Made by a program: the position numbers and the translations under genes | The notes under the pieces: generated by a model | What the model was told of the DNA's origin: nothing | Seen by the model: only the letters and a program-made list of their open reading frames with translations | The model's database searches: none | Source of the DNA: an uncultured Acidobacteriaceae bacterium | GTDB lineage: Bacteria; Acidobacteriota; Terriglobia; Terriglobales; Acidobacteriaceae | DNA: 64,000 nucleotides | NCBI GenBank assembly: GCA_963701685.1 | Contig: OY969625.1 | Span: 2,170,879-2,234,878 of the forward strand | Direction of reading: 5' to 3' | In this document: one piece after another, positions 1 to 64,000 of the stretch | Layout: each line of letters starts with the position of its first letter | Position numbering within the stretch: the first letter of the stretch is position 1

Positions 1-90
1 GTGCTGGTGATTTTGGTGGCTTGTCTTATTCCGGTGGGGTATCTGATGAAGAAGCCGCGGTTCCGTCCGAAGCATATCGAGGTGGAGTGA
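1..90 (+). CDS. 3' end of an unidentified CDS entering from upstream (partial, hydrophobic tail)
   Basis: Frame 1 is open from base 1 to TGA at 88-90 (VLVILVACLIPVGYLMKKPRFRPKHIEVE*); too short to assign. Confidence 0.3.
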   Translation: MLVILVACLIPVGYLMKKPRFRPKHIEVE

Positions 91-106
91 GGGTTCGGGC
101 GGAAGA

Positions 107-778
107 CTAAGCGGGGCGGGTGCCGGCGAGGACGGCGAAGCGGTTGTCTTTGAACCAGCAGTCGGCGTCGGTGAACCCAGCTTCGCGCATCCATTGGAGC
201 TGGTCTTCGACGGAGGCGCAGCGGTCGTCCTGCTGGCGGTAGAGGGAGTCGGCGATTTGCTGGGGCGTGGCGCCGCCTTCGCGGACTTGTTGGAGCCAGA
301 GGGATTTGTAGACGGCGTCGAGTGCGGGGGTGGGGCCGGCGACCTGTTCGGCGTTGACGAAGGTGCCGCCGGGGCGGAGGGCTCGGAAGATCTTGGCGAA
401 GAGGGCCTTCTTGGCGTCGTGGTCGATGTGGTGGATGGAGAGGGCGGAGACTATCGAATCGTAGGTGCCGTTGATGGGCGCGGTGGTGTAGTCGGTGACT
501 TCGAAGGTGACGTTGTTGTCGTTGGCGAAGCGTTCGCGCGCCTTGGCGATCATGGGTTCGGATAGGTCGGCGAGGACGATGTGGGCGCTGGGATACCACT
601 GGCGGACGAACTGGGAGAGGAGGCCGGTGCCGGCGCCGAGGTCGAGGATGTTTTTCGCGTCGTGGGCGATGAGGTCGGTGGAGCGGCGGTAGAAGGCGTC
701 GAAGCAGGGGATGAGCTTGGCGCGGTCGGCGTCGTAGGTGGGGGCGGTGATGTCGAAGATGGTTTGGGTGGTGGACAT
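107..778 (-). CDS. class I SAM-dependent methyltransferase
   Basis: 223-aa ORF with ATG at 778; SAM motif I ILDLGAGTGLL, acidic loop VLADLS, post-I motif LRPGGTF. Confidence 0.85.
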   Translation of the reverse strand: MSTTQTIFDITAPTYDADRAKLIPCFDAFYRRSTDLIAHDAKNILDLGAGTGLLSQFVRQWYPSAHIVLADLSEPMIAKARERFANDNNVTFEVTDYTTAPINGTYDSIVSALSIHHIDHDAKKALFAKIFRALRPGGTFVNAEQVAGPTPALDAVYKSLWLQQVREGGATPQQIADSLYRQQDDRCASVEDQLQWMREAGFTDADCWFKDNRFAVLAGTRPA

Positions 779-820
779 GGCGGACCCTCTGGGTATGAGG
801 ATACAGCGGTGTGGGGTTTC

Positions 821-855
821 GTTGTGAGTTCTCGGTTGTCAGTTCTCAGTTGCTG
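821..855 (+). repeat. heptamer tandem array (GTTSTCM)x5, family B
   Basis: gttgtga gttctcg gttgtca gttctca gttgctg; the TGA stop (846-848) of the lyase gene lies inside the array. Confidence 0.9.
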
Positions 856-1937
856 GCGGGGCTGGCGGCGAGGATGGTGGTGTTTCCTCCGATGCGGGTG
901 TCGGTGGTGGGTTGTTGGAGGGCGGTGAGGATCGCGGGCGGGAGGCCTTCGGAGCCGAAGCGTGCGGTGTAGAAGTTGAAGGCGGCGAAGTCGTTGGCGT
1001 GGAAGTCAATTTTCTGGGTGTCGGAGGTGTAGGGCTTGACGAGAGAGGGGTCGGCGACGGCGCGGCCGTAGAAGAGGATGGCGTCGCGGAGGGTGCGGTG
1101 GTGGGACTGGTAGGCGTAGAGGTCGATGTTCTGGCGGGAGGCGAACTCGGCGATGAGGATAAGGGGTTCGAGTGCGAAGCCCTGGTAGTGGATGGCGTTT
1201 TCGTGACGCGCCATCTCGCGGGGGAAGGCGCCGGCGGGATCGATTTCCTTGATGGCGTCTTTGTAGGCGGTAATGCCGTAGTGGAAGAGCTTGTCGTCGG
1301 AGGCTACGACGCCGGTGGCGGTTGCTGCGAGGGCGCGCCAGTAGTGGTGGTTGTTCATGTCTTCGGGGCGCTCGAAGGTGAGGTCTTTGCGGGAGACTGC
1401 GTCGAGCCAGGTGATGACGCGGTGTAGTGCTGCGGGGTCGAGGGTTGGGTCGTTGACGAGGACGGAGGTGGTGATGGCGGCGGAGCCGAGGGTCCATTCG
1501 ACTTGATACCAGGATTGAGAGCGGGGCGGGTAGTCGAGGAGCGCGTGGGCCTGGGCCCAGGTGTCTAGTTGGGTTAGAGCGCAGGCGGATTCGGCATGAT
1601 TGTTGGTGGCCACGTATTGGTTCATTCCGGCCGTGATGCGGTGCTCGAAGGCTGTGTAGGGACGTGTGGCGATGGCTTCGGCGGGGTTGATGGGGCCGCT
1701 GGAGCCAGACATGTAGTGGTGCGGGATGTCCATGGGTGTTGGCGGCGCGGGGATTGCGGGCGTTGCAACGCAGGAGGGTAAGGACTCGATGGCCGCGAGA
1801 AGGAGAGGGTTGGTGGTGGTCGCGAGGGTGTGTTGGCGGGCGGGGACGTCGAGGAAGGCGGCGCCGGGGTTGAGGTGTTGGGAGTGCGTGAAGGGTGAGC
1901 AGGTGAGCGCGAGGAGCACTGCGAGGAGAAGGCGCAT
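846..1937 (-). CDS. secreted alginate lyase family protein (PL5/AlgL-like)
   Basis: N-terminal signal peptide MRLLLAVLLALTCSPFTHSQ; NNHHYW matches the AlgL NNHSYW catalytic motif. Confidence 0.75.
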   Translation of the reverse strand: MRLLLAVLLALTCSPFTHSQHLNPGAAFLDVPARQHTLATTTNPLLLAAIESLPSCVATPAIPAPPTPMDIPHHYMSGSSGPINPAEAIATRPYTAFEHRITAGMNQYVATNNHAESACALTQLDTWAQAHALLDYPPRSQSWYQVEWTLGSAAITTSVLVNDPTLDPAALHRVITWLDAVSRKDLTFERPEDMNNHHYWRALAATATGVVASDDKLFHYGITAYKDAIKEIDPAGAFPREMARHENAIHYQGFALEPLILIAEFASRQNIDLYAYQSHHRTLRDAILFYGRAVADPSLVKPYTSDTQKIDFHANDFAAFNFYTARFGSEGLPPAILTALQQPTTDTRIGGNTTILAASPASN

Positions 1938-1998
1938 GAAGGGAGTTTAGCGGAGGCGGTGATGGTGCGTCACTCGCGCTCCGGAGCTGCGCGTTCGA

Positions 1999-2934
1999 CT
2001 ACTTTTTCTTGAGGGCTTCGAGTTCGTCGAGGGTACGGGGCCAGTCGGAGCCGAGGAGGCGGGAGAGGCTGCGGTCGGCGAGGACTTTGCCGTTGGTCTG
2101 GCAGGTGGGGCAGTAGTTAGTTTCGTTGTCGGCGTAGCGGATTCGCTGGATGGGCGAGCTGCAACGGGGGCAGGGCTGGAGGTAGCGGCCGTGCGCGGCC
2201 ATGTCGGGGCGGAAGGCGGTGACCTTTTCGGGGAAGGATTTTTCAGCTTCGGTGTTGAAGCGGGCTACCCAGCTGTTGAGCGTGTCACGCGTGGCGGTGT
2301 AGAGGCGCTGGAATTCTTCGGGGGTTAGCTTGCGGGTTTGGGCGAGGGGAGAGAGCTGGGCGGCGTGGAGGATCTCGTCGGAGTAGGCGTTACCGATGCC
2401 GGAGAGGATGCGGGGATCGGTGAGGGCGCGCTTGAGGGTGCGGTTTTCGGTGGTGAGGGTTTGTTGGAAGGCTTCGGGGGTTAGGGCGAGGGGGTCGATG
2501 CCACCGGGGTCGAGATCGGCTAGCGCGGCTTCGCCTCGGACGAGGTGGAGCGAGGCGCGGCGCTTGGTGCCGGCTTCGGTCAGGGTGAGGGTGCCGTTGG
2601 GGAAGTCGAAGGCGGCGAGGTTGTTGCGGCCGTTGAGCGAGGGGCGGGGTTTCTTCGGGTCTAAGTCGCGCCAGTGGAGGCGGCCGGCGATCATCAGGTG
2701 CAGGACTAAAAACCAGGGATCAGGGCCCAGGGTCGAGGGTTCAGAGAACTCGAAGACGATGCGTTTGCCGATGCGGCGGAGGGCGCGGATGCGTTGGCCT
2801 TCGATGGAGTTGATGGGTGGGACGGCGGTGCGGAGGAGAAGTGGCGAGGCGATGCGGAGGTGTTCGAGGGGCTGGTTGAGGACGCGCGGGGTGAGGGCGG
2901 TCAGGTAGGCGGTGATGTCGGGGAGCTCGGGCAT
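1999..2934 (-). CDS. Fpg/Nei family DNA glycosylase / AP lyase
   Basis: Start set at MPELPDI (ATG at 2934), the catalytic Pro2/Glu3 N-terminus. C-terminal C4 zinc finger CPRCSSPIQRIRYADNETNYCPTCQ. The 127-aa upstream extension in the ORF track is Pro/Ser/Thr-rich and was discarded. Confidence 0.85.
   Translation of the reverse strand: MPELPDITAYLTALTPRVLNQPLEHLRIASPLLLRTAVPPINSIEGQRIRALRRIGKRIVFEFSEPSTLGPDPWFLVLHLMIAGRLHWRDLDPKKPRPSLNGRNNLAAFDFPNGTLTLTEAGTKRRASLHLVRGEAALADLDPGGIDPLALTPEAFQQTLTTENRTLKRALTDPRILSGIGNAYSDEILHAAQLSPLAQTRKLTPEEFQRLYTATRDTLNSWVARFNTEAEKSFPEKVTAFRPDMAAHGRYLQPCPRCSSPIQRIRYADNETNYCPTCQTNGKVLADRSLSRLLGSDWPRTLDELEALKKK
2714..2748 (+). repeat. G-rich heptamer array (CAGGGNN)x5, family A, in-frame inside fpg/nei
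   Basis: cagggat cagggcc cagggtc gagggtt cagagaa; read on the minus strand it encodes SEPSTLGPDPW in the glycosylase. Confidence 0.85.
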
Positions 2935-3004
2935 CAGCGATATCGTACATCCCACGCTTGCGCAAGTGTGCGCATGAATCGGGTGCGTGGTTCTTTCTGG
3001 GGAG

Positions 3005-3508
3005 TCAGTCTGCGAGGTGGAGCAGCATCTCGAATTCGAGGATGGTGGGATCGTTGGGGTAGGGTTCGGTGTGGCCGGATTTAAGGAAGCCGTAGCGCTC
3101 GTAAAAGGCAACGGCTGGGGCGTTGTTGCTGACGACCATGAGCTTGAGGGTTTGGATGTGGCGCGCGATTGCCCAGGTGCGGACGGCGTCGATGAGTGCG
3201 GCGCTGAGGCCGGTGCCACGGTGGGAAGGCGCGACCCACATGGAAATAATTTCTGCGCGGGTTGGATTGTGATCGTCGCGGAAGCACGCAACGAGGCCGC
3301 AGGCGCTGCTCGCATCCATGGCGAGGAAGCCGATTTTGTGAACGCCGTCGAGATTTGCAGAACGCTGGAGCCAATCGGCCTCGGTGAGCAGGGCTTCGCG
3401 GGCGTAGGTGCTGCCGAAGGCGGAGGGAGTGTCCTGGAGCGCGCGCAGGCGAACGTCGCGGTAGCTGGCGGCGAGGTCCGGCGTGATGGGAACGAGGTAC
3501 GGCGGCAT
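3005..3508 (-). CDS. GNAT family N-acetyltransferase
   Basis: Start at MPPYLVP (ATG at 3508); acetyl-CoA motif A WVAPSHRGTGLSAALIDAV; C-terminal AFYERYGF. Confidence 0.8.
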   Translation of the reverse strand: MPPYLVPITPDLAASYRDVRLRALQDTPSAFGSTYAREALLTEADWLQRSANLDGVHKIGFLAMDASSACGLVACFRDDHNPTRAEIISMWVAPSHRGTGLSAALIDAVRTWAIARHIQTLKLMVVSNNAPAVAFYERYGFLKSGHTEPYPNDPTILEFEMLLHLAD

Positions 3509-3531
3509 TCGGTGGGGTGAATTGCGGAAGA

Positions 3532-5109
3532 TTAGTTGAAGCCGCGGCGGGTGCGGTTGCGGGCGATGTCGTCGAGGTCGCGCTCCTGGAGGCGCTCGCG
3601 GGCACGCTCGCCTAGGTTGGCCGCGTCTTCGTTGCGGCGGCGCTTTTCGCCGGCTGTGAATGTACGGGCTTCGGAGCGGGAGATCTTCTTGTGGGCGGTC
3701 ATGCCTTCCAGGAGAAACTCGGCTGCGGAGACGGCGACTTCTACAGGGGTGCGCGCGTTGATCTTGAGGGGCGTGAGTTTTTCGAAGAGGCCCTGGATGG
3801 TGTGGAGCTCGGTGAAGACGGACTGCGCGGGCTGCTTGTCGTTGAGCTCGACGGCGCCGCCGAGGTTGAACCACTGCTCGATCTGCTGGGTGTTGGTGTC
3901 GGCGAAGTAGCTGTCGTAGATGTTGGCGACGGACTGGCGGATGAGTTCGCGGATGACGAGGTCTGCACCCTTCATCTCACCTTCGTACTCTAGCTCGATC
4001 TTGCCGGTGATGCCGGGGAGCGCGGCGAAGATGTCGCCGACGCGGGGTACGACGAGGCTTTCGCCGTGGATCAGTGCACGGCGTTCGGCGTTGGAGACGA
4101 CCAGCTCCATGGTGGAGATGGGGAGGCGCTGCGAGACGCCCGAGCGCTTGTCGACCTTCTTGTCTTCGCGGGCGATGAAGGCTACCTGCTCGACGATCTG
4201 GCGGATGTAGTGCGGGATGATGATGTTCTGGATGGCCTTGTTGTTGGCGTCGTAGGAGCGCGCGGTCCAGGCTTCCTGCTCGGTGATGCTGATGGCTTCG
4301 TCGATGGACTCGGGGTAGTGCGTGCGGATTTCGCTGCCAATGCGGTCCTTAAGGGGCGTAACGATTTTGCCGCGGGCCGTGTAGTCCTCGGGGTTGGCGG
4401 AGAAGACGATGGCTACGTCGAGCTCGAGACGGATGGGGTAGCCCTTAATCTGGACATCGCCTTCCTGCATGATGTTGAAGAGGGCTACCTGGATTTTGCC
4501 GGCGAGGTCGGGGACTTCGTTGATGGCGAAGATGCCGCGGTTGGCGCGGGGGAGCAGGCCGTAGTGCATGGTGAGTTCGGAGCCGAGCTCGTGGCCGGAG
4601 CGTGCGGCCTTGATCGGGTCGACGTCGCCGATGAGGTCGGCTACCGTGACGTCGGGGGTGGCGAGTTTCTCGACGTAGCGCTCGCGCGGTGTCATCCAGG
4701 CGATGGGCGTGTCGTCGCCTTGTGAGGCGATGAGGTCGCGCGAGAATTTGCTGAGGGGGGCGTAGGGATTATCGCGGAGTTCGCTGCCGGCGACGTAGGG
4801 GGAGTGAGGGTCGAGGAGGGTGGTGAGCGAGCGGAGGATGCGCGACTTGGCCTGGCCGCGGAGGCCGAGCAGGATGAAGTTGTGGCGCGATAGGACGGCG
4901 TTGACGATCTGCGGGACGACCGTGTCGTCGAAACCGATGATGCCAGGGAAGAGGGATTCGCCTTCGCGCTTGCCGCCGGGCGCGATCTCTCGGAGGCGCA
5001 CGATGAGGTTATCGCGGAGCTCGTCCTTAACGCTGCGGGCGACGCGTTCGGGGGTGAATTCGGAGGAGCGGAGCTGACCTAGTGTGCGCGGGAGTTGAGT
5101 CTGCGGCAT
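3532..5109 (-). CDS. ChlI/BchI-like AAA+ ATPase (Mg-chelatase subunit I family, non-photosynthetic context)
   Basis: 525 aa; deviant P-loop LLGLRGQAKS, Walker B-like GIFAINEVPDL, sensor region DRIGSEIRTHYP; basic C-terminal tail. Confidence 0.65.
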   Translation of the reverse strand: MPQTQLPRTLGQLRSSEFTPERVARSVKDELRDNLIVRLREIAPGGKREGESLFPGIIGFDDTVVPQIVNAVLSRHNFILLGLRGQAKSRILRSLTTLLDPHSPYVAGSELRDNPYAPLSKFSRDLIASQGDDTPIAWMTPRERYVEKLATPDVTVADLIGDVDPIKAARSGHELGSELTMHYGLLPRANRGIFAINEVPDLAGKIQVALFNIMQEGDVQIKGYPIRLELDVAIVFSANPEDYTARGKIVTPLKDRIGSEIRTHYPESIDEAISITEQEAWTARSYDANNKAIQNIIIPHYIRQIVEQVAFIAREDKKVDKRSGVSQRLPISTMELVVSNAERRALIHGESLVVPRVGDIFAALPGITGKIELEYEGEMKGADLVIRELIRQSVANIYDSYFADTNTQQIEQWFNLGGAVELNDKQPAQSVFTELHTIQGLFEKLTPLKINARTPVEVAVSAAEFLLEGMTAHKKISRSEARTFTAGEKRRRNEDAANLGERARERLQERDLDDIARNRTRRGFN

Positions 5110-5255
5110 CGTTTAAGTATAGATGTTTCGCTGGGACGGAGGATTCGGGGGGCCAGGAGAAGGAATTCGGAGGAACGGATTTCGGCGGGGTGGAAGATGG
5201 CGTCTAAAAAATTGACTACACATGGGTAGACGTATCCGTGAAGGAGAGCGTGGTT

Positions 5256-6341
5256 ATGACGGCGATGTATTACCACCATCGATGGTTTTTTGTTGTGTTT
5301 CTGTTCAGCGCGGCGCTGGTGCTGGCCAACCTGGTGCATTACCTGATCTTTCGGTTGCTGAGGCGGGATGCGGCGGCGGGCAAGGTTCGGGGGTGGGGTC
5401 TGCAACGGCATTTGGGGAAGCCGGCTCGCGCAATTTTCTTGCTGACCTGCGTCCTGATTGCACTGCCGTTTGTGCCGAATCTGCCTGGGAAGCTTCATCA
5501 CACGATCGCACATAGCATCTTCATGGTGGTGGTGCTGGCGATTGGGTGGTTCTGCGTTGGGCTGGTGTATGTGGTGCAGGACATTCTGCTGCAGAAATAT
5601 GACCTGACGGTCGCTGACAATATGCGGGCGCGGAAGTTTCACACGCAGTTCCAGGTGTTTCGGCGGATTGCGATTGCATTTGTGATGGTGCTGACGGCGG
5701 GAGCGCTGCTGTGGACGTTTGACGATCCGCGCATATGGGACTACGGGAGCGGGTTGCTGGCGTCTGCTGGAATTGCTTCGTTGATCTTGGCGACGGCGGC
5801 GAAGTCTACCGCTTCGAATTTTCTGGCGGGGTTGCAAATTGCGATCACCGAGCCGATTCGCATTGACGATGTGGTGGTGGTGCAGGGGGAATGGGGACGG
5901 ATTGAGGAGATCACGTCGGCGTACGTGGTGATAAAGATCTGGGACTTGCGGCGGCTGATTGTGCCGCTGAGCTGGTTTATCGAAAATGCGTTTGCGAATT
6001 GGACGCGGGAGAGCGCGGCGATTCTGACGTACTCGTATCTTTATCTGGATTACGTGGTGCCGGTGAAGGAGCTGCGGGCGCAGCTGGAGGTGGTGGTGAA
6101 GGCGTCGGGTATGTGGGACGGCGCGGCGCTGGGATGCCAGGTGACGAACCTGACGCCGCAGTCGATGGAGGTGCGGTGTTTGATGAGCGCGAAGGATTCG
6201 GGGACCGCGTTTAATCTGCAGTGTTTGGTGCGGGAAGAGATGATGGAGTGGGTGAAGGAGACGTATCCGGAGGCGTTTCCCAATATGCGGTATCGGGCGG
6301 TGGGAGAGACGGCGAAGCAAGAGGTTGGGCGGCGAGGCTGA
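5256..6341 (+). CDS. mechanosensitive ion channel family protein (MscS-like)
   Basis: TM helices followed by the MscS beta-domain signature NFLAGLQIAITEPIRIDDVVVVQGEWGRIEEITSAYVVIKIWD. ATG at 5256 has AAGGAG 9 nt upstream; the track start at 5238 is a GTG. Confidence 0.85.
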   Translation: MTAMYYHHRWFFVVFLFSAALVLANLVHYLIFRLLRRDAAAGKVRGWGLQRHLGKPARAIFLLTCVLIALPFVPNLPGKLHHTIAHSIFMVVVLAIGWFCVGLVYVVQDILLQKYDLTVADNMRARKFHTQFQVFRRIAIAFVMVLTAGALLWTFDDPRIWDYGSGLLASAGIASLILATAAKSTASNFLAGLQIAITEPIRIDDVVVVQGEWGRIEEITSAYVVIKIWDLRRLIVPLSWFIENAFANWTRESAAILTYSYLYLDYVVPVKELRAQLEVVVKASGMWDGAALGCQVTNLTPQSMEVRCLMSAKDSGTAFNLQCLVREEMMEWVKETYPEAFPNMRYRAVGETAKQEVGRRG

Positions 6342-6441
6342 GCGTTACGAAAATTTTGCATGGAGCGGGCACAGCTCTGGCTTGATGCGGGTATAGAGTG
6401 GTCGGTACACGCGCTCGGTACAGGCGACATGGAGGCTATAG

Positions 6442-6906
6442 ATGCGCTGGACGATTTTCTCGATGGTGATGGGCTGTTGTTTGATGACGGCGGCGGCCTC
6501 TGCGCAGACACAGCGGAAGCCTGGGTTGTGGGAGCTGACTACCGTGACGGTGATGGAGGGAATGCCTCCGGGTGGTGCGAGCGGGACTCCGCATGTGGCG
6601 GCGGTTTGCTTTGCCCAGGAGATGATCGACAAGTATGGTGCGATTGTGCCGACGATGCCTGGATGCAAGGTATCGAATGTCTCGGTGAAGCCGGGACACA
6701 TGACTGGTTCGATGGTATGCAGTGGCCGCATGGCGGGGACTGCTGAGCTGGAGTCTTCGTGGAGCGATCCGGAACATGCGACGGGGAGTATTCACTTTAC
6801 GGGGACGGTGGGAGACAGACCGATGAATTGGACGAGCCGGACGACGGCAGTTTTCAAGAGCTCGGATTGCGGAGCGGTGAAGCCGATGCCTCTGCCGCCG
6901 CAATAA
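6442..6906 (+). CDS. secreted DUF3617-like protein
   Basis: Signal peptide MRWTIFSMVMGCCLMTAAASAQ followed by the KPGLWE motif typical of DUF3617. Confidence 0.55.
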   Translation: MRWTIFSMVMGCCLMTAAASAQTQRKPGLWELTTVTVMEGMPPGGASGTPHVAAVCFAQEMIDKYGAIVPTMPGCKVSNVSVKPGHMTGSMVCSGRMAGTAELESSWSDPEHATGSIHFTGTVGDRPMNWTSRTTAVFKSSDCGAVKPMPLPPQ

Positions 6907-6982
6907 GGCGAAGGTGTTGGAGCAAAGCGAAGGGCGTGGCTTTTGGCCACGCCCTTGTTGCTGCATTTCCACCCTGAGGAAA

Positions 6983-8232
<1,250 letters not shown>

Positions 8233-8432
8233 GAGTACCTGAGTAGTTTCCATAAATTTTTGCGGGATGGGATTGTTGCGAGGGGGGTGTTGCGGAATCA
8301 CGCTGGAACGGGGGTGCCGTGGAGCGGAAGTGCAGCGAAGAATCGAGCGGGGGGACCTACAAGAATGGGAGTGATGTTGCCTGTTGCGGAGTGAGATGCT
8401 GGATTTCGGTACAGCGTAGCAGAACGGGATGA

Positions 8433-8470
8433 GGAAAACTGCCGTCACGAGACCGAAGCCGCGTGACGGC
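8433..8470 (-). terminator. intrinsic terminator / attenuator hairpin between the small gene and rho
   Basis: Perfect 9-bp stem GCCGTCACG/CGTGACGGC (8441-8449 with 8462-8470), 12-nt loop, followed on the minus strand by AGTTTTCC. Confidence 0.5.
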
Positions 8471-8475
8471 GAAAA

Positions 8476-8694
8476 CTATGCGGCGCGACGCTCGGCGGGA
8501 GGAAGGGTGTCGACGGTCTCGGAGTTCAGATCCATGGGGACTGTGTCCTTGAAGCGATCGAGGACCTCGTTGGTGGTGTCCTGCAGGCGGGTATTGGGCT
8601 TGTGCAACTTGCGCGTGGCTTTCGATGCAAGTTGACAGAGCTTATAGCGGTTATTCACGTGCGTAAGAGCACCAAAGATCAAATCTGAACGCAT
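8476..8694 (-). CDS. 72-aa protein, possible RNA polymerase omega (RpoZ-like)
   Basis: ATG at 8694 with AGGAGA 8 nt upstream. VNNRYKLCQLASKATRKL resembles the RpoZ core NRF-x-L-x(4)-A-x-R-A-R-x-L. The call is tentative. Confidence 0.45.
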   Translation of the reverse strand: MRSDLIFGALTHVNNRYKLCQLASKATRKLHKPNTRLQDTTNEVLDRFKDTVPMDLNSETVDTLPPAERRAA

Positions 8695-9056
8695 GGAAAG
8701 AGTCTCCTGGGGGTATGCGAAGCTCCGGGCGTACCGTTGCGCCGGTGATCGGATGCTTCGTGGCTTGCTGGGGCGGGGACGCGGAAGCAAACCGGGGTTA
8801 CGGATTAGACGCACGAACGAGGACAAACGGCGCATCTAGTTTGGGGCAGGGGACAGCCTGCTGGAAGTTACAGCCGCACAAAGACTTAGCGGGTGCTCCG
8901 CGTCTCGAAAGACCACGGAAATCCCTCTCGTAAGACCAGAGGACACCCCATTTGGAGAATGCGCGGATTGACGTTGGTTGAGCCGTGGATCGAGGAGGGG
9001 TTTCCAGCGTTGTTGCTCTCGAACCGGAACAGCAGGCCCTGTTTCCTACATCTTGA

Positions 9057-9085
9057 ACGATAACGCCCGCGCGGTAATGGGTCAA
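9057..9085 (-). promoter_or_regulatory. sigma70-like promoter for the rpoZ-like/rho unit
   Basis: Minus strand reads TTGACC (9085-9080), 17-nt spacer, TATCGT (9062-9057), with an A-tract just upstream. It implies a leader of about 350 nt. Confidence 0.4.
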
Positions 9086-9163
9086 TCCTTTTTTTGGGAC
9101 CCGGGTCGAAAATGTTACCGAAAATGGGATTGTGTTCGATTTTGGGAATTTTCGGTCGTTTTT

Positions 9164-10756
9164 TCAGGACCAATAGCTGCGGTCGAGGGTGCGGTACTGG
9201 ATGGCTTCGGCGATGTGGGGGACGGTAATGGAGGGGGCGGCTTCGAGGTCGGCGATGGTGCGAGCGACTTTGAGGATGCGGTCGTGGGCGCGGGCGCTGA
9301 GGCCTTGCTGCTGCATGGCGCGCTCGAGGAGGCGCTCGGCGTCGGTGGAGAGCTCGCAGAAGGAGCGGATTTGTTGGGTGGACATTTGGGCGTTGGCGAA
9401 GATGGCGCGGCTGGGGGCGCGCGGGGAGCCTTTGGTACGGATGGGGTGCTCAAGGAAGCGGGCGTGCTGGATTTCCCGGGCGACGAGGACGCGGGCGCGG
9501 ATCTCGGCGGAGCCTTCGGCGGCGGCGTTGCTGCGGAGTTCTTTGTACTGGACGGCGGGGACTTCGATGTGGATGTCGATGCGGTCGAGGAGAGGGCCGC
9601 TTACTTTCGAGACGTAGCGCTGGATCATGGGCGGAGTGCACATGCACTCGCGGGACTTGTCGTTGAAGTAGCCGCAGGGGCAGGGGTTCATGGCTGCTGC
9701 AAGCATGAAACGGGCGGGGAAGGAGAGCGACATAGCGGCGCGGGAGATGGTGACGGTGCCGTCCTCGAGTGGTTGGCGGAGGACTTCGAGGACGTTGCGG
9801 GGAAACTCAGGGAGCTCGTCGAGGAAGAGGAGGCCGTTGTGGGCGAGGGAGACTTCGCCGGGGCGCGGGATCATGCCACCGCCGATGAGGCCGGCGTCGG
9901 ATACGGTGTGGTGAGGGGAGCGGAAGGGGCGGTGGGTGACGAGGCCTTCGTCGCGGTTGAGGATGCCGGCGACGGAGTGGATCTTGGTGGTCTCGAGGGC
10001 TTCTTCAAAACGAAGGGGCGTGAGGATGGAGGGGAGGCGCTTGGCCAGCATGGTTTTGCCGGAGCCGGGCGGGCCGATCATGAGGATGTTGTGGCCACCG
10101 GCGGCGGCGACTTCTAACGCGCGCTTGGCTACGTGTTGGCCGCGGACGTCGCGGAAGTCGGCCTGGTATTCGACGGCTTCGTTGAGGAGGACGGTCGTGT
10201 CGACGACCAGGGGCTGGGCGAAGATGTTGCCTTGAGACGCGGAGTTTAAGAGCTCGCGGACTTCGAGCAGCGAGGTTACGGGATAGACGTTGACTCCGGA
10301 GACGACGGCGGCTTCGCGCGCGTTGGCGGCGGGGATGACGAGGTTCTTGATGCCGGCGGAGCGGGCGGCGATGGCGATGGGGAGCATGCCCTGGACGGCG
10401 CGCAGGGAGCCGTCCAGGCCCAGCTCGCCCACCAGGACGAAGTCAGAGATGTCTTTGATGGAGAGGGCGCCGTAGGCTCCAAGGATGCCGATGGCGATGG
10501 GGAGATCGAAACCGGAACCTTCTTTCTTGAGGTCGGCGGGGGCGAGGTTGATGGTGATGCGGGTGGGGGGAAGGTCGAAGCCGGAATTCTTGATGGCGGA
10601 GCGGACGCGGTCGCGCGATTCGCGGACGGCGGCGTCGGGGAGGCCGACGGTGGCGAAGCTTTCCTGGTCGAGCTTGATGCCGGAGAAGTCGACTTCTACA
10701 TCGATGAGGTGTGCGTCGATGCCGTAGACGGCGGCGCTGCGGGTCTTGAAGAGCAT
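9164..10756 (-). CDS. comM: YifB/ComM family Mg-chelatase-like ATPase
   Basis: Start at [23 protein letters not shown] (ATG at 10756); Walker [11 protein letters not shown], Walker [11 protein letters not shown]; C-terminal [18 protein letters not shown]. Confidence 0.9.
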
Positions 10757-10807
10757 GCCTGATGAATCCTTGAGGCGGAACGCGGTCAGTGTAGCACCGG
10801 TCTTAGA

Positions 10808-11209
10808 ATGATTGCGGTGATGGAGGACGCTGTGACCCGTGGCGCAGATGTGTCGGTGTTTCGGCGGCTGGCGCTGGCGATGCCGGGTGCGGTCCAAGGG
10901 TCGCACATGGGTGCGGTGGACTTCCGAGTGAACGGAAGGATTTTTGCGACGCTGGCGTACGGGGCGAAGGGGTTGGGGACTCTCAAGCTGACGCCGGAGC
11001 AGCAGGCGATGTTTTTGGTGGAGGCTCCGGAGTATTTCTCTGCTGCGCCGGGTGGGTGGGGACGGATGGGGATGACGCTGGTGCGCGTGGATGCGCCGGA
11101 GAGTGTGCTGGCAGGGGCGCTATCGACGGCGTTTCATCGCGTGGTGGCGAAGCAGGGTTCTAAGAAGACCGTGGGGGAAAAGGTGGTGGCGGCGAAGAAG
11201 AAGTCGTGA
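10808..11209 (+). CDS. MmcQ/YjbR family DNA-binding protein
   Basis: [27 protein letters not shown]...LKLTPEQQ pattern typical of the YjbR fold; alternative ATG at 10820. Confidence 0.65.
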
Positions 11210-11228
11210 CGACTACAATCGAGTGGCT

Positions 11229-12731
11229 ATGCATACGAGTTTGTTTGAGCTGTTCAAGATTGGGATTGGGCCATCGAGTTCGCATACGGTGGGGCCGATG
11301 CGGGCGTCGCTGCGGTTTGTGCGGGAGCTGTCGGCGCGTGGAGAGATGTCACGGGTGAAGCACATCACGGTGGACTTATATGGTTCGCTGGCGCTGACGG
11401 GGATTGGGCACGGGACGGACCGCGCGGTGATGATGGGGCTGCTTGAGGAGTCACCTGACACGGTGGATCTGGATGCGATTGGTGGGCGCATTGAGACGCT
11501 GCGCGAGACGGGTGAGCTGAAGTTGCTGCGGGAGTATGCGGTGCGGTTCGACCCGGCAGTGGATCTGAGGTTTCATCGAGAGCAGATGTATCCGGATGCG
11601 GGGGTGGTGACGCATCCGAATGGGATGCGGTTTACGGCGCTGGATGGGGGCGGGAAGGTTTTGTCTGAGCAGGTGTACTACTCGGTGGGTGGTGGATTTA
11701 TTTTGTCGGCGGAGGAGTTGGCGTCGGCTGATGGTGGGGCGAAGAAGTGCGATGTTCCGTACGCGTTTTCGAGTGCGGATGAGTTGTTGCGCGTGGGAGA
11801 GGCGCACGGGCTTTCGATTGCCGAGATGGTGCTGGCGAATGAGGTTGCGTTGCTGGCGGACCCGACGATTGTGCGGAGGATCGATCGGATCGTATCGCCG
11901 TTGCGACCGGGGAATAAGACTACGCAGATAGAGGCTTCGCTGACGGGCGAGGCACGAGTGAAGGCGGCAATCTTTACGCTGTGGCAGGCGATGGCGGATT
12001 GCATTGAGCGCGGGATTGCTACGGAGGGAACGCTGCCGGGTGGGTTGAATGTGCGGCGAAGGGCTCCGGGATTGGCGCGGCGGTTGGCGAAGATGGAGGC
12101 GGATGGGAAGACGCGCGATCCGTTGGCTCCGCTGGATAGCGTAACGCTCGTGGCGATGGCAGTGAATGAGGAGAATGCCGCGGGGGGGCGCGTCGTGACG
12201 GCTCCTACGAACGGCGCGGCGGGTGTGATTCCGGCGATTGCGTATTACTACGTGCATCATGCGGCGAAGGATGTGAGCGACGAGGAGAGAGAGGCGGGCT
12301 TGCTGCGGTATTTTCTGACGGCGGCGGCGATTGGAATTTTGTACAAGGAGAACGCTTCGATTTCAGGAGCCGAGGTTGGGTGCCAGGGTGAGGTGGGGGT
12401 GGCGTGCTCGATGGCGGCGGGTGGCTTGGTGGCAGCGCTCGGTGGTGATAACGCAGCGGTGGAAGGTGCGGCGGAGATTGCGATGGAGCATAACCTCGGC
12501 ATGACGTGCGATCCAATTGGCGGGCTGGTACAGATTCCGTGCATCGAGAGAAATGGGATGGGCGCGGTGAAGGCGGTGAACGCGGCGCGGCTGGCGATGA
12601 ATGACCAGGGCGCGCACAAGGTGTCGCTGGACCAGGTGATTGAGACAATGTACCGGACGGGGATGGATATGCAGTCGCGGTATAAGGAGACGAGTTTGGC
12701 GGGGTTGGCGCTGAATATTATTGAGTGCTGA
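11229..12731 (+). CDS. sdaA: L-serine ammonia-lyase (iron-sulfur dependent, single chain)
   Basis: Start at MHTSLFELFKIGIGPSSSHTVGPM (ATG at 11229); C-terminal CDPIGGLVQIPCIERN and KETSLAGLA. Confidence 0.9.
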   Translation: MHTSLFELFKIGIGPSSSHTVGPMRASLRFVRELSARGEMSRVKHITVDLYGSLALTGIGHGTDRAVMMGLLEESPDTVDLDAIGGRIETLRETGELKLLREYAVRFDPAVDLRFHREQMYPDAGVVTHPNGMRFTALDGGGKVLSEQVYYSVGGGFILSAEELASADGGAKKCDVPYAFSSADELLRVGEAHGLSIAEMVLANEVALLADPTIVRRIDRIVSPLRPGNKTTQIEASLTGEARVKAAIFTLWQAMADCIERGIATEGTLPGGLNVRRRAPGLARRLAKMEADGKTRDPLAPLDSVTLVAMAVNEENAAGGRVVTAPTNGAAGVIPAIAYYYVHHAAKDVSDEEREAGLLRYFLTAAAIGILYKENASISGAEVGCQGEVGVACSMAAGGLVAALGGDNAAVEGAAEIAMEHNLGMTCDPIGGLVQIPCIERNGMGAVKAVNAARLAMNDQGAHKVSLDQVIETMYRTGMDMQSRYKETSLAGLALNIIEC

Positions 12732-13494
12732 GGCGGCCGGCGTCGATCCAGCACTTCGTGGGGGCGGTGAGGATGCCGTTGGAGGCGTAGGTGTTGAAGT
12801 AGTCGCGCAGGAGATGGCGGAAGGGTTGGGCGCGTGGGTCGGGGGACTGGGGAACGACCGAGAGGGAGTTGGTCTGGCCCAGAAACGTTTCCCAGTTAGG
12901 CTGCTGCTCCCCTTCTATCTCGGCGTGGTGGTGATCGGCGGCGAAGAGTTCGTGCAGATTTTCGTGGATGCGGTAGCCGGCGCGAATGTACTTATGGTCG
13001 GTGCCGTGGTGGAGGAGCAGGTCTTCGAAGTCACGGGACTGAGCGGTGTCTTCCTTGTCGCGGCCGAGGGAGACGATGACGAGCCAGCCGTTGGGCTTGA
13101 GGATACGGCGGAAGTCGGTGAGGGCGCGCGGTATGTCGAACCAGTGAATGGCACGGCCGGCGGCGACGATGTCGACGGAAGCGTCGGGGAGGTCGGTGGC
13201 TTCGGCCGTTGCGTTACGGACTTCGAGCTTAGGCCAGGTGCGGCGAAGTTGCTCGCAGGCTGCACGCATCTCATCGTTGGGTTCGATGGCGATGACGGGG
13301 TTGTTATTCGAGAGGAAGACTTCGGAAAGCATGCCGGTGCCGGCGCCGATGTCCGCGATGAGCCAGTTGGGTTGGAGGCCGCACCAGGATTGAAGTTGCT
13401 GAAGGATTGTGTTGGATGGATAACGTTGGCGAAAACGATCGTAGATTGCGGCGCGGCCCGTGAAGCGTTCGGTGTTGCCCATGGAAATGATCAT
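12718..13494 (-). CDS. class I SAM-dependent methyltransferase
   Basis: IADIGAGTGMLS motif I and ILKPNGWLVIV; ATG at 13494 (alternative at 13482); 3' end overlaps the sdaA stop by 14 nt. Confidence 0.8.
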   Translation of the reverse strand: MIISMGNTERFTGRAAIYDRFRQRYPSNTILQQLQSWCGLQPNWLIADIGAGTGMLSEVFLSNNNPVIAIEPNDEMRAACEQLRRTWPKLEVRNATAEATDLPDASVDIVAAGRAIHWFDIPRALTDFRRILKPNGWLVIVSLGRDKEDTAQSRDFEDLLLHHGTDHKYIRAGYRIHENLHELFAADHHHAEIEGEQQPNWETFLGQTNSLSVVPQSPDPRAQPFRHLLRDYFNTYASNGILTAPTKCWIDAGRLSTQ

Positions 13495-13503
13495 AGATAA
13501 GAC

Positions 13504-14832
13504 ATGGCTGTGAGTGTGCTTGATAGACTGGAGCGCATGGCTTCGTTGCAATCGCAGGGCCCTGGTACGCGTTCGCATGACCGGCGGCTGCTGATCTTTG
13601 TACTGGCGAGTTTGTTCACGGCGAATGTAGTGCAATGGGCGGTCTGCCACGCGCTGCATCTAGGAAACCCCGGGAGCATCGTTCCTGACTTGCGACAGTT
13701 TTTTCATGTTCGCCAGTGGACGGATTCGTGGCTGCCGATGATGAAGTCGCTGGATTATTTCAAGGTGCACCCGACGTTGCCTATCTATGACGCGAAGCTG
13801 TATGACACGCTGATTTATTCGCTGGCGAGCGAGCTGCCGCTGGTGGTGATGCGCAAGCTGGGGATGAGCGATCACATGATGCTGCGGGCGCTGGCGGTGC
13901 TGTCGTTTCTTGCGGTGTGGGGCGTCGCGGCGGTTTCGCTGGTGATGGGACGGTGGTTGCTGCGGCGGCGCGGAGCGGAGATGACGTGGATGTCGGCAAT
14001 CGCTGTTTTGTTGGCGACGCTGGGATGCTATCCGCTGATCAAGGGATATTCGCTGGGCAATGCGCAGACGTTTTTGTCGTTCGGATTTACGGCGCTATTG
14101 CTGCTGTGGACGAAGGGGCAGGAACGATGGGCAGGCGTGGTGGCGGCCATGTTGACGGCGGTGAAGCCGCAGTTCGTTCTGCTGCTGGTGTGGATGCTGG
14201 TGCGCAAGAAGTGGGGAGCGGCGTGGGCGTTTCTGGCCTGCGGCGCGGTGTTGCTGGCGATGTCGATTGCCGTGTTTGGGTGGCATAACAATCTGGATTA
14301 CATTGGCGTGCTGGCGGGGTTGAGTCATAAGGCGCAATCGCACTATGCGAACCAGTCTATGTTCGGCACGATCAATCGGATGATCTTCAACGGCGAAAAT
14401 ATTGAGTACACACCGTATGTGTACACGCCCTATATTGCGTGGGTATATCGCGTGACGGTGGTGACGTCGCTGGTGCTGGTGGGGTTGGTGCTGCTGTATC
14501 CATGGAGGAAGCTGCGCGGGTCGACGGCGGACATTGCGGCGATGGGGATTGCGTCGGTCGCGGCGTCGCCGATGGCTTGGGAGCATCACTACGGGATTGT
14601 GGTGGGGATTGCGGCGTGGGCCTGGTTTGCTCACGCGTGCTGGACGGAGAAGCGGCCGTGGGTTCTGGGGGTGGCCGTGTTTCTGTGTATGAACTTCCTG
14701 GCGTCGTTCAACTATCTGGCCGACGTGCGGGGGTGGAATGTATTGCAATCGTATCTTTATATTGGTGCGCTGACGTTGATGGGTTGGCTGATGTCGCTGG
14801 CTCGATCGAGTGATCAGACGACGCTGGGATGA
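13504..14832 (+). CDS. polytopic membrane protein, DUF2029/GT87-like glycosyltransferase
   Basis: 442 aa with about 10 or more hydrophobic helices; general resemblance to GT87 mannosyltransferase-type proteins; the family assignment is tentative. Confidence 0.55.
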   Translation: MAVSVLDRLERMASLQSQGPGTRSHDRRLLIFVLASLFTANVVQWAVCHALHLGNPGSIVPDLRQFFHVRQWTDSWLPMMKSLDYFKVHPTLPIYDAKLYDTLIYSLASELPLVVMRKLGMSDHMMLRALAVLSFLAVWGVAAVSLVMGRWLLRRRGAEMTWMSAIAVLLATLGCYPLIKGYSLGNAQTFLSFGFTALLLLWTKGQERWAGVVAAMLTAVKPQFVLLLVWMLVRKKWGAAWAFLACGAVLLAMSIAVFGWHNNLDYIGVLAGLSHKAQSHYANQSMFGTINRMIFNGENIEYTPYVYTPYIAWVYRVTVVTSLVLVGLVLLYPWRKLRGSTADIAAMGIASVAASPMAWEHHYGIVVGIAAWAWFAHACWTEKRPWVLGVAVFLCMNFLASFNYLADVRGWNVLQSYLYIGALTLMGWLMSLARSSDQTTLG

Positions 14833-14844
14833 GTGCGGACGGGG

Positions 14845-16023
14845 TTAGCGTTCGAGGGCTAGCGCTACGGAGTTGCCGCCGCCGAGGCAGAGTGCCGCGA
14901 TGCCTTTGTGAGCGTCGCGACGTTGCATCTCGTAGAGCAGGGTGACGAGGATGCGTGCGCCGCTGGCTCCGATAGGATGGCCGATGGCTACCGCACCGCC
15001 GTTTACGTTAACGCGATCGAGGGAGATGCCGAGCTCTTTGGTGACGCCGAGGGCCTGGACGCTGAAGGCTTCGTTGAGTTCGAAGAGGTCGACGTCATTG
15101 AGGGACCAGTTGGCGCAGGCGAGGACTTTCTGAACGCCGCTTACGGGAGCGAGCATGACCCAGCGTGGAGCGACGCCACTGGTGGCCTGGGCGCGGATGG
15201 TGGCGAATGGTTTGAGGTTGAGATGGCGGGCGCGTTCGGCGGACATGAGGACAACGGCTGCGGCTGCGTCGTTTACACCAGGCGCGTTGCCGGCGGTGAC
15301 GGTGCCGTCCTTTTTGAAGGCGGGTTTGAGGGCGGCGAGAGCTTCGAGTGACGCGTCGGCGCGAACGCTTTCGTCGTGGGTGAAGATTGTCGGCGCGCCC
15401 TTTTTGTTGGCGAAGGTGAGGGGAATGATTTCGGCGTCGAAGCGACCGGCCTGTTGTGCGGCGGCGGCTTTGCGGTGAGACTCGAGCGCGTAGGCATCCT
15501 GCTGTTCGCGGGTGAATGAATGCTTGTCTGCGACGAGTTCGCCGGTCATGCCCATGTGCTGGTCGTCGCAGGCGCACCAGAGGCCGTCGTTAACCATGGA
15601 GTCGATGGCTTGAGCGTTGCCCATACGAAAACCCTTGCGTGCGTTGGGAAGAAGGTAGGGCGCGTTGGACATGGACTCCATACCCCCGGCGACGGCGATC
15701 TCGGAGTCGCCGACGGCGATGGCCTGGGCTGCGAGGCCGACGGCCTTGAGACCGGAGCCGCAGACCATGTTGATGGTGAGGGCGGAGACGGTGTCGGCGA
15801 GACCACCGCGCAGTGCGGCCTGGCGTGCGGGATTCTGACCGAGGCCGGCCGGGAGGACGCAGCCCATGATGCACTCGGTGACTTCGGCGGGATCGATGGT
15901 GGAGCGCTCCACAACGGCACGCACTGCGATGGATCCCAGGTCGATGGCGGAGAGATGGGAGAGTGCGCCGAGGAACTTGCCGACCGGGGTTCGGGCTGCA
16001 CTGACGATGACTACTTCACGCAT
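14845..16023 (-). CDS. acetyl-CoA C-acetyltransferase (thiolase II)
   Basis: Start at [17 protein letters not shown] (ATG at 16023); active-site [11 protein letters not shown]; C-terminal [21 protein letters not shown] and ALCLGGG. Confidence 0.9.
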
Positions 16024-16394
16024 GAGGTCTCCGGTATTTCCGATGATGGATATGATTCGCGGCGATGGAAAGAGTCGTCGCGGCAACATTGAAGTATACG
16101 ATGCAGGGCCTGTCGTATGCAGATGCGGGCTGCAGAGATCGGACGTGCAGAGTACTGCGTCGGAGGTGTGTGCTCACTCTCGTAATCGGTCGATACATGC
16201 GCGATAGACTGAAATTTTTCAGCGGAGCTATCGAGTGATGCGTCACGATCCGCGACGTTGGTGATGCGTCGCACAAGAGATGCACTCGCGTTTCCGTCTT
16301 TCGGGAGAGAGGGTTGTTGCAAAACTCGACGCGATGGTCGCCTAAGGGTGGGGAAGATGACCAAAAAATTCGATGCACGGATGTCGTTTTTTTC

Positions 16395-16423
16395 TTGACT
16401 CTTTGGCGAGAGAAAACTATACC
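16395..16423 (+). promoter_or_regulatory. sigma70-like promoter in the thiolase/rsmE divergent region
   Basis: TTGACT (16395-16400), 17-nt spacer, TATACC (16418-16423), T-tract upstream. Confidence 0.35.
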
Positions 16424-16619
16424 TTCGTTAGCTGCTTCATACAGATGAAACAGCGTCGATGTTCGACATCGATTGGGAGCGCAGGCAAACGCAACCAAGG
16501 CAAAGCATCAAAGCAATGGCAACACACTCAGGGGATGCGATCTTCGCATTCCCTGAGGTGTTTAATCGCCAGTGTTCATCGGTGTTTCGCGTGCATCACA
16601 GAAACAGTATGCTGATTGC

Positions 16620-17342
16620 ATGACGAGACGAAGATGGATTGCCGATACGTGGACAGAGACAACTGCAGCGTTGAAGGGTGAGCAGGCGGCGCACCTTGCG
16701 CGGGTGTTGCGGGCGCAGCCGGGGCAGGTATTTGACGTGGTGGCGAATGGATTTTTGCACCGGGCGGAAATTGTGTCGGTTAGCGAGCATGAGGTGATGT
16801 TCACGCTGCATGAGGAGTTGGAAGCAGAGAGTGCGCTTCCGGTTCATCTGCTGATGGCGGTGTTCAAGTTCGATCACATGGAGTGGGGGATTGAGAAGGC
16901 GACGGAGTTAGGAGTGGCTCGGATTACGCCGGTGATCGCGCGGAGGACGGAGAAGCATCTTGCGCAGGCTGCGGCGAAGCGCGTGGAGCGGTGGAGAAGG
17001 ATTGTGCGTGAAGCTGCACAGCAGTCGCGCAGGAGTGATATGCCGGATGTGGATGATCCGGTTGCATTGAAGACGGCGTTGGGGATGGTGAGTACGGAGA
17101 CGAAGCTGTTGCTGGCGGAGACAGAGCAGGAGAACTCGCTTAGGAGCGAGTTGGCTAGTCAGCGGGTTGGCGAGTCAGCGTCGGTGGCGTTGGCGATCGG
17201 GCCGGAGGGTGGATGGGCGGCGGAGGAGATGGCGCTGTTCAGTGAGGGTGGGTGGAGACATGTGACGCTGGGGCCGAGGATTCTGCGGGCGGAGACGGCG
17301 GCGATTGCGGGGCTGGCGGTTTGTGCGGCGCTGCTTAGTTAA
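16620..17342 (+). CDS. rsmE: 16S rRNA (uracil1498-N3)-methyltransferase
   Basis: Start at MTRRRW (ATG at 16620); KFDHMEWGIEKATELGV and LAIGPEGGWAAEE...LGPRILRAETAAI are RsmE signatures. Confidence 0.85.
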   Translation: MTRRRWIADTWTETTAALKGEQAAHLARVLRAQPGQVFDVVANGFLHRAEIVSVSEHEVMFTLHEELEAESALPVHLLMAVFKFDHMEWGIEKATELGVARITPVIARRTEKHLAQAAAKRVERWRRIVREAAQQSRRSDMPDVDDPVALKTALGMVSTETKLLLAETEQENSLRSELASQRVGESASVALAIGPEGGWAAEEMALFSEGGWRHVTLGPRILRAETAAIAGLAVCAALLS

Positions 17343-17394
17343 ATAAAGACAGCGACCGAAGCTCGGTCGCTGTCCTGCGAGGGGATGATGCGGA

Positions 17395-18525
17395 TTAGCT
17401 GAAGATCTCTTTGACCTTGTCGAAGATGCCGCGCGAGGCGGGCGTGTTTTCGACGGAGATGGTTTCGGAGAGTTGCTTGAGGAGATCCTTCTGCTGCTTG
17501 GTGAGCTTGGAGGGAGTCTGCACGCGGACTTCGACGATGAGGTCGCCCTTGCCGTGGGAGTTGAGGTGAGGGACGCCCTTGCCGCGGAGCTTTATTTCGC
17601 GACCACTCTGGGTGCCTTCGGGGACCTTGATCGTCTCGACGCCGTCGAGGGTTTCTAGTTCGAGTTCGGTGCCGAGCGCGGCTTGCGGGAAGCTGATGGG
17701 GATGACGCAGTGGAGGTCGTCGCCATCGCGCTCGAAGAACTTGTGAGCCTTCACGTCGAGGACTACGTAGAAGTCTCCGGCGGGGCCACCGAAGCGACCG
17801 GCTTCGCCTTCGCCTGAGTAGCGGATGCGCGTGTCAGTCTCGACGCCGGCTGGAACCTTGACGAGAATCTTGTGCTCGCGGGTGACGCGGGAGTCGCCTT
17901 TGCACGTGGCGCAGGGCGTGCGGATGACGGAGCCGGTGCCGCTGCAGACGGGGCAGGTGCGCGCTACGGAGAAGAAGCCCTGCTGTGAGCGGATCTGGCC
18001 GCGGCCTCCGCACTGCTGGCAGGTCTCGGGTTGCTTGCCGGCGGCGGAGCCGGTGCCGCGGCAGTCTTCGCAGGCCTCGGCGCGGCGGATGGTGATCTCG
18101 CGCTCGATGCCGAAGACGGCTTCTTCGAACTCGAGCTTCATGTCGTACTTGAGGTCGCGTCCGCGCTGTTGACGGGTGGCGCGACGATTGCCGCCGCCCA
18201 TGTTGAACATCTCGCCGAAGAGGTCGCCGAAGATGTCGTTGAGGTCGCCACCCTGGAAGGGGCTGCCGCCGCCGAAGCCACCTGCTCCGTTGACGCCGGC
18301 GTGGCCGTAGCGATCATAGGCCGCGCGCTTGTCGGGGTCGGAGAGAACCTGGTAGGCCTCGCTGCACTCCTTGAACTTCTCCTCGGCCTGGGGATTGTTC
18401 GGGTTGCGGTCGGGGTGATATTGCATGGCGAGTTTGCGATACGCGGTCTTGATTTCGCCATCGGAGGCGGTGCGTTCGACACTCAGGATCTCGTAGTAGT
18501 CGGTCTTCATCGTGGCTGTGGGCAT
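17395..18525 (-). CDS. dnaJ: molecular chaperone DnaJ
   Basis: J domain DYYEILSV...[15 protein letters not shown]-rich linker, four CxxCxGxG zinc motifs. Confidence 0.95.
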
Positions 18526-18545
18526 TCCTAATTCCTAAAGTTTGC

Positions 18546-18637
18546 GGGCAGTGTCTGCCCTGGGTACGCCAGGGCTAAAGCCCCTGTTTGTTTTGTCCTC
18601 TGTTCAGTGGGCTAAAGCCCACTGCTAATCCGGTAGG
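18546..18637 (+). repeat. cluster of REP-like GC hairpins (GGGCTAAAGCCC type)
   Basis: gggcag-tgt-ctgccc, ccagggctaaagcccctg, and cagtgggc-taaa-gcccactg followed by ctaatcc. The last is nearly identical to 54563-54591. Confidence 0.8.
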
Positions 18638-18644
18638 GTTTTCG

Positions 18645-19217
18645 TTACTCGCTCTTTTGGGCGGAGTTGCTGGCGATGCGGACGAGAGCTGGACGAAGGA
18701 GTTTGTCACGAAGTTTGTAGCCGCGGCGGATCTCTTCGAGGACCTGATGGTCGGGATGCTCCAGGGTTTCGATGCTGCCGAGCGCCTCGTGGATTCGCGG
18801 GTCGAACTGCGAGCCTACGGACTCAACTGGTTGGACGTTGAGACCGCGGAGGGCGTCGTCCATCTGTTTGACGATGAGCTGGACGCCGGTGCGGAGCTGG
18901 TTGATGTCGCCGTCGGATTTGAGAGCGAGGGCAAAGTTGTCGAGGACGCCGAGGAAGGGTTCGACGGCGGACTGGATGGCGTAGTCGCGAACATCCTGGC
19001 GCTCCTTGGCTTCGCGCTTGCGGGTGTTATCGAACTCGGCCTGGAGGCGGGCGAGGCGATCCTGCGCCTGCGTTAGTTGGAGGGCGAGCTGATCGCGATC
19101 GTTGCGGAGCTGCTCGGCGTCGGAGTTGAACTCCTGTCCCTCGGTGCCGGCTTCGATGTCTGCGTGCGCGTTTTCAGTTTGGTTGAGGTCGTTCTGTTCG
19201 ATCTGTTCGGTGCTCAT
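18645..19217 (-). CDS. grpE: nucleotide exchange factor GrpE
   Basis: ATG at 19217 (MSTEQIEQ) with AAGGA 7 nt upstream; the C-terminal part (VESVGSQFDPRIHEALGSIE, RGYKLRDKLLRPALVRI) is typical GrpE. Confidence 0.9.
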   Translation of the reverse strand: MSTEQIEQNDLNQTENAHADIEAGTEGQEFNSDAEQLRNDRDQLALQLTQAQDRLARLQAEFDNTRKREAKERQDVRDYAIQSAVEPFLGVLDNFALALKSDGDINQLRTGVQLIVKQMDDALRGLNVQPVESVGSQFDPRIHEALGSIETLEHPDHQVLEEIRRGYKLRDKLLRPALVRIASNSAQKSE

Positions 19218-19324
19218 GGAATTGTCCTTTTTGCTTGGAGAGTTTCGTGGCCAGCGCGGGAAACGATCTTTTGTCTGGGTCATGGGTTGATCCTGTCTGG
19301 ACTGGTCTGGATGCTCTTCAGGTG

Positions 19325-20398
19325 TTATGGGGAAAGCGGGGCGACTTCGCCGGTATCTATTCGATGCAGAAGCTGGGCGATGTAGCTTACTGCGTTGATG
19401 GCGCTTTCGTAGTTCATGCGCTTGGGGCCGAGGATGGCTACGGCAGAGTCGCCGGAGACTTGCGCAGGGGCGGCGATGAGGACGAGGCCTGCCATGCCGG
19501 GGTCCTGCTGTTCGAGGTCGAAGATGACGCGAACGGATTGCTCGGAGGTATCGATGTAGGCGTTGAGGAGTTCGATGAGGCGTTGCTTTTCTTCTAGCGC
19601 GGAGAGCATGGCGCGGAGTCGATCGCGGTCGGCTGGGAGGCCGATGAGATTGACGACGCCGTCGATGTAGACGGATTGCTGGGGGACGGCGTCGGTGGGG
19701 ATGGTGCGGGACCAGAGGTCGATGGCGTCAGAGAGCTGCTGGTAGACAGTGCGCTCCTGGTCGATGCGGCGGCCGAGCTCTTTACGGACGCGATCGATGT
19801 TCCAGCCGCGGAAGTGTTGATTGAGGAAGTTCGCGGCGGTTTCGAGTTCGATAGTGGAGAGATCATGATCTAGGGCGAGGACGCGGTCGCGGACCATGCC
19901 GCTGCGGGTGACGACTACCGCGAGGACACGGCGCTGGGTGAGGCGGCTGAAGTGGATGTGCTCGAGGAGGTCGGTGGAGGCTGCGGCGCCGATGGCGAGG
20001 CCGACGCCGCTGGAGAGCGCGGCGAGGACGTGCGAGGTGCGCTCAAGGAGGGCTGAGGCTCCGGCGACGCCGGCGAAGCTGGTGTCGATGTGGGTCTGAA
20101 GGTCGGTGCGCGAAGGGTTGGGCAAGGCTACGGGCGCGCTGGTGAGCTGGCCGACGTAGAGGCGGAAGGCTTCGGCGGAGGGGATGCGGCCGGCCGAGGT
20201 GTGGGGCTGCTCGAGCAGGCCGGCGTCGGCTAGCTCGGCCATCTCGGCGCGGATGGTGGCGGAGCTCATGGCGTTGGCGAAGGCCGATTGCGCGAGGGTG
20301 CCCGAGCTGACGGGCTCGCCGGTCGAGATGTAGCTCTCGATGACGGCGGTGAGGATCTCGCGCTGGCGGTTTGTGATGGGGCGGGCCACTAGAACCAT
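19325..20398 (-). CDS. hrcA: heat-inducible transcription repressor HrcA
   Basis: N-terminal winged helix RQREILTAVIESYISTGEPVSSGTL and typical length of 357 aa. Confidence 0.9.
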   Translation of the reverse strand: MVLVARPITNRQREILTAVIESYISTGEPVSSGTLAQSAFANAMSSATIRAEMAELADAGLLEQPHTSAGRIPSAEAFRLYVGQLTSAPVALPNPSRTDLQTHIDTSFAGVAGASALLERTSHVLAALSSGVGLAIGAAASTDLLEHIHFSRLTQRRVLAVVVTRSGMVRDRVLALDHDLSTIELETAANFLNQHFRGWNIDRVRKELGRRIDQERTVYQQLSDAIDLWSRTIPTDAVPQQSVYIDGVVNLIGLPADRDRLRAMLSALEEKQRLIELLNAYIDTSEQSVRVIFDLEQQDPGMAGLVLIAAPAQVSGDSAVAILGPKRMNYESAINAVSYIAQLLHRIDTGEVAPLSP

Positions 20399-20468
20399 TT
20401 TACGCGGATCGTCAAGTGAGCGCTGGCATCGGCGGCTTGCGCGATGGCCCGAAACGGTTTATTCGCCG

Positions 20469-21302
20469 TTAGGTGATCTCGAAGACATCCTCTGACTTAG
20501 CGGCTAGCTCTTGCGTGCGGGAGATGACTTTTGCGGCGATGGCGAGGAATTCGCGGCCTCGTGGGGTGGCATCGCCGGCGAGGGAAGCGGGAAGCCCGTT
20601 GTCGCCGCCAGTGCGGATCTGAGGGTCAAGGTCTACGGAGCCAAGGAAGGGCAGGTTGTACTGCTTCGCGGTCTGGCTGGTGGCGCCGGCGCCGAAAACG
20701 TCGACGACGGTGCCGTCTGGGAGGGTCATCTGCGACATGTTTTCTACGAGGCCGAGGACTTCGACGTTGACCTGGTGGAACATCTCGAGAGCCTTGCGGG
20801 CGTCTTGCAAGGCGACCGAGGAGCCGGTTGAGACTACGATGGCTCCGGTTAGGGGGACGGTCTGGACGAGCGAGATGACGACGTCGCCGGTGCCTGGAGG
20901 GAGGTCGATGAGGAGATAGTCGAGTTCGCCCCAGGCCACCTGCTGCAGGAATTGGCGGATGATCTGGTGGAGCATGGGGCCGCGCATGACCATGGGCTTG
21001 TCGCCGGGCGAGATGAGGCCGATGGAGATGAACTTCACGCCGTGCGCGGTGATAGGCTCCATGAGATTTTCGGCGACGATGGAAGGCTGGCGTGTTGCGC
21101 CGAGCATAGTGGGGACGTTGGGGCCATAGATGTCGGCGTCGATGAGGCCGACGCGGTGGCCGAGCTTGGCGAGCGAGACGGCGAGGTTGACGGCTACGGT
21201 GGTCTTGCCGACGCCACCTTTGCCGGAGCCGATGGCTACGATGTGCTGGATGCCGGGAAGGCGTTGCGGACCTTGCGGGGTGGGTGCGTGCTGGTGAGAC
21301 AT
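20469..21302 (-). CDS. apbC: Mrp/ApbC family Fe-S cluster carrier ATPase
   Basis: Start at MSHQHAP (ATG at 21302); deviant Walker A IGSGKGGVGKTT; DADIYGPNVP; LLIDLPPGTGD. Confidence 0.9.
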   Translation of the reverse strand: MSHQHAPTPQGPQRLPGIQHIVAIGSGKGGVGKTTVAVNLAVSLAKLGHRVGLIDADIYGPNVPTMLGATRQPSIVAENLMEPITAHGVKFISIGLISPGDKPMVMRGPMLHQIIRQFLQQVAWGELDYLLIDLPPGTGDVVISLVQTVPLTGAIVVSTGSSVALQDARKALEMFHQVNVEVLGLVENMSQMTLPDGTVVDVFGAGATSQTAKQYNLPFLGSVDLDPQIRTGGDNGLPASLAGDATPRGREFLAIAAKVISRTQELAAKSEDVFEIT

Positions 21303-21330
21303 GAAGACCTCTTCTGGATGGAACTGATGG

Positions 21331-21852
21331 TTAGAGATGCCACTCGGGGGCGAGGATGGCGCGGAGTTCTTTTTTGCGCTGGGTTTCGCCGGAGCGCATC
21401 TCGCGGCGGCGGCCTGCATCTTCGTAGCGGCGGATCTGGTGTTCGGTTTCGGGGACGACTTGGGGGACCTCGATGCGGTTGCCCGAGGAGTCAACGGCAA
21501 CGAAGGTGAGGTACGCGGAAGAAACGTGGCGCAGCGTCTGTTTGCGAACGTCTTCGACCATGGCTTTGACGCCGACCTCCATAGAGGTGCGGAAGGCGCG
21601 GTTGACGCTGGACTTGAGGATGAGGAGATTGCCGACGTGGACGGGTGCGACGAAGTCGAGGTGATCCATGGAGGCGGTGACGACAAAGGAGCGCGCGTGA
21701 CGGCTGGCAGCCATGGCGCCGACGAGATCCATGAACTGCATGAGCCGGCCTCCGAAGAGGTTGCCGAGAGCATTGGTGTCGGCGGGGAAGATGATCTCGC
21801 TGCGTTCAGACTGGGAGGCGCAGACGGTACTGGAACTGGTGCAATCAGTCAT
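21331..21852 (-). CDS. acyl-CoA thioesterase (hotdog fold, YciA-like)
   Basis: Start at MTDCTSS (ATG at 21852); IFPADTNALGNLFGGRLMQFMD and SMEVGVKAMVED. Confidence 0.8.
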   Translation of the reverse strand: MTDCTSSSTVCASQSERSEIIFPADTNALGNLFGGRLMQFMDLVGAMAASRHARSFVVTASMDHLDFVAPVHVGNLLILKSSVNRAFRTSMEVGVKAMVEDVRKQTLRHVSSAYLTFVAVDSSGNRIEVPQVVPETEHQIRRYEDAGRRREMRSGETQRKKELRAILAPEWHL

Positions 21853-21910
21853 TCTCCCATTGTAATTGCTGTGTGTTGCATCTCCAGAGGGTGTGCAGCA
21901 TCCTAGAGGC

Positions 21911-22225
21911 ATGGACAAGATTGGGATGTTGAGCGAGATTTTGCAGCAGAATCCGAAGGACGCGTTTGCGCGGTATGGATTGGCGATGGCGTATGCGGCC
22001 GAGGGGAGGACCGACGAGGCGCTGCGGGAGTTTGCGACAACGACGGAGCACAACCCGGACTATGTGCCGGCGTACCAGATGTCGGCACAGACTCTGGTGA
22101 AGGCGGGGAAGTTTGACGAGGCGCGGGCGCGGCTGCAGGAGGGCCTGGCGGCGTGCGAGCGGACGGGAAATACGCACGCAGCGAGTGAGATGAGTGTGTT
22201 GCGGGACGAGATCGCGGAGTTGTGA
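21911..22225 (+). CDS. small TPR repeat protein
   Basis: Start at MDKIGMLSEIL (ATG at 21911); TPR-like AFARYGLAMAYAAEGRTDEALREF and PAYQMSAQTLVKAGKFDEA. Confidence 0.6.
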   Translation: MDKIGMLSEILQQNPKDAFARYGLAMAYAAEGRTDEALREFATTTEHNPDYVPAYQMSAQTLVKAGKFDEARARLQEGLAACERTGNTHAASEMSVLRDEIAEL

Positions 22226-22281
22226 GGTTTGCCTAGCTTTGCGATTTGGCTTCTGCATCCAAAGGAGCCAGGAGAAGAATC

Positions 22282-23199
22282 ATGGCAGCGGAGAATACGA
22301 AGCAGACGGCGGCGCAGCATACGTGGACTGGCGAGGGGTTTGCGGGGTTACTGCGCGGCAAGGTTGCGGTGGTGACGGGGGCTGCGCGGGGGATTGGGCG
22401 CGCGATTGCTGTTGACCTTGCAAGGAACGGCGCGGCGGTGGTAGCGGTGGATATCGCTGAACGAGTGTCGAAGATTACGGAGTTCGAACCGGCGACCAAG
22501 GCGGATCTTGAGGAGACGGGAAAGCTGCTCGAGGAGATTGGAAACAAGTGGGCCGCAAAGGTTGCGGACATTCGGAAGATTGGAGAGCTGAGACTTTTGG
22601 CGCGAGAGGTGGAGCGCGAGTTTGGTGGAGTAGATATCGTGGTCGCGAACGCTGGCATCCAGGCGTTCAAGTCCCTGCTCGAAATGGAAGACGCGGATTG
22701 GCATGACATCATCGACACCAATTTGAACGGGACGGCGAATACGGTGCGGGCGTTTGCGCCGGAGCTCGTGAACAGAGGTGGGGGAAGGCTGATCCTGGTG
22801 TCTTCGATGCAGGGGCGGTATGGGATGAAGAATGGGTCGGCGTATTCGGCTTCGAAGTGGGGGATTATCGGGCTGATGAAGTCGGCTGCGCTGGAGCTGG
22901 GTAAGCACAGGATCACGGTGAACACGATAGAGCCGGGGCTTATTGATACGCCGCTGACGCGGAACGATCGGCGGTGGAGCGTTGCGGTGGGAGAGACGAT
23001 GACGACGCCTCCGCCGGAACATCCGAGTGAGGAAGAGACGATCAAGGCGCGGCTGCCGAGGGTTCCGCTGGGTGTGCCGTGGCTGACGCCGGAGCAGGTG
23101 GCGCCGGTTGCCGTGTTTCTTGCCAGCGATGCCGCATCGATGGTGACGGGCGCTTGCTATGACGTGACGGGTGGAGATTCCGCGCACATCAATGCTTAG
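22282..23199 (+). CDS. SDR family NAD(P)-dependent oxidoreductase
   Basis: ATG at 22282 with AGGAGA 6 nt upstream; TGAARGIGRA cofactor motif, NAG, catalytic YSASK. Confidence 0.85.
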   Translation: MAAENTKQTAAQHTWTGEGFAGLLRGKVAVVTGAARGIGRAIAVDLARNGAAVVAVDIAERVSKITEFEPATKADLEETGKLLEEIGNKWAAKVADIRKIGELRLLAREVEREFGGVDIVVANAGIQAFKSLLEMEDADWHDIIDTNLNGTANTVRAFAPELVNRGGGRLILVSSMQGRYGMKNGSAYSASKWGIIGLMKSAALELGKHRITVNTIEPGLIDTPLTRNDRRWSVAVGETMTTPPPEHPSEEETIKARLPRVPLGVPWLTPEQVAPVAVFLASDAASMVTGACYDVTGGDSAHINA

Positions 23200-23214
23200 T
23201 GGCGGCTTGACGGC

Positions 23215-23868
23215 TCAGAAGCCGTTGGCGAGAAGGTAGGCGGGGGTTAGCCAGTTCTCCTCAGAGTGAGCGCGCTGCGCTGCGGCGTATTTGGCGAGGA
23301 CATCGGTCTCGAGGTTTACAGGAGTGCCAGGCGTGAGGGTGTGGAGGTTGGTGGATTTGTATGTGTGCGGGATGATGGCGATTTCGATGCGCGGGAGGTC
23401 GAGGCGGGCGACGGTGAGGCTGATGCCGTCGATGGTGATGGAGCCTTGCGAGATGACTTGCGAGGTGAGCTGATCGGGGAGCTCGAGGGCGAGGCGCCAG
23501 TCGGTGGTGGCGAGGTCAGGGTGGAGTGGGACGATGGAGAGGAATTTTCCGGTGGCGTCGACGTGGCCCTGGACGACGTGACCGCCGAGGGGCGAGCCGG
23601 CGGGGGTGGGGAGCTCGAGATTTACGGTGGCTCCGATGGGAAGTGAGCCGAGGGTGGTGCGGGCGAGGGTTTCGCCGGCGAGGTCGGCTGCGAAGTGCGT
23701 GGGCTCAGGCAGGGGGATTGCAGTGAGGCAGACGCCGTTGACGGCGATGCTGTCGCCGGTGCGCCAGCGGCCTGCGAGTGCCGGGGCAGCGAGGACCAGG
23801 CGCGTGGCTCCTTCGGTTGGGGTGAGCGAGACTACGGTGCCGGTGGTTTCGATGAGTCCGGTGAACAT
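23215..23868 (-). CDS. ribE: riboflavin synthase
   Basis: MFTGLIETTGTV N-terminus and internal lumazine-binding repeat (GHVDATG). Confidence 0.9.
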   Translation of the reverse strand: MFTGLIETTGTVVSLTPTEGATRLVLAAPALAGRWRTGDSIAVNGVCLTAIPLPEPTHFAADLAGETLARTTLGSLPIGATVNLELPTPAGSPLGGHVVQGHVDATGKFLSIVPLHPDLATTDWRLALELPDQLTSQVISQGSITIDGISLTVARLDLPRIEIAIIPHTYKSTNLHTLTPGTPVNLETDVLAKYAAAQRAHSEENWLTPAYLLANGF

Positions 23869-23873
23869 AAGAA

Positions 23874-23908
23874 CAGGGTACAGGGTTCAGGGCCCAGGGG
23901 TCAGGGGA
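23874..23908 (+). repeat. G-rich heptamer array (CAGGGNN)x5, family A
   Basis: cagggta cagggtt cagggcc caggggt cagggga; fills the ribD-ribE gap and overlaps the ribD stop (23901-23903). Confidence 0.9.
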
Positions 23909-25085
23909 TGGCGGACCAGGGGTCGTGGAGGTAGCCGGTGATGCGGACGTCTTCGGCGTTGGGGGCTAGATCGGAGGGGAAGGCGGCGTGGGTGACTTGC
24001 GTTAAGCGTTGTTGGAGCGCGTAGGGGGAGTCGAAGTTGGAGGCGAAGGGTAAGGCGTCGAGGCCTAGTTCGCTTTCGGCGTAGTAGAGGACGAGCTTGT
24101 CGATGAGACCTGCGCGGAGGAGACTGCCGTTCAGGGCGGAGCCGGCTTCGACGAGGACGCTGAGAATGTTGCGATGGGCGAGGGCTGCGAGGGCGGCGTG
24201 GAGGTCGAGATGATGGTTGGCGGCAGGGACGCGGAGGACTTCTACGTTGCGAGAGCGGAGAGCGGACTCTCGTTCTGTGGATGCGTGGTGGGCGTCTTCG
24301 GAGCAGAGGATGAGGAGGTCGTTGGAGGCGGTGTTGACGAGAGTGGAGGCGAGGGGAATCCGGAGGGCGCCGTCAAGGATGACGCGAAGGAGTGGGCGGC
24401 GGCGCGGAAGGTTGGTGCGATCGGTGAGGGAAGGGTCGTCGGCGAGGACTGTGCCGATGCCGGTGAGGATGGCGCCGGAGGCGTGGCGGAGAAGTTGCGC
24501 GTCGGCGCGGGCTGCTGTGCCGGTGACCCAGTGAGGTGCGGTAGAGGTGCGGGTGGCGAGCGGTGGCGCTAGTTTGCCGTCGACTGAGAGCGCCGCTTTG
24601 AGGGTGACGAAGGGGCGATGATGCTGGATGGAGAACGCGAAGGCGTCGTTGAGATGGCGCGCTTGCTGGGCGATGGGATGAGTTGGGTCGAGGAGGAGAA
24701 CTTCTATGTTGGCGGCGCGGAGTTTGGCGAGGCCCTGGCCGCTGACGAGCGGGTTGGGATCTACGGTGGCTACAAGACAGCGAGCGATACCTGCGGCTAT
24801 AAGGGCGTCGGAGCACGGACCGGTGCGGCCGTGGTGGGCGCAGGGTTCGAGCGTGACGTAGGCGGTGGCGCCGTGAACGTTGTGGCCTAGAGCGGCAGCT
24901 TGTTTGAGCGCGGCAATCTCGGCGTGGTCGCGCGCGTCGTAGAAGTGAGCGCCTTCACCGATGAGTGCATTGTTGAGCGTGAGGACGCAACCAACGGTTG
25001 GGTTGGGGCTGGCGAAGGCTGCTGCTTCACGCGCGAGGTTGAGGGCGCGCGTCAGGTGGAGTTCGTCCTGAGATGTGAAGGACAT
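23901..25085 (-). CDS. ribD: bifunctional pyrimidine deaminase / uracil reductase
   Basis: Deaminase zinc motifs HAEIAAL and TLEPCAHHGRTGPC, plus a C-terminal reductase domain. Confidence 0.9.
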   Translation of the reverse strand: MSFTSQDELHLTRALNLAREAAAFASPNPTVGCVLTLNNALIGEGAHFYDARDHAEIAALKQAAALGHNVHGATAYVTLEPCAHHGRTGPCSDALIAAGIARCLVATVDPNPLVSGQGLAKLRAANIEVLLLDPTHPIAQQARHLNDAFAFSIQHHRPFVTLKAALSVDGKLAPPLATRTSTAPHWVTGTAARADAQLLRHASGAILTGIGTVLADDPSLTDRTNLPRRRPLLRVILDGALRIPLASTLVNTASNDLLILCSEDAHHASTERESALRSRNVEVLRVPAANHHLDLHAALAALAHRNILSVLVEAGSALNGSLLRAGLIDKLVLYYAESELGLDALPFASNFDSPYALQQRLTQVTHAAFPSDLAPNAEDVRITGYLHDPWSAIP

Positions 25086-25107
25086 GCAGGATCAGGATAG
25101 ACGTTGG

Positions 25108-26091
25108 CTAGTCGATCAGGGAGTCGACGAAGGCGGTGGCGTCGAAGGGAATGATGTCCTCGAGCTTTTCGCCGATGCCGGCGTAGCGGACTGGGAGGCC
25201 TAGCTCGTGGGCGATGGCTACGACGATGCCGCCTTTGGCGCTGCCGTCGAGCTTGGTGAGGACGATGCCGGTGACGTGCGCGGCTTCGGTGAAGAGGCGA
25301 GCTTGTTGCAGGCCGTTCTGGCCGGTGGTGGCGTCGATGACGAGGAGGGTCTGGTGAGGGGCTCCGGGTAAGAGGCGCTCGGCGGTGCGGCGCATCTTGT
25401 CCAGCTCCTTCATGAGGTCGGTCTTGGTGTGGAGGCGACCTGCGGTGTCGACGATGAGCATACCGGTGGAGCGGGCCTTGGCGGCGGTGAGAGCGTCGAA
25501 GAGCGCGGCGGAGGGATCTCCACCCTGGCGGGTCTTGATGAGGTCGACGTTGGAGCGTTGGGCCCAGACTTCTAGCTGCTCGATGGCAGCGGCGCGGAAG
25601 GTGTCGGCGGCGCACAGCAGGACGGTCTTGCCTTCGCGGCGGTAGAGGGCTGCTAGCTTGCCGCTGGTGGTGGTCTTGCCGGTGCCATTGACGCCTACCA
25701 TCATGATGACTTCGGGAGGGGTTGCGGGATTGCGGATCGGCTTGTCGACGGAGTTCAGGATGCGGAGGATTTCGGCCTTGAGCTGTTGCTTGAGCTGAGC
25801 ACCGTCGGAGATGTCGTGGCGAAGGGCGCTGTCGCGCAAGGTGGTGATGATCTCGTTGGTGGTGGTGGATCCAATGTCGCAGGCGAGGAGGGCCAGCTCG
25901 AGGTCGTCGAGCGAGGCTTCGTCGACTTCACGGGTCAGGGCGACGACGGAAGCGATGGAGTTGGAGAGCGACTCGCGGGTGCGGGTGACCGCCTGCTTCA
26001 TGCGGTCGAAGAGGCCGCGAGGTTGCTGGGGCTCCTGGGAATCGGGTTCCGGGGTTGGGGTGTCGCGCTTGCCGAAGAGTGAAAAAGCCAT
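25108..26091 (-). CDS. ftsY: signal recognition particle receptor FtsY
   Basis: NG domain: [29 protein letters not shown]. Confidence 0.95.
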
Positions 26092-26119
26092 CGCTTTCTA
26101 GTTTAGCGGAGTGGCGAGG

Positions 26120-27115
26120 CTACTCGGTGCGGCCGGGACGGGTCATGAGGTCGCGGATGGCATCGAGTGGGGGCTTTTGCTCGTGGAGGATCGCGGCCAT
26201 TTGTTCGGTGATGGGCATTTCTACGCCGTAGCGTTTGGCGAGGCCTAGAGCAGCGGTGGTGGTTAGGACGCCTTCGGCGACTTTGCCATTGAGGCCGGCG
26301 ATGATGTCGTTTAGCTGGCGGCCTTTGCCTAGCTCGACGCCGACGGTGCGGTTGCGGGAGAGGCCTCCGGTGCAGGTGAGGACGAGGTCGCCGATACCGG
26401 AGAGGCCGGACATGGTCTCGCGGCGGCCGCCGCAGGCCATGGCGAGGCGGGTGATCTCGGCGATGCCGCGGGTGATGAGCGCGGAGGTTGCGTTGTTGCC
26501 GAGTTCGAGACCGGTGACGACTCCGGCGGCGAGGGCGATGACGTTCTTGAGGGCGCCTCCGAGCTCGGTGCCGATGACGTCTTCATTGCGGTAGGTGCGG
26601 AGCGAGGCGGAACTGAAGTCGTCCTGGAGGGACTTGCCGAGGGTTGGGTCGTCTACGGCTAGCGTGATGGCTGTTGGCATTGCCGCGGCGACTTCGTAGG
26701 CGAAGGATGGGCCGCCGAGCGTGCCGATGGGGTTTTCCGGGGCGTACTCGAACATGATCTGCGACATACGCAGGAAGGTCTTCTCCTCGATGCCTTTGCT
26801 GGCGGAGAGCAGAACCTGGCGAGCGGTGATGACCGGAGCGATCTGCACCATGATGGAGCGCAGGGCCTGCGAGGGCGTGACGCAGAGGATGATGTCGGCG
26901 CCGGCGATGGCTGCGGTGAGGTCGTGGGTGATGGCGACGTCGGCGGGGAGGATGAAGCCGGGAAGATAGCGGGTGTTCTCGCCGGTGTCGGCTAGGCTTG
27001 CGGCGTGGTCTGGCGAGTGCGCCCAAAGGGTGAGTCGATGGCCTCCGCGACGGGCGAGTGAGACGGTGAGGGCGGTTCCCCAGGCGCCGGCACCGATGAC
27101 TGCGATGCGGCTCAT
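26120..27115 (-). CDS. gpsA: NAD(P)H-dependent glycerol-3-phosphate dehydrogenase
   Basis: Start at MSRIAVIGAGAWGTAL (ATG at 27115); GALKNVIALAAG; SRNRTVGVELGKG. Confidence 0.9.
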   Translation of the reverse strand: MSRIAVIGAGAWGTALTVSLARRGGHRLTLWAHSPDHAASLADTGENTRYLPGFILPADVAITHDLTAAIAGADIILCVTPSQALRSIMVQIAPVITARQVLLSASKGIEEKTFLRMSQIMFEYAPENPIGTLGGPSFAYEVAAAMPTAITLAVDDPTLGKSLQDDFSSASLRTYRNEDVIGTELGGALKNVIALAAGVVTGLELGNNATSALITRGIAEITRLAMACGGRRETMSGLSGIGDLVLTCTGGLSRNRTVGVELGKGRQLNDIIAGLNGKVAEGVLTTTAALGLAKRYGVEMPITEQMAAILHEQKPPLDAIRDLMTRPGRTE

Positions 27116-27759
27116 GCGTTGGCCTGCGTATTCTCGGGATCGGTGGTCTTCTTGCTGCCGAAGCGGCTTTCGGTGCCCTTGAGCAGGCGTCCGATGTTTG
27201 CGTGGTGCTTGAGGATGCTGAGCAGGGAGATGAAGCTGAGGCCGATGAGCAGCGCGGTGGAGCGTTGTGGCACCAGCCACAGGGCCAGGAACGGGATGGA
27301 GACGGCCGCGAGGATGGAGCCCAGGGAGACGAGGCGGGTGATCGCGACGATCAGGGCGAAGACTCCGACGGAGGCGAGTGCGACCATGGGCACGAGGGCA
27401 ATGAAGACACCGAGCGCGGTGGCGATGCCTTTGCCGCCTTTGAAGCGTAGCCAGATCGGGAAGACGTGGCCGATGACGGCGGCTACCGCGGCGGCGATGG
27501 CGAGCGTCGAAGGTCCGTTGGCGGTATTAGGGGCGAACTGCATGGCGAGGAATGCGGCGATGAAGCCCTTCATGGCGTCGAGGAGGAGGGTGAAGACGCC
27601 GAGGGTTGCTCCGCCGGCGCGGGCTACGTTTGTGGCGCCGATGTTGCCGCTGCCGGTGTCGCGGACGTCTTCCTGGCGGACGAAACGGACGAGGAGGTAG
27701 CCGAAGGGGATCGAGCCGAGCAGATACGCCGTCGTCAGGGTAATGATCCAGAGAGTCAT
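27112..27759 (-). CDS. plsY: glycerol-3-phosphate acyltransferase PlsY
   Basis: GSIPFGYL, GSGNIGATNV, FKGGKGIAT; the stop overlaps the gpsA start (ATGA). Confidence 0.9.
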   Translation of the reverse strand: MTLWIITLTTAYLLGSIPFGYLLVRFVRQEDVRDTGSGNIGATNVARAGGATLGVFTLLLDAMKGFIAAFLAMQFAPNTANGPSTLAIAAAVAAVIGHVFPIWLRFKGGKGIATALGVFIALVPMVALASVGVFALIVAITRLVSLGSILAAVSIPFLALWLVPQRSTALLIGLSFISLLSILKHHANIGRLLKGTESRFGSKKTTDPENTQANA

Positions 27760-27804
27760 AATCGTTCGCTAGTGAGTGTAGCAGCGGGAGTTTGCTGGAG
27801 GTAG

Positions 27805-29058
27805 TTACGCGAGGTATCGGCGCAGCATCTCGAGGGCGTGTTGGGTGGACCAGAGGCGGACGCGCTCGCGGTCTCCGGTGATGTGGAGCTCCTTGACCTG
27901 GGTATCTTCGCCGTCGGTGAGGGCGATGTAGACCAGACCTACGGGCTTGTTGGCGTCGAGGCCGCGGGGAGTTCCGGGGCCGGCGATGCCGGTGATGCCG
28001 AGGGCTAAGGAGCTGCCGTTGCGGCGGCGGATGCCTTCGGCGAGGGCGCGGGCGACAGCGTCCGAGACGGCGCCGTGCTCGTCGATGAGATAGGACGGGA
28101 CGTCGGCGAGGGCGGTCTTGCTGCGGTCAGAGTAGGCGATGGCGCCGCCGAGGAAGACGCGCGAGCTGTTGGGGATTGCGGTGAGGCGCTGGCCGAGCAA
28201 GCCGCCGGTGCAGCTCTCGGCGATGGCTAGAGTGCGGCGACGGACTCCGAGCATGAGCAGGACGACTTCCTCGAGGGATTCGCCGTTGAGGGAGAAGACG
28301 TCGTCGCCCATCTCGCGGGAGACGGCGTCGGCGACTGCCTCGACGCGGGCTTCGGCCTCGGCGAGGGTGTGCTTGACGCAGACGAAGTGGAGCTGGATCT
28401 CGGCGTTGCCGGCGAGGATGGTGGTCTGGACGTCGGGAAATGCCTGGTAGATGGGCGCGGTGCGAGCGTCGACCTGGCTCTCAGGGATGAGCGCGATGCG
28501 GAGCTGGCGGCGCGCCATGTGGTAGGGCGGAAGCGCGGCGGCGAGGCGCGGCTTGCACTCGGTGTCGAAGAGGGGCTTGAGCTCCTTGGGCGGACCGGGA
28601 AGCAGAGCGACGAGCTTGCGATGTCCGTGGTGCGCGAAGTCCAGCCATTGGCCGGGCGCGCTGCCGTTGAGGTTAGGAAGGATCTCGGCGCCTTCGACCT
28701 GGTCAGCCTGCTTGGCGTTGTTGGAGGGCATCTCCATGTTGCGTGCGGCGAAGCGCTTCTTCAGAAACTCAAGGACAGCCTCGTTGCGATGGAGCGAGAG
28801 GTTGAGGGTTTCGGCGAGGCATTCGCGGGTGAGGTCGTCTTCTGTGGGGCCGAGGCCGCCGGAGAGCAGGACGACGTCGGCGCGGTTGACGGCGATGTGG
28901 ATGGCAGAGCGGAGGTGGTCGCGGTTGTCGCCGACGATGGTCTTGAACGCGACGGTTACACCGAGGTCGTTGAGGCCGGCGGTGAGGTAAAGGGAGTTGG
29001 TGTCCTGGCGATGCGGAGTGAGCATCTCGGACCCAACGGCGATGATCTCGGCTAGCAT
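27805..29058 (-). CDS. cinA: CinA family protein (MoCF-binding domain plus nicotinamide-nucleotide amidase PncC domain)
   Basis: MLAEIIAVGSEML N-terminus, LSGGLGPTEDDLT, C-terminal ESCTGGLL. Confidence 0.9.
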   Translation of the reverse strand: MLAEIIAVGSEMLTPHRQDTNSLYLTAGLNDLGVTVAFKTIVGDNRDHLRSAIHIAVNRADVVLLSGGLGPTEDDLTRECLAETLNLSLHRNEAVLEFLKKRFAARNMEMPSNNAKQADQVEGAEILPNLNGSAPGQWLDFAHHGHRKLVALLPGPPKELKPLFDTECKPRLAAALPPYHMARRQLRIALIPESQVDARTAPIYQAFPDVQTTILAGNAEIQLHFVCVKHTLAEAEARVEAVADAVSREMGDDVFSLNGESLEEVVLLMLGVRRRTLAIAESCTGGLLGQRLTAIPNSSRVFLGGAIAYSDRSKTALADVPSYLIDEHGAVSDAVARALAEGIRRRNGSSLALGITGIAGPGTPRGLDANKPVGLVYIALTDGEDTQVKELHITGDRERVRLWSTQHALEMLRRYLA

Positions 29059-29085
29059 CTGGTTCGATGGTAGCGCGAGCGGATG

Positions 29086-29940
29086 TTAATTCCTGTGACG
29101 GCTGTTGCTTCTGATGGCACGTGGCGTGGTTGTCTCGGCGGGCTGAGCAGGAGCACGTTCGGCGGTAAGGAGAGGTTCGGGGTTGAAGGCAGGCTGCTTG
29201 CGGCGAATGCGGGCGAGGTCGAGTTCGTAGCGGCGCATGGCGATGCCGATGCTGCCTTTGACGCGGGCAGCGAGCTCGGCGAGGAGGTCGCGGCCATCGA
29301 GGGCGGCGATCTTGGTGCGGTCGCGGAGGTCGGCCATTTCGGAATGGGCGAGGGCTTCGATCTCGGCGTCGATGGTGAGGATGTCGTCGTTTGCCTGGGC
29401 GATTTGTTGGGTGAGGCGGGCGAGCTGGGCGGCGGCGGTGAGGTCGTCGCCGGAGTCGGTGTCGGGGTCGTAGCCGTTGAGCATGCGCTGGAGGAGGTCA
29501 GCGTCGTTGCGGTTGAAGGCGGCGTTGGCCTGGGACATTAGATGGTTACGATGGAGCTCGTCGTGGGCGCTGCGGGCGCGGTCGGGATGGATGCGCTTGG
29601 CTACTTCGCGGAAGAGGGACTTGAGGTCGAGCGCTGCTGGATCGGGTTCGGCGGTTGGGGTTGGTTCGGGTTGGGGCTCCAGTCCGGGCGGTTCGGGTTG
29701 AGGTTGGGTTGGGTTGTGGAGTTCGGCGATGCGGTCTTCCCATTCGTCGAGCTGGATGTAGAGGACGCCGACCTGGCGGATGTAGCGGCCTTCGAAGCTG
29801 TTGAGCTGGGCTCGGAGGTGGTCGAGGTTGGCTTCGCATTTGGCGAGGGCGGCGCGGAGGCTGGCGAGTTCAGCGCGGCGGCGGAAGAGTTCGGCGTCTT
29901 CGGGCTTTGGTTTTCGGGTGATCGCGGCGCGGTGAGGCAT
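29086..29940 (-). CDS. J-domain-containing protein with coiled-coil flanks
   Basis: LKSLFREVAKRIHPDRA contains the HPD tripeptide of J domains. A Pro/Glu-rich linker and heptad-like segments lie on both sides. Confidence 0.65.
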   Translation of the reverse strand: MPHRAAITRKPKPEDAELFRRRAELASLRAALAKCEANLDHLRAQLNSFEGRYIRQVGVLYIQLDEWEDRIAELHNPTQPQPEPPGLEPQPEPTPTAEPDPAALDLKSLFREVAKRIHPDRARSAHDELHRNHLMSQANAAFNRNDADLLQRMLNGYDPDTDSGDDLTAAAQLARLTQQIAQANDDILTIDAEIEALAHSEMADLRDRTKIAALDGRDLLAELAARVKGSIGIAMRRYELDLARIRRKQPAFNPEPLLTAERAPAQPAETTTPRAIRSNSRHRN

Positions 29941-29997
29941 GGGCTGATTGGATGATACGAGGTTGGACCCCCTCCCCCCTCCTGGGAGCGAATTTGG

Positions 29998-30194
29998 TTC
30001 GTAAGTTGATCAAAACAGACGGGTTGGATAGCAAAGTATCCCGTTGTTGGGATGATTTTTCGATTGTAATGCGATGAAAATAAATGGGTTAGATGGCAAA
30101 GTATCCTGCCTGTTTTGTTGGATTTCTGCGTGCAAGTTGATGAAAGCAGGTTGGTTAGGTGGCAAAGTATCCCCGAGATCATTGTAAGTGTGGG
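29998..30194 (+). repeat. three tandem direct repeats of about 63-69 bp, lower GC
   Basis: Units at 29998-30060, 30061-30125 and 30126-30194 share GTTGAT-AAA...GGTTRGRTRGCAAAGTATCC. Unit 1 carries the palindrome GGATA-gcaaag-TATCC. Confidence 0.8.
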
Positions 30195-30553
30195 AACAAA
30201 GGCGGTTACGCGCGGTTGGGTTGACCGGGGGCCTTTGACCCCCGGCAGTCTATGTCGGGCCTTCAGCCTTCCGATGGTGGGGCGGTGTTGACCTGGGCCT
30301 TCGGCCCAGGCTGGTATATGCCGGGCCGTTGGCCCTCGCTTGCGGGTGGGTTGGGCCGTGGCGCTGGCTTGCTTGTGTGTCGGGGAGTGAGAGGGGTTGA
30401 TTTAATTGTACGTGGTGGGTGGGGGTAAGTATGCCAAGTTGTTGGGAGAGAAATCGGCAATGGGGATGCGGGTTTTGTAGCTTTTGAGGGGTGGTGGGGG
30501 GTTGACATGCGAATTTTGGGGTGTTTTTGGGGGTGGTGGGGGATTATCTTTTT

Positions 30554-30588
30554 CCAGCTTCCAGCTTCCAGCTTCCAGCTTCCAGCTT
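30554..30588 (+). repeat. perfect heptamer array (CCAGCTT)x5
   Basis: ccagctt repeated five times without mismatch. Confidence 0.95.
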
Positions 30589-30599
30589 TGGCTTTTGGC

Positions 30600-30660
30600 G
30601 TCTGGCCTCTTCCGGAAGCAAGGATAGAAGCAGATTTTCGGAAGATGGCAGAAAGTACGG
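30600..30660 (+). repeat. family D element (degenerate copy)
   Basis: agaagcagattttcggaagatggcagaaag aligns with the cores at 39683, 41888, 49221 and 54613. Confidence 0.7.
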
Positions 30661-30795
30661 CGTTGGGTGACAGACGGGGCTCCCGAAGGGGCAGTATTTT
30701 GTTGGGCGGTAAGCGAAACATTTGTTTAGAAAACGCGTCTGGAATGGGCGTGGAGGTTTCTCCACCTTTCAGACATTGGATTTCGGGAGATTGCC

Positions 30796-31965
30796 ATGAT
30801 GCCTCGTATCGGGTTGGTCCGGCGGTTGTTTTTTGGTGCGCGTAACGGGCGGGCGTTTGGGTTGCGGGGTGCGCTGGCACTGGTCGGGATGGCGGCGATG
30901 GTGGGGCTATCGGGTTGCTACTGGGGGTATGGCTCGTACTACTACTACTGGGGTGGGGGGAATGGCGGGAACAATGCGCTGTGGGTGGCAAATGGGACCA
31001 ACGTGGTGGAGTTTTCGCCGTCGCAGCTGACGAACGGGGTAAGCGATCCTACGCCGCGGCGGACGATCAGCTCGAGTGTTTTTTCGTCGCCGCAGGGGGT
31101 GGTGTGGGATTACTACGGCGATCTGTGGGTGATTGATGGAGGGACGATGGCGAGTGGCGGGACGGTGGCGCCGGCGCTGTATGAGTTCACGCCGCGGCAG
31201 TTGTCGAACCTGTCGAGCAATAGCGCGCCTACGCCTGCGGTGACGATCTCTTCGTCGAGCTTTGTGTTTCCGCAGCAGGCGGCGTTTGATAACAACGGAA
31301 ACCTTTGGGTGAGCGATAACGGGAGCCAGGCGGTGTATGTGTTCTCGGCGAAGCAGCTGAGCACGACGGCGAGTGTGACGCCGGCGCAGACGATTACGTC
31401 TACGCCTACGTTCAACGGGCCGCTGGGAATTACGTTCGACTATCGAGGGAATTTGTATGTCGCGAATAACGGGACGACGACGATCTTTCAGTTCAGTGCT
31501 TCGAGTTTGCCGTTGGTGAATCCGTCGACTACTACGTCGGCGAGTACGGCGCTGACGCCGGCGGTGACGCTGAGCGATAACGGGTCGGGGTCGATCCAGG
31601 CACCGTGGGCGCTGGCGTTTGATGGCAATGGGAATCTGTGGTCGAGTAATGCGAATGCGCCGAATACGGTGGTGGAGTTTACGCGATCGCAGCTTGCTGC
31701 GAGCGGAAGTCCGACGCCGAATATTACGCTGGCGAGTGCGACGGTGAGCAACAACGCTACGCTGGTGGCTCCGAATGGAATTGCGTTTGATAACTACGGC
31801 GATTTGGCGGTGATGAGTTCGGCGGCACCGTTTGGCATGGCGGGATATGGGCCGTCGCAGTTGCGCACGAATCCGTCTAGTCCGCTTACTCCGGCAGTGT
31901 TTCTGGTGGGGAGTTCGACTACGCTGAATGCGCCGGCGGGAGATGCGTTTGGGCCTACGTACTAG
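30796..31965 (+). CDS. NHL-repeat beta-propeller lipoprotein
   Basis: Lipobox LSGC after a signal peptide. Repeated ...P.G.a.D..GNLWV.d / GNLYVAN blades characteristic of NHL repeats. Confidence 0.7.
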   Translation: MMPRIGLVRRLFFGARNGRAFGLRGALALVGMAAMVGLSGCYWGYGSYYYYWGGGNGGNNALWVANGTNVVEFSPSQLTNGVSDPTPRRTISSSVFSSPQGVVWDYYGDLWVIDGGTMASGGTVAPALYEFTPRQLSNLSSNSAPTPAVTISSSSFVFPQQAAFDNNGNLWVSDNGSQAVYVFSAKQLSTTASVTPAQTITSTPTFNGPLGITFDYRGNLYVANNGTTTIFQFSASSLPLVNPSTTTSASTALTPAVTLSDNGSGSIQAPWALAFDGNGNLWSSNANAPNTVVEFTRSQLAASGSPTPNITLASATVSNNATLVAPNGIAFDNYGDLAVMSSAAPFGMAGYGPSQLRTNPSSPLTPAVFLVGSSTTLNAPAGDAFGPTY

Positions 31966-31998
31966 GGCAGGATTAGGGAACAGGGATTAGGGATCAGG
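31964..31998 (+). repeat. G-rich heptamer array (AGGGNNN), family A
   Basis: tagggcaggattagggaacagggattagggatcagg; begins on the TAG stop of the NHL gene. Confidence 0.85.
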
Positions 31999-32099
31999 AG
32001 GACGAATTTCGCGAATTTGCTCAGGAAATAGTGCAAAAAATCGTTGTCTAGTTAAGCACAGAAACGACGAGATTTGCACCGATATTTTGGTGTTGCGCG

Positions 32100-32434
32100 A
32101 TCGTGAATTTGTGGCATGATTCTTCTCAACGGAAGAGAGATCTTCCAGAGAAGAGAGAAGAATCAGAGGCAGCGAGGGACGGCAAAGAGACCCACTTCGG
32201 GCAACCGGAGACAGGGATCGGAGACGAAACTCACACTTCGGGCGACCGGAGACATGCAGCCACTGAGGGCAGCTCACAAGATTTGCGGAACGAACGAACG
32301 ACGGACAAGCGGGCTTGCTCGCGGACCGAAGGGAGGACGGGAAGCGGAGATTGATCTGGTGCCGAAACCAGATCTTCGAAGATTCGGACGGCGGAAGGGC
32401 GGGTCCTCGCGAGAGGGTCCGCCCTAAAGCTTTT
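32100..32434 (+). ncRNA. candidate structured, purine-rich ncRNA of unknown class (5' end not defined)
   Basis: No credible ORF. Perfect 10-bp stem GATTCTTCTC/GAGAAGAATC (32118-32164) with nested GGAAGA/TCTTCC. 8-bp stem GATCTGGT/ACCAGATC. Duplicated CACTTCGGGCRACCGGAGACA. Terminal 12-bp GNRA-loop hairpin at 32397-32424 followed by TAAAGCTTTT. Confidence 0.3.
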
Positions 32435-32436
32435 AA

Positions 32437-32510
32437 GGGTCCAGGGTCCAGGGTCCAGGGTCCAGGGTCCAGGGTCCAGGGTCCAAGGGTCCAAGGGTCC
32501 AAGGGTCCAG
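32437..32510 (+). repeat. longest G-rich array: (GGGTCCA)x6 then (AGGGTCCA)x3-4, family A
   Basis: Perfect heptamer copies followed by octamer copies; canonical G3N4 spacing. Confidence 0.95.
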
Positions 32511-32613
32511 CGGGAGTAGGGATTGGTGGTGGAAAGGTGTCAGGGGTGCGGGCGAGGCGAGGCGCTGTGGGGTTCTTCGGCTGCGCAACTCGCAAAGGCG
32601 CGAGCTGTTTCGC

Positions 32614-33039
32614 TCAGGATGACAGAGTTGGGGTGGGGCGGGAGAAGAGCTTTAGGGATGTCAGGTAGAGGGTTGTCGTAACAGCAGAGATCAGCGTCGC
32701 GATTCCTGCGAGGTACCACGCTTCGTGTTTGTCGTTGATGCCACTGTGGTTCACGATTGCAAAGTAAATGCCGATGGCAATCATCATGCAAGGCCCGATG
32801 GCTGCTCCGATGAAGGCGAGTTGCCATGTAGGGCGGTGGGCTGTTTTGTTTGGAATCACAATAATTGGCAACGCGATGAGCCAACCAGGAATGACAAGGA
32901 AGCTTGCGAGGTAGGCGAAGCCGGATGCTCGTTCAAAGAAGAGATGTTTTCCGTCGGGAATGCTGATTGCGAAGCCCGTCAAGAGTTCAGCGACAATTGC
33001 GCTGAGAAACGCTAGGCCGACACGCTTCCAGCGAGTCAT
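32614..33039 (-). CDS. small membrane protein (about 4 TM), unknown family, lower GC
   Basis: 141 aa and hydrophobic; its ATG overlaps the TGA of the upstream propeller gene (ATGA at 33036-33039). Confidence 0.55.
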   Translation of the reverse strand: MTRWKRVGLAFLSAIVAELLTGFAISIPDGKHLFFERASGFAYLASFLVIPGWLIALPIIVIPNKTAHRPTWQLAFIGAAIGPCMMIAIGIYFAIVNHSGINDKHEAWYLAGIATLISAVTTTLYLTSLKLFSRPTPTLSS

Positions 33040-34178
33040 ATGAGGGGGTGGCCTTCTATGCCGAGGTCGGCGTGGAAGATGGTGCTGTTGGTGGCCAGGG
33101 CGCAGCAGCCGTCGTCGAGGAAACAGAGGCCGATGAGGTCGTTGCCGGCTACGATTAGTTCGGCTTCGGGGGTGGAGGAGGTAGGGGTATCGCGGAGGCG
33201 GACGATGCCACGGTGGCCTCGGAGGGAGGCGGCTACGTAGAGGTTGCCGTCGATGTCGAAGGCCATGCCCTGGGGGCGGCCGAGACCTCGGTAGTAGGTG
33301 GTGGTGGTGCCGTGGGGGTCGATGGCGTAGATGTTCTGGTGGGAGCTGATGGTGGGGGTGGTGACCATGAGGACGCCGTCGGGGCGGAAGCAGAGGTGAT
33401 AGAAGGCGGTGGAGGGCTCGAGTGTGGCGAAGACGAAGATTTCGCCGGAGCGGTTGGGGTTGTGCGGGTCGAGTGCGCTGCTGGGTGTGAGCGAGAAGGG
33501 GGCGGCGGTTGGGGTGCGGCTGGGGATGATCTTGAAGATGGTGCCGGAGCGGTCGCCTACGAAGAGGTTGCCGTCGCGGTCGAAGGCGATGCCGGTGGCG
33601 ATGCCCATGCCTTCGGCGAAGGTGGAGACGAGGCCGGAGGGGGTGATGCGGTAGATGGCGCCTTCGGTGCGGGAGCTGGCGTAGAGGTTGCCGTCGGGGC
33701 CGAAGGCGAGGGCGGAGACGTTGAGGAGCTCGCGGGTGAAGGCGGTGACCTGGAGGTCGCGGGCGATGCGGAAGATGGAGACGGGGACCTGTTCGCCGCG
33801 GGGGCCGGAGACCATGGCGAAGAGATTGCCTTCGGCGTCGACGGCGGGGTTGGAGATGACGTGGAGGTCTTCGACCATAGGGACGCCAATGTTGGCGTGG
33901 AGGAGATTGCTGGCGAGGCCGTCGCGGCGGAAGGAGAGGTCGGAGGAGATGGCGCCGGAGGGTACTCGGATGAGGGCGCGGGTGGGGCGCGCGAGGTCGA
34001 GGTGCGCGGGGATTTCGCCGAAGAAGGCTTGCGGGAGTTCGGGGTCGGCGGCGTTGTTGTGCGCGGGTGACATGAGCTGCGAGCCGAGGACTTCGAAGCT
34101 GCCGCCGGGGATGGCGGATCGGGGATAGAGGCGGTCGAGGTGTGGGGCGTCGGGGCGTGTTGGGTGGAGCAGAGGCAT
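33036..34178 (-). CDS. NHL/SMP-30-like six-bladed beta-propeller protein
   Basis: Start at MPLLHPTRPD (ATG at 34178); repeated blades DAEGNLFAM, GPDGNLYAS, DRDGNLFVGD, DIDGNLYVA. Confidence 0.7.
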   Translation of the reverse strand: MPLLHPTRPDAPHLDRLYPRSAIPGGSFEVLGSQLMSPAHNNAADPELPQAFFGEIPAHLDLARPTRALIRVPSGAISSDLSFRRDGLASNLLHANIGVPMVEDLHVISNPAVDAEGNLFAMVSGPRGEQVPVSIFRIARDLQVTAFTRELLNVSALAFGPDGNLYASSRTEGAIYRITPSGLVSTFAEGMGIATGIAFDRDGNLFVGDRSGTIFKIIPSRTPTAAPFSLTPSSALDPHNPNRSGEIFVFATLEPSTAFYHLCFRPDGVLMVTTPTISSHQNIYAIDPHGTTTTYYRGLGRPQGMAFDIDGNLYVAASLRGHRGIVRLRDTPTSSTPEAELIVAGNDLIGLCFLDDGCCALATNSTIFHADLGIEGHPLI

Positions 34179-34355
34179 GTAGTGGTTAAGGTATGCGCGT
34201 GGGTTGGTGGATGCAAATCCTGCGCGGATGGCGGGAGGCTTCGCGTGGCGCGGGTTAGGGCTGTGGCGGGGGCTGGAGGGGTCCGCATCTGCTCGACACC
34301 CGCTCATGGCGATGGTGCCATCATGAGCGGGGCACCTGGCTTTGGATGGGAGGAG

Positions 34356-34850
34356 CTAGAAGAGGTGGTGGTGGAGGTAGCTGAGGAGGAGGCCGGTGAG
34401 GAGGGCTAGGAGGCCGGCAGCTACGTCGTCGAGCATGATGCCGGTGCCGGTGGGGAGGGCTTCGAGGCGGCGGATGGGCCAGGGCTTACCGATGTCGAAG
34501 AGGCGGAAGAGGAGGAGAGCTAGTAGGGCATGCTGCCAGTTTGGTGGTGATGCGATGAGGGCGAAGAGCTGGCCGGCTACTTCGTCGATGACTACGAAGC
34601 CGGGGTCTTTGGTGGAGGACTCGCGGGCCGTGATGGTGGAGGCGGGGATGCCGATGGCGGTGATGAGGAGGGCTGCCAGGGTTGTTGCGATGGCGAGGGT
34701 TAGGCGTGTCGGGTTGAAGATGCTTGCGGCAGCTAGCCAGAGCAGGACGGCGAAGATGCTGGCGTAGGTGCCGGGGCCGGGCTTGAGGTAGCCGGCGCCG
34801 AAGAAGGTGGAGAGGGCCCAGGCCCAGAGGGTCTTGCGTTGGGTGGTCAC
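34356..34850 (-). CDS. pgpA: phosphatidylglycerophosphatase A
   Basis: FGAGYLKPGPGTYASI, VIDEVAGQ, FRLFDIGKPWPIR, GIMLDDVAAGL; the start codon is GTG. Confidence 0.85.
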   Translation of the reverse strand: MTTQRKTLWAWALSTFFGAGYLKPGPGTYASIFAVLLWLAAASIFNPTRLTLAIATTLAALLITAIGIPASTITARESSTKDPGFVVIDEVAGQLFALIASPPNWQHALLALLLFRLFDIGKPWPIRRLEALPTGTGIMLDDVAAGLLALLTGLLLSYLHHHLF

Positions 34851-34914
34851 TTGGAGATTTTACGCGCGGAGAATTTGCGGGGCGCGGGGAGAGCGGTCGC
34901 GCTATCGCGCGATG

Positions 34915-34958
34915 CCCACCTTAGCGACGATGAAGCCGTCGCGTAGATGGGGTACACG
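34915..34958 (+). repeat. family E hairpin element (CCCAC...GATGGGG)
   Basis: gcccaccttagcgacgatgaagccgtcgcgtagatggggtac; related to four copies inside the amidase gene. Confidence 0.75.
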
Positions 34959-34981
34959 GGAAGGCGGGCGGTTGGGGGAGA

Positions 34982-35227
34982 CTAGTTGCGCCACCTGGAG
35001 TGGGGCTTGTAGTCGTTGAGAGAGTCGGCGGTGGGGTTGTTTTGTTGCTGGGCGTGCTCGAGGTCTTCGAGGAGGTCGGGGTCGAGGATGGGGGAGGAGA
35101 TTTTGTAGTCGCCGGAGGCCCACTTGCCGAGGTCGATGGTGCGGCAGCGCTCGGAGCAGAAGGGGACTTCGGGGGAGTCGAGGGGGACGAGTTTTTTGCA
35201 GATGGGGCAGTGGAGGGGTTTGGTCAT
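34982..35227 (-). CDS. yacG: DNA gyrase inhibitor YacG (zinc ribbon)
   Basis: Start at MTKPLHCPICKK (ATG at 35227); CPIC...FCSERCRTIDLGKW is the YacG signature. Confidence 0.8.
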   Translation of the reverse strand: MTKPLHCPICKKLVPLDSPEVPFCSERCRTIDLGKWASGDYKISSPILDPDLLEDLEHAQQQNNPTADSLNDYKPHSRWRN

Positions 35228-35509
35228 GGTGTCACGCTGGGTTGATTTTACTAGGGTGGCGGGGAAGTAACGAAGTTGCCGAAGACCAGCTCTGCAGGAG
35301 TCTCGCCTGGAGGGTCGGCCCTGGTTAATGAGTGATTCGGCGATTTGTCGATCACTCGGAAGTCGAACGGGCCGCCGCAGATCGGTGACGAGAAGCAGGT
35401 TTCCACCAAGGCTGCGCGGCGCATGGAATCGTGAGGGTTTCAAAAACCGATATCCCCGCCCCTTCGCGTAAGGGCGCGCGATAAGGACGGGGTAGATGGC
35501 CTGCTGCGG

Positions 35510-36067
35510 TTACTTTTTGGGTCGCGACTCCGGCGGCACGAGACCTTCGAGGCGGTAATACACAACGAGCTGGCCGTAGTGTTCGCCGCTATGTTCGATG
35601 ATGCCGTAGGCCATGTCGAGGACGCGCGATTTCTGCCCGGGGAAATACTCAAACTCCGTCGTCATACCGTTTTCGCCTTGCGCCTGGATGGCGGCTGCGC
35701 CATCGGCGAAAGCTTTCTTGACGAACGCAACGACGTCGGCCTTGGTTTTATATTGCTCGCGCTTCGGATCTGCCGTGGGAAGCTTCTGCCGCGTCACCGT
35801 ATTCGTGAAGTAGTAGCAGGAACCCGCCGCGTGCAGCAACTGCTCGGCAAAGGTCCGCTGCGCGGGTGTGGGCTTGTAGTCATACTTGTCTTCGGGAAAA
35901 TCTTCGGCCATCACCGTGAGCTTCCGGCCAATCTCATTCCAGGAATCGAGCACGACTTTCACTTCCGGCTCGGCAGGTTTGGCTGTGTCTTTCTTCATCG
36001 TGTCCTGGGCACGGGCGGCAAAGCCACATGCCAACAGGACGATAGCGAGAAACGGTAGTCTTTTCAT
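35510..36067 (-). CDS. secreted DinB family protein
   Basis: Start at MKRLPFLAIVLLACGFAARAQ (ATG at 36067); C-terminal IEHSGEHYGQLVVYYRLEGLVPP, typical of the DinB four-helix bundle. Confidence 0.8.
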   Translation of the reverse strand: MKRLPFLAIVLLACGFAARAQDTMKKDTAKPAEPEVKVVLDSWNEIGRKLTVMAEDFPEDKYDYKPTPAQRTFAEQLLHAAGSCYYFTNTVTRQKLPTADPKREQYKTKADVVAFVKKAFADGAAAIQAQGENGMTTEFEYFPGQKSRVLDMAYGIIEHSGEHYGQLVVYYRLEGLVPPESRPKK

Positions 36068-36110
36068 TTCTTTCTCCAGGATTGAGTTTCGCGAATCAAG
36101 CCTACGCTTC

Positions 36111-36623
36111 TTATTTCGCCTGCGTGAGCCCCGTAACAACTGCGGCAACTTTATCGAGTGTCTCGTTCCAACCCTCCCATTGTCCGCTCTCCTTTGCGCT
36201 CGCCATGGGTTCATTTCCGATGAAGGTGAGTTTCGTTCTGCCGTTTCCGAGATCCTCAAAGAGGGTCACGTCGTACGCCCCGTCGATGGCTCCCTGTTCT
36301 ATTCCCAAGTCTGCAGGATCAATCTTGTTTCCCTTCGCGTCCGAAAAATACATCAGGGAGACGATCTTCTCATGCGGAACAATCTCGAAGTATTCGACTG
36401 CATTCCAGCCGCAGATCTGCCCATCCGGCGCCTGCATGCAGCAGAGAAGCTTTCCGCCAACGCGAAAATCCATCTCGCACGCGGGGCAGCTAAAGCCCTT
36501 CGGCCCCCACCACTGCATGATGTACTTCGGGTCGGTCCAAGCCTTCCAGACCAGTTCGCGTGGAGCATCAAAAATTCTTGTAACGACCATCCGCTCGATT
36601 TCGTTAACTATGTTTTCTGCCAT
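36111..36623 (-). CDS. SRPBCC (AHSA1/START-like) domain protein
   Basis: RIFDAPRELVWKAWTDPKYIMQWWGPKGF is the Aha1-like SRPBCC N-terminal signature. Confidence 0.85.
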   Translation of the reverse strand: MAENIVNEIERMVVTRIFDAPRELVWKAWTDPKYIMQWWGPKGFSCPACEMDFRVGGKLLCCMQAPDGQICGWNAVEYFEIVPHEKIVSLMYFSDAKGNKIDPADLGIEQGAIDGAYDVTLFEDLGNGRTKLTFIGNEPMASAKESGQWEGWNETLDKVAAVVTGLTQAK

Positions 36624-36957
36624 TTCTGGCCTCCTCTTTCTTCATTTGATTGACAACGACTTCGAGCTTGTCGAAGCTGTCTTCCCAGAATCGGCGATAG
36701 CTGATTGCCCAGTCGCTGACCGTCTTGATTGCTTCGGGCCTGAGCGTGCACACACTCTCTCGTCCACGCTTGGTCTTGGTCACAATCCGCGCCCGTACCA
36801 GGGTTGCGATATGTTTTGAAATCATCTGCTGCGAGAGCGAAAACGGTTCCGTCAATCCATGCACAGAGGCAGGCCCGTGGGAGAGCCGTTGGATCATTGC
36901 CCGGCGGGTTGGATCAGACAAAGCCGCAAACGTTGTACCAAGTTTATCCACAACCAT
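36604..36957 (-). CDS. ArsR/SmtB family transcriptional regulator
   Basis: FAALSDPTRRAMIQRLSHGPASVHGLTEPFSLSQQMISKHIATL (wHTH); the 3' end overlaps the SRPBCC start by 20 nt, the usual ArsR-SRPBCC pairing. Confidence 0.85.
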   Translation of the reverse strand: MVVDKLGTTFAALSDPTRRAMIQRLSHGPASVHGLTEPFSLSQQMISKHIATLVRARIVTKTKRGRESVCTLRPEAIKTVSDWAISYRRFWEDSFDKLEVVVNQMKKEEARNGRKHS

Positions 36958-37241
36958 ATGGTAGTGGATTATTGGGCAATGTCAACTGCGTCGCGCATTA
37001 TCTCTATGGATGACCATTGGAGGCTCGGGAATGTGACACTGCCGCTATTCCAAAAAATGATGCCGACCCTGTCCCATCGTGCTGCGCTGGTCGGTCTTGG
37101 TTTGTGTACGCTCGAGCGGGTAAGGGCAGTGGCGACGTGGTTCCGACGTGAATGCAATCACGAGACCCTCGGCCGTAGTGGATGCAACCAGTTGGCGATG
37201 CCTGGTCCGTTGACGTCAGCAATGCCGGAGTCTGATCAGGG

Positions 37242-37437
37242 TCACGGTGACAGGCGTGTAAGCGCAGAGGCGCTGGGTTTCCGCGATTTCTCCAGCTTGT
37301 GCTCGGTGAAGGAGAATCGCCGGCAATCGAAGAACTCTGCGTACGTGCAGCGGATGGAGCTGGTATTGGCGGGCGAGGTCGTCGAGCTTGGGGTCGTCCG
37401 TATCGTTGAGCTGGAACCAGGGCTCGGTCGCTTCCAG
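37242..37437 (-). pseudogene. possible corA-like N-terminal gene fragment (no start, frame break, truncated)
   Basis: Minus strand reads EPWFQLNDTDDPKLDDLARQYQLHPLHV, the W-x-L-x-D...L-x-x-L...LHPL pattern that precedes the EDC motif of CorA. A shifted frame continues FDCRRFSFTEHKLEKS and then stops at 37242. No pore domain follows. Confidence 0.3.
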
Positions 37438-37450
37438 CGGGGATGCAGGG

Positions 37451-39136
37451 CTAGTCGAGGATGCGGGCTACTACGTCGTAGTCGTGGGACTCGGTGATTT
37501 GGGCTCGGTAGAAGGTGCCGGGGACGAGGGCTTCGTGGGGGCCGAAGTCGTTGATGAGGACTTTGCCGTCGATCTCGGGGGCATGGTCGAGGGAGCGGCC
37601 TTGCCAGAGTAGGTCGGTTTCGTCGGACTCGCCTTCTACGAGGATGTCGAGCTCGCGGCCGATCCATTGTTTGCGGGCGCGCTTCGAGATTTTTTGCTGG
37701 AGCTTCATTAACTTGCGGCGGCGGGATTCGATGGTGCGCCTGGGGACTTTTTCGTCGAGAGAGAAGGCGCCGGCACCTTCTTCGTCGGAGTAGGAGAAGA
37801 CGCCTAGCCAGTCGATCTGCGCGGCTTCTACGAAGGCGCAGAGTTCGTTGAAGTCTTCTTCGGTTTCGCCGGGGAAGCCTACGATGAAGCTGGTGCGGAG
37901 GACTAAGTTGGGGATGGTCTTGCGGGCCTGGGCGATGATCTGGAGGAAGCGATCTGAAGTCCCGCCTCGGCGCATTCGCTTGAGGACATTCGTCGACGCG
38001 TGTTGGAGCGGGACGTCGAGATACTTGGCGATGGTGTCGTGGCGCGCGATGGTTTGGAGGAGGCGCGGGGTGATCTTGTTGGGGTAGGCGTAGAGGAAGC
38101 GGAGCCACTTGAGGCCTTCGAGTGGGGCGAGGGCGTCGAGGAGGTCGGACAACTCTGGCTTGCGCAGAGTTGAGGGTCCAGGGCCAAGGGCCCAGGGTTC
38201 AGAGGGCAGCATCTGCGGAGGGAGGTCTTCGCCGTAGCAGGTGGTGTCCTGGCCGATAAGGGTGATTTCGCGGACGCCCTGGGCGATGAGGGATTTGGCT
38301 TCGGCTACGATGCTGGCCAGGGGGCGGGAACGGAACTTGCCGCGGAGCTGCGGGATGATGCAGAAGCTGCAGGGGTGGTCGCAGCCCTCGGCGATCTTGA
38401 TGTAGGCCGAGGCGCGGGGGGTGGTGAGGATGCGCGGGGTTTCGTCGGAGTAGAGGTAGGTGGGGAGGGTGGGTGTGGCGCCGTCCCAGGAGTCGCGGGA
38501 GAAGCGGCCGGCGGCTTGCCTCGCGTCGCCTTCGGGGCGGGAGGAGGGTCCAGGTTTCAGGGCCCAGGGTCCAGAGGGTGCGGATTCGGCTTCGTGGAGG
38601 AGTTGGGGGGCGTCGGAGTCCGGGCGGGAGTGTTGGTTTACCGAGGAGGCGTGGCGATCGATTTGGGCGGTGGTGAGGATGGGGAAGGGGCTGGCGGCGG
38701 CTTCCGCGGGTCTGTGCAGACCCGCTGCTTCCAAGATGGCTTCTAGTTCGCCGGTGCCAACTACGGCGTCGACTTCGGGGATGTTGGCGCGGATCTCATC
38801 GCGGTAACGCTCTACGAGGCAGCCGGCTACGATGAGGCGCTGGGCGCGGCCTCCGTTGGCGACTTTGTGCTGAACCATCTCGAGGATGGTGTCGACGGAT
38901 TCCTGCTTGGCACTGTCGATGAAGGAGCAGGTGTTGACGACGAGGATGTCGGCGTCTTCGGCGCGTGGGGTTAGCTGGGCGCCGCCGCGATGGAGCAGGC
39001 CCATCATGACCTCGGAGTCGACGAGGTTCTTGGGGCAGCCGAGCGAGACGAAGCCTACCGTGGGTTTGGCCGGGGAGGGTTCTGGAGAATGGGTCTCGGG
39101 GGCGGCGCCGTCTTCGAGGGTGGAGGACAGGCTCAC
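37451..39136 (-). CDS. rimO: ribosomal protein S12 methylthiotransferase RimO (with two repeat-derived insertions)
   Basis: VGFVSLGCPKNLVDSE, VVNTCSFI, radical-SAM IAEGCDHPCSFCIIP, C-terminal TRAM domain; GTG start at 39136. At 561 aa it is about 100 aa longer than the roughly 440-aa E. coli RimO as recalled. Confidence 0.9.
   Translation of the reverse strand: MSLSSTLEDGAAPETHSPEPSPAKPTVGFVSLGCPKNLVDSEVMMGLLHRGGAQLTPRAEDADILVVNTCSFIDSAKQESVDTILEMVQHKVANGGRAQRLIVAGCLVERYRDEIRANIPEVDAVVGTGELEAILEAAGLHRPAEAAASPFPILTTAQIDRHASSVNQHSRPDSDAPQLLHEAESAPSGPWALKPGPSSRPEGDARQAAGRFSRDSWDGATPTLPTYLYSDETPRILTTPRASAYIKIAEGCDHPCSFCIIPQLRGKFRSRPLASIVAEAKSLIAQGVREITLIGQDTTCYGEDLPPQMLPSEPWALGPGPSTLRKPELSDLLDALAPLEGLKWLRFLYAYPNKITPRLLQTIARHDTIAKYLDVPLQHASTNVLKRMRRGGTSDRFLQIIAQARKTIPNLVLRTSFIVGFPGETEEDFNELCAFVEAAQIDWLGVFSYSDEEGAGAFSLDEKVPRRTIESRRRKLMKLQQKISKRARKQWIGRELDILVEGESDETDLLWQGRSLDHAPEIDGKVLINDFGPHEALVPGTFYRAQITESHDYDVVARILD
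38173..38206 (+). repeat. family A heptamer array inside rimO
   Basis: agggtcc agggcca agggccc agggttc agaggg; encodes LPSEPWALGPGPST on the minus strand. Confidence 0.85.
38545..38579 (+). repeat. family A heptamer array inside rimO
   Basis: agggtcc aggtttc agggccc agggtcc agagggt; encodes APSGPWALKPGPS on the minus strand. Confidence 0.85.
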
Positions 39137-39262
39137 AGGCTTTATTTTAGCAGGTCTGGCGCGGATGGCGAGGGGCTAAGGGTAACGCAGAAACAAAGGC
39201 AAAGGCTCTGACGCGAAGGGCGCGAAGTTGAACGCAACGTTCGCCAAGGAAAGCAGCGCAGG

Positions 39263-39592
39263 TTACTGGATGCGGGTGGTTTGGGGTGGAGCGGAGAGGG
39301 TGGGGGTAGGTTTGGGGGTGGGGTGGCTGGTGACTACTACGCCGTTGGTTTCGAAGTGGGTGATGCGATGGTCGGTGGAGTGGCCTAGCATGACGGCCTT
39401 GCGGAGCATCTGGAGATGGCGGCGGGAGTCGTTGGCGAAGTGGCGGCTGATGGCGTGGTCGTAGTCGAGGACGAGGATGTAGGTGGCTTCGCACTTGGGG
39501 CAGTAGATGGGGTCCTCGAGCCAGCGGTGGAAGGCGGCGGGCGGGAGCGGGGCGGCGGGGTCGGTGCCGGAACGGATGGCGGCGATGATCAT
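39263..39592 (-). CDS. hypothetical protein (109 aa)
   Basis: ATG-initiated ORF with non-shadow composition (DPIYCPKCEATYILVLDYDHAISRHF); no family recognised. Confidence 0.45.
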   Translation of the reverse strand: MIIAAIRSGTDPAAPLPPAAFHRWLEDPIYCPKCEATYILVLDYDHAISRHFANDSRRHLQMLRKAVMLGHSTDHRITHFETNGVVVTSHPTPKPTPTLSAPPQTTRIQ

Positions 39593-39660
39593 AGGGGCAG
39601 GGATTAGGGATTAGGGATTAGGGGTTAGGGTTCAGGGCCCAGGGCCCAGGGTTTAGGGAA
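39593..39660 (+). repeat. family A heptamer array, about 10 units (GGATTAG to GGGCCCA variants)
   Basis: G-runs beginning at 39600, 39607 ... 39656 with exact 7-nt period; starts immediately next to the ATG of 39263..39592. Confidence 0.9.
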
Positions 39661-39745
39661 AGGCAACAGCAACGGCAAAGGAAGAAGCAGATTTTCCCGG
39701 AGGGAATGACAGAAAGAAGAACAAGGGCGACGGAAAAAACGAAGA
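39661..39745 (+). repeat. family D composite element
   Basis: ggcaacagcaacggcaaagg + agaagcagattttcccggagggaatgacagaaagaaga + acaagggcgacgg. Confidence 0.85.
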
Positions 39746-39750
39746 ACTGG

Positions 39751-41817
39751 TTACCAGATTCTGACTCTTTGGTCTGGGGTTAGGTAGAGCTTGTCTGTGG
39801 GTTGGACGTTGAAGGCGGGGTACCATGCGTCGATGTTGCGGACGGTTTGGGCGCGATCTTCGGGGGGTGCGTGGGGGTCGGTTAGGATTTGCTGGCGGAG
39901 GGCGGCTTCGCGGACTTTGTCTTTCCAGTTCTGGCCGAAGGCGAGGAAGAATTGCTGGTCGCCGGTGAGGCCTTCGATCTCGGGTGCGGGCTGGCCGTGG
40001 AGGCTGGCGTGGAAGGCGTCGTAGGCGGCGGCGATGCCACCGAGGTCGGCGATGTCTTCGCCGAGGGTTTGGCGGCCGTTGACGTGGAGGCCGGGGAGGG
40101 GCTCGTAGGTGGAGAACTGGTTGGCGAGGGCGGTGGTGACCTGGTTGAAGTGGGCGAAGTCGGCTGGGGTCCACCAGTCGCGGACGCGGCCCTGGGAGTC
40201 GAAGGAGGCGCCTTCGGTGTCGAAGGTGTGGGAGATTTCGTGGCCCATGATGGAGCCGATGGCGCCGTAGTTGGAGGCGGCCGGGGCCTGGGGATCGAAG
40301 AAGGGAGGCTGCAGGATGGCGGCGGGGAAGTTGAGGCCGTTATCGAGGGGAAGGTTGACGGCGTTGACGGTCTGCGGGGTCATGACCCACTCGCCGCGGT
40401 CGGTGGGCTGGCCGATGCGGTGGAGGTTGTAGTGGTACTCGAATAAGTGGGCGCGGAGGATGTCGCCGACGAGGTCGTCGGGCTTGATGTCGAGGCCGTC
40501 GTAGGTGCGCCAGGTGTCGGCGTACCCGACGCTGACTTTGAGTGTGCCGAGTTTCCGGATGGCTTCGGCTTTGGTGGCAGGGGCCATCCAGGTGATGGCT
40601 TCGAGGCGCTGGTGGAAGGCGGCCAGGAGGTTGTCGACGAGGGCCTGGGCCTTGGCCTTGGCTTCGGGCGAGAAGTATCGCTGCGCATAGAGCTTGCCGA
40701 CGGCTTCGCCCAGGGTGCTGTTCACAAGGGCTACGGCGCTCTGGTCGCGGGGGCGCTGCTGTGGAGCTCCACTGAGCTTGGTGCCGAAGAAGTCGAATTC
40801 TTCGTCGGAGAAGGCTTTGGGGAGATAGGGTGTTCTGGCGTCGAGGACATGGAGGGCATGGAAGATGAGGTAGTCCTTCCAGGTGTCGATGGGGGTGGAG
40901 GCCACGAGGGCGGACTCCCCTTTGAAGGCGGTGGGTTGCCACACGTAGAAGGATTTCTGGGAGCTGAGGCCGGCGGCGCGGAAGTACTCGGGCCAGTCCA
41001 GGCCGGGCGCTTTGGTGGAAAAGTCAGAGGCTTGCCAGAGATTGTTGGCGTGCTTGATGTCTTCGTTGTCGGCGAGCGAGAGGTGCTGGGCGGCGATGTC
41101 GTGCTCGAGAGCGATGACGCGTGCAGCGCGGGCTTCGGGATTGGAGAAGCCGGCGAGCTTGAACATGGTGGCAACGTGGGTTGCGTATTGGGCGCGGATC
41201 TCCTGCATGTGTGCGGAGTTGTCGAGGTAGTAGTCGCGGGAGGGGAGTACGAGGCCGCCCTGCATGAGGTAGGGGGCGTAGTGGTCGGGATCGTTGAAGC
41301 CGGGAGCTACCCAGAGGCCGAAGAGATTGGGCGTGTGGAAATTCGTCATGTTGAGGGCGTCGACGTCGGCGCGGAGGGCGAGGCCGAGGGCGTAGGCGAG
41401 GTCGCGTTGGTTCTTGATGGCGGCGATGCGATCGAGCTCGGGCTTGAGGGCGGAGAGGCCTTCGTGCTCGATGGCGGATTCGTCCATGTAGGCGTGGTAG
41501 AGGTCGGCGATGCGGCGGGCGTCGGTGTTGGGCGCGGGGTTGGATTGGGCGACGCTGGCGATGATGGCGGCGACCTGCTTGTCGGCGCGGTCGGCGAGCA
41601 CGGAGAAGGTGCCGACGGCGACGCGGTCGGCGGGGATGGTGGTGCGCTTGATCCAGTCACCGTTGGCGTAGAGAAAGAAGTTGTCGCCGGGCTTGACGGA
41701 GTGGTCGATGGCGGAGAGATCAACGCCGTGGGTGGTGCTGGGGGCTGCGGGGGTTTGTGCGAGGGCGGTAGTGAGGCACAGGGTGGAGAGCAGAGCGGCG
41801 CAGACTTGCGATGTCAT
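39751..41817 (-). CDS. M13 family metallopeptidase (PepO / endothelin-converting-enzyme-like), secreted
   Basis: Signal peptide, zinc motif GHEISHTFD, second ligand motif GEDIADLGG, C-terminal CxIW-like end (RVRIW). Confidence 0.9.
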   Translation of the reverse strand: MTSQVCAALLSTLCLTTALAQTPAAPSTTHGVDLSAIDHSVKPGDNFFLYANGDWIKRTTIPADRVAVGTFSVLADRADKQVAAIIASVAQSNPAPNTDARRIADLYHAYMDESAIEHEGLSALKPELDRIAAIKNQRDLAYALGLALRADVDALNMTNFHTPNLFGLWVAPGFNDPDHYAPYLMQGGLVLPSRDYYLDNSAHMQEIRAQYATHVATMFKLAGFSNPEARAARVIALEHDIAAQHLSLADNEDIKHANNLWQASDFSTKAPGLDWPEYFRAAGLSSQKSFYVWQPTAFKGESALVASTPIDTWKDYLIFHALHVLDARTPYLPKAFSDEEFDFFGTKLSGAPQQRPRDQSAVALVNSTLGEAVGKLYAQRYFSPEAKAKAQALVDNLLAAFHQRLEAITWMAPATKAEAIRKLGTLKVSVGYADTWRTYDGLDIKPDDLVGDILRAHLFEYHYNLHRIGQPTDRGEWVMTPQTVNAVNLPLDNGLNFPAAILQPPFFDPQAPAASNYGAIGSIMGHEISHTFDTEGASFDSQGRVRDWWTPADFAHFNQVTTALANQFSTYEPLPGLHVNGRQTLGEDIADLGGIAAAYDAFHASLHGQPAPEIEGLTGDQQFFLAFGQNWKDKVREAALRQQILTDPHAPPEDRAQTVRNIDAWYPAFNVQPTDKLYLTPDQRVRIW

Positions 41818-41869
41818 AAGGGAGAGGGTACGCGGAGGGAGGGCGGGGCGGCAAACGCGCGGGGAGGTG

Positions 41870-42020
41870 GGTATCGGGAGAAAGTGGAGAAGCAGATTCC
41901 CGGGGAGAATGACAGAGAGAAAAGCGAGGGCAGGGGCAACGGCAGGGGCAGCGGCCTGCAGGTCTCTCCGCTGCGCATCACGAGAGACAAGAGTGTGATG
42001 CTCCGGTCGAGATGACAGAG
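41870..42020 (+). repeat. family D composite element
   Basis: agaagcagattcccggggagaatgacagagagaaaag + gggcaggggcaacggcagggg + ...ctccggtcgagatgacag. Confidence 0.85.
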
Positions 42021-42052
42021 TGGAGGGGGAAAGACGGGCGCTTGATTTTGCT

Positions 42053-43069
42053 TTAGAACTCCCAGCGGAGGAGGGTGGCGGCGGCGGTGAAGCCTGCGCC
42101 TACGCTGGCGAGGAGGACCAGGTCGCCTTTTTTGAGGCGGCCTTCTTCGAGGGCTGTGCTCATTGCGATGGGGATGGTGCCGGCGGTGGTGTTGCCGTAG
42201 CGGTCGATGTTGATGATGACGCGGTCTTCGGGCATGCCGAGGCGCTCGGCGGTGGAGAGGATGATGCGCTTGTTGGCCTGGTGAGGGATGAAGCAGCCTA
42301 GCTCGGAGCCGGTGACGCCGTTGCGGGTGAGGAGCGCTTCGGAGATCTCGGACATTTTGCGGACGGCGAACTTGTAGACGGCCTGGCCATCCTGGTGGAC
42401 GTAATGCTGCTTGGCGTCGACGGTTGCGTGGGAGGCGGGGAGGCGGCTGCCGCCGGCGGGCATGTTGAGAGAGACGGCACCGGAGCCGTCGATTTCGTGG
42501 AAGAAGTCGATGAGGCCGATTTCGCCTTCTTCGCAGGGCTCGAGGAGGACTGCGCCGGCGCCGTCGCCGAAGATGATGCAGGTGGCGCGGTCAGTGTAGT
42601 CGATGATGGAGCTCATGACGTCGGAGCCGATGACGAGGACCTTTTTGTGTGCGCCGGACTCGATTAGCTTGGCGCCTACCTGGAGGGCGTAGGGGAAGCC
42701 GGAGCAGGCGGCGGAGAGATCGAAGCCCCAGGCGTGGGGTGCGCCAAGCTTGTCCTGCACGAGGCAGGCGGTGGCGGGGAAGCTCATGTCGGGGGTGACG
42801 GTGGCGATGATGATGGCTTCGACTTCGGAGGGCTGAATGCCGCGCTTGGCGAGGCAGATCCGGGCGGCTTCGACGGCGAGATCGCTGGTGGCAACACCCT
42901 TGTCGACGAGGTGGCGTTCACGGATGCCGGTGCGTTCCTGGATCCACTGGTCGTTGGTGGCGACCATTTTCTCGAGGTCTGCGTTGGTGAGCAGGCGGGG
43001 TGGGACGTAGGAGCCTACGGATGAGATTTTGGCGCGGACGGGGTTCCGGGGCTTCAGGGTGAGACTCAA
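42053..43069 (-). CDS. fabH: beta-ketoacyl-ACP synthase III
   Basis: [35 protein letters not shown], active-site SAACSGF, HQAN, GNTTAG; TTG start at 43069 with GGAGG 7 nt upstream. Confidence 0.9.
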
Positions 43070-43185
43070 ACTACGACCTCCAGTGCAAATAACGTGGCAG
43101 AAAGAATCTTACCTCTAACTGACCGCGCGGTCTGTTAAGCATGCGACTAATCGCGCAGGTGTTGTGGATAAGGGATTTTGGGGGT

Positions 43186-43292
43186 TAGTGTACCGGGTTT
43201 CCCTACTGCGCACCTATCGACCCGTTACCGTTGCTTCCTTCCGGACCTGGCGGGGTTGGCGGGAATAGATCGCGTAGGACCCGGCACATAAG
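43186..43292 (-). ncRNA. ffs: signal recognition particle RNA (small 4.5S type)
   Basis: Minus strand contains CCAGGTCCGGAAGGAAGCAACGG, which matches the conserved domain IV AGGUCCGGAAGGAAGCA including the GGAA tetraloop. Closing helix GTGCCGGGT (43287-43279) pairs with ACCCGGTAC (43198-43190). Ends are approximate. Confidence 0.7.
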
Positions 43293-43375
43293 GCAGTTTA
43301 CCACGCGGGTAGAGGTGGGTTTCGGGCTGCAAATCGGGTGCTATAGCGCGGTTTGGGGAGGGTACGAAAAAGGCA

Positions 43376-43408
43376 TTGACAGCTATCTGAAAGATATATA
43401 TCTTTCAG
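43376..43408 (+). promoter_or_regulatory. padR promoter overlapped by a 22-bp perfect palindrome (likely operator)
   Basis: TTGACA (43376-43381), 17-nt spacer, TATCTT (43399-43404). Palindrome CTGAAAGATATATATCTTTCAG at 43387-43408. ATG at 43416. Confidence 0.55.
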
Positions 43409-43415
43409 TCACATT

Positions 43416-43988
43416 ATGAAGGCTGAAAAGACATCTACGGTTGAGTCACTGCTGGGGTTACTGAGTTTGGGGCCGATGTCGGGGTACGAGATGCGGCAGA
43501 TGATGGAGCGGTCGACCTCGAACTTCTGGACGGAGAGTTACGGGCAGATTTATCCGGCGCTGAAGCAGATGGTGAAGGACGGGCTGGCGACGGTGGAGGA
43601 GCAGAGCAAGGATGGGCGGGCGAAGAAGGTCTACAAGATCACGGGCGAGGGGGAGCGGCGGCTGAGGAAGTGGCTGGGGATGGAGACCAGGCCGCAGGTT
43701 CGTCGGAATGAGCTGGTGCTGAAGGTGTTTTTTGGGGACCAGGCGCTGAGGGGAGTGATTGCAGCGCAGGTGGTGGCGGAACGGGAGCGGTGCGAGAACG
43801 ATGTGGAACGGTTTGAGGCGTCGGTGCTGCGGATGGAGATGGAGCATGCGCGGCATCCGGCGATGCCGTACTGGAGGATGGCGGCGAGGTGCGGGATATT
43901 GCACGCGAAGGCGACGATTGCGTGGTGCGATGAGACGTTTGCGGAGTTGGAGAAGAGAGGGTTGGTGAGTAAGCCGACGTTTTACTAG
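43416..43988 (+). CDS. PadR family transcriptional regulator
   Basis: LLGLLSLGPMSGYEMRQMMERSTSNFWTESYGQIYPALKQMVKDGL is the PadR winged-helix signature. Confidence 0.85.
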   Translation: MKAEKTSTVESLLGLLSLGPMSGYEMRQMMERSTSNFWTESYGQIYPALKQMVKDGLATVEEQSKDGRAKKVYKITGEGERRLRKWLGMETRPQVRRNELVLKVFFGDQALRGVIAAQVVAERERCENDVERFEASVLRMEMEHARHPAMPYWRMAARCGILHAKATIAWCDETFAELEKRGLVSKPTFY

Positions 43989-44022
43989 TTGTCCGTTCTC
44001 AGTTCTCCGTTCTCAGTTGAAG
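43988..44022 (+). repeat. family B heptamer array (GTTSTCM)x5
   Basis: gttgtcc gttctca gttctcc gttctca gttgaag; the first G is the last base of the padR TAG stop. Confidence 0.9.
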
Positions 44023-44072
44023 GCAAGGCGTGTGATCCAAGACGAAAGAGCAGGGCGATCGAGGAGGTTGTG

Positions 44073-44768
44073 ATGAGTGCTGATCCGGTTTGGATGAAGG
44101 GCTTGTTGACGGTGCATGTGGCGTGCGGGTTTGGGTCGTTTCTGCTGGCGCCGGTGGCGCTGTCTACGGCGAAGGGTGGTCCTGCGCATCGGCGGTGGGG
44201 GATGGTTTATTTGTGGTGCATGGGGGGCGTGGCGGCTACGGCGCTGCCGATGGCGCTGTATCGGCCGGTGCTGTTTCTGGCGATGGTGGCGGTGTTTAGC
44301 TTTTATGCGGCGTTCGCTGGGTATCGGGTACTGAAGCTTAAGGATTTGGCGCGGGGCGGGAGTGCGAAGCCGGTGGATTGGATTGCGGGCGTGCTGACGT
44401 TCTGCTCGAGTTTGTTGCTGGCGCTGATGGGGGCGTTTGATCCGAAGGCGATCCAGGGATATGGGATTGTGGCGATTGTGTTTGGGCTGCTGGGGATGCG
44501 GCTGTCGTTTATGCAGTTGAAGAGTTTTGTGTGGAAGCCGAAGGAGAAGATGTTCTGGTGGTACACGCACCTGGGAAATTTTATTGGCAGCTACATCGCA
44601 GCGTGGACGGCGTTCAGCGTGGTGACGCTGCCTACGGTGTTTGGGCAACACGTTTGGTTGTGGCTGTGGCCTACGGCGGTGGGGGTTCCGGCGATTGTGT
44701 TGACTACGGCTTATTACAAGCGGAAGTTTGCGCCGCGGGTGAAGACGACGGGGGTGGTGGCGGCGTAA
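44073..44768 (+). CDS. integral membrane protein (about 6 TM), unknown family, downstream of padR
   Basis: Start at MSADPVW (ATG at 44073) with GAGGAGG 5 nt upstream; hydrophobic throughout. Confidence 0.6.
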   Translation: MSADPVWMKGLLTVHVACGFGSFLLAPVALSTAKGGPAHRRWGMVYLWCMGGVAATALPMALYRPVLFLAMVAVFSFYAAFAGYRVLKLKDLARGGSAKPVDWIAGVLTFCSSLLLALMGAFDPKAIQGYGIVAIVFGLLGMRLSFMQLKSFVWKPKEKMFWWYTHLGNFIGSYIAAWTAFSVVTLPTVFGQHVWLWLWPTAVGVPAIVLTTAYYKRKFAPRVKTTGVVAA

Positions 44769-44775
44769 GAGCTGC

Positions 44776-44817
44776 GCTCTCCGTTGTCCGTTCTCCGTTG
44801 TCCGTTCTCAGTTGGTG
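44776..44817 (+). repeat. family B heptamer array, 6 units
   Basis: gctctcc gttgtcc gttctcc gttgtcc gttctca gttggtg; lies between convergent genes and contains the TGA stop (44808-44810) of the minus-strand gene. Confidence 0.9.
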
Positions 44818-45545
44818 GGGGAGGCGTCGGGCTGGGATGTGGCGGAGGACTTGTGGGGCTTGTTGAGGCGAAGGTCTCGCGAGCTGCGGATCAGCTTCCA
44901 GATGGCGAAGGCCAGCGAGAGCAGGATGCTGGTCCAGATGATGATGAGGATGGTGGCGGCCCACTTGTCAGAGAAGTGCGACCAGAGGCGGAGAAAGGCG
45001 TGGCCGTAGCGGACGCCGATCCAGGCGGCGATGCAGTGGCGGATGAAGCGGCTGATGGTGAAGGCAGCCATGAATTTTTTGCGCGACATGTGCACGGCTC
45101 CGGCGGCGAGGACGAAGGGCGAGAGCGGCATGGGTGGAGGCAGAAGCGCGGGGAGCGAGACGGAGAGGATGGCGTGGTCTTCCATCCAGGAGGTGACACG
45201 GCCGAGGATGTTTTTTGGGACGTGTTTCTCGAGGAAGGCCATGCCGCCGGCCTGACCGACGGCGTGGGAGAAGAGGCCTCCGATGGCGGAGCCGATGGTG
45301 GCGAGGGCGACGAGGAGGAAGATGTTGGAGTGGGCGGCGGCGAAGACGATGAGGAGGATGTCGGTGACGCCGGGGATGGGGAGGGGGACGAAGGAGCTGT
45401 CGACTGCAGAGATGGGGAGCAGGCCGATGACGCCGAGGTGGCGGAAGAAATGGATGAAGCCGTGATGGGCGGCGTGCTGGGCGACAGGGGCCGCGACGTC
45501 CTGGAAGGCGAGGAGCGCGGCCGTTGGTGAGAAGGATATGCCCAT
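44808..45545 (-). CDS. YqaA/DedA-superfamily membrane protein
   Basis: GLLPISAVDSSFVPLPIPGVTDILLIV and LPPPMPLSPFVLAAGA resemble the SNARE-associated/DedA core. Confidence 0.7.
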   Translation of the reverse strand: MGISFSPTAALLAFQDVAAPVAQHAAHHGFIHFFRHLGVIGLLPISAVDSSFVPLPIPGVTDILLIVFAAAHSNIFLLVALATIGSAIGGLFSHAVGQAGGMAFLEKHVPKNILGRVTSWMEDHAILSVSLPALLPPPMPLSPFVLAAGAVHMSRKKFMAAFTISRFIRHCIAAWIGVRYGHAFLRLWSHFSDKWAATILIIIWTSILLSLAFAIWKLIRSSRDLRLNKPHKSSATSQPDASPTN

Positions 45546-45613
45546 GCTGGTTATATGACGTTATCCGGTTGCGGGGTGTTTCGGAAGAATTTAATTGCTT
45601 CCTAACGTTTGTT

Positions 45614-46078
45614 CTAGTAATTCACCGTCGGTGTTGTCGGCTTTACTTCAATCAAAGTGTGGGCCTCATCGATCACGGTGACGCGGAAAAAGTTATTTGG
45701 GTCGTCCACTTGCTCAGGCAACTGACGATATTCCACCGAGGCAATATATGAGCATGATTTCGGCTGAGTGCCGTCGGCTAGCCAGTATTTTTTAGACGCG
45801 ATGTACTCATGGGCGCTCGCGACAAGCATTTGCCACGCGTTCTGGTTTGGCCCGTCAAGGAATGAGACGAGTGGCTCACCGTGGGCTGGAAATGTCACTT
45901 TGAAGCGAAAAACTCCGGTCATGTGTGCAAGTCGGGCTATTGGAGGGTAGGTGGGAAACGTGGTGTCGATTATATGAAAGCGGCCGCACGAAGCTTGCTG
46001 TGCACGAGCGACTGGCGCAAGTGTAGCGGCGGTCAGGAGTACGATTGCTAATTTTGTGCTTGAACGGGTTGGAGCCAT
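45614..46078 (-). CDS. secreted protein with TonB-C-terminal-like domain, low GC
   Basis: Start at MAPTRSSTKLAIVLLTAATLAPVARAQ (ATG at 46078). PTYPPIARLAHMTGVFRFKVTF resembles the TonB_C YP..A....G.V motif. Tentative. Confidence 0.45.
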   Translation of the reverse strand: MAPTRSSTKLAIVLLTAATLAPVARAQQASCGRFHIIDTTFPTYPPIARLAHMTGVFRFKVTFPAHGEPLVSFLDGPNQNAWQMLVASAHEYIASKKYWLADGTQPKSCSYIASVEYRQLPEQVDDPNNFFRVTVIDEAHTLIEVKPTTPTVNY

Positions 46079-46118
46079 TTGATCTCCTTGAGGGGGCACA
46101 CTGATAAACTTACCTCTT

Positions 46119-49037
46119 ATGCGCAACCTCAGTGGTAATCAGATTCGGGAAGATTTTTTGCGGTTTTTTGAGACGAAGGGGCATCGGCGGGTGCACTCGT
46201 CTTCTTTGGTGCCGGCGAATGATCCTACGCTGCTGTTTACGAATGCGGGGATGAATCAGTTTAAGGATGTGTTTTTGGGGGCGGAGACGCGGGTGTATTC
46301 GCGGGCGGCGTCGAGCCAGAAGTGCGTGCGGGCGGGTGGGAAGCATAACGATCTGGAGAACGTTGGGTTTACGCGGCGGCACCATACGTTCTTTGAGATG
46401 CTGGGAAATTTTTCGTTTGGAGATTACTTCAAGAAGGATGCGATTGCGTTTGCGTGGGAGTTGCTGACTTCTCCGGATTGGTTTGGGATTGATAAGGACC
46501 GGCTGTATGTGACGGTGTTTGAGGGGAACGAAACTGTTCCGCGGGACGACGAGGCGGAGCGGCTTTGGATTGAGACGGGCGTGCCGAAGGAGCGGATCTT
46601 TGGCATGGGGATGAAGGATAACTTCTGGCAGATGGGCGATACCGGGCCTTGCGGGCCTTGCTCGGAGATTTTTTATGACCTGGGGTTGGCGGCTTCGGAG
46701 ACTGGCGAAGACAAGCCGTTTCCGGAAGACGATCAGCGGTACATGGAGATTTGGAATTTAGTGTTCATGCAGTTTGATCGGGCGAGTGATGGGGTGTTGA
46801 CTCCGCTACCGAAGCCTTCGATCGATACGGGCATGGGGCTGGAGCGCGTGGCTTGCGTGCTGCAGGGGAAGCTTTCGAATTATGAGAGTGATTTGTTTAC
46901 GCCGTTGATTCGGAGGGCGGTGGAGTTGACGGGGTTTGGTGGGGCGTTGTCCGATGTCCGTTCTCCGTTGTCCGTTGAAGAGCTGGCGGTGAGCGATGAG
47001 AAGGGGGCGGCTTCGCTGCGGATTATTGCGGACCATGCTCGGGCTTCTACGTTTTTGATTGCGGATGGGGTGGTGCCGAGCAATGAGGGGCGGGGGTATG
47101 TGCTGCGGAAGATTTTGCGGCGCGGGATTCGGCATGGGCGGCTGTTGGGGCAGGAGAAGCCGTTTATGCATGAGATGGTGCTGGCCGTGAGGGATGAGAT
47201 GGTGGCGGCGTATCCGGAGTTGGCGGAGTCGGCGGAGCGGGTCGCTAAGGTGGTGCTGGCGGAGGAGGAGCAGTTTGCTCGGGTGATGGATGTTGGTTCT
47301 AGAGAACTAAACAATGCTATCGACGAAGCTAAGTACAACGGCTACGTGAAAAATATGTGGGAGTTTTGTTTGAAAGATGGATTTGTGCCGCCCGCTGAAG
47401 ACTGGCTCTACCTTACACGTCAAATAAAATCCGGACGGCGTCAGGAACAGCTTGCAGCGGCATCACGTATCTTCCCAGTTGCCAAATATGGAAACAAATC
47501 CAGAGAACTACTGGACTCCATGTACTCAAATCCGATAGAGCTACCCGGCAAAACGGCGTTCACTCTTTACGAGACTTTCGGCTTGTCCAAAGACTTCATC
47601 GCAGATGCTGCGAGAGATGCAGGTCTCCTCTTCGATGATGAGGGATTCGAGCGGGCTAAGGAAGAGGAGCAGGCGCGGGCGAGGGCTAGTTGGAAGGGTG
47701 GGTCGTCGAAGTCGGCGGCGCCGGTTTATCGGGAGTTGGAGAAGACGGAGTTTGAGGGGTATACCGCGCTGCGTACCGATGGTGCGAAGGTGTTGGCGCT
47801 GGTGAAGGATGGCGTTGGCGTGACGGTGCTGCGGCCTGGGGATGTAGGTGAGGTGGTGTTGGATGCGACGAGTTTCTATGCGGACTCGGGCGGGCAGGTT
47901 GGGGATGTGGGGTGGTTGTATTCCGGGGACCATAACTCGGTGGTCGCCGATGTGACTGGTTGCAAGAAGCCGGTGCAGGGGGTGTTTGCGCACCAGGTGG
48001 TGGTGAAGCAGACGATTGCTGTTGGCGATGTGGTGGATGCTGTGGTGGATGGGGCGGTGCGGGCGGCGGTGATGCGGAATCATACGGGGACGCATTTGCT
48101 GCATGCGGCGTTGAGGCAGGTGCTGGGGACGCATGTGAAGCAGGCTGGGTCGTTGAATGACCGGTCGCGGCTGCGGTTTGATTTTTCGCACTTTGCGGGT
48201 GTGGCGGAGGAGGAGTTGGCGGAGATTGAGTCGATTGTGAATGCGCAGGTGTTAGCCAACACACCTGTAGTCACGATGGTGGATGTGCCGATTGATGTGG
48301 CCGTGCATGAGCTGGGAGCGATGGCGCTGTTTGGCGAGAAGTATGGCGATAAGGTGCGGGTGGTGAAGATTGGGGAGTTCTCGACGGAGCTTTGCGGTGG
48401 AACGCATACGGGGGCGACGGGGGAGATTGGGTTGGTGAAGCTGATGGGTGAGGGCGCGGTGGCTAGCGGCGTTCGGCGCGTGGAGGCGGTGACGGGGATG
48501 GGGTCGCTGGGGGTGTTTCGGCGGGATGCGGATGTGGCGAAGGTTGCCGGGCAGTTTGTTGGGGGTGGAGATGTGAGTGGGGAGGCGCTGCGGGCTCGGG
48601 TGGCGAGCCAGGAAGAGGAGATGAAGAAGCTAAGGCGGGAGCTGGAGGCGCTGCGGATGAAGTCGGCTACGGCGGCTACTGCGGATGCGGCGGCTTCGGC
48701 TGTGGAGGTTAAGGGGGTTAAGGTTTTGAGTCAGCGGGTGGATGCGCTCGATAAAAGCCAGATGCGGAATTTGGTGGATGAGCTGCGCGGGAAGTTGGGG
48801 TCGGGGGTTGTGGTGCTGGGGGCGGCTTCTTCGGACGGAAAGGTTAGTTTGATTGTTGGGGTTAGTAAGGACCTGACCGGGCGGGTGCAGGCGGGGAAGG
48901 TTGTTGGCGCGATTGCCGCGAAGGTTGGGGGGAAGGGTGGTGGGAGGCCGGATTTGGCGGAGGCTGGCGGGACGGATGTAGCCGGGTTGGATGCGGCGCT
49001 GGCGGGGGCGAGGGATGTGGTGGAGGAGATGCTGTAA
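46119..49037 (+). CDS. alaS: alanine--tRNA ligase (with two in-frame insertions)
   Basis: [45 protein letters not shown], editing-domain HTGTHLLH, C-terminal [15 protein letters not shown]. At 972 aa it is about 90 aa longer than usual. Confidence 0.95.
46946..46980 (+). repeat. family B heptamer array inside alaS
   Basis: gttgtcc gatgtcc gttctcc gttgtcc gttgaag; encodes [13 protein letters not shown]. Confidence 0.9.
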
Positions 49038-49420
49038 AGGCAGCTACTAGCTGCTAGCTTCTGGCAAAGGCAAAGGACAACACGGGTCCCTGCACTGCGC
49101 TGTGCTTCGGTCGAGATGACGCTGCGGCGGAGAGATGCAGATTCCTTCGCTTCGCTGCGGAATGACAGCCAGAAATGCAAGGGCAACGGCAAGAGCAACG
49201 GCAACAACAACTGCAAAAGAAGAAGCAGATTCCCAGAGGGAATGACAGACAGAAAGGCAAGGGCGACGAGAACAGCAAGGGCGATAACAACAGCGAGGGC
49301 GACTACAGGGGTCCTTCCCTTCGTTCAGGATGACGGAGGGGGTGGTCGGGATGACGGTGCGGTTGGCTGGGATGACGGACTGGTTGGTCGGATTGGTGGA
49401 GTGGGCTGGATTGGGGCGGT
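49038..49420 (+). repeat. largest family D composite block (several modules in tandem)
   Basis: ggcaaaggcaaagg; tcgagatgac; gcagattccttcgcttcgctgcggaatgacag; (ggcaac)n; agaagcagattcccagagggaatgacagacagaaagg; ttcaggatgacgg; gggatgacgg x2. Confidence 0.85.
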
Positions 49421-49494
49421 GAGGGTATTCGCGGGGGTACCTTCGGGGGATTCACAGGGTGGGGGTGAGGTGGGGAACCTACACTTAAGGTGGT

Positions 49495-52023
49495 ATGGGT
49501 CTCCTTATTCAGGGTGGGGTTGGAAGGAGCTGCGGCTGGTTGGGCGCGGTGGTGCTGGTGGGGATGTGGTGCGGGGGCGTGGGGTCGGTGCAGGTGCGGG
49601 CGGAGACTGCGTCTGATATTGCGGCGAAGCCTGGGGTGGGTTGGGATGCGGCGGTTGCGGCGCGGGTGGCGTTTGAGGCGGAGCCTCGGCGGACGCATAC
49701 TAGGGAAGAGTATGCGCGGGTGATGAATGGGTTCCGCGCGATCTATCATTCGGATCCGGATCATGCGCATGCGGCGGAGGCTGTGGCGCAGGTGGCTGAG
49801 CTGCTGAATGAGATGGGGCGCGAGTTTGGCGATAAGAAGAGCGTCCACGACGCGGCGGGGCAGTATGAGTATTTAGCGAAGGCGTATCCGGGCGACAAGC
49901 TGGCTCCGGAGGCGCTGGTGAAGGCGCTGGCGTTGCTGGGGCCGGCGGATGCGGATGAGGCGGCGAAGGTTAAGGCGCAGCTGGTGCAGGATTATCCGCG
50001 GGAGGCTCGGAAGGCTGGGGTGGAGGTGGCGGCTGGTCGGGGATCCGTGAATCCCACTTATGACGGTGAGACTGTCATGAATGGGGCACCCGGGACTGTG
50101 GCTCGCACACCCACATCTCAGAAGCGAGATGTGGGGCACCCGGCGTCGTTCAGCAATTCCACCGATGACGGTGAGGCGGTCAAGGATGGGGCACACAGTA
50201 ATGGATCTTCGGCGGCTGGAACTGCGGGTGTCTCTGTTGCGCTGCGTTCCGGTCGGGAGGACAGTGGTGGCGCGGGTCGGATTGAGCCGGTCGCGCAGGA
50301 GGATTTGACTTCGGGGCGGTTGACTCCGGATCTGGTGGGGACGACGAACGGGAGGAAGACGGGGCCGCTGGCGGTGGTGACGGGGATTCGGCACTGGTCG
50401 ACGGCTAGTTATACGCGGGTGGCGATTGACTTGAATGTGGCTCCGGGAGAAGAGGTGAAGTATGAGGCGGCGCGGGTGGAGAATCCGGATCGCATCTTCT
50501 TTGACCTGGGGCATGCGCGGCTGGCGCCGGAGATGGTGGGGAAGAGCTTCAATGTGACCGATGATGGATTTCTGACGCGGGTGCGGGCGGCGCAGTTTTC
50601 CGGTGAGGTGACGCGGGTGGTGCTGGATGTGCATCACGTGGCGGAGTACTCGGCGTTTCTGCTGCCGAATCCTTATCGGCTGATTATTGATATTCATGGG
50701 AATGCGGGGCAGCGAGTTAGCGAGTTAGCGAGTCAGCGGGGTGAGGGTTCAGGGCTCAGGGCCCAGGGTCCAGAAGACGCGAGAGGCGAGGGTTCAGGGT
50801 CCAAGGTCCAGGGTTCAGGGGTGGCGGGACAGCCTGCAGCGGTGGAAGTTTCTAGTTTGCCGCCGATGCCGGTTACGGATGGAAGCGCTGGCTTTGGGTT
50901 GCCGGCGCGGAGTTTGGATCGGGTAGGCGAGGGGAAGACGGTGGCGCCGCCTCGGGTGGTGATCGCGTCGAAGCCTACGGCGGCCCGGCCGGTGCCGAAT
51001 ACGGTGGTGAAGACTGCTGCGGATACCAGTAGCGAGGTTGCGGAGGTTAGTCGGCAGCCGGGGATGGTGGAGGCTACGCGGCGGCCTACGTCGAAGCCGA
51101 TTGCAGAGACGAGTGGGGATGCGGCCGTTGATGTTGCGAGTGACGCGCATTATGTGCCGCGGACGCGGAGGAGTTCGTCGTCCCACCTTAGCGACGATGG
51201 GACCTTCGCGAAGATGGGGCGCCCGGGTGCTTCGGTGAAGGGGGAGCCGGCGGAAGCGCCGCCTCCTACGGCGGATGGGGAGACGTCGCTGGTGCGGGCG
51301 CTGGGGCTGAAGATTGGGCGGATTGTGATTGATGCGGGGCATGGTGGGCATGACTCGGGTACGCTGGGCGCGGGTGGGATTGAAGAGAAGGATGTGGTGC
51401 TGGATGTGGCGCTGAGGCTGGGCAAGCTGCTGCATGACCGGTTGGGCGCGGAGGTTGTTTATACACGCGATGACGATACGTTTGTGCCGTTGGAGACTCG
51501 GACGGCGATTGCAAATAAGGCGCAGGCGGATCTGTTTATCAGCGTGCATGCGAACAGCTCGTCGGATCCTACGGTGAAGGGGGTGGAAGTTTACTACCTG
51601 AACTTTACGAGCGATCCGGAGGCGATGACGGTGGCTAGTCGCGAGAACGCCGTGTCGACGGAGAGCGTGCATGAGTTGAGTGACCTGGTGAAGAAGATTG
51701 CGCTGAAGGACAAGATTGATGAGAGCAAGGAGCTGGCGGCGGATGTGGATGCGTCGTTGTATGCGGGGCTGCGGCGGGGGAATCCTGAGCTGAGGAATCG
51801 CGGGGTGAAGAAGGCTCCGTTTGTGGTGCTGATTGGAGCGAATATGCCTTCGATTCTGGCGGAGATTAGTTTCGTGACGAATCCGGATACGGCGGAGAAG
51901 CTGGAGACGCCGGAGTATCGGGAGCGGGTGGCGGAGAGTTTGTATAAGGGGATTGCGGTGTATGCGCAGGGGATCAATGGGGCGCGGCCGCGGGTGGCTA
52001 CGGTGGAGCAGGCGGAGAGGTGA
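49495..52023 (+). CDS. N-acetylmuramoyl-L-alanine amidase (AmiC-like: TPR-like N-domain, AMIN domain, amidase_3 domain)
   Basis: AMIN: VTGIRHWSTASYTRVAIDL...RLIIDIHG. Catalytic: IVIDAGHGGHDSG, DLFISVHANS, ILAEISFVTNP. The linkers are built from repeats. Confidence 0.85.
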   Translation: MGLLIQGGVGRSCGWLGAVVLVGMWCGGVGSVQVRAETASDIAAKPGVGWDAAVAARVAFEAEPRRTHTREEYARVMNGFRAIYHSDPDHAHAAEAVAQVAELLNEMGREFGDKKSVHDAAGQYEYLAKAYPGDKLAPEALVKALALLGPADADEAAKVKAQLVQDYPREARKAGVEVAAGRGSVNPTYDGETVMNGAPGTVARTPTSQKRDVGHPASFSNSTDDGEAVKDGAHSNGSSAAGTAGVSVALRSGREDSGGAGRIEPVAQEDLTSGRLTPDLVGTTNGRKTGPLAVVTGIRHWSTASYTRVAIDLNVAPGEEVKYEAARVENPDRIFFDLGHARLAPEMVGKSFNVTDDGFLTRVRAAQFSGEVTRVVLDVHHVAEYSAFLLPNPYRLIIDIHGNAGQRVSELASQRGEGSGLRAQGPEDARGEGSGSKVQGSGVAGQPAAVEVSSLPPMPVTDGSAGFGLPARSLDRVGEGKTVAPPRVVIASKPTAARPVPNTVVKTAADTSSEVAEVSRQPGMVEATRRPTSKPIAETSGDAAVDVASDAHYVPRTRRSSSSHLSDDGTFAKMGRPGASVKGEPAEAPPPTADGETSLVRALGLKIGRIVIDAGHGGHDSGTLGAGGIEEKDVVLDVALRLGKLLHDRLGAEVVYTRDDDTFVPLETRTAIANKAQADLFISVHANSSSDPTVKGVEVYYLNFTSDPEAMTVASRENAVSTESVHELSDLVKKIALKDKIDESKELAADVDASLYAGLRRGNPELRNRGVKKAPFVVLIGANMPSILAEISFVTNPDTAEKLETPEYRERVAESLYKGIAVYAQGINGARPRVATVEQAER
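50052..50196 (+). repeat. three family E hairpin elements inside the amidase gene
   Basis: 50052-50092, 50109-50141 (perfect 10-bp stem CCCACATCTC/GAGATGTGGG) and 50157-50196; they encode NPTYDGETVMNGAPG, TSQKRDVGHP and STDDGEAVKDGAH. Confidence 0.8.
50712..50822 (+). repeat. octamer (GCGAGTTA) array plus two family A heptamer arrays inside the amidase gene
   Basis: gcgagtta gcgagtta gcgagtca; agggttc agggctc agggccc agggtcc (50744-50772); agggttc agggtcc aaggtcc agggttc agggg (50789-50822). Confidence 0.9.
51181..51226 (+). repeat. family E hairpin element inside the amidase gene
   Basis: tcccaccttagcgacgatgggaccttcgcgaagatggggcgcccgg; encodes SHLSDDGTFAKMGRPG. Confidence 0.8.
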
Positions 52024-52026
52024 GAC

Positions 52027-52054
52027 GTTCTCAGTTGTCCATTCTCAGTTGTCA
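52027..52054 (+). repeat. family B heptamer array, 4 units
   Basis: gttctca gttgtcc attctca gttgtca; starts 3 nt after the amidase TGA. Confidence 0.9.
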
Positions 52055-52109
52055 GGAAAGGCCGGTGGGCGTGCTACCGTTTGGGGGGTTGGTGTAGTCT
52101 TTCGCTTGT

Positions 52110-53276
52110 ATGAGGTTGGTTTTCGGGACAAGACGGAGCGTGGCGCTGGCGGTGATGTCGGCTGGTCTGCTGGTGGGCGCGAAGGGCAGTTGGGCGCAGG
52201 GTTCGGTGACGTTGATGGAGCCTGCGGTGCCGCTGTTGCCGGCGAAGTTTGGGCAGTGGACGCTGGTGGATTCGGCGGGTGCGAAGCCGGCAGCGGCGGA
52301 AGATGCTGCGCTGCTGGGGGTGAATCCGCAGGCGTTGGCTGAGTGTGGGAAGATTCGGTCGAAGACGGGAGATTACACGGCGGGTGGTCGCAGGCTGCAT
52401 GTGGAGGCGGTGCAGTTCGGCGATCGGACTGGTGCGTATAGCGCCTTCACGCTGGCGGAGCGGCCGGGGATGCGGGTGGCGGGTGTGCTGACGTACCAGG
52501 CGTTGGGGGGAGACCTGGCGCTGTTCATGGTGGGCAAGTCGGTGGTGCTGGCGAAGTTTCCGGGGACGGTGACGGCGCAGGATGCGGTCGGGCTAAGGCC
52601 GCTGCTGGACACGATGCCAAAGACATTTGGGAATACGGGCGCGGTGCCGATATTGCCGACGCTGCCGCCTGAGAAGGGGCTGGTGCCGGGGAGTCTGCGG
52701 TATGCGCTGGGGCCGGTGACGTATGCGGCGCAGGGCGGGGTGTTGCCGGCTGCGTCGTTGAACTGGAAGATGGAGCCGGAGGCGGTGACGGTTCGGTATG
52801 ACGATGAGCGGGGGCGCGAGACGCTGACGCTGCTGATGTATCCGACGCCGACGCTGGCGCAGGAGGCGGCGAAGACGGTGCAGGGCGAGGTGCCGGCGCT
52901 TAAGACTGGCGGTGCTCGGCTGCGGCAGAACGGGACGCTGGTGATGCTGGCGACGGGAACGTTTTCGGGGGATGCGGCTCAGCAGATGATTGCGGGCATC
53001 CATTTGAGCCAGATGACGTTCGACCAGGATGCCCATCCGCCGTTCAAGGTGGTGGCGGCTCAGACATTTACGCTGCTGGAGAACATTGCGATCCTGTCGG
53101 GGGTGCTGGGGGTGGGGGCGGTGCTACTGGGGTTGTTCTTGGGGTTGGGAAGGGCGTGGTATCGGGTGCTGCGGGGGAAGCCGGCGGCGGTGGAGGTGGA
53201 GTTTTTGAGCCTGCACCTGGCTCCGCAAAATAAGCCAGCGGTGTTCCGTGGGCCGGACTCGGCTGAGGGGGCTTAG
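52110..53276 (+). CDS. hypothetical exported protein with C-terminal membrane anchor
   Basis: Signal peptide (ALAVMSAGLLVGAKGSWAQ) and C-terminal TM helix ILSGVLGVGAVLLGLFLGLG; no family recognised. Confidence 0.5.
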   Translation: MRLVFGTRRSVALAVMSAGLLVGAKGSWAQGSVTLMEPAVPLLPAKFGQWTLVDSAGAKPAAAEDAALLGVNPQALAECGKIRSKTGDYTAGGRRLHVEAVQFGDRTGAYSAFTLAERPGMRVAGVLTYQALGGDLALFMVGKSVVLAKFPGTVTAQDAVGLRPLLDTMPKTFGNTGAVPILPTLPPEKGLVPGSLRYALGPVTYAAQGGVLPAASLNWKMEPEAVTVRYDDERGRETLTLLMYPTPTLAQEAAKTVQGEVPALKTGGARLRQNGTLVMLATGTFSGDAAQQMIAGIHLSQMTFDQDAHPPFKVVAAQTFTLLENIAILSGVLGVGAVLLGLFLGLGRAWYRVLRGKPAAVEVEFLSLHLAPQNKPAVFRGPDSAEGA

Positions 53277-53484
53277 GCGGTTTTGGGGGTTGACGGGGAA
53301 GGTTTTTGGGGGTGGTTGGGAGGGTGGAAGAGGAGATTTTTGGGAATTGTGGAGGGCGCCCGGAAAAACCGGAGAAAACCGACGTGTGTGGGACGAAAAC
53401 TGCCTAAGTCGTTGATTATGTTGAAGATGATAAAAGCTGGAAAACTTTCTTGACAGCACCGGAGGTCGAACATAGTCTTGCACC

Positions 53485-53562
53485 AGAGAGTTCTGATGGC
53501 TTTGCCTCCGTTGGAACTGCCTCCCATAGAAAAGGGTCGCCCTGTTGCCGGGCGGCCCTTTT
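53485..53562 (+). ncRNA. candidate sRNA (about 78 nt) bracketed by promoter and intrinsic terminator
   Basis: TTGACA (53450-53455), 17-nt spacer, TAGTCT (53473-53478). Terminator stem GGGTCGCCC/GGGCGGCCC (53534-53558) followed by TTTT. The 5' end is inferred. Confidence 0.35.
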
Positions 53563-53714
53563 GCGTTAACGATTCTGGCGTTCCCGGTTGTGGATAACGG
53601 GACGCAAACTTTGGTAAGAGATGTGTGTGGGTGACGTTGCGCGCGATGCGAGTGTGGTGATGGCGGCGAGAATTTTGCGGATGAAGTGATTGCCGATAGA
53701 ATCATGAAGGAGTC

Positions 53715-53790
53715 GCCGACGTAGCTCAGTTGGTAGAGCAGCTGATTCGTAATCAGCAGGTCAACGGTTCAAGTCCGTTCGTCGGCTCCA
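53715..53790 (+). tRNA. tRNA-Thr (anticodon CGT), CCA encoded
   Basis: Acceptor GCCGACG/CGTCGGC, D arm GCTC-AGTTGGTA-GAGC, anticodon stem GCTGA/TCAGC with loop TTCGTAA, T arm AACGG-TTCAAGT-CCGTT, discriminator T plus CCA. Confidence 0.95.
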
Positions 53791-53811
53791 TAGAATTTTG
53801 GGTGGTGAGAG

Positions 53812-53842
53812 GTGCGGCCTGGCGGTCGCACTTTTGCTTTTT
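53812..53842 (+). terminator. intrinsic terminator after tRNA-Thr
   Basis: 8-bp stem GTGCGGCC/GGTCGCAC (one G-U pair), loop TGGC, followed by TTTTGCTTTTT. Confidence 0.6.
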
Positions 53843-53961
53843 GTGTTGGAGGTGGGCGAGGGCGTTGAGCGGGCGATGGAGGATTGCCTGTCGTTGGGGA
53901 TTGTGGGTAAGCTTACGCAACGGGATCTGGAAACGCATGGGATTCGAAAGGTGAGGCAGCG

Positions 53962-54495
53962 ATGAAGCGTGTTGATATGACGATTGCGTTGGTTGGGCTG
54001 ATGGTTTCCTCCACGATGTGCGTGGCGCAGGCGCCGGCGGGGCCAGTTGGACCTGCGGCTGAGGTGCAGGCTGCGTACAACCGGATCAAGCCGAATGTGT
54101 TGAAGGCGGCGGAGAATATGCCGGAGGCGGATTTTCAGTACAAGCCTACGGCGGATATTCGGACGTTTGCGCGGATTGTGAATCATGTGACGGAGGCGCA
54201 GTTTCATGTGTGCTCGGCGCTGAATGGAGAGACGGCTGATCCGAAGGCGGTGCCGAGTGATACGGCGGATAAGGCGACGGTGATTGCGGGGCTGAAGGCT
54301 TCGTTCGCGGTTTGCGATAAGGCGTATGGTGCGCTGACCGATGCGACGATTTCGGAGACAGTGGCGATTGGGCCGGTGAAGCGGTCGCGGATTGGAGCGG
54401 CGTGGGGAAACGTGTCGCATGACAACGAACAGTATGCGGAGCTGTCGACGTATTTGAGGCTGAAGGGGTTGGTGCCGCCTACGGCTGAGAAGTAG
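53962..54495 (+). CDS. secreted DinB family protein
   Basis: Signal peptide; ADFQYKPTADIRTFARIVNHV and SHDNEQYAELSTYLRLKGLVPP; paralogous in pattern to 35510..36067. Confidence 0.8.
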   Translation: MKRVDMTIALVGLMVSSTMCVAQAPAGPVGPAAEVQAAYNRIKPNVLKAAENMPEADFQYKPTADIRTFARIVNHVTEAQFHVCSALNGETADPKAVPSDTADKATVIAGLKASFAVCDKAYGALTDATISETVAIGPVKRSRIGAAWGNVSHDNEQYAELSTYLRLKGLVPPTAEK

Positions 54496-54560
54496 GATGA
54501 TCACCTGTCTCCGTGCCGCGAGCGAAGGCCCAGGGCAAAAGCCCAGGGTTGCTGGATTAT

Positions 54561-54596
54561 TTCAGCGGGCTAAAGCCCGCTGCTAATCCCAAGGAC
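54561..54596 (+). repeat. REP-like hairpin (GGGCTAAAGCCC type)
   Basis: cagcgggc-taaa-gcccgctg followed by ctaatcc; matches 18604-18630. Confidence 0.85.
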
Positions 54597-54600
54597 ATGC

Positions 54601-54705
54601 AACGGCAACAGAAGAAGCAGATTCCCGAAGGGAATGGCAGAAAGAAAAGCAAGGGCAAGCGCAAAGACAAATGCAGGGATCCTTCGCTGCGCTCAGGATG
54701 ACGAC
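54601..54705 (+). repeat. family D composite element
   Basis: caacggcaacag + agaagcagattcccgaagggaatggcagaaagaaaag + caagggcaagcgc + gggatccttcgctgcgctcaggatgacg. Confidence 0.85.
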
Positions 54706-54716
54706 GTTGTGATTCC

Positions 54717-56288
54717 TCAGCCGAGTGTGGGCATGGTGGTGTCTACGCCGGAGCGGATGCCTGTGGGCCAGCGGGCGGTTACGGTTTTGAGGCGGGTGTA
54801 GAAGCGGACGCCTTCGGGGCCGTAGATGGCGTGGTCGCCGAAGAGGGAACGCTTCCATCCGCCGAAGCTGTGGAAGGCCATGGGGACGGGGATGGGGACG
54901 TTGATGCCTACCATGCCGGCTTGTACGCGGCGGGCGAAGTCGCGGGCGGTGTCTCCGTCGCGGGTGAAGATGCTGGTGCCGTTGCCGAACTCGTGGTCGT
55001 TGATGAGCTGGAGGGCGGTCTCGAAGTTGTTGGCGCGGACGATGCCGAGGACGGGGCCGAAGATTTCTTCCTTGTAGATGCGCATGGTGGGCTTTACGTG
55101 GTCGAAGAGGGAGGCGCCGAGGAAGAAGCCGTTGTCCGTTGTCCGTTCTCCGTTGTCCGTTGTTGGAGGTGTCAAGAGTTTTGGACTACGACCGTCTACT
55201 ACCAGGGCTGCGCCTTCTTGCTGGCCGAGGGCGATGTAGCTGGTGACTTTTTCGAGGTGGGCGCGGGTGATTAGGGGGCCTAGATCGGATTCGCCGTTGG
55301 GTGCGTCGGCTGCGCCGTCGCCTACGCGGAGGTCGGCGATGCGGGATTCTAGTTTCGTGATGAGGGCTTCGGCAGTGGAGTTGCCAACGGTGACGGCGAT
55401 GGAGATGGCCATGCAGCGCTCGCCGGCGGAGCCGTAGGCGGCACCTACTAAGGCGTCGGCGGCTTGATCGAGGTCGGCGTCGGGCATGACGATCATGTGA
55501 TTCTTGGCGCCGCCGAGAGCCTGGACGCGCTTGCCGGTGGCGGTGCCGGTGCGGTAGACGTACTCCGCGATGGGAGTGGAGCCGACGAAGCTGACGGCCT
55601 GGATGGTGGGGTGGGCGAGGATGGCGTCGACTGCTTGCTTGTCGCCGTGGACTATGTTGAAGACGCCGTCGGGGAGGCCGGCTTCCTTGAGCATCTCGGC
55701 GAGGAGGTTGGCCGAGCTCGGGTCGCGCTCGGAGGGCTTGAGGACGAAGGTGTTGCCGCAGGCCAGGGCGAGGGGGAACATCCAGAGCGGGACCATGGCG
55801 GGGAAGTTGAAGGGCGTGATGCCGGCGACTACGCCGAGGGGTTGGCGCATGGAGTAGCTGTCGACACCTGCGCCTACTTGTTCGGTGAGCTCGCCTTTGA
55901 GGAGGTGAGGGATGCCGGTGGCGAACTCGATATTCTCGAGGCCACGGGTGGCTTCGCCGCGGGCGTCGGAGAAGACTTTGCCGTGCTCGCGATTGATGAG
56001 GGCGGCGACTTCGTCGAGGCGGCGCTCGTAGATTTCGCGGAAGCGGAAGAGGACGCGGGCGCGGCGGAGAGGCGGCTGGGCGGACCAGTCCGGGAAGGCG
56101 GCCGCGGCGGCGGCTACGGCGGCGTCGACTTCAGCGGCGGTGGCTAGCGGGACGCGGGACTGGATGGTGCCGGTGGCGGGGTGGTAGACGTCGGCGAAAC
56201 GGTTTGAGGTGCTGGGGGTGGGGACGCCGTTGATCCAGTGATTGAGGGTGGTGATGGCGGGGGTGGTGGGTGTTGCGGTGGCGGACAT
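54717..56288 (-). CDS. mmsA: CoA-acylating methylmalonate-semialdehyde dehydrogenase (with repeat insertion)
   Basis: [31 protein letters not shown], catalytic [17 protein letters not shown] at 56288 has AAGGAG 6 nt upstream; the track start at 56318 is also possible. Confidence 0.9.
55132..55166 (+). repeat. family B heptamer array inside mmsA
   Basis: gttgtcc gttgtcc gttctcc gttgtcc gttgttg; encodes [13 protein letters not shown] on the minus strand. Confidence 0.9.
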
Positions 56289-56410
56289 GGCGGGCTCCTT
56301 TGAGGAGGAAAGGATCATGTTAACAAATTGGGGGGAAGGCGTTTGATTGGGTGGTCGAAGATTCTGTTGTTCGTGTAGAAGTGGGCGCAGGCTATTCGAC
56401 GTATTAATAG

Positions 56411-56453
56411 AGGAACTAAATATTGGGTTCCTACAGGAACTAAATATTCGGTT
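56411..56453 (+). promoter_or_regulatory. two 19-nt direct repeats upstream of the YciI/ECF-sigma operon (candidate operator or ECF promoter element)
   Basis: AGGAACTAAATATTGGGTT (56411-56429) and AGGAACTAAATATTCGGTT (56435-56453), 24-nt period; the second repeat ends 20 nt before the ATG at 56474. Confidence 0.35.
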
Positions 56454-56473
56454 GATGGGCGAAGGAGAAGTTT

Positions 56474-56896
56474 ATGCGCTTCATGATGGTGGTGATTCCT
56501 AAAGGGTATGGAACGGCGGCTGGGAACGCGGTGCCTGACGCGGAGGCGGTGGGGAAGATGATGGAGTACAACAAGAGCCTGCAGAAGGCGGGTGTGCTGC
56601 TTGCGCTGGATGGGCTGCTGCTGCCTTCGACGGGGGCGCGTGTTTCGTACAACGATGGCAAGGCGACGGTTACCGATGGTCCGTTCGTTGAAGCCAAAGA
56701 GGCGATTGGAGGTTATTGGATTCTGCAGGTGCGTTCGCGGGAAGAGGCGATTGAATGGGCCAGGCGGGCTCCGATGTCGAACGGCGACATGATTGAGGTG
56801 CGGCAGATTTTTGAGATGGGCGATTTTCCCGCGGAGGCGCAGAAGGCGGCGGAAGGGTTCGAATTGGCTGGGAGGGCTGCTGCTGAAAAGGGATGA
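56474..56896 (+). CDS. YciI family protein
   Basis: DGPFVEAKEAIGGYWILQVRSREEAIEWARRAP is the YciI/DGPF signature. Confidence 0.85.
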   Translation: MRFMMVVIPKGYGTAAGNAVPDAEAVGKMMEYNKSLQKAGVLLALDGLLLPSTGARVSYNDGKATVTDGPFVEAKEAIGGYWILQVRSREEAIEWARRAPMSNGDMIEVRQIFEMGDFPAEAQKAAEGFELAGRAAAEKG

Positions 56897-58179
56897 GCGA
56901 GATTCACAACGCGGACATTCACAAGACGATTGAGGCGGTGTGGAAGATTGAGTCTACGCGGCTGATCGCGGGGATTGCGCGCGTTACGCGCGATGTCGGG
57001 ATTGCGGAGGAGCTGGCGCAGGATGCGCTGATTGCGGCGATGGAGCGGTGGCCGGAAGAAGGGATTCCGGAGAAGCCTGCGGCGTGGCTGATGACCGCGG
57101 CGAAGCGGCGTGCGATCGATTCGTTGCGGCGGGGCCGGATGCTGGAGCTGAAGCATGGAGAGATTGCGCGGGAGCTGGAGTTTCAACAGCAGCGGCTTGG
57201 GGAAGCTATGGATCAGGCGCTGGACCAGGTGATTGACGATGATGTGCTGCGGCTGATCTTTACGGCGTGCCATCCGGTGCTGGCGATGGAAGGGCGCGTT
57301 GCGCTTACGCTGCGAGTGGCTTGCGGGCTTACGACTACGGAGATTGCGCGGGCGTTCCTGGTGCCGGAGAAGACGCTGGGGCAGAGAATCTTTCGAGCGA
57401 AGAAGACGCTGGCTGAGGCGCACGTGCCGTTCGAGACTCCGCGGGGAGAGGAGTTGCGGAGGCGGGTGGAGTCGGTGCTGGCGGTGGTGTATTTAATTTT
57501 CAACGAGGGATATACGGCTAGCTCTGGCGAGGAGTGGATGCGGGCTGCGTTGTGTGAGGATGCGCTGCGGCTTGGACGGATACTGGTGGGGCTGCTTGCT
57601 GAAGAGGCTGAGGTGTATGGACTGTTGGCGCTGATGGAGCTGCAGGCGTCGCGTATGCTGGCTCGGCGCGGACCGGCGGGGGAGGCGGTGCTGCTGGGGG
57701 AACAGGACCGGACGTTGTGGGACCACGCGCAGATTGAGCGGGGAATGGATGCGCTGCGTGCGGCGCAGGAGCTTGGCGGCGGGGCGGGGAATTATGCGCT
57801 GCAGGCGGCGATCGTGGCGTGTCATGCGCGGGCGAGAACGGCGGCGGAGACGGACTGGGAGCGGATTGTGGTGCTGTACGACGCGCTGTTGCAGGTGAGC
57901 CCGTCGCCGATTGTGGGGCTGAATCGAGCGGTGGCTGTGGGGATGGCGTTCGGGCCGGCGACGGGATTGAATGCGCTCGATGCCGTGGCGGCTGAGCCTG
58001 CGCTGGCGAACTATCATCTGCTGCCTAGCGTGAGGGGAGACCTGCTGGTGAAGCTGGGACGATATGCTGAGGCTCGGGAAGAGCTGCAGCGCGCGCTTGC
58101 GATGACGGACAATGTTCGGGAGAAAGATTTGCTGACGGCAAGGCTACAGCGGGCGTCGGTTAGCGATCGAGCGAATTGA
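56893..58179 (+). CDS. ECF-type RNA polymerase sigma factor with long C-terminal extension (COG4941-like)
   Basis: Region 2 ELAQDALIAAMERWP...AWLMTAAKRRAIDSLRR, region 4 LTTTEIARAFLVPEKTLGQRIFRAKKTL, then about 230 aa of helical repeats. The ATG overlaps the YciI stop (ATGA). Confidence 0.85.
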   Translation: MSEIHNADIHKTIEAVWKIESTRLIAGIARVTRDVGIAEELAQDALIAAMERWPEEGIPEKPAAWLMTAAKRRAIDSLRRGRMLELKHGEIARELEFQQQRLGEAMDQALDQVIDDDVLRLIFTACHPVLAMEGRVALTLRVACGLTTTEIARAFLVPEKTLGQRIFRAKKTLAEAHVPFETPRGEELRRRVESVLAVVYLIFNEGYTASSGEEWMRAALCEDALRLGRILVGLLAEEAEVYGLLALMELQASRMLARRGPAGEAVLLGEQDRTLWDHAQIERGMDALRAAQELGGGAGNYALQAAIVACHARARTAAETDWERIVVLYDALLQVSPSPIVGLNRAVAVGMAFGPATGLNALDAVAAEPALANYHLLPSVRGDLLVKLGRYAEAREELQRALAMTDNVREKDLLTARLQRASVSDRAN

Positions 58180-58327
58180 GTTCGTGGGAAACTTGATTGC
58201 TTAAATAATGAGCGGGCGGGAGAAAAAAGGGTTGAGCCTTTGTAGAATTCGGGTCAAGCCGTTCGTCGACATTGTGAAGGCAGGACAAACGTCCTAATCG
58301 AAACCGCAGCACCCCAAAGGAGGCATC

Positions 58328-58720
58328 ATGCCACAGTATTTGCTTGCGAATTACCTTCCCGATGATTTCGATCCGTCGACTATGACGCCGGCGACGATAC
58401 AAGCTATCAGTGATCTCAACGACGAATTAGAAGCGGCCGGTGCGAGGCTGATGGCTTGCGGGCTGAGTCCGGCTAGCCAGGCGAAGTCGGTGCGTGGGCA
58501 GGCGAGTGGTGAGGCGCTGATCACGGATGGGCCGTATCTGGAGGCTAAGGAACATATTGGTGGTTTCTGGATACTTGAAGCCGCTGATATGGACGAGGCG
58601 CTTGAGTGGGCGCGCAAGGCTTCGTTCGAACCCGGGTCGCGGGGCGAGGTGCGGGAGATTCCTTACAGCAGTTTGGCGGGCGGGACGCCGCATCCATCGC
58701 GGGTGAAGGCAAAGGCGTAA
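58328..58720 (+). CDS. YciI family protein
   Basis: DGPYLEAKEHIGGFWILEAADMDEALEWARKA; AAAGGAGG lies upstream of the ATG. Confidence 0.85.
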   Translation: MPQYLLANYLPDDFDPSTMTPATIQAISDLNDELEAAGARLMACGLSPASQAKSVRGQASGEALITDGPYLEAKEHIGGFWILEAADMDEALEWARKASFEPGSRGEVREIPYSSLAGGTPHPSRVKAKA

Positions 58721-58832
58721 CATCATCGCCGGCGAAACCGGCTTATGTTCAGGCGGCGACAAAAACTATCTTAGGGCGCTGGTGCAATCAATCGGCGGTC
58801 ATGGGCAGCCCATTCTCAAGAAGGAGAAAACG

Positions 58833-59576
58833 ATGCGGAATACGACGGTTCACGGAATCGGAATTATGAGTTGCGCTGCACTGATTGCGTTTGGTGCGGC
58901 GTGTCAGATGGCGGCACAGGGTGGTGCGGCGACGTCGCCCGCGACAATATATTCGAAGATGGCGCCAGTTGAGGAGTATCTGATGGCGGATCGAGATGCG
59001 GAGATTGCGCTGGCGCGGACTGCGGCGCCGGCGTCGATTTCAGGGGATGCCGGCGTGATGGTGCTGGGACGGCATGGGTTCGAGATGGCGGCGAAGGGTA
59101 CGAACGGATTTGTGTGCATCGTGGGGCGCGGGTGGACGGCTGCTGCTGATCCTGATTTCTGGAATCCGAAGGTGCGGGTGCCTATGTGTGTGAATGCGGC
59201 AGCGGCGAGTTCGTATCTTGTGCGGGTGCGCAAAGAAACTGAATGGGGTCTGGAGGGGCGGACGGCGGCACAGATTAATTCGGCCGTGGCGGCGGGTATT
59301 GCGAGCAAGGAGTTGCCGGCGATGGAGCCTGGGGCGATGTGCTACATGATGGGCAAGGAAGGATTCGGTGGCGACGTTGCGCCGCATTGGCCTGCGCACC
59401 TGATGTTTTTCTACACGGATACAAACCCTGCGATCTGGGGAGCGAATCTGCCGGGGTCTCCTGTGATTGCAGTGAGCGATCCGGTGGAGCATCTTACGCA
59501 GTTCGTGATTCCGGTGCAGCGGTGGGCGGACGGAACGGACGTTCACGAAGGCGCTGGCGCGGAGCATCATCACTAG
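58833..59576 (+). CDS. hypothetical secreted protein
   Basis: Start at MRNTTVHGIGIMSCAALIAFGAACQMAAQ (ATG at 58833) with AAGGAG 6 nt upstream; no family recognised. Confidence 0.5.
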   Translation: MRNTTVHGIGIMSCAALIAFGAACQMAAQGGAATSPATIYSKMAPVEEYLMADRDAEIALARTAAPASISGDAGVMVLGRHGFEMAAKGTNGFVCIVGRGWTAAADPDFWNPKVRVPMCVNAAAASSYLVRVRKETEWGLEGRTAAQINSAVAAGIASKELPAMEPGAMCYMMGKEGFGGDVAPHWPAHLMFFYTDTNPAIWGANLPGSPVIAVSDPVEHLTQFVIPVQRWADGTDVHEGAGAEHHH

Positions 59577-59590
59577 CGTGTGCTCGAAGA

Positions 59591-62569
59591 CTAGAGGGCG
59601 GCGAATTGTTTGGGGTGGAGCTGCTGGTGGGTGGTGAGGAGGGTCTTCCAGGGGTCGGGGCGGAGCTTGGCGTGGTTGGCGACTACGTCGAAGACGGAGA
59701 GGACCGGGTGCTCGTCTCGGGTGAGGGCTGTCCAGGGGAGAGGGAGGGAGATGGTGGCCCCGGCGCGGGCGCGGGGGGAGTAGGGGGCGACGGCGGTGGC
59801 GCCGCGCTGGTTGCGGAGGTAGTCGAGGAAGATGCGGCCGGCGCGGGAGGATTTGGTCATCTTGGTGAGGTAGAGGTCGGGGTTGTCGCGCTCCATGGAG
59901 AGGACGAAGTTGTGCGCGGCGGTCTTTAGTTCGGCCCAGGTGAGGGTGGGCTGGATGGGCGCGACGACATGCAGGCCCTTGCCGCCGGTGAGCTTGAGGA
60001 AGCTTTCGAGGCCGGCGTTCTTGAGGCGCTGGCGGACTTCGGCGGCGGCTGCGGCTACGGTGAGCCAGGGGAGTTCGGCGTCGGGATCGAGGTCGAAGAT
60101 GAGGCGGTCGGGGTGCTCGAGGTCGTCGTTGGTGGAGCCCCAGGGGTGGATTTCGAGGACGTTCATCTGGGCGAGGGAGACGATGGCCTCGGCGGAGTCG
60201 AGCGTGATGTAGGGCTCGGGTGCGGCGGAGGTTTTGTCCTGGATATCGATGGTCTTGATGCCGGGCGGGAGGTAGTTGTTGACATGCTTCTGGAAGAAGC
60301 AGGGTTTGCCGGCGCCTTGCGGGCAGCGAACGAGGGAGAGGGGGCGGTTGGCGATGTAGGGAAGCATGCGGTCGGCGACGAGCGCGTAGTAGTCGGCGAG
60401 CTGGCGCTTGGTGAGGCCGGAGGCGGGGTCGAGGATTTTGTCGGGGTGGGTCAGGCGAAGATCGGGCTGTTCTGCACGGACGGGGGGGATGGACTTGGCG
60501 CGTGTGGATTTTTGAGGGACGGATTTTGCGGAGGCGGAGTTGCGGGGCGAGGATTTCGCGGGGGCCGATTTGGCGGGCATGGGGGTCTTCGATCTGGGAG
60601 ACTTGGGTTTGGTGGCGGGCAGGGCGAAGTGCTGGAGGCTCGCGGTGCTGTGGGAGGCTTGGGCGCGGGGTTTGGTGTGGGTGGCCGCACTGGCGCGCTT
60701 GGGTTGAGGCGCGACGGAAGGAGATTCGCGCGTGACTTCGGTGGCGGACTTGTCTTCGCGGAGGCCGAGGAAGGCGGCTTGGCGGACGAGGTTGTCGGAG
60801 GTCCAGGTGGCGAAGCGAACCTGGGCGACGAGGGTGGGGCGAACCCAATAGACACCGCGGGTGGCGTCGTGGGGGATGCGCGGGAAGGGGGATTCGGGGA
60901 CGCGGAGTTTAACGAGCTGGGTGAGGAGATCGCGGCGCGCCTGCTGGGTAAAGCCGGTGCCGGTTCGGCCGGCGTAGATGAGATGGCGAGGAGTTTTGGG
61001 GCCTCGCTTTACGGGAGGGTAGTAGCCGAGGAGGAGAGCGCCTACTCGATCGGGGCCTTCGGTGGAGAGAGTGAACCCGGCGATGACGAGCTCCTGCTCG
61101 TGGAGGCATTTGGACTTGAGCCAGTCGGAGGAGCGGGTGCTGCGATAGGGCGCGTCGGCGCGCTTGGAGATGATGCCTTCGGCGTGCAGGGCGCAGGCTT
61201 TGCGGAAGACGGTCTCGCCGTTGCCGGGAATGTCTTCGGAGAGGCGAATGGTTTCGTCGGCGTGGTCGGAGGGAAGGATGGTGGCGAGGAGGTCTTTGCG
61301 CTCGCGGAGGGAGAGGTCGCGGGGATCGTGGCCGTCGATGTGGAGGAGGTCGAAGACGAAGTAGGTGAGGGGATGGGTTTCGGCGTTCTGGAAGGAAGCC
61401 TGGAGGAGGGCGAAGCTGGAGTTGCCGTCGGAGGCGAGGACGACGACTTCGCCGTCGAGTGTGCAGTCGTGGACGGGGAGGGCGGCGACGGCCTTGGCGA
61501 CGGCGGGCATGCGGTGGGTCCAGTCAATGCCTTTGCGGGTGAGGAGCTGGACGTTCGGTGTGGACTTGCCGCGAGGGGTGGATTTGCGGGCCTGGATGCG
61601 GTAGCCGTCGAGCTTGAGCTCGTGGATCCAGTCGTCAGTGTTGGGGGTGGAGGTGGATTCGAGGGCTAGCTGCGGGGGGATGAAGTCGGGCTGACGCTCG
61701 TGGGGGAGCTCGTCGAGGTTGATGGTGGGGGCGGGAGGTGGCTTGGGTGGGGACTTCTTTGCGGGTGCGGATTTTTTGGTGGCGGCTTTGGTCGCGGTGC
61801 CCTGGGAGGATTCGAGGGGGTCGGCGCGGTTGGAGTTCCAGACGTGGTCGGACGCGTGGGCTATCTGGTCGATGGAACGTCCGGTGACAGAGGAGTTGGG
61901 GCGTTCGTCGGTGATGGCGGGATCGCCGGGGCCGCGCTCGTACTTGTCGTGCTCCTTGATGAGGAGCCACTGCGGCTTGTCTTTGGGGCCGTGGGCGGCG
62001 TGGTTCATGCGGATGAGCGCCCACTTGCCTTTCATCTTGGAGCCGTTCATTTCGAACTTGAGGTGACCGGCGCGGAGGCAGGCGTCGACGTTTTCGCTGC
62101 CGAGCTGCGGCCACCAGCTGCCTTGATCCCAGATCATGACGGTGCCGCCGCCGTACTGGCCCTCGGGGATGATGCCTTCGAAGCCACCGTACTCGAGAGG
62201 GTGGTCTTCGACTTCGATGGCGAGGCGGCGCTCCTGCGGGTTGTAGCTGGGACCTTTGGCGATGGCCCAGGATTTCAGGACGCCGCCCCAGCTGAGGCGG
62301 AAGTCGTAGTGGAGGTGAGAGGCTGCGTGCTTCTGAATGACGAAGGGAAGGCCGCGCGAGGTGGTGGGCTTGCGCATGGCGAAGGTGTTGGTGTTGGGGC
62401 CGGAGCCGGAGGGCTCGGCGGTGGTGCTGAAGTCGCGCATGGAACGATAGCGTTCGAGCTGCGCGTCGACGGCAGAGGAGGCGGCGGTGGTGTGCGGGTC
62501 TCGCTTGCGGACGGTGCTCTTGATAGCGGACTTCGTGGTGGAGTGGGTGGCGGATTTTTTGGTGGCCAT
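59591..62569 (-). CDS. ligD: ATP-dependent DNA ligase LigD (phosphoesterase - ligase - polymerase/primase domains)
   Basis: PE domain FVIQKHAASHLHYDFRL; ligase adenylation motif ELKLDGYR; Pol domain LTHPDKILDPASGLTKRQLADYY...CFFQKH. Confidence 0.95.
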   Translation of the reverse strand: MATKKSATHSTTKSAIKSTVRKRDPHTTAASSAVDAQLERYRSMRDFSTTAEPSGSGPNTNTFAMRKPTTSRGLPFVIQKHAASHLHYDFRLSWGGVLKSWAIAKGPSYNPQERRLAIEVEDHPLEYGGFEGIIPEGQYGGGTVMIWDQGSWWPQLGSENVDACLRAGHLKFEMNGSKMKGKWALIRMNHAAHGPKDKPQWLLIKEHDKYERGPGDPAITDERPNSSVTGRSIDQIAHASDHVWNSNRADPLESSQGTATKAATKKSAPAKKSPPKPPPAPTINLDELPHERQPDFIPPQLALESTSTPNTDDWIHELKLDGYRIQARKSTPRGKSTPNVQLLTRKGIDWTHRMPAVAKAVAALPVHDCTLDGEVVVLASDGNSSFALLQASFQNAETHPLTYFVFDLLHIDGHDPRDLSLRERKDLLATILPSDHADETIRLSEDIPGNGETVFRKACALHAEGIISKRADAPYRSTRSSDWLKSKCLHEQELVIAGFTLSTEGPDRVGALLLGYYPPVKRGPKTPRHLIYAGRTGTGFTQQARRDLLTQLVKLRVPESPFPRIPHDATRGVYWVRPTLVAQVRFATWTSDNLVRQAAFLGLREDKSATEVTRESPSVAPQPKRASAATHTKPRAQASHSTASLQHFALPATKPKSPRSKTPMPAKSAPAKSSPRNSASAKSVPQKSTRAKSIPPVRAEQPDLRLTHPDKILDPASGLTKRQLADYYALVADRMLPYIANRPLSLVRCPQGAGKPCFFQKHVNNYLPPGIKTIDIQDKTSAAPEPYITLDSAEAIVSLAQMNVLEIHPWGSTNDDLEHPDRLIFDLDPDAELPWLTVAAAAAEVRQRLKNAGLESFLKLTGGKGLHVVAPIQPTLTWAELKTAAHNFVLSMERDNPDLYLTKMTKSSRAGRIFLDYLRNQRGATAVAPYSPRARAGATISLPLPWTALTRDEHPVLSVFDVVANHAKLRPDPWKTLLTTHQQLHPKQFAAL

Positions 62570-62578
62570 GAGGGAGTC

Positions 62579-63601
62579 CTATGCGGTCTTTCGCTTTGGA
62601 GATGTCCGGGTTGGCTTAGCTTCGCGGTGCGCGGTTGATTTGGAAGCGGACTTGATGAGGGTAGGGCCTTTGCGGGAAGCGGGTTTCGGAGGTGGTGTTG
62701 CGCTCCTGGTCGCTGTGCCTTTTGTATCATTGACGGACTTGCGGAGCGCGTCCATGAGGTGGATGACCTTGCCGTGGGTGCGGGGCGCGGGCTCTTCGCG
62801 GGGGATGGGGGCGTGCTTGAGCTTGGCGTCGACGAGCTCTTTGACGGCAGCTTCGTAGCCGTCGGTGAACTGGGTCGGGTCGAAGGCTGCGGTCTTGCGG
62901 TGGATGAGCTCCTTGGCGAGCGAGAGCGAGTCGGCGTTGATGGCGTGAGGCTTGATGGATTCGAAATAGGCAGCAGGGTCGCGGAGTTCCGCGGCATAGC
63001 GGAGGGTGTAGGCCATGAGGCCGAGGTGGGCGGAGCTTTCGGATTTTGTGGATTTGGATTTTGCGGACTTGGTGGGTTTGGAAGATTTTTCGGAGAGGTG
63101 TGCGGGTGCGGGGGCGATGGCGACTACGTGCTCGCGGCCTCCGAAGGCGATGCGCGAGAGGGCGATTTTGTTGGTGTCGATAAGCGCCTGACGGATGGTG
63201 AGGAAGGCTTCGGTCTGGGTGTCGTCCTCGGGGACGACGAAGTAGGGCTTCTCGAAGAAGGCGGGGTCTATGGAGTCGACGTCGACGAACTGGGCGACGT
63301 CCATGGTGCGCTTGGAGGGGACGCGGAGGTGGGCGAGCTCGTCGGGCTCGATGGTGACGTAGCGGCCGTGGGAGTACTCGTAGCCTTTGACGATGTCGGA
63401 TTTGTGGACGGGGTCGGCGGCTTCGTCGGGGTTGCGCTCGATGGCGCTGGAGGCGACGTTCTGGTGACGGACGCGCTCGCCGGTGCGGCGGTCGATCATG
63501 TGGAAGTGGATGTCGCTGGCGGCTTCGGTTGCGACGAAGAGTTTGACGCCGAAGGAGACCAGGGAAATCTGGATTTTACCGCTCCAGTAGGGACGGGCCA
63601 T
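62579..63601 (-). CDS. ku: non-homologous end joining protein Ku
   Basis: MARPYWSGKIQISLVSFGVKLFVAT N-terminus, KGYEYSHGRYV, LRYAAELRD; its stop lies 9 nt upstream of the ligD start. Confidence 0.95.
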   Translation of the reverse strand: MARPYWSGKIQISLVSFGVKLFVATEAASDIHFHMIDRRTGERVRHQNVASSAIERNPDEAADPVHKSDIVKGYEYSHGRYVTIEPDELAHLRVPSKRTMDVAQFVDVDSIDPAFFEKPYFVVPEDDTQTEAFLTIRQALIDTNKIALSRIAFGGREHVVAIAPAPAHLSEKSSKPTKSAKSKSTKSESSAHLGLMAYTLRYAAELRDPAAYFESIKPHAINADSLSLAKELIHRKTAAFDPTQFTDGYEAAVKELVDAKLKHAPIPREEPAPRTHGKVIHLMDALRKSVNDTKGTATRSATPPPKPASRKGPTLIKSASKSTAHREAKPTRTSPKRKTA

Positions 63602-63756
63602 GGGGACGCCTCACACGGGCATGGTTTGCCATTGAGATGAGAGTGTACGCGATGGGGTCGGGGATGTACGCGATGCGGTAATCGACGCGGTGGTGGTGGC
63701 TGGTTCAGGGTGTGAGGACCGCTGAACCAGCTGGGTGGAACGTCGGGGGAAGGGGC

Positions 63757-64000
63757 CTAGGCGTTGAAGCCTTCTTCTTTGAGGATGGTGTTGTAGGCGG
63801 GGAGAGTGAGGAACTCCTGGAAGGCGGGCGCATCGATGAGGTCGCGGATGAGGGTGGAGGCGAGGTTGTAGGCGGCTACGCGGGCGGGGGGTGCGTCCTT
63901 GGTGGCGCGCGAGACTTCGGCGTCGAGGATCTGGTGGCAGAGTTCGGGGGTGACGGGCTGGCCTTCGTGGTCGGGGTCCTGGAGGATGGCGTGGTGGTGG
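63757..64000 (-). CDS. aceB: malate synthase A, C-terminal end (partial, continues beyond the window)
   Basis: Minus strand reads ...FQEFLTLPAYNTILKEEGFNA* (TAG at 63757-63759). (D/E)FLTLP(G/A)Y is the conserved AceB C-terminus. Not in the ORF track because the start lies outside the window. Confidence 0.55.
   Translation of the reverse strand, partial: HHHAILQDPDHEGQPVTPELCHQILDAEVSRATKDAPPARVAAYNLASTLIRDLIDAPAFQEFLTLPAYNTILKEEGFNA

What the first reader, a model, noticed from the sequence alone, without database searches (positions are those of the whole stretch)
821..855. GTTSTCM heptamer arrays placed on stop codons of genes on both strands
Six arrays of 4-6 units occur at 821-855, 43988-44022, 44776-44817, 46946-46980, 52027-52054 and 55132-55166. 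They alternate GTTGTCC / GTTCTCM, giving a 14-nt super-period. Four of them touch a stop codon. The TGA of 846..1937 and the TGA of 44808..45545 are both the AAC-TGA read from the minus strand of a unit. The padR TAG supplies the first G of its array. The amidase TGA lies 3 nt upstream of its array. The units are direct repeats, not hairpins, so they are not classical REP elements or intrinsic terminators. The only described analogue I know is the heptameric STRR repeat of heterocystous cyanobacteria. I know of no description for this phylum.
Basis: partly seen in the sequence, partly recalled or inferred. Interest (0 to 1): 0.65.

Follow-up and report, generated by a model that had tools for sequence, protein, structure and literature searches.

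The report
Seven-base repeat arrays beside stop codons
The short runs of a 7-base repeat (GTTSTCM) are real and lie right after genes or in frame inside them in this soil acidobacterium. They are a local family of an already known kind of bacterial simple-sequence repeat, and their contact with stop codons follows mostly from their own sequence and from where extra DNA is tolerated.

Summary
All six GTTSTCM arrays exist, all on the + strand, and none is expected by chance. Four touch stop codons as described. The other two lie in frame inside essential or housekeeping genes: alanyl-tRNA synthetase (AlaRS) and methylmalonate-semialdehyde dehydrogenase (MMSDH). They are one family among at least 13 period-7 arrays in the window, which comes from an Acidobacteriaceae genome. 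Period-7 arrays dominate the short tandem repeats of Acidobacteriota loci. The same unit, read on the other strand as (G/C)AAC(T/G)GA, is common in soil and peat metagenomes.

Stop adjacency is statistically real: 17 of 38 intergenic arrays against 5.2 expected. It has ordinary causes. The complement of the A-variant carries TGA, and a 7-nt period puts it in all three frames. Only the stop-proximal part of a spacer is free DNA. Coding copies keep the frame by changing just the in-frame TGA to GGA.

The arrays are unstructured. They are gained and lost between congeners and vary in copy number at orthologous sites. The closest described relatives are the TAACTGA repeats of Beggiatoaceae and cyanobacteria, STRR, and the Xanthomonas/Nostoc heptamers.

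Verdict: a real feature and a new member of a known kind. A dedicated function is not shown.

The parts
821..852 (+). GTTSTCM array, 4 units + GTTG. It lies in the 67-nt spacer between alginate-lyase-family gene 846..1937(-) and methyltransferase 107..778(-). The lyase TGA (846-848) is the TCA of the last full unit.
43988..44019 (+). GTTSTCM array, 4 units + GTTG. It starts on the G of the padR TAG (43416..43988+). It ends 53 nt before the ATG (44073) of a conserved membrane ORF that has its own GGAGG.
44776..44814 (+). GTTSTCM array, 5 units + GTTG. It fills the 39-nt spacer between convergent genes. It starts 7 nt after the TAA of 44073..44768(+) and supplies the TGA (44808-44810) of VTT-domain gene 44808..45545(-). 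Only the unit carrying that stop is an A-variant.
46946..46977 (+). GTTSTCM array, 4 units + GTTG, all C-variants. It lies in frame inside AlaRS 46119..49037(+) and encodes ..[12 protein letters not shown].. in a hypervariable loop between ELTG and ASLRIIADH.
52027..52055 (+). GTTSTCM array, 4 units. It starts 3 nt after the TGA of N-acetylmuramoyl-L-alanine amidase 49495..52023(+) and ends 54 nt before the DUF6599 gene 52110..53276(+).
55131..55165 (+). GTTSTCM array, 4 units + GTTG(TTG), all C-variants. It lies in frame inside MMSDH 54717..56318(-). On the coding strand it reads CAACGGA CAACGGA GAACGGA CAACGGA CAACGGC and encodes [12 protein letters not shown], an insertion of about 10 residues relative to solved homologues.
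23871..23907 (+). Another heptamer family (minus strand CCCTGAN). It overlaps the TGA of ribD 23901..25085(-) and fills the 32-nt spacer up to 2 nt before the ribE start (23215..23868-), so it lies inside an operon.
31970..31998 (+). Heptamer array GGATTAG/GGAACAG/GGATCAG starting 4 nt after the TAG of NHL-repeat gene 30796..31965(+).
49042..49062 (+). AGCTNCT x3 array starting 4 nt after the AlaRS TAA. It is self-complementary and forms the head of a composite post-stop repeat. It is conserved in the congener L201.
50742..50820 (+). AGGGYYC heptamer arrays in frame in the linker of the amidase gene, between the AMIN and Amidase_3 domains. The Granulicella locus L004 has similar arrays in its amidase.
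39598..39659 (+). AGGGATT/AGGGYYC arrays 4 nt upstream of the start of 39263..39592(-). This is the start-adjacent case.
32436..32510 (+). (AGGGTCC)x10.3, the longest heptamer array in the window, in a region without a supported gene.

Best explanation
The arrays are heptanucleotide simple-sequence repeats of one family. The unit is GTTSTCM on the + strand, which reads (G/C)AAC(T/G)GA on the other strand. They belong to the 'long SSR, 5-11 nt' class that is over-represented in some bacteria and dominates here.

Inferred origin: they arise and are continually resized and homogenised by strand slippage in 7- or 14-nt steps, possibly helped by template switching between copies. They persist only where about 30 extra bases do no harm.

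Shown: they occupy four kinds of place.
- Immediately after stop codons.
- In short spacers inside operons.
- Between convergent genes.
- In frame in surface loops or linkers of proteins.

The contact with stop codons has two ordinary causes.
1. Shown: the complement of the A-variant contains TGA, and a 7-nt period puts TGA in all three frames within three units. Any gene running into the array from that side must therefore end in its first one to three units. Where the array is coding, exactly the in-frame TGA is replaced (GGA, which is the C-variant, or CGA/TCA).
2. Partly shown, partly inferred: in compact spacers, the only dispensable DNA lies between the stop codon and the control region of the next gene. 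The pyrimidine-rich sense (GUUCUCC, which resembles the anti-Shine-Dalgarno sequence) is avoided next to start codons, so copies in that sense end up against the stop.
For: - Period specificity: 15 period-7 arrays in the window against 0.6 in shuffles, and against 3, 2 and 0 arrays for periods 6, 8 and 9. Acidobacteriota loci hold 60 period-7 arrays in 918 kb, against 16, 8 and 6 for periods 6, 8 and 9. Loci from other phyla hold 7 in 574 kb.
- SSR-like length spectrum: 4 to 29 units, falling roughly geometrically, in over 100 metagenome arrays.
- Copy number differs at orthologous sites: 29 and 4.5 units against 3 and 6 in L105/L154; 4 against 7 in L129/L134.
- Turnover between congeners. L201 is 86-91% identical in nucleotides and syntenic. 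It lacks the arrays at the 44776 and 52027 sites, carries a palindromic element in the AlaRS loop instead, and keeps the MMSDH array with different unit variants.
- No structure.
- Stop adjacency: 17 of 38 intergenic arrays lie within 8 nt of a stop, against 5.2 +/- 1.6 expected. In metagenomes, 29% follow a stop within -3..+8 nt. A further 21% contain the stop of an ORF entering from the other side, exactly at the TCA positions -3, -10 and -17. The null is 2.2%. The flanks show no consensus beyond partial units.
- In-frame rule: in six MMSDH orthologues the DNA stays 7-periodic, and only the in-frame units lack TGA.
- Insertions fall in variable loops (the model has pLDDT below 50 at residues 379-396).
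- Orientation filter: a start codon follows within 15 nt in 30 of 107 arrays read as TGASAAC, but in only 4 of 107 read as GTTSTCM.
- The same logic is published for TAACTGA (PMC4679880).
Against: - Slippage itself was not observed. No same-species population or long-read data could be laid on the window.
- Some arrays persist at orthologous sites across deep divergence: the MMSDH loop across many genera, the dnaJ-like/rsmE spacer at 71% nucleotide identity, and the AlaRS loop in the window and L057. That is long for neutral DNA in bacteria, so these may be regenerated or selected.
- Five of the six arrays have the same size (4 units + GTTG). The AlaRS and MMSDH copies are 31/33 identical. Both look more like copies of a discrete element than like independent slippage.
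- The strong orientation asymmetry near start codons could reflect function rather than tolerance.
Confidence: 0.55

Rival explanations
1. The arrays are functional cis-elements at gene boundaries. In this view, a single-strand nucleic-acid-binding protein that contacts about 7 nt per domain (cold-shock-domain or S1-like, as proposed for TAACTGA) coats the repeat. Alternatively, the repeat acts as an unstructured pad. Either way it would end translation in all frames and set up re-initiation or control of the next gene.
For: - Arrays are strongly and specifically placed at ORF ends.
- Arrays in the TGASAAC sense lie directly before start codons in 30 of 107 cases, against 4 of 107 in the opposite sense. 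This is the same bias as TAACTGA in 'Maribeggiatoa'.
- The ribD-ribE spacer is made entirely of such an array and has no Shine-Dalgarno sequence.
- The array pair between the dnaJ-like gene and rsmE is conserved at 71% nucleotide identity.
- The arrays are less structured than shuffled sequence.
- CspB binds heptamer repeats with one protein per heptamer (cited in PMC4679880).
Against: - In the window the arrays have one chromosomal orientation whatever the direction of the gene. The RNA is therefore GUUSUCM after + genes and KGASAAC after - genes.
- In metagenomes both senses follow stops about equally often, 29% against 21%.
- The arrays are absent at the same stop codons in a congener.
- Copies sit inside enzymes, where no boundary function applies.
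- No candidate binding protein or expression data were obtained.
Confidence: 0.25
2. The arrays are copies of a small mobile or copy-paste element about 32 nt long (4 units + GTTG). It would spread by template switching, gene conversion or an unknown enzyme into permissive sites, in the manner of the very small dispersed repeats of Nostoc or the in-frame palindromic elements of Rickettsia.
For: - Five of the six arrays have the same size.
- The AlaRS and MMSDH copies are 31/33 identical, with the same heterogeneous unit order.
- Whole spacers are replaced between congeners without remnants.
- The same AlaRS loop hosts a heptamer array in two genomes and a dispersed palindromic element in a third. 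The site therefore receives insertions.
Against: - Copy number in the wider family is broadly distributed, from 4 to 29 units.
- There are no conserved termini, target-site duplication or flank motif.
- Identical heterogeneous 28-mers recur in unrelated metagenome contexts at a rate compatible with the few possible variants.
- Orthologous MMSDH arrays differ by unit-level changes typical of in-place evolution, and they are anchored on the native AAC GGC codons.
- At the VTT stop, L057 has a single unit GTTCTCT and L201 has CAACTAG. These look like proto-units.
Confidence: 0.12
3. The arrays are hairpin-less transcription termination signals, for example pyrimidine-rich, G-poor Rho-loading sites placed just after the stop codon.
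For: - They lie immediately 3' of stops.
- The GUUCUCM sense is pyrimidine-rich, G-poor and unstructured.
- Canonical intrinsic terminators near these genes are no more frequent than in shuffled sequence (18 found against 12.8 +/- 4.8 expected).
Against: - Half of the stop-adjacent copies present the purine-rich complement to the transcript.
- At 28-39 nt they are short for a Rho-loading site.
- One related array sits inside the ribD-ribE operon 2 nt before the next start.
- Arrays read as TGASAAC commonly lie right before start codons.
- Two copies are inside genes.
Confidence: 0.05
4. The arrays are assembly or sequencing artefacts.
For: None found. Short tandem repeats can in principle be mis-assembled.
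Against: - The coding copies keep long conserved ORFs in frame.
- Homologous arrays occur at the same sites in independent assemblies: L057, L201, L202-L205 and many protein records.
- The unit occurs in over 100 unrelated metagenome contigs.
Confidence: 0.01

Closest known systems
TAACTGA direct repeats of marine Beggiatoaceae, cyanobacteria and some Bacteroidetes (MacGregor 2015, PMC4679880)
   Same: - Tandem heptamers with 2-6 copies in most sets.
- The unit differs at one position: TAACTGA against (G/C)AACTGA.
- The forward sense gives stop codons in all three frames, so repeats overlap the ends of upstream ORFs.
- Reverse-sense copies occur inside ORFs at peripheral positions.
- Forward copies lie just before start codons. 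In my metagenome set this holds for 30 of 107 arrays against 4 of 107 in the other sense.
- Function is unknown.
   Different: - The first base is G or C, not T, so there is no TAA in the unit.
- A second variant, (G/C)AACGGA, lacks any stop. It is used in coding copies.
- The host phylum is different (Acidobacteriota).
- In this window the intergenic copies are stop-proximal and start-distal. They share one chromosomal orientation rather than pointing at start codons.
- MacGregor found CAACTGA and GAACTGA almost never repeated in her genome.
STRR, the short tandemly repeated repetitive heptamers of heterocystous cyanobacteria (Mazel et al. 1990; units recalled from memory as CCCCAGT, TTGGTCA, CAACAGT; existence cited in PMC4692102)
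   Same: - Several families of tandem heptamers in one genome, mostly intergenic, with no known function.
- One STRR unit as I recall it (CAACAGT) matches CAACGGA/CAACTGA at 5 of 7 positions.
   Different: - Different phylum and different units.
- To my knowledge, STRR were not described as abutting stop codons or as in-frame insertions in housekeeping enzymes. This rests on memory and was not tested here.
G-rich GGGAATC / GGGGAYT heptamer repeats of Xanthomonas and Nostoc (Rehm et al. 2015, PMC4692102)
   Same: - Heptamer SSRs, about 90% intergenic.
- Much closer to the end of the upstream ORF (mean 28 nt) than to the next ORF (160 nt).
- Modal size of four units.
- Variable between related species.
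- Inverted pairs occur. Such pairs are also seen in Acidobacteriota loci L014, L046, L051, L053 and L058.
- The window's AGGGNNN arrays resemble this type.
   Different: GTTSTCM has no G-tracts and cannot form a three-tetrad quadruplex. In the window there are no inverted pairs.
Long simple sequence repeats with 5-11 nt units (Mrazek, Guo and Shah 2007; known here only through its description in PMC4679880 and PMC4692102)
   Same: - Heptanucleotide units are the most abundant class.
- They are found in free-living bacteria with large genomes.
- Polymerase slippage favouring 7 nt was proposed as the cause.
   Different: This is a statistical class, not a sequence family. According to the description I could read, Acidobacteria were not among the ten genomes richest in 5-11 nt repeats. 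The paper itself was not available.
Rickettsia palindromic elements inserted in frame in protein genes (Ogata et al. 2000; from memory)
   Same: Short repeated DNA tolerated in frame in surface regions of essential proteins.
   Different: Those elements are palindromic and 100-150 bp long. The arrays here are 32-nt direct repeats. A true palindromic element does occupy the AlaRS loop of L201 and the amidase ORF of the window.

Membership tests
Heptanucleotide long SSR (5-11 nt unit class) | Head-to-tail copies of a 5-11 nt unit, longer and more frequent than composition predicts | tested here: met
   Six arrays against 0 in shuffles. Period 7 gives 15 arrays against 0.6 in shuffles.
Heptanucleotide long SSR (5-11 nt unit class) | Copy number varies between related genomes at the same locus, which is the signature of slippage | tested here: met
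   L105 against L154 and L129 against L134. MMSDH and AlaRS arrays differ between the window, L057 and L201-L205. Same-species variation was not testable.
TAACTGA direct repeats (MacGregor 2015) | The unit is TAACTGA | tested here: not met
   The units are (G/C)AACTGA and (G/C)AACGGA. They differ from TAACTGA at one or two positions.
TAACTGA direct repeats (MacGregor 2015) | The forward sense carries stops in all three frames and overlaps the ends of upstream ORFs | tested here: met
   Seen for the lyase and VTT genes in the window. In metagenome arrays, stops fall at -3, -10 and -17.
TAACTGA direct repeats (MacGregor 2015) | Most copies point towards, and end within a few nt of, a start codon | tested here: inconclusive
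   This holds for the wider family in metagenomes: 30 of 107 against 4 of 107. None of the four intergenic GTTSTCM arrays of the window is start-adjacent; they lie 42-55 nt away or between convergent genes.
STRR of heterocystous cyanobacteria | Tandem heptamers with units CCCCAGT / TTGGTCA / CAACAGT in Nostocales genomes | tested here: not met
   The period is the same. The host is Acidobacteriaceae and the units differ. The unit list is from memory.
G-quadruplex-forming heptamer repeats (GGGAATC type) | At least four G3 tracts separated by short loops | tested here: not met
   GTTSTCM and its complement have no G3 tract. The separate AGGGNNN arrays of the window do have them.
REP/BIME-type palindromic elements | Imperfect palindrome able to form a stable hairpin | tested here: not met
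   Folds are no better than shuffles, with z from -0.6 to +1.6.
Intrinsic (Rho-independent) terminator | G+C-rich hairpin followed by a T-run | tested here: not met
   No terminator-like site overlaps the five arrays inside the scanned stretch 40000-59000. The array at 821 was not scanned, but its fold shows no stable hairpin within the array.
Contingency (phase-variation) SSR | The repeat lies in the promoter or 5' coding part of a surface or virulence gene, so that unit changes switch expression | tested here: not met
   The arrays lie after stops or in loops of AlaRS, MMSDH and an amidase linker. A one-unit change in AlaRS would destroy an essential gene.

The most novel reading that the evidence does not exclude
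Arrays of xAACTGA-type heptamers, and perhaps heptamer arrays in general, are a cross-phylum gene-boundary signal read in a 7-nt register by a single-strand-binding protein such as a cold-shock-domain or S1-like protein. In the stop-containing sense they would end translation in every frame and hand ribosomes to the next start codon. In this reading, the arrays are kept by selection and spread by copying rather than by chance slippage. It would explain their persistence at orthologous sites, their modal size of four units, and the orientation bias before start codons in Acidobacteriota, Beggiatoaceae and cyanobacteria alike.
Probability: 0.12. Interest if true: 0.75.

Novelty: new member of a known kind. 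Interest (0 to 1): 0.4.

Why it matters
Acidobacteriota are among the most abundant soil bacteria, and their genome architecture is little studied.

This work shows three things:
- Heptamer repeats are the dominant short tandem repeat in many Acidobacteriota genomes.
- The repeats crowd the first bases after stop codons.
- They have been built in frame into conserved enzymes (AlaRS, MMSDH, a cell-wall amidase), with a simple rule: only the in-frame TGA is changed.

These findings have practical uses:
- They give annotators a reason for odd C-termini and for loop insertions.
- They give a handle for strain typing.
- They add a third, independent phylum-level case to the unexplained preference of bacteria for 7-nt repeats.

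If the boundary placement turns out to be functional, it would be a widespread and so far uncharacterised signal. If not, it is a clean natural example of how selection filters where junk DNA can survive.

Tried and rejected
- **Exact look-up of a window protein** to find the source genome: not on record (a first attempt failed).
- **Sequencing runs:** only 4-12% of k-mers were shared with peat, permafrost or soil metagenomes and metatranscriptomes. Laying contigs gave a noisy mix of relatives. It hints at forms lacking the 44776 region and part of the AlaRS loop, but nothing usable for copy number or 3' ends.
- **First home-made gene caller:** it failed on + strand genes because of the extreme strand skew. 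It was replaced by a strand-specific version. Gene starts remain approximate, so start-codon statistics are rough.
- **Hairpin or terminator reading:** rejected.
- **Backup-stop reading** (extra stops after the real stop): rejected. Stop-free and stop-containing senses follow stops about equally often, and the padR and amidase arrays carry no stop in the sense strand.
- **Phase variation:** rejected on gene identity and position.
- **Conserved insertion site or terminal motif:** none beyond partial units.
- **Orientation tied to local GC skew in metagenome loci:** no consistent sign on reading the per-locus list; this was not tested statistically.
- **Identity of heterogeneous unit orders as proof of copying:** inconclusive.
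- **AlphaFold model of MMSDH:** only mediocre (mean pLDDT 62). It is used only as weak support for a loop.
- **Mrazek et al. 2007:** the paper could not be read.
Full report
**Observation**

A search for three GTTSTCM units with up to two mismatches gives 14 overlapping matches. All are on the + strand, and none occurs in 100 dinucleotide-preserving shuffles. Tandem Repeats Finder (TRF) reports five of the six. It prefers a 14-nt period for 821, 43988 and 44776, and a 7-nt period for 46946 and 55131. The array at 52027 appears only in my own period-14 scan. Five of the six arrays are four units plus GTTG.

The stated contacts with stop codons are correct:
- The TGA of 846..1937(-) and the TGA of 44808..45545(-) are each the AAC-TGA of the first unit met on the minus strand.
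- The padR TAG gives the first G of its array.
- The amidase TGA is 3 nt upstream of its array.

Pfam assigns 46119..49037(+) to alanyl-tRNA synthetase (AlaRS) and 54717..56318(-) to an aldehyde dehydrogenase. The best solved relatives of the latter are methylmalonate-semialdehyde dehydrogenases (MMSDH), with E-values down to about 1e-201.

Array 46946 lies in frame inside AlaRS and encodes [12 protein letters not shown]. Array 55131 lies in frame inside MMSDH and encodes [12 protein letters not shown]. Array 44776 fills the 39-nt spacer between two convergent genes and touches both stops.

The window also holds other period-7 arrays:
- CCCTGAN units overlap the ribD TGA and fill the ribD-ribE spacer.
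- A GGATYAG-type array starts 4 nt after the stop of an NHL-repeat gene.
- AGCTNCT x3 starts 4 nt after the AlaRS stop.
- AGGGYYC arrays lie in the amidase linker.
- AGGGATT lies 4 nt before a start codon.
- There are also (AGGGTCC)10 and (TTCCAGC)5.

Period 7 is specifically enriched: 15 arrays against 0.6 in shuffles, compared with 3, 2 and 0 arrays for periods 6, 8 and 9.

**Organism and distribution**

The AlaRS gene finds its nearest relatives, at 75-79% amino-acid identity, in Acidobacteriaceae: Granulicella, Bryocella elongata and several metagenome-assembled genomes. A congeneric genome, L201, was reached through the closest MMSDH homologue. It is 86-91% identical in nucleotides and syntenic.

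Across 49 Acidobacteriota loci (918 kb) there are 60 period-7 arrays, against 16, 8 and 6 for periods 6, 8 and 9. Thirty loci from other phyla (574 kb) have 7 (lists). Units differ from genome to genome. Several genomes have inverted pairs of arrays (L014, L046, L051, L053, L058).

Their GC content ranges from 34 to 71% and their lengths from 4 to 29 units. Counts fall off roughly geometrically with length.

**Is the stop-codon association real?**

I called genes with a strand-specific codon model. I then re-placed each intergenic array uniformly within its own spacer. Seventeen of 38 arrays lie within 8 nt of a stop codon, against 5.2 +/- 1.6 expected; the maximum over 2000 trials was 11.

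For the three window GTTSTCM arrays that do not fill their spacer, a conservative joint probability is 0.008.

In the metagenome set:
- 29% of arrays start -3..+8 nt after the stop of an ORF of at least 100 codons on the GTTSTCM strand.
- 21% contain the stop of an ORF entering from the other side, exactly at the TCA positions -3, -10 and -17.
- The rate at random positions is 2.2%.

The flanks show no conserved motif beyond partial units (CA...GT).

**Why stops?**

Read on the other strand, the A-variant unit is (G/C)AACTGA. A 7-nt period moves TGA through all three frames in three units. An ORF entering from that side must therefore end within the array. This explains the lyase, VTT and ribD cases and the -3/-10/-17 pattern. 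The same point is made for TAACTGA repeats in 'Maribeggiatoa' (PMC4679880).

The coding copies show the converse rule. In six MMSDH orthologues the loop DNA is still 7-periodic with lineage-specific units. Only the units whose TGA would be in frame read GGA, CGA, TCA or GGC. In L201 one unit of four is changed.

For genes on the GTTSTCM strand the array carries no stop, so another cause is needed. A start codon opening an ORF of at least 80 codons follows within 15 nt in 30 of 107 arrays read as TGASAAC. It does so in only 4 of 107 read as GTTSTCM, against 10% at random positions. The pyrimidine-rich sense, which contains CUCC, is thus avoided next to ribosome-binding sites; the reason I give for this is an inference. 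In co-directional spacers such copies sit at the stop-proximal end, as at padR and the amidase, with the next start 53-55 nt away.

**Evidence on origin and turnover**

The arrays and their flanks fold no better than shuffles, with z-scores from -0.6 to +1.6. No hairpin-plus-T-run lies beside the five arrays in the scanned stretch.

Compared with L201:
- The arrays at 44776 and 52027 are absent. Their spacers hold an AGCTTCT array plus a palindromic element, and a roughly 200-nt composite repeat, respectively.
- The AlaRS loop holds a palindromic element instead of heptamers.
- The AGCTNCT array after AlaRS is conserved.
- The MMSDH array is kept, but with different variants and a 12-nt length difference.

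L057 (79% AlaRS identity) has GTTCTCA GTTCTCA GTTGTCA GTTCTCA at the same AlaRS loop, and L010 has an ACCAGGG array in another AlaRS loop. L057 lacks the membrane ORF 44073..44768 and both arrays that flank it. It shows a single GTTCTCT unit at the VTT stop.

Many Acidobacteriaceae MMSDH homologues carry the 7-residue-periodic insert (TTDNGEL, TTENGQL, TTYNLEP and others). Others, at similar identity, have the basal PKG-EGFF loop. Solved structures align with a gap there. A mediocre model gives pLDDT below 50 for residues 379-396.

L105 and L154 are 71% identical in nucleotides. Both keep an inverted pair of GTTCTCA arrays between a dnaJ-like stop and the rsmE start, but with 29 and 4.5 units against 3 and 6.

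Taken together:
- The arrays are labile in length and variant.
- They are often gained or lost.
- They are sometimes long-lived at a site.
- They are tolerated only in permissive places.

**Most likely explanation (confidence 0.55)**

These are heptanucleotide simple-sequence repeats, made and remodelled by slippage. They are filtered by selection to the first bases after stops, to operon and convergent spacers, and to protein loops. Their own sequence accounts for the overlap with TGA.

Steps shown: period specificity, placement statistics, the in-frame rule, lack of structure, and turnover.

Steps inferred: slippage as the generating process, and anti-Shine-Dalgarno interference as the reason for the orientation filter.

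**Rivals**

- A functional boundary element bound in a 7-nt register (0.25). This is supported by the start-codon orientation bias and by persistence at some sites. It is weakened because orientation in the window follows the chromosome rather than the gene, because arrays are absent in the congener, and because some copies are coding.
- A copy-paste mini-element (0.12). This is supported by the uniform 32-nt size and by the 31/33 identity of the AlaRS and MMSDH copies. It is weakened by the broad length spectrum, the absence of termini, and the presence of proto-units at empty sites.
- A hairpin-less terminator (0.05).
- An artefact (0.01).

**Comparison with the literature**

Heptamers are reported as the most abundant long-SSR class in many bacteria, with polymerase slippage proposed as the cause. 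This comes from Mrazek et al. 2007 as described in PMC4679880 and PMC4692102.

The GGGAATC repeats of Xanthomonas are about 90% intergenic. They lie on average 28 nt from the upstream ORF against 160 nt from the downstream one. They are modally four units long, sometimes occur in inverted pairs, and have no known function.

TAACTGA repeats differ from the present unit by one base and share the stop-overlap logic and the start-codon orientation. Full-text searches found no paper on such repeats in Acidobacteria and no other mention of these units.

I therefore file the finding as a new member of a known kind. It is a real and statistically solid feature of an understudied phylum, with a neat coding rule, but without evidence of a new mechanism.

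Noticed in passing
window 1-64000; also L057 and L201: Extreme and uniform strand asymmetry. GC skew is +0.31 over the whole window (G 25971, C 13741) with T>A, whatever the gene direction. About two thirds of the called genes lie on the C-rich strand. L057 shows +0.31, L201 +0.35, and Granulicella and Bryocella loci +0.20 to +0.24. All heptamer arrays of the window are written in one orientation.
   Followed up: partly
window 50116-50141; L201 19435-19460 and 21176-21201; L002 12938-12963; L153 9557-9582: A dispersed palindromic element (about CCCAYRTCTCAAARNSGAGAYNTGGGSCACCC) lies in frame inside the amidase ORF of the window and inside the AlaRS loop of the congener L201. It also lies in the spacer next to the VTT gene in L201 and after AlaRS in Bryocella. 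This is reminiscent of the in-frame palindromic elements of Rickettsia.
   Followed up: partly
window 49042-49310 and 54621-54635; L057, L004, L201 after the AlaRS and amidase stops: A composite post-stop repeat. Its parts are an AGCTNCT array, then GGCAAA/GCAAMR hexamer or 12-mer arrays, then a hairpin of the type AGATTCC...GGAATGACA. Two near-identical hairpins, ATTCCCNNNGGGAAT followed by CTGCTTCTTC, lie on the minus strand at 49229-49243 and 54621-54635. Relatives carry versions of it directly after stop codons.
   Followed up: partly
window 50711-50738 and 17145-17180; L003 about 3763-3810: Octamer arrays AGCGAGTT/AGCGAGTC. In L003, six copies start directly after the AlaRS stop codon, so the post-stop position also collects 8-nt repeats.
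   Followed up: no
window 32436-32510, 39598-39659, 50742-50820, 31970-31998, 23871-23907: AGGGNNN heptamer arrays with G3 tracts every 7 nt, up to 10 copies, all with the G-rich strand on +. They meet the sequence requirement for G-quadruplexes, like the Xanthomonas and Nostoc repeats.
   Followed up: partly
window 30292-30336 and 30552-30588: An Acido-Lenti-1 RNA motif (39.7 bits against a gathering score of 37) lies in an 850-nt region without a supported gene. A perfect (TTCCAGC)x5.3 array lies 215 nt downstream.
   Followed up: no
window 44073-44768: A conserved 231-residue membrane ORF without a Pfam match is flanked on both sides by GTTSTCM arrays. It is present in L201. It is absent, together with both arrays, from the padR-VTT spacer of L057.
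   Followed up: partly
window 17343-17394: A perfect bidirectional hairpin (GACAGCGACCGAAGCTCGGTCGCTGTC) lies between convergent rsmE-like and dnaJ-like genes. Relatives L105 and L154 have these genes co-directional, separated by an inverted pair of GTTCTCA arrays.
   Followed up: partly
window 59591-63601: Adjacent Ku (62579..63601) and LigD-type ligase/primase-polymerase (59591..62569) genes, identified by synteny with L201. These are the non-homologous end-joining pair. No link to the repeats was tested.
   Followed up: no
window 23869-23900: The ribD-ribE intercistronic spacer consists only of C-rich heptamer units and has no purine-rich Shine-Dalgarno sequence before the ribE ATG.
   Followed up: no

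Follow-up and report, generated by a model that had tools for sequence, protein, structure and literature searches.

What could make every short repeat in a long stretch of bacterial chromosome face the same way, whatever the direction of the genes around it? The question is raised by the 64-kb stretch of Acidobacteriaceae DNA analyzed here (hereafter the window, positions 1..64000, + strand), whose base composition is itself lopsided. G outnumbers C by 25971 to 13741 (40% against 21%), T exceeds A, and the resulting GC skew of +0.31 is maintained across all 64 kb independently of gene direction. Third codon positions reveal a very strong mutational pressure (G3 0.55 versus C3 0.19). The window behaves as part of a single replichore arm, in an Acidobacteriaceae chromosome whose two strands are extraordinarily asymmetric.

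When both strands were searched for each repeat family, all copies in the window were found on the + strand: 9:0 (+ : -) for the G3N4 heptamer arrays of family A (true arrays; 17:0 with a loose regular expression), 6:0 for the CGTTSTC arrays of family B, 6:0 for the D core (GCAGATT..ATGRCRG; ~0.02 expected by chance), 5-6:0 for E (a hairpin plus GATGAC) and 4:0 for GGGC[TA]AAAGCCC hairpins. An earlier note on this DNA had claimed that all families are co-oriented on + whatever the gene direction, and the absence of any minus copy confirms it. To its families can be added GCAAVG hexamer arrays, (TTCCAGC)5 and 66-nt repeats at 30003-30173, again on + only. In a 16-mer test blind to family, direct pairs numbered 70 where 3.7 were expected, and inverted ones 4 where 1.1 were; dispersed inverted k-mers are essentially absent from the window by this test, the only inverted matches of at least 15 nt being a local palindrome (43387-43408) and one pair of 16-mers in coding DNA. 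Pfam assignments agree with the gene strands given before (fpg, rimO and mmsA on minus; alaS and the amidase gene on plus). Neighboring and host genes do lie on both strands, with the correction that several arrays are inside genes, not merely beside them.

The chance of such unanimity had been put at ~2^-24. The unanimity holds, but the independence of the 29 copies does not, since hairpin, D and E units often form composites. With composites collapsed, ~19 separate sites remain, all on +, for a two-sided probability of roughly 4e-6; these lie scattered between unrelated conserved genes across 54 kb, with a repeat site about every 3 kb. A 50:50 null is also too simple for DNA with a GC skew of 0.31. 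Base composition by itself would make the + orientation 5-15 fold likelier for A, D and E, gives no preference for B (ratio 0.95) and would turn the hairpins (0.10) and TTCCAGC (0.34) the other way.

The family A arrays each hold 4-11 GGG tracts separated by 4-nt loops, all on the + strand. At least four G3 tracts with loops of 1-7 nt on one strand define the G-quadruplex motif, and these arrays are putative quadruplexes. One, (AGGGNNN)n at 2715..2748, lies in fpg, a minus gene, at about residues 189-200; two more occupy insertion hot spots 2 (38173..38206) and 1 (38545..38578) of rimO, also on minus, and a pair sits at 50738..50822 in the linker of the AMIN/Amidase_3 gene, on plus. The others are found in the ribE/ribD interval (23873..23908), directly past an NHL-repeat gene (GGATTAG/GGAACAG units, 31970..31998), at 32436..32510, where (AGGGTCC)10 is the longest array, and at 39599..39660, where AGGGATT..AGGGCCC units run straight on into a hexamer array and then a D unit. 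The site matching 31970..31998 holds a B-type array in the relative L243. Family B itself, (CGTTSTC/AGTTSTC)n, occurs at the 3' end of an alginate-lyase gene (819..859), at the padR end (43986..44026), in intergenic DNA (44767..44821), in alaS (46944..46984, plus gene), past the amidase gene (52018..52058, an array shared by the ortholog L055) and in mmsA (55129..55169, minus gene).

D, E and hairpin units are likewise all on +. A D unit at 39684..39732 reads GAAGAAGCAGATT-CCC-N4-GGGAATGACAG-AAAGAA, and a degenerate one at 30627..30652 has (TTCCAGC)5 ahead of it at 30552-30588. An E-type unit with a terminal CGCTCAGGATGACAG lies at 32575..32624, and a hairpin doublet is found in the dnaJ/grpE interval (18568..18631). 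Three sites are composite: a D unit, hexamer array and E unit at 41889..42017; the succession of E, D-like unit, hexamer array, D, hexamer array, E and three copies of the 21-nt GGATGACGG at 49084..49391; and a hairpin doublet (GGGCAAAAGCCC; CAGCGGGCTAAAGCCCGCTGCTAATCC) followed by D, hexamers and E at 54529..54703, which is kept in L055.

These repeat families behave as insertions. All of them are present or absent between close relatives. Among genomes that are ~90% identical, the two RimO hot spots may be empty or may be filled by A, E, hairpin or other families, always in a single orientation; a comparison of filled with empty sites met flanks too diverged to define a target or a target duplication. 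Loops of RimO, AlaS, MmsA and Fpg all contain repeats that keep the reading frame. The AlaS and MmsA arrays encode loop insertions, that in AlaS being an insertion relative to the Escherichia coli protein, and orthologs differ in length by 21 nt: the window is longer by this amount than L121 in alaS and than L055 in mmsA.

D and E are also built as tagged hairpins resembling CGTC-type repetitive extragenic palindromes (REPs). The D terminus is GACAG (reverse complement CTGTC) and that of E, in nearly all copies, GATGACG/A (reverse complement CGTC/TGTC), so that both carry an unpaired CGTC/TGTC tag at one end of the palindrome. Read as reverse complements, they consist of the TGTC/CGTC tag, a stem starting with AT (ATTCCC in D, ATCCT in E) and a loop. 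E stems fall into four covarying types (TCCT/AGGA 15, TTCC/GGAA 5, TCTC/GAGA 4, TTCT/AGAA 3), always with TGAC next, and a z of -4.4 marks the hairpin family as stable in DNA form. Compensatory change in E stems and hairpin stability show the conserved hairpin structure expected where, as in REP-RAYT systems, recognition is structure-specific.

The earlier note had tied orientation to replication arms and proposed checking for a flip where the arms change. The check was run by proxy on related genomes (30+ high-skew loci from ~15 genomes) and supports the link. In 30 high-skew loci oriented by skew (15 records positive, 15 negative), copies on the G-rich strand outnumber those on the other by 46:0 for D, 22:0 for E, 6:0 for the hairpin and 16:0 for hexamer arrays. 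Family A gave 29:2 by regular expression, with a single true reversed array, in L030. Four further high-skew rimO loci that had not been picked for D agree, three with repeat families (L120, L122, L243) and one with A arrays only (L121); L244 (skew -0.33) is almost without repeat families. For D there is a dose-response, from 30:30 at |skew|<0.05 climbing to 66:0 at |skew|>0.25, and the sign of the skew and the orientation of D switch jointly along two contigs, contig 9 of Granulicella sp. L46 and a MAG contig of 3.1 Mb. One orientation per replichore, switching between arms, is what the high-skew loci of relatives display. Family B departs from this pattern: in skewed contigs outside the window's lineage it is concordant in 8 cases and discordant in 6, and its polarity is not general beyond that lineage.

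Adjacent D pairs are 16 direct and 0 inverted in high-skew genomes, versus 3 direct and 30 inverted in low-skew relatives; head-to-head dimers, typical of CGTC REPs, thus account for 0/16 adjacent pairs in the former. An nhmmer search returned 71 matches of at least 10 bits on the G-rich strand and 0 on the other. That no reversed or decaying copy is found among them argues that polarity arises at insertion, not through decay.

A candidate for the insertion machinery comes from relatives. In L120 and L243, at one syntenic locus corresponding to the window's (AGGGTCC)10 array, a hairpin doublet lies immediately 3' of an IS200-like Y1_Tnp gene (E = 2.9e-12; HVH and YIEENP motifs). No Y1 transposase gene was found within the 64-kb window. 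Transposases of this class act on the lagging-strand template, and a strand polarity tied to replication is already known for IS200/IS605-type single-strand transposition (PMC6006769, PMC3971601); no dedicated transposase is known for CGTC-type REPs (PMC3733652).

The best reading, to which we lend about even confidence, is that selfish repeats insert and expand in a strand-specific manner coupled to replication. The window would carry three sorts of these: the REP-like tagged hairpins D and E (stem-loop plus TGAC), the hairpin doublet, and 6-7-nt tandem arrays that would grow and shrink by slippage. They would insert between genes and, provided that the total length keeps the frame, in housekeeping proteins too, at linkers and surface loops, their uniform orientation being set by replication direction, not by transcription or chance. 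Polarity, its agreement with the skew sign, insertion behavior and REP-like anatomy are direct observations, whereas the mechanism is one that we infer: at the fork, elements would be copied, or would insert, in single-stranded form, and only one element strand could enter the one exposed template strand; arrays seeded from polarized elements would inherit the polarity. Prolonged exposure of one strand would also yield the extreme GC skew, which would account for a polarity that becomes absolute in high-skew genomes only. Several counterpoints deserve mention. Besides the missing target site and the want of a known dedicated transposase for CGTC-type REPs, the window has no Y1 gene, and the hairpin family's Y1 link comes from one gene locus in two relatives. 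D is unpolarized, with inverted dimers, in low-skew relatives, so that a purely mechanistic polarity would need to have been turned on in the high-skew clade. Hairpin-less arrays are polarized too, their slippage from polarized seeds being a conjecture. Family B has its exceptions in other skewed contigs.

One could envision instead that repeats insert either way and that selection removes the reversed copies, either because opposed copies within one replichore favor inversions, which would disrupt the extreme strand organization, or because the fork is stalled when a G-quadruplex or hairpin forms on the wrong template strand. The scaling of polarity with skew magnitude fits this scenario, as do the polarization of every kind of repeat, hairpin-less arrays included, the absence of dispersed inverted repeats, and the canonical G3N4 quadruplex motifs of all A arrays on one strand. 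The same orientation within arms and the opposite one between them is just what inversion avoidance predicts (principle in PMC9297083). However, repeats of 25-50 nt are poor substrates for recombination, and adjacent inverted dimers, which would be harmless if recombined, are missing as well (0/16 against 30/33 in low-skew relatives). With 0/71 copies reversed or decaying, removal would have to be very strong and rapid, and we regard purging as possible but rather doubtful. An unlikely alternative makes polarity a by-product of composition, G-rich low-complexity repeats arising or surviving on the G-rich strand only while reversed copies mutate beyond recognition. The 5-15 fold preference for A, D and E, the third-position pressure and islands of zero skew, which suggest that the skew builds up over time, all speak for it; yet it predicts the wrong orientation for the hairpins and TTCCAGC and no bias for B, D is A-rich, contrary to the T>A bias, and the copies are young (polymorphic, mostly >30 bits), with no decayed reversed ones among them.

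The earlier note had favored motifs of the KOPS or Chi type over randomly transposing elements. As functional polar signals, the families would stay in one orientation per arm because a translocase or recombinase reads them (FtsK, which KOPS orient, or RecBCD/AddAB). Orientation does follow replication arms and switches between them, as in KOPS, Chi and other architecture-imparting skewed oligomers, and the GGG..GGG tracts of family A recall the G-rich KOPS motif. Those signals, however, are frequent 5-8-mers, mostly within genes, statistically skewed and stable. The units found here are 25-150-nt hairpins and tandem arrays, long, structured and sparse (~19 sites in the 64-kb window, not a 5-8-nt motif every few kb), and confined to intergenic DNA and permissive protein loops. 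Their presence varies between close relatives, down to near absence in L244, D is unpolarized in low-skew relatives, and at least five unrelated sequences would all need to be signals. A signal function is very improbable, and the denial of transposition is not supported in view of the insertion polymorphisms, the REP likeness of D and E, the hairpins flanking the Y1 gene and the replication-linked polarity already known for single-strand transposition. Nor can the window be a local coincidence, such as one large segmental duplication or tandem-origin block. Some units are tandem or composite, but the ~19 sites lie over 54 kb among unrelated conserved genes and the rule recurs in >30 loci from ~15 other genomes, a cross-genome result that refutes this idea and leaves it a negligible chance.

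It is tempting to speculate, as a tentative proposal, that a sub-clade of Acidobacteriaceae follows a replication or repair regime not described before and marked by four features. The GC skew reaches ~0.3 at 62% GC, in a phylum (Acidobacteriota) reported to have the weakest strand bias. With ~60-70% of genes on the C-rich strand, rho, ftsY and grpE-dnaJ among them, either most genes would be lagging-strand or the universal rule of a G-rich leading strand would be inverted, depending on which strand leads. The asymmetry would force all repeat families into one orientation per arm, turning REPIN-type inverted dimers into one-way elements, and housekeeping proteins would be invaded by repeats that keep the reading frame. 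If the main reading is right, nature offers here a case of replication direction dictating, without exception, the orientation of all short repeats, and sister genomes with an unpolarized version of one element offer a direct contrast. The contrast opens three old questions to testing: by what route REP-like elements move, why lineages differ so much in GC skew and how far strand asymmetry shapes genome architecture. RimO, AlaS, MmsA and Fpg repeatedly gain peptides encoded by repeats, and protein length varies as a result. On the practical side, gene callers will be misled in such genomes by over-long ORFs on the C-rich strand, and repeat orientation could mark the replichore in fragmented MAGs.

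Parallels can be drawn with several known systems. The heptanucleotide tandem repeats (STRR) of heterocystous cyanobacteria, reportedly described by Mazel et al. in 1990, likewise consist of a small set of recurring 7-nt units, which form tandem arrays at many scattered sites. Their unit sequences differ from those found here, and we know of no strand polarity or intragenic in-frame copies among them. STRR have been used for typing (PMC5088731).

The polarity itself brings to mind IS200/IS605 elements (IS608, ISDra2), whose hairpin-bearing ends are recognized as single-stranded DNA by a Y1 HUH transposase and which insert into the lagging-strand template, making copies orientation-biased relative to fork direction (PMC6006769, PMC3971601). 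Such elements insert 3' of a fixed tetra- or pentanucleotide and leave no target duplication. A Y1_Tnp gene adjoins the hairpin family in two relatives. In contrast, the elements described here are non-autonomous, 25-70 nt long and of several families, no defined target tetranucleotide was found for them, the window has no transposase gene, and their polarity is absolute rather than statistical.

In anatomy there is a likeness to REP/REPIN-RAYT systems and CGTC/GTAG REPs, which are short palindromic units with an unpaired tag (PMC3733652, PMC3116915); on the C-rich strand the hairpin family, too, reads as TTAG plus stem. Here as there, repeats are abundant, lineage-specific and sometimes intragenic, and D in low-skew relatives forms inverted dimers as in REPINs. 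REP-RAYT systems have a single-copy Y1 transposase gene flanked by the repeats that it mobilizes, to which the Y1_Tnp gene of L120 and L243, with its hairpin doublet, may be a RAYT-like counterpart. The high-skew clade differs in having only singletons and head-to-tail runs, one orientation per arm. CGTC REPs have an 8-9-bp stem starting with A-T pairs, a loop of 4-5 nt and a CCA tail, and are mostly head-to-head dimers (PMC3733652). The D stem is 6 bp with a 4-nt loop, the E loop is 11-30 nt, and neither has a CCA tail. CGTC REPs have not been reported from Acidobacteria. The intragenic copies, finally, resemble Rickettsia palindromic elements (RPE), palindromic repeats tolerated as in-frame peptide insertions in conserved proteins, of which RPE-4 and RPE-6 are members of the CGTC superfamily (PMC3733652). 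The present case differs from RPE in that one and the same loop takes up different families depending on the genome, tandem heptamer arrays occur among the inserts, and the orientation of the insert tracks the DNA strand, not the gene.

Each repeat family was looked for on both strands of the window, by regular expressions and repeat-finder counts, and every copy was found on the given (+) strand: six D cores (GCAGATT..ATGRCRG; chance expectation about 0.02), nine true G3N4 heptamer arrays (family A), six CGTTSTC arrays (family B), five to six E units (hairpin plus GATGAC) and four GGGC[TA]AAAGCCC hairpins, with none on the - strand. GCAAVG hexamer arrays, (TTCCAGC)5 and three 66-nt repeats, which the earlier note had not counted, likewise occur only on +. 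As a one-strand scan might overlook reversed copies, 16-mer pairs were also compared blind to family; 70 were direct (3.7 expected) and 4 inverted (1.1 expected), and no inverted match in the window reached 15 nt except one 16-mer pair within coding sequence and a local palindrome (43387-43408). The palindrome, a perfect 22-nt sequence (CTGAAAGATATATATCTTTCAG) just upstream of padR, is the window's only sizeable inverted repeat and probably the padR operator. The co-orientation claimed in the earlier note is thus real for every family, and the gene strands are as it gave them (rimO, mmsA and fpg on -, alaS and the amidase on +). Its chance estimate of 2^-24 overstated the case: hairpin, D and E units often sit in composites, and once these are merged, about 19 independent sites are left and the chance is about 4e-6.

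The same note held that orientation is not linked to transcription. Copies are flanked by -/-, +/+, convergent or divergent gene pairs, or sit within genes on either strand, which rules out such a link. Since orientation ignores gene direction, an RNA role for the repeats is also unlikely. The divergent intergenic region at 29941-30795 is rich in features, every one on +: the C-rich motif CCCCCTCCCCCCTCC, the three 66-nt tandem repeats (30003-30173), an Acido-Lenti-1 RNA match (30292-30336) and (TTCCAGC)5 with a degenerate D unit. Rfam searches of the related loci placed Acido-Lenti-1 on the G-rich strand in L030 too.

The + strand of the window holds 25971 G and 13741 C (skew +0.31, with T>A), uniformly across 64 kb. 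Third codon positions have G 0.55 and C 0.19 in genes on the G-rich strand, C 0.63 and G 0.17 in genes on the other; because genes of either strand share one genome-strand bias, the skew is not driven by transcription or codon usage. Rfam matches in the window were Acido-Lenti-1 (consistent with Acidobacteria), SRP RNA and tRNA-Thr, and the related loci compared are Acidobacteriaceae. Within 62% GC Acidobacteriaceae DNA, skew of at least 0.3 was seen in the window, in the related loci L005, L039, L040, L060, L100, L120, L243 and L244, and in others; in other named species of the same genus (Granulicella sp. S156, L094) it is close to zero. An assembly artefact is excluded, since both the skew and the repeats recur in Illumina isolates (Granulicella sp. 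L46) as well as in MEGAHIT and long-read MAGs. In a 2015 survey, Acidobacteria ranked lowest of the phyla in strand bias (PMC4613354), and our literature searches retrieved no account of extreme skew, a high-skew clade or polarised repeats in Acidobacteriaceae. Extreme skew alone does not entail repeats: L244 (skew -0.33), syntenic with the window, is nearly devoid of every family. Sharp-edged islands of about zero skew lie inside high-skew DNA in L030, L082, L090, L097, L099, L118 and the window (36260-37450, containing an AHSA1-like gene along with ORFs that lack annotation); they resemble DNA acquired too recently to have taken on the skew.

In relatives, the D core was scanned in one genome per species and the strand of each match compared with local GC skew. 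Across 30 high-skew Acidobacteriaceae loci (15 records of positive and 15 of negative skew), each oriented by its skew, the G-rich strand carried 46 D cores, 22 E units, 6 hairpins and 16 hexamer arrays, the C-rich strand none; regex matches to family A stood at 29 to 2, with L030 holding the sole true reversed array. Four further high-skew loci, found through RimO orthologs and not selected for D, were concordant. On contig 9 of Granulicella sp. L46, D is reversed at 56 kb and 272 kb, where skew is negative, and forward at 520 kb, where it is positive; orientation likewise switches with skew on a 3.1-Mb MAG contig, 184 kb differing from 1832 kb and 2488 kb. The relation is a dose-response, D orientation going from 30:30 at an absolute skew below 0.05 through 13:5, 3:0 and 15:0 to 66:0 above 0.25, and E and the hairpins respond similarly. 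That orientation follows the replication arms, as had been proposed, is therefore borne out in relatives, where strand matches the sign of skew and switches within two contigs.

Among E matches, the few that deviate are either fortuitous or derived from a different organism, of 50% GC. The metagenome contig L229 (50% GC, skew -0.16) carries three true E-like units, GATCCTTCAC..TTCAGGATGAC, co-oriented on its C-richer strand, so that the E family extends beyond the high-skew clade, and there relates to skew differently. The weak point of the polarity rule is family B. Arrays of this type are common in low-skew soil bacteria, as judged by a metagenome scan of mostly low-skew contigs, and in other skewed contigs they are not generally polarised (8 concordant versus 6 discordant); the 6/6 of the window may thus hold in this lineage only.

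The D unit, of about 48 nt, reads GAAGAAGCAGATTCCC-N4-GGGAATGACAGAAAGAAAGGCAAGGGCAA and frequently lies within GCAARG hexamer runs, sometimes in tandem. The E hairpin has a stem that covaries among four types (TCCT/AGGA, TTCC/GGAA, TCTC/GAGA and TTCT/AGAA) and is always followed by TGAC. At 49328-49391, three tandem 21-nt units each start with GGATGACGG, the 3' tag of the E family, so the tag itself can be amplified. In the hairpin family, two hairpins form a doublet that is stable as DNA (z = -4.4). None of D, E and the hairpins matches a family in Rfam.

In the window, conserved proteins carry in-frame peptide insertions translated from repeat units; their genes are rimO (37451-39136), alaS (46119-49037), mmsA (54717-56318), fpg (1999-3315) and the amidase gene (49495-52023). 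In relatives these loops bear GLEGGFSPLSARGE from the hairpin family and VISTEAQRSGE from the E family, and D units too keep the reading frame within genes of the G-rich strand (L040, L100). RimO orthologs, about 90% identical, vary from 512 to 648 residues at two hot spots only, which in the window carry an A array and elsewhere an E unit, a hairpin doublet, another family or nothing; with respect to the G-rich strand the inserts all point one way. Compared with solved homologs, the B arrays of MmsA and AlaS are loop insertions; the length difference from orthologs is exactly 21 nt, equal to three heptamers or seven residues. One array site holds family A in the window and L120, and a B-type array in L243. 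In these last two loci a Y1/IS200-like transposase gene (Y1_Tnp, E = 2.9e-12, HVH and YIEENP motifs; L120 14898-15353, L243 15187-15837) directly adjoins a hairpin doublet. The syntenic place in the window, 32380-32520, has the flanking hairpin GGGCGGGTCC..GGGTCCGCCC and then (AGGGTCC)10, with no counterpart of the gene; a tblastn search of the window with the L120 transposase as query was negative.

The C-rich strand carries some 60-70% of genes, among them rho, ftsY, hrcA-grpE-dnaJ, fabH, gpsA and plsY: either most genes are lagging-strand, or the leading strand is C-rich here. The counts, 28 versus 12 in the window and 82 versus 53 in 31 independent high-skew loci, come from an ORF caller that may somewhat favour the C-rich strand. 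The only two independent tRNAs are both on the G-rich strand, as is infB, the one gene found by a motif scan for dnaA and similar genes; a search for flips of skew sign inside individual loci found none. At the 5' end of rho (8200-8243, minus strand) there is no in-frame start codon, and an ATG (MTISEL...) is offset from the frame by one base at an A-run, which suggests either an assembly error, with an indel in the homopolymer, or a genuine frameshift. At 59591-63601, LigD (phosphoesterase, ligase and primase-polymerase domains) stands beside Ku, a complete NHEJ pair.

How might such polarity arise? Composition alone would favour the observed orientation 5-15 fold for A, D and E; it cannot account for the unanimity, because it is neutral for B (0.95) and predicts the opposite for hairpins (0.10) and TTCCAGC (0.34). 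A profile search for D in high-skew DNA (nhmmer) gave 71 matches of at least 10 bits on the G-rich strand and 0 on the other, and 10 partly decayed forward copies and 0 reversed, which rules out differential decay of reversed copies. A by-product of composition or decay is accordingly improbable. Signals of the KOPS or Chi kind, which the earlier note had preferred to transposing elements, are not supported, and are a slightly poorer prospect still: the families behave as insertions, as seen at the RimO hot spots and in the 21-nt differences of MmsA and AlaS. Coincidence deserves almost no credence. Selection may instead remove reversed copies, to avoid inversions or because G4s or hairpins are toxic on one template; this is a serious but rather unlikely explanation.

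We give about even chances to replication-coupled, strand-specific insertion, the reading with the best support. Neighbouring D copies form 16 direct and 0 inverted pairs in high-skew genomes versus 3 direct and 30 inverted in low-skew relatives; D thus forms REPIN-like inverted dimers in the latter and strictly one-way runs in the former. Insertion would follow the model of Y1/HUH transposition, in which single-stranded DNA enters the lagging-strand template (PMC6006769, PMC3971601). Slippage from polarised seeds would then lengthen the tandem arrays. If in this clade one template strand stays single-stranded unusually long, such exposure could produce both the extreme skew and near-exclusive insertion into that strand. 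Cytosine deamination of exposed single strands is an established source of skew, and would presumably act here too. Against strand-specific insertion stand the lack of a transposase gene in the window and of a known transposase for CGTC-tagged REPs, the polarity also of arrays without hairpins, and the unpolarised state of low-skew relatives.

The phenomenon is of a known kind, that of replication-polarised single-strand mobile DNA and REPs, in a new variation. It is unusual in its absoluteness, in the number of unrelated families that obey it, in the contrast with sister genomes and in its background of extreme skew. Read on the opposite strand, D and E share the layout of CGTC-tagged REPs, a TGTC/CGTC tag with an AT-starting stem and a loop; compared with these, the stem of D is shorter and the loop of E longer. 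The CGTC-tagged superfamily includes the RPEs of Rickettsia (PMC3733652).

Follow-up and report, generated by a model that had tools for sequence, protein, structure and literature searches.

The alanyl-tRNA synthetase gene (alaS) in the 64,000-nt stretch of Acidobacteriaceae DNA analyzed here (the window) contains a 201-nt block that is real, in frame, and translated, and that expands a helix-loop where the enzyme (AlaRS) recognizes its tRNA. The block is the 5′ part of a longer cassette with foreign codon usage. The insertion site is a clade-wide hypervariable hot spot, and the insert in the window is one allele of a cassette that is found in nearly all Terriglobia. We put the probability at about one half that this allele entered by way of homologous recombination, mediated by the conserved flanks, with a 12-nt direct repeat at the insert being a junction scar. 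Taken alone, the window offers a clear-cut case of mosaicism in an essential gene.

The gene and the elements of the cassette are located as follows, in the numbering of the window.

46119–49037, + strand: alaS, alanyl-tRNA synthetase, 972 aa; intact open reading frame with Pfam and 3HXU matches.
46920–46990, + strand: second hypervariable loop of alaS; amino-acid conservation 0.13–0.5, native codons; internal control.
47244–47297, + strand: 5′ conserved block, 18 aa (EEEQFARV..G), with native G-ending codons; likely the left homology arm.
47298–47309, + strand: direct repeat, copy 1, TCTAGAGAACTA (SREL); codons rare in the genome (AGA, GAA, CTA).
47310–47498, + strand: insertion core, unique, 63 codons; an orphan without a homologue or Pfam family.
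47499–47510, + strand: direct repeat, copy 2, TCCAGAGAACTA (SREL); 11 of 12 bases the same as in copy 1.
47511–47648, + strand: conserved AlaRS segment, 46 aa, with non-native codons (z = −4.9); 3′ part of the foreign cassette.
47556–47582, + strand: AFTLYETFG, equivalent to E. coli A-F-R-L-Y399-D400-T-Y-G403 in the 3HXU alignment.
47649–47705, + strand: 3′ conserved block, 18 aa, with native codons; likely the right homology arm.

The protein encoded by alaS matches PF01411 (tRNA-synt_2c) at 2.2e-189, in two stretches that are split by the insert, PF07973 (tRNA_SAD) at 2.7e-15, and PF02272 (DHHA1) at 2.8e-16. These matches make up the domain set of a bacterial-type class II AlaRS. The alignment with E. 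coli AlaRS (3HXU) has an E value of 2.8e-145.

In the window, 94 residues lie between the EExxF and AFxLY(D/E)T(Y/F)G blocks, as compared to 27–31 residues in canonical bacterial AlaRS. In the alignment with 3HXU, residue 399 of the query is equivalent to residue 379 of the E. coli enzyme and residue 474 to residue 388, corresponding to roughly 66–67 extra residues. The sequence-only reading of this DNA had proposed that the removal of one repeat and the intervening DNA restores the canonical length of the loop, and this is borne out by the count (94 − 67 = 27 residues). The reading frame is open through the insert, and its first and second codon positions are protein-like. The insert is not a duplication of another part of AlaRS, as a BLASTP comparison with the whole protein gives no match.

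The two copies of the repeat are located where that reading had placed them, 201 nt apart and both encoding SREL in the alaS frame, with a match at 11 of the 12 bases. Copy 1 corresponds to the conserved G-S-R-E-L helix start of the relatives, and the switch in composition occurs directly after the Gly codon at 47295–47297. A flanking repeat of 11/12 was produced by none of 395 shuffles, and about 0.006 matches would be expected by chance in such search windows, the test being a post hoc one. No flanking 12-mers matching at 11/12 were observed among the insert-bearing relatives (78–79 other cassettes). No inverted repeats are present within the insert or next to it, and the insert folds no better than its shuffles (z = −0.22). 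A structured RNA in the patch is rejected on the same value for the minimum free energy, and on Rfam being without a match there. The insert (67 aa, ending in ...YGNK and followed by S) has neither an N-terminal Cys/Ser/Thr nor the His-Asn pair of an intein, is shorter than the 130 aa or so expected of one, and no Hint fold or any other Pfam family was found in it.

The insert is located between E. coli positions 379 and 388. The Y-(D/E)-T-(Y/F)-G motif, by which the enzyme reads the G3:U70 identity pair, follows 12–20 residues later. The placement of the insert relative to the tRNA-recognition site, a matter that the sequence-only reading had left to modeling, is addressed by the AlphaFold prediction, which shows a confident helical hairpin with block-mean pLDDT values of 76–95. 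In this model the core of the insert would continue the long helix before it and supply the return helices. The insert would lengthen a helical hairpin on the surface, next to the site where the acceptor stem is read, with the catalytic core undisturbed. In the E. coli enzyme, the Y399-D400...G403 motif contacts G3:U70, and the D400A and D400N mutants are inactive (PMC6055181). The residue equivalent to Asp400 is Glu in the window (47571–47573, in LYETFG at 47568–47582), and the Tyr and Gly residues are retained. Glu is found at this position in 78 of 95 Terriglobia loci, as compared to Asp in 36 of 37 other bacteria.

The codon usage of the patch is different from that of the gene in which it resides. 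The third positions in 47298–47660 contain 27% A, 28% C, 21% G, and 23% T, as compared to 2.7% A, 10% C, 62% G, and 25% T in the rest of alaS. With a codon score corrected for amino-acid content, and against 1063 windows from + strand genes, the insert has z = −5.9 and the 47 conserved codons downstream of it have z = −4.9. The patch contains the lowest-scoring of the 3023 forty-codon windows in the 43 genes of the 64-kb scan. The earlier observation of foreign codons over about 47290–47660, conserved AlaRS residues included, is confirmed. The foreign stretch covers about 353 nt, from 47298 to about 47650, has sharp edges at the conserved blocks, and includes the 47 conserved codons. It continues for 140 nt beyond the second repeat, and therefore the repeats are not its bounds. 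In comparison, the second hypervariable loop of alaS has a codon index (0 being uniform and 1 native) of 0.77, whereas that of the insert is −0.33.

The patch is also without the G excess of the + strand, and is one of only two such stretches of more than 300 nt in the window. The other is a three-gene ArsR/AHSA1/DinB island. The intergenic DNA of the window has a skew of G over C as well (G 0.34, C 0.22). As intergenic DNA is skewed and the other large skew-free stretch is this island, the absence of skew marks newcomers in the genome. The third positions of the insert even lean in the direction opposite to that of the host (A 28, C 22, G 13, T 18). Relative to a uniform choice of codons, P is 0.007, a value weakened by selection, as the window was picked as an extreme case. 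Low codon scores were also seen at 20469–21773, which is a mis-called N-terminal extension, and at 1999–3315 and 26120–27280, which are taken to be mis-called N-terminal extensions as well. An overlapping gene in another frame or on the other strand does not account for the flat third positions or the low synonymous change, as none of the alternative frames is open in a consistent manner among the 79 cassettes.

A comparison with the two closest relatives (loci L081 and L057) gives a mosaic profile. The identity is 90–96% in the flanks, falls to 51–64% at the nucleotide level over the conserved segment at the 3′ side of the cassette, and is lowest in the insert, at about 38%. At residues that are identical, the same codon is used at a fraction of 0.46 in the patch versus 0.79 in the flanks for one of these relatives (p = 6e-4), and 0.41 versus 0.75 for the other (p = 2e-3). 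The block is therefore far more diverged than its flanks, synonymous sites included, and its composition and codon usage are foreign to the recipient, as in mosaic genes. A donor lineage with a near-identical block was not found, the closest allele for the downstream part (L088) having 81% amino-acid and 76% nucleotide identity. The allele of L057, which is without an insert, has native codons throughout the region.

The conserved blocks on the 5′ and 3′ sides of the cassette are nearly identical in nucleotide sequence between species. Their synonymous conservation, which might have indicated a recognition site, is not above that of the rest of the gene. Peat metagenomes contain contigs that match the two flanks at identities of at least 90%, with zero depth over 47307–47639 and with joints at 47281/47640, 47291/47654, and 47299/47683. 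The sequencing runs that share the alaS flanks contain other species.

The insert had appeared to match nothing recognizable, and no match was found in 1.84 billion cluster representatives or in 5.8 billion clusters at 90% identity. Two hits in the search of representatives, P0121 and P0122, are spurious, both being eukaryote-like proteins with tandem repeats. Searches of viral contigs, plasmids, and phages gave no homologue either, and neither the 64-kb window nor the 160 related loci contain another copy of the insert. A templated copy from nearby DNA was rejected, with no blastn or tblastx match against the masked window and 80 loci. No part of the patch occurs a second time in the 64 kb, as the template of a diversity-generating retroelement would. 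Short PF01411 proteins were considered as silent donors of cassettes, but they are pieces of full-length alaS broken by frameshifts in error-prone assemblies. None of the public sequencing runs contains the patch, and the exact AlaRS protein is not on record elsewhere. Literature searches for an account of the insertion, or of an extreme skew in Acidobacteriaceae, gave nothing relevant.

The sequence of the insert is unique, but the expansion is not a one-off event, since the same loop is expanded in most of the relatives. Of the 95 Terriglobia alaS loci that were parsed, 79 have at least 45 residues in the loop and hence an insertion, the size being 20–110 extra residues. The 91 inserts of at least 25 aa fall into 64 unrelated families, and their content differs between genera. 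Even pairs of loci with 94–95% identical flanks have unrelated inserts. Homologous inserts, on the other hand, show no greater divergence than their flanks, and at fourfold sites they are the more similar of the two (0.86 versus 0.62, 0.57 versus 0.41, and 0.79 versus 0.57). At the protein level, recognizably related insert families diverge faster than the flanks (51% versus 83%, and 22% versus 66%). Many of the relatives have alaS genes that are G3/C3 mosaics. A cassette with flat codons is also present in the isolate Bryocella elongata DSM 22489 (L002) and in two complete long-read chromosomes (L001 and L005).

Outside this clade, a Rhodocyclaceae AlaRS (L060) is also expanded at this site, by about 110 residues (the variable sequence being some 130 aa long). 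This insert has a weak similarity to PDDEXK_9, of the PD-(D/E)xK nucleases (E = 0.035, below the Pfam cutoff). Apart from this weak match, no Hint or endonuclease domain was found in the 10 inserts tested. Elsewhere in alaS, some Terriglobia (L019, L148, L149, and L152) have in-frame double-hairpin repeat elements in the second variable loop of the gene. This element is absent from the window.

The cassettes of the clade share a nearly uniform codon usage. The median codon index is 0.05, with an interquartile range of −0.02 to 0.14. For cassettes pooled from 46 strongly biased alaS genes, the RSCU values deviate from uniform with an rms of 0.063. Compared to low-bias Terriglobia alaS genes, the pooled cassettes are rich in AGA (0.19 versus 0.04) and CGA (0.22 versus 0.08). 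The GC3 of the cassettes is about 0.48 whatever the GC3 of the host, and their skew is wholly independent of the strand skew of the host (slope 0.04 ± 0.04). Polarized synonymous changes inside the cassettes are balanced, with 44 toward and 43 away from the base preferred by the host. The codon composition of the cassettes looks stationary, rather than ameliorating after import. This uniform and stationary synonymous usage is explained neither by simple import nor by evolution in place.

For the window itself, the sharp edges, the non-native codons in the conserved segment, and the excess of synonymous differences are best fit by a recombination tract. This had been proposed in the sequence-only reading, there with a donor of lower GC; the donor that fits best is one with a different codon bias. 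Most likely, the cassette from 47298 to about 47650 (the insert together with the next 47 codons) came in as one block, by allelic replacement. The near-invariant nucleotide blocks on the two sides (EEEQFARV..G and the 18-aa 3′ block) would have acted as recombination arms. As the donor we envisage an alaS allele of the Acidobacteriaceae type, with the LYETFG and DAARDAG motifs, in which the insertion was already present. The 12-nt repeat is best taken as a scar left when the insertion arose in the donor allele, a short junction duplication that would have come from microhomology-mediated or unequal recombination. Several observations count against import by recombination, namely that no donor or reservoir was found, that L088 has only 81% amino-acid identity, that the cassettes are uniform, and that the synonymous flux is balanced.

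Some of these same observations would be expected if the cassette had evolved in place, as an old lineage-specific insertion whose synonymous sites escape the G3/C3 enrichment and reach a near-uniform equilibrium of their own. Uniform codons in almost every cassette, the balanced flux, a GC3 independent of the host, and the lack of a cassette reservoir are all consistent with such an origin, and the alaS flanks look recombination-hot. Moreover, as related inserts diverge faster than their flanks, the lack of relationship among inserts could in part reflect fast divergence. Candidate regimes are GC-biased gene conversion in the course of frequent homologous exchange of the conserved parts, which needs a homologous partner that is absent for the insert, and selection on codon choice. 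The 47 downstream codons do have homologous partners, however, and yet they are non-native. The second hypervariable loop has native codons, as does the insert-less L057 allele throughout the region, and the insert in the window is worse than uniform rather than merely uniform. In addition, the skew of the cassettes ignores that of the host strand, although the intergenic DNA of the window is skewed. The cassette does not look as though it evolved in place under the strand-biased regime of the chromosome, and we consider this origin possible but rather unlikely. A more speculative proposal, which we regard as improbable, is that the cassette is a deliberately diversified specificity module, engaged in an arms race of AlaRS, for example with allo-tRNAs or with toxins or phage factors that dock on the enzyme, and that new cassettes are made or exchanged by a process independent of the mutational regime of the host. 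In Acidobacteria, toxin-antitoxin elements and mobile elements carry allo-tRNAs with a G3:U70 pair (PMC5389517). Such a module would explain the near-uniform, stationary codon usage of the cassettes in the 46 biased alaS genes.

Three further explanations have still lower probabilities. The near-identity of the flank blocks across species is what an assembly chimera would need, in which the flanks of one Acidobacteriaceae population are joined to the cassette of another through 30–45 nt blocks that are identical between species. Many of the related loci come from metagenome bins, several of them mosaic-looking, and the missing record of the patch in public runs and of the exact protein would also fit. 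On the other hand, the same type of flat-codon cassette is present in the isolate and in both long-read chromosomes, the reading frame is preserved through all 353 nt, and each junction is exactly at a codon boundary in a sensible alignment. The donor population would moreover need uniform codons, unlike any Terriglobia reference gene; a chimera is quite improbable. The repeat itself, located exactly at the borders of the 67 extra codons and unlikely to arise by chance, had earlier suggested a small mobile in-frame element (similar to a Rickettsia palindromic element or a MITE) with a target-site duplication, and double-hairpin elements do occur in some Terriglobia in the second variable loop of the gene. 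This suggestion is not supported by the comparison. The insert has no inverted termini and no unusual folding, no further copy was found in the 64 kb, the 160 loci, or the collections searched, the foreign composition goes 140 nt past the second repeat, such a repeat is seen in 0 of 78 other cassettes, and the hairpin type of the relatives is absent from the window; we consider a mobile element very improbable. Finally, a decayed homing element (an intein or an in-frame endonuclease) could have repeatedly invaded the site, leaving in-frame remnants and co-converting the flank. Homing sites are typically found where essential genes have strongly conserved motifs, as is the case here, the PDDEXK_9 similarity of L060 is at the same site, and co-conversion would account for the foreign codons in the neighboring conserved segment. 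However, there are no intein termini, the domain search was negative apart from L060, and the Terriglobia inserts are too small and mutually unrelated. A homing remnant is therefore scarcely credible.

AlaRS is among the most conserved of translation enzymes, and the reading of G3:U70 is a textbook invariant. A cassette that is hypervariable in length and sequence, is class-wide, and lies 12–20 residues from the residues touching G3:U70 is unexpected for the evolution of a synthetase, as is the Glu in place of Asp400 in most of Terriglobia. These observations raise the question of whether the surface of the cassette tunes which G3:U70 RNAs are charged. They also raise the question of which force sets the third-position composition under extreme strand skew, from which a 350-nt island escapes.

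Several known systems share features with this cassette. In the mosaic penA of Neisseria and pbp2x of Streptococcus, a divergent block of atypical composition likewise resides in a conserved essential gene, with conserved edges and the frame kept. The alaS block differs from these mosaics in having a length-variable and unrelated insert, no donor lineage among the sequences searched, uniform codons that resemble those of no relative, and always the same loop as its location. Rickettsia palindromic elements likewise add in-frame residues to a surface loop, where they are tolerated, and there is a short direct repeat here. Those elements are multi-copy and palindromic, however, whereas the alaS insert is a single-copy orphan and is not palindromic; a true analogue of such elements was seen solely in some of the relatives, in the second variable loop of alaS. 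The lineage-specific insertion peptides of aminoacyl-tRNA synthetases are also clade-specific loop expansions that leave the catalytic core untouched. Signature indels in these enzymes are normally conserved within a clade, in contrast to the alaS inserts, which differ between genera and have non-native codons.

The arrangement of conserved flanks and a variable core can also be compared to the central domain of fliC and the target-recognition domains of HsdS, to which it appears similar. The cores in fliC and HsdS differ fully between close relatives, often have a lower GC content, and are exchanged as a unit. In contrast to fliC and HsdS, AlaRS is an intracellular, single-copy, essential translation enzyme, for which we know of no reason to vary. 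The variable unit of HsdS sets the nucleic-acid specificity of the enzyme. The alaS unit includes the motif that reads G3:U70.

The alaS gene of the window contains 67 extra codons (the insert), made up of a unique core (47310-47498) and one copy of a short direct repeat. The insert and the next 47 conserved codons (47298 to about 47650) are referred to here as the cassette, a term also used for the inserts of relatives at the same site.

46119-49037, + strand: alaS, 972 aa, complete
47298-47309, + strand: direct repeat copy 1, TCTAGAGAACTA, encoding SREL in the alaS frame
47499-47510, + strand: direct repeat copy 2, TCCAGAGAACTA, encoding SREL in the alaS frame

Pfam recognizes the tRNA-synt_2c, tRNA_SAD and DHHA1 domains in the protein, with the tRNA-synt_2c match split in two by the insert. 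The EExxF and AFxLY(D/E)T(Y/F)G blocks are 94 residues apart, compared to 27-31 in ordinary bacterial AlaRS. Removal of the 67 codons brings this spacing to 27 residues, in line with the return to canonical spacing proposed from the sequence alone. In an alignment to the structure of E. coli AlaRS (3HXU), residues 399 and 474 of the query are equivalent to E. coli residues 379 and 388, and the extra residues are therefore located between these two positions. The two repeats have the 201-nt spacing and the SREL coding described for them, with 11 of 12 bases identical.

The insert is an orphan, yet it looks like real protein. A HMMER search of 1.84 billion cluster representatives, a set in which AlaRS proteins more than 50% identical share one representative and inserts inside cluster members are invisible, gave only two matches, both spurious (tandem-repeat proteins). 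A word-indexed search with the insert alone against 5.8 billion 90%-identity clusters gave no match, no copy was found in the 64-kb window or the related loci, the insert is absent from the viral contigs, plasmids and phages searched, and Pfam has no family for it. The earlier statement that the 67 residues match nothing recognizable thus stands. An origin by duplication from elsewhere in AlaRS was rejected, as there is no similarity within the protein. In the pooled cassettes of the clade, codon positions 1 and 2 are protein-like, and the residues are rich in Leu, Ala and Glu. In an AlphaFold model (residues 338-594, 59 aligned relatives), which the sequence-only reading had suggested as a check, the long helix ending in ...VMDVGSREL is predicted to extend for about 26 more residues, and return helices then rejoin the canonical IELPGKTAF strand and turn. 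The block-mean pLDDT of the insert is 76-95, to be read with caution for a sequence without homologues. The closest structural matches of the model are AlaRS structures.

Strand asymmetry is very strong across the window (+ strand G 40.6%, C 21.5%; mean GC skew 0.30). Third positions are about 60% G in + strand genes and, read along the coding strand, about 70% C in - strand genes. Third positions of alaS outside the patch are 2.7% A, 10% C, 62% G and 25% T, compared to 27%, 28%, 21% and 23% in 47298-47660, and the GC skew falls from values between +0.4 and +0.6 to about -0.1. The edges of this shift are sharp, the left one immediately past the Gly codon (47295-47297) and the right one near 47648. 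With correction for amino-acid content, the codon score relative to 1063 windows of + strand genes has z = -5.9 for the insert and z = -4.9 for the 47 conserved codons after it, and the patch gives the lowest scores of 3023 windows from 43 genes. The unusual codon usage previously noted, conserved AlaS residues included, is therefore real and extreme. The insertion and the composition anomaly were correctly observed and are highly non-random.

The G excess is also present in intergenic DNA of the window (G 0.34, C 0.22), though much weaker than in genes, and only one other long stretch is free of skew. It is included here with the other features noted in the window.

35510-36957, - strand: DinB-family, AHSA1/SRPBCC and ArsR-type genes, without strand skew and of atypical composition
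30292-30336, + strand: Acido-Lenti-1 sRNA
43188-43286, - strand: small SRP RNA
53715-53790, + strand: tRNA-Thr(CGU)

The Acido-Lenti-1 sRNA is consistent with the window being acidobacterial. The ArsR/AHSA1/DinB trio looks like a small island of recent acquisition. Since intergenic DNA is skewed and this island is the only other long skew-free stretch, it is reasonable to take lack of skew as a marker of DNA that has not long been resident in this genome. Directly upstream of alaS, a 170-aa ORF (45614-46126, - strand) has a signal-peptide-like start, little strand skew and no match in Pfam; it may be another newcomer, or no gene at all.

The insertion loop of alaS is a hot spot across the clade. 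The first protein search returned only broken alaS fragments of at most 323 aa (P0001-P0120). In many public long-read Acidobacteriaceae MAGs the gene is split by frameshifts into 4-5 called pieces (L161, P0001-P0120), probably owing to G-homopolymer errors. Among the related AlaRS fragments of the first homology search, inserts at this position differ and are unrelated, and a few fragments lack one. The window belongs to Acidobacteriaceae, and its closest alaS matches (a MAG, Granulicella MAGs and Bryocella elongata) are 76-79% identical. The comparison set has 80 loci from species-representative genomes and 80 from metagenomes. At least 45 residues separate the conserved Gly and the AF motif in 79 of 95 parsed loci, and the 91 inserts of at least 25 aa fall into 64 families, 47 of them single-member (BLASTP, E < 1e-3). 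In pairs of loci such as L120 and L121, or L081 and the window, the flanks are 94-95% identical in protein, while the inserts are unrelated and unequal in length. In the comparison of orthologues proposed earlier, related loci mostly carry loop inserts, and the 67-aa block of the window is in none of them. Peat metagenome contigs have at least 90% nucleotide identity to both flanks but leave 47307-47639 uncovered (zero depth); their joints lie at 47281/47640, 47291/47654 and 47299/47683.

For the window alaS, a recombination tract, one of the two origins suggested by the sequence-only reading, is best supported, and we give import of the cassette by recombination a probability of about 0.5. 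Nucleotide identity to the two closest relatives, 90-96% on both sides of the cassette, drops to 51-64% in its conserved 3' part and to about 38% in the insert. Among positions with the same amino acid, the codon is shared at 79% of those in the flanks and 46% of those in the cassette for one relative (p = 6e-4), and at 75% and 41% for the other (p = 2e-3). Positive selection acting only on the protein cannot account for this difference. As the non-native codons extend beyond the insert into conserved AlaRS residues, the event is most simply seen as the transfer of part of an alaS allele, rather than of a foreign element into a native gene. L057, an allele without an insert, has native codons throughout this region. 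The third positions of the insert lean to A and C, the opposite of the G and T of the host (P = 0.007 against uniform choice, weakened as the window was picked for being extreme). In a dozen species the flanking blocks (47244-47297 and 47649-47705) have almost the same nucleotide sequence; they would act as homology arms and mask the true crossover points, so that every lineage appears to share the cassette boundaries. In many relatives alaS is a patchwork in which G3-rich and C3-rich stretches alternate (L137, L085, L010, L009, L134, L117); some of these patchworks could be assembly artefacts. The alternation suggests either exchange between genomes that have alaS on opposite replication strands or chimeric assembly of metagenomes. 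For the cassette itself an assembly chimera is unlikely, since cassettes of this kind are also present in an isolate genome and in complete long-read chromosomes.

Evolution in place is less likely than import. Two observations count against import: ordinary relatives as donors would not produce uniform codon usage, and no reservoir of cassettes was found in the collections searched. On an index scaled so that uniform synonymous choice scores 0 and native usage 1, cassettes in strongly biased genes have a median of 0.05 (interquartile range -0.02 to 0.14). Pooled over 46 genes, their usage is near uniform (rms deviation 0.063), and includes codons that are rare in all Terriglobia references, even those of low bias (AGA 0.19, CGA 0.22, CTA 0.12, ATA 0.15). 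Their skew is independent of the host (slope 0.04 +/- 0.04), and their GC3 is about 0.48 against 0.74-0.75, without tracking the host. Of the outgroup-polarised synonymous changes, 44 go to the base that the host prefers, 43 move away from it and 48 are of other kinds; with this balance and the host-independent usage, the composition looks like a stationary state. Neutral evolution in place should acquire the host skew, which the cassettes do not follow. Where two lineages share a homologous cassette, its divergence does not exceed that of the remaining gene (fourfold sites are closer than in the flanks), and cassettes are thus not intrinsically fast-evolving. Low constraint alone is also not the source of the flat codons in the window alaS, since its other hypervariable loop (46920-46990) has native codons (index 0.77, compared to -0.33 for the insert). 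An attractive variant, escape of a non-homologous cassette from GC-biased gene conversion, leaves unexplained the missing skew, the native second loop and the non-native conserved downstream codons.

The other suggested origin, a mobile in-frame module, is not supported: there are no inverted ends, no hairpins and no other copies in the window, the related loci or the 90% clusters, and the repeats do not bound the foreign composition. The insert has no defining feature of an intein or homing remnant, no template copy for a diversity-generating retroelement is present in the window or related loci, and overlapping ORFs and RNA structure were excluded. Of the 79 cassettes, that of the window alone is flanked by 12-mers that agree at 11 of 12 bases, a level that 0 of 395 shuffles reach; an analytic estimate for the search windows used gives about 0.006 expected chance matches. 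The repeat is probably a true short duplication, the statistical test being post hoc. Copy 1 falls on the conserved G-S-R-E-L helix start of relatives, and the repeat is not typical of the cassette class. Under import by recombination, it may be a junction scar left when the loop of the donor allele became longer. At the start of the cassette of one relative, L019, the junction motif is duplicated in tandem (KTGLVKLDEL ... KAGLSKLDEL, 8/10 residues, 21 residues apart), which indicates that slipped or unequal joining occurred here at least once more.

Directly after the insert, AFTLYETFG (47556-47582) is equivalent to A-F-R-L-Y-D-T-Y-G of E. coli in the 3HXU alignment, where chain numbering is one lower than in the literature. 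Asp400 of E. coli AlaRS hydrogen-bonds G3 and is described as strictly conserved. According to PMC6055181, Tyr399, Asp400 and Gly403 contact G3:U70, and the D400A and D400N mutants are nearly inactive. The residues that read the identity pair from the minor groove are therefore part of the cassette. At the Asp400 position, the window (47571-47573, LYETFG) and 78 of 95 Terriglobia alaS loci have Glu, and 36 of 37 other bacteria of the set have Asp. The more interesting result is a class-wide hypervariable cassette with uniform codons, adjoining the G3:U70 reader of an essential synthetase; our literature searches found no description of such a cassette.

The same AlaRS loop has inserts in some Neisseria, Eikenella, Methylotenera and Rhodocyclaceae. 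Unrelated Betaproteobacteria carry about 16 to 90 extra residues there (L041 and L043, Neisseria; L044, Eikenella; L048, L069, L061), and the loop therefore tolerates insertion well beyond Acidobacteria. A Rhodocyclaceae MAG (L060) has about 110 extra residues (about 130 aa of variable sequence) with a D...E-V-K pattern, weak sub-threshold Pfam similarity to PD-(D/E)xK nucleases (PDDEXK_9, E = 0.035), and flat third positions inside a C3/G3-rich gene. At the other variable alaS loop, equivalent to window 46920-46990, four related loci (L019, L148, L149, L152) have one or two copies of an in-frame double-hairpin repeat (GGGCACGACTTCAGTCGTGCC ... GGGGCTTTAGCCCC, GHDFSRAE...GALAPEG) that is absent from the 64-kb window. 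This repeat is similar to the Rickettsia palindromic elements.
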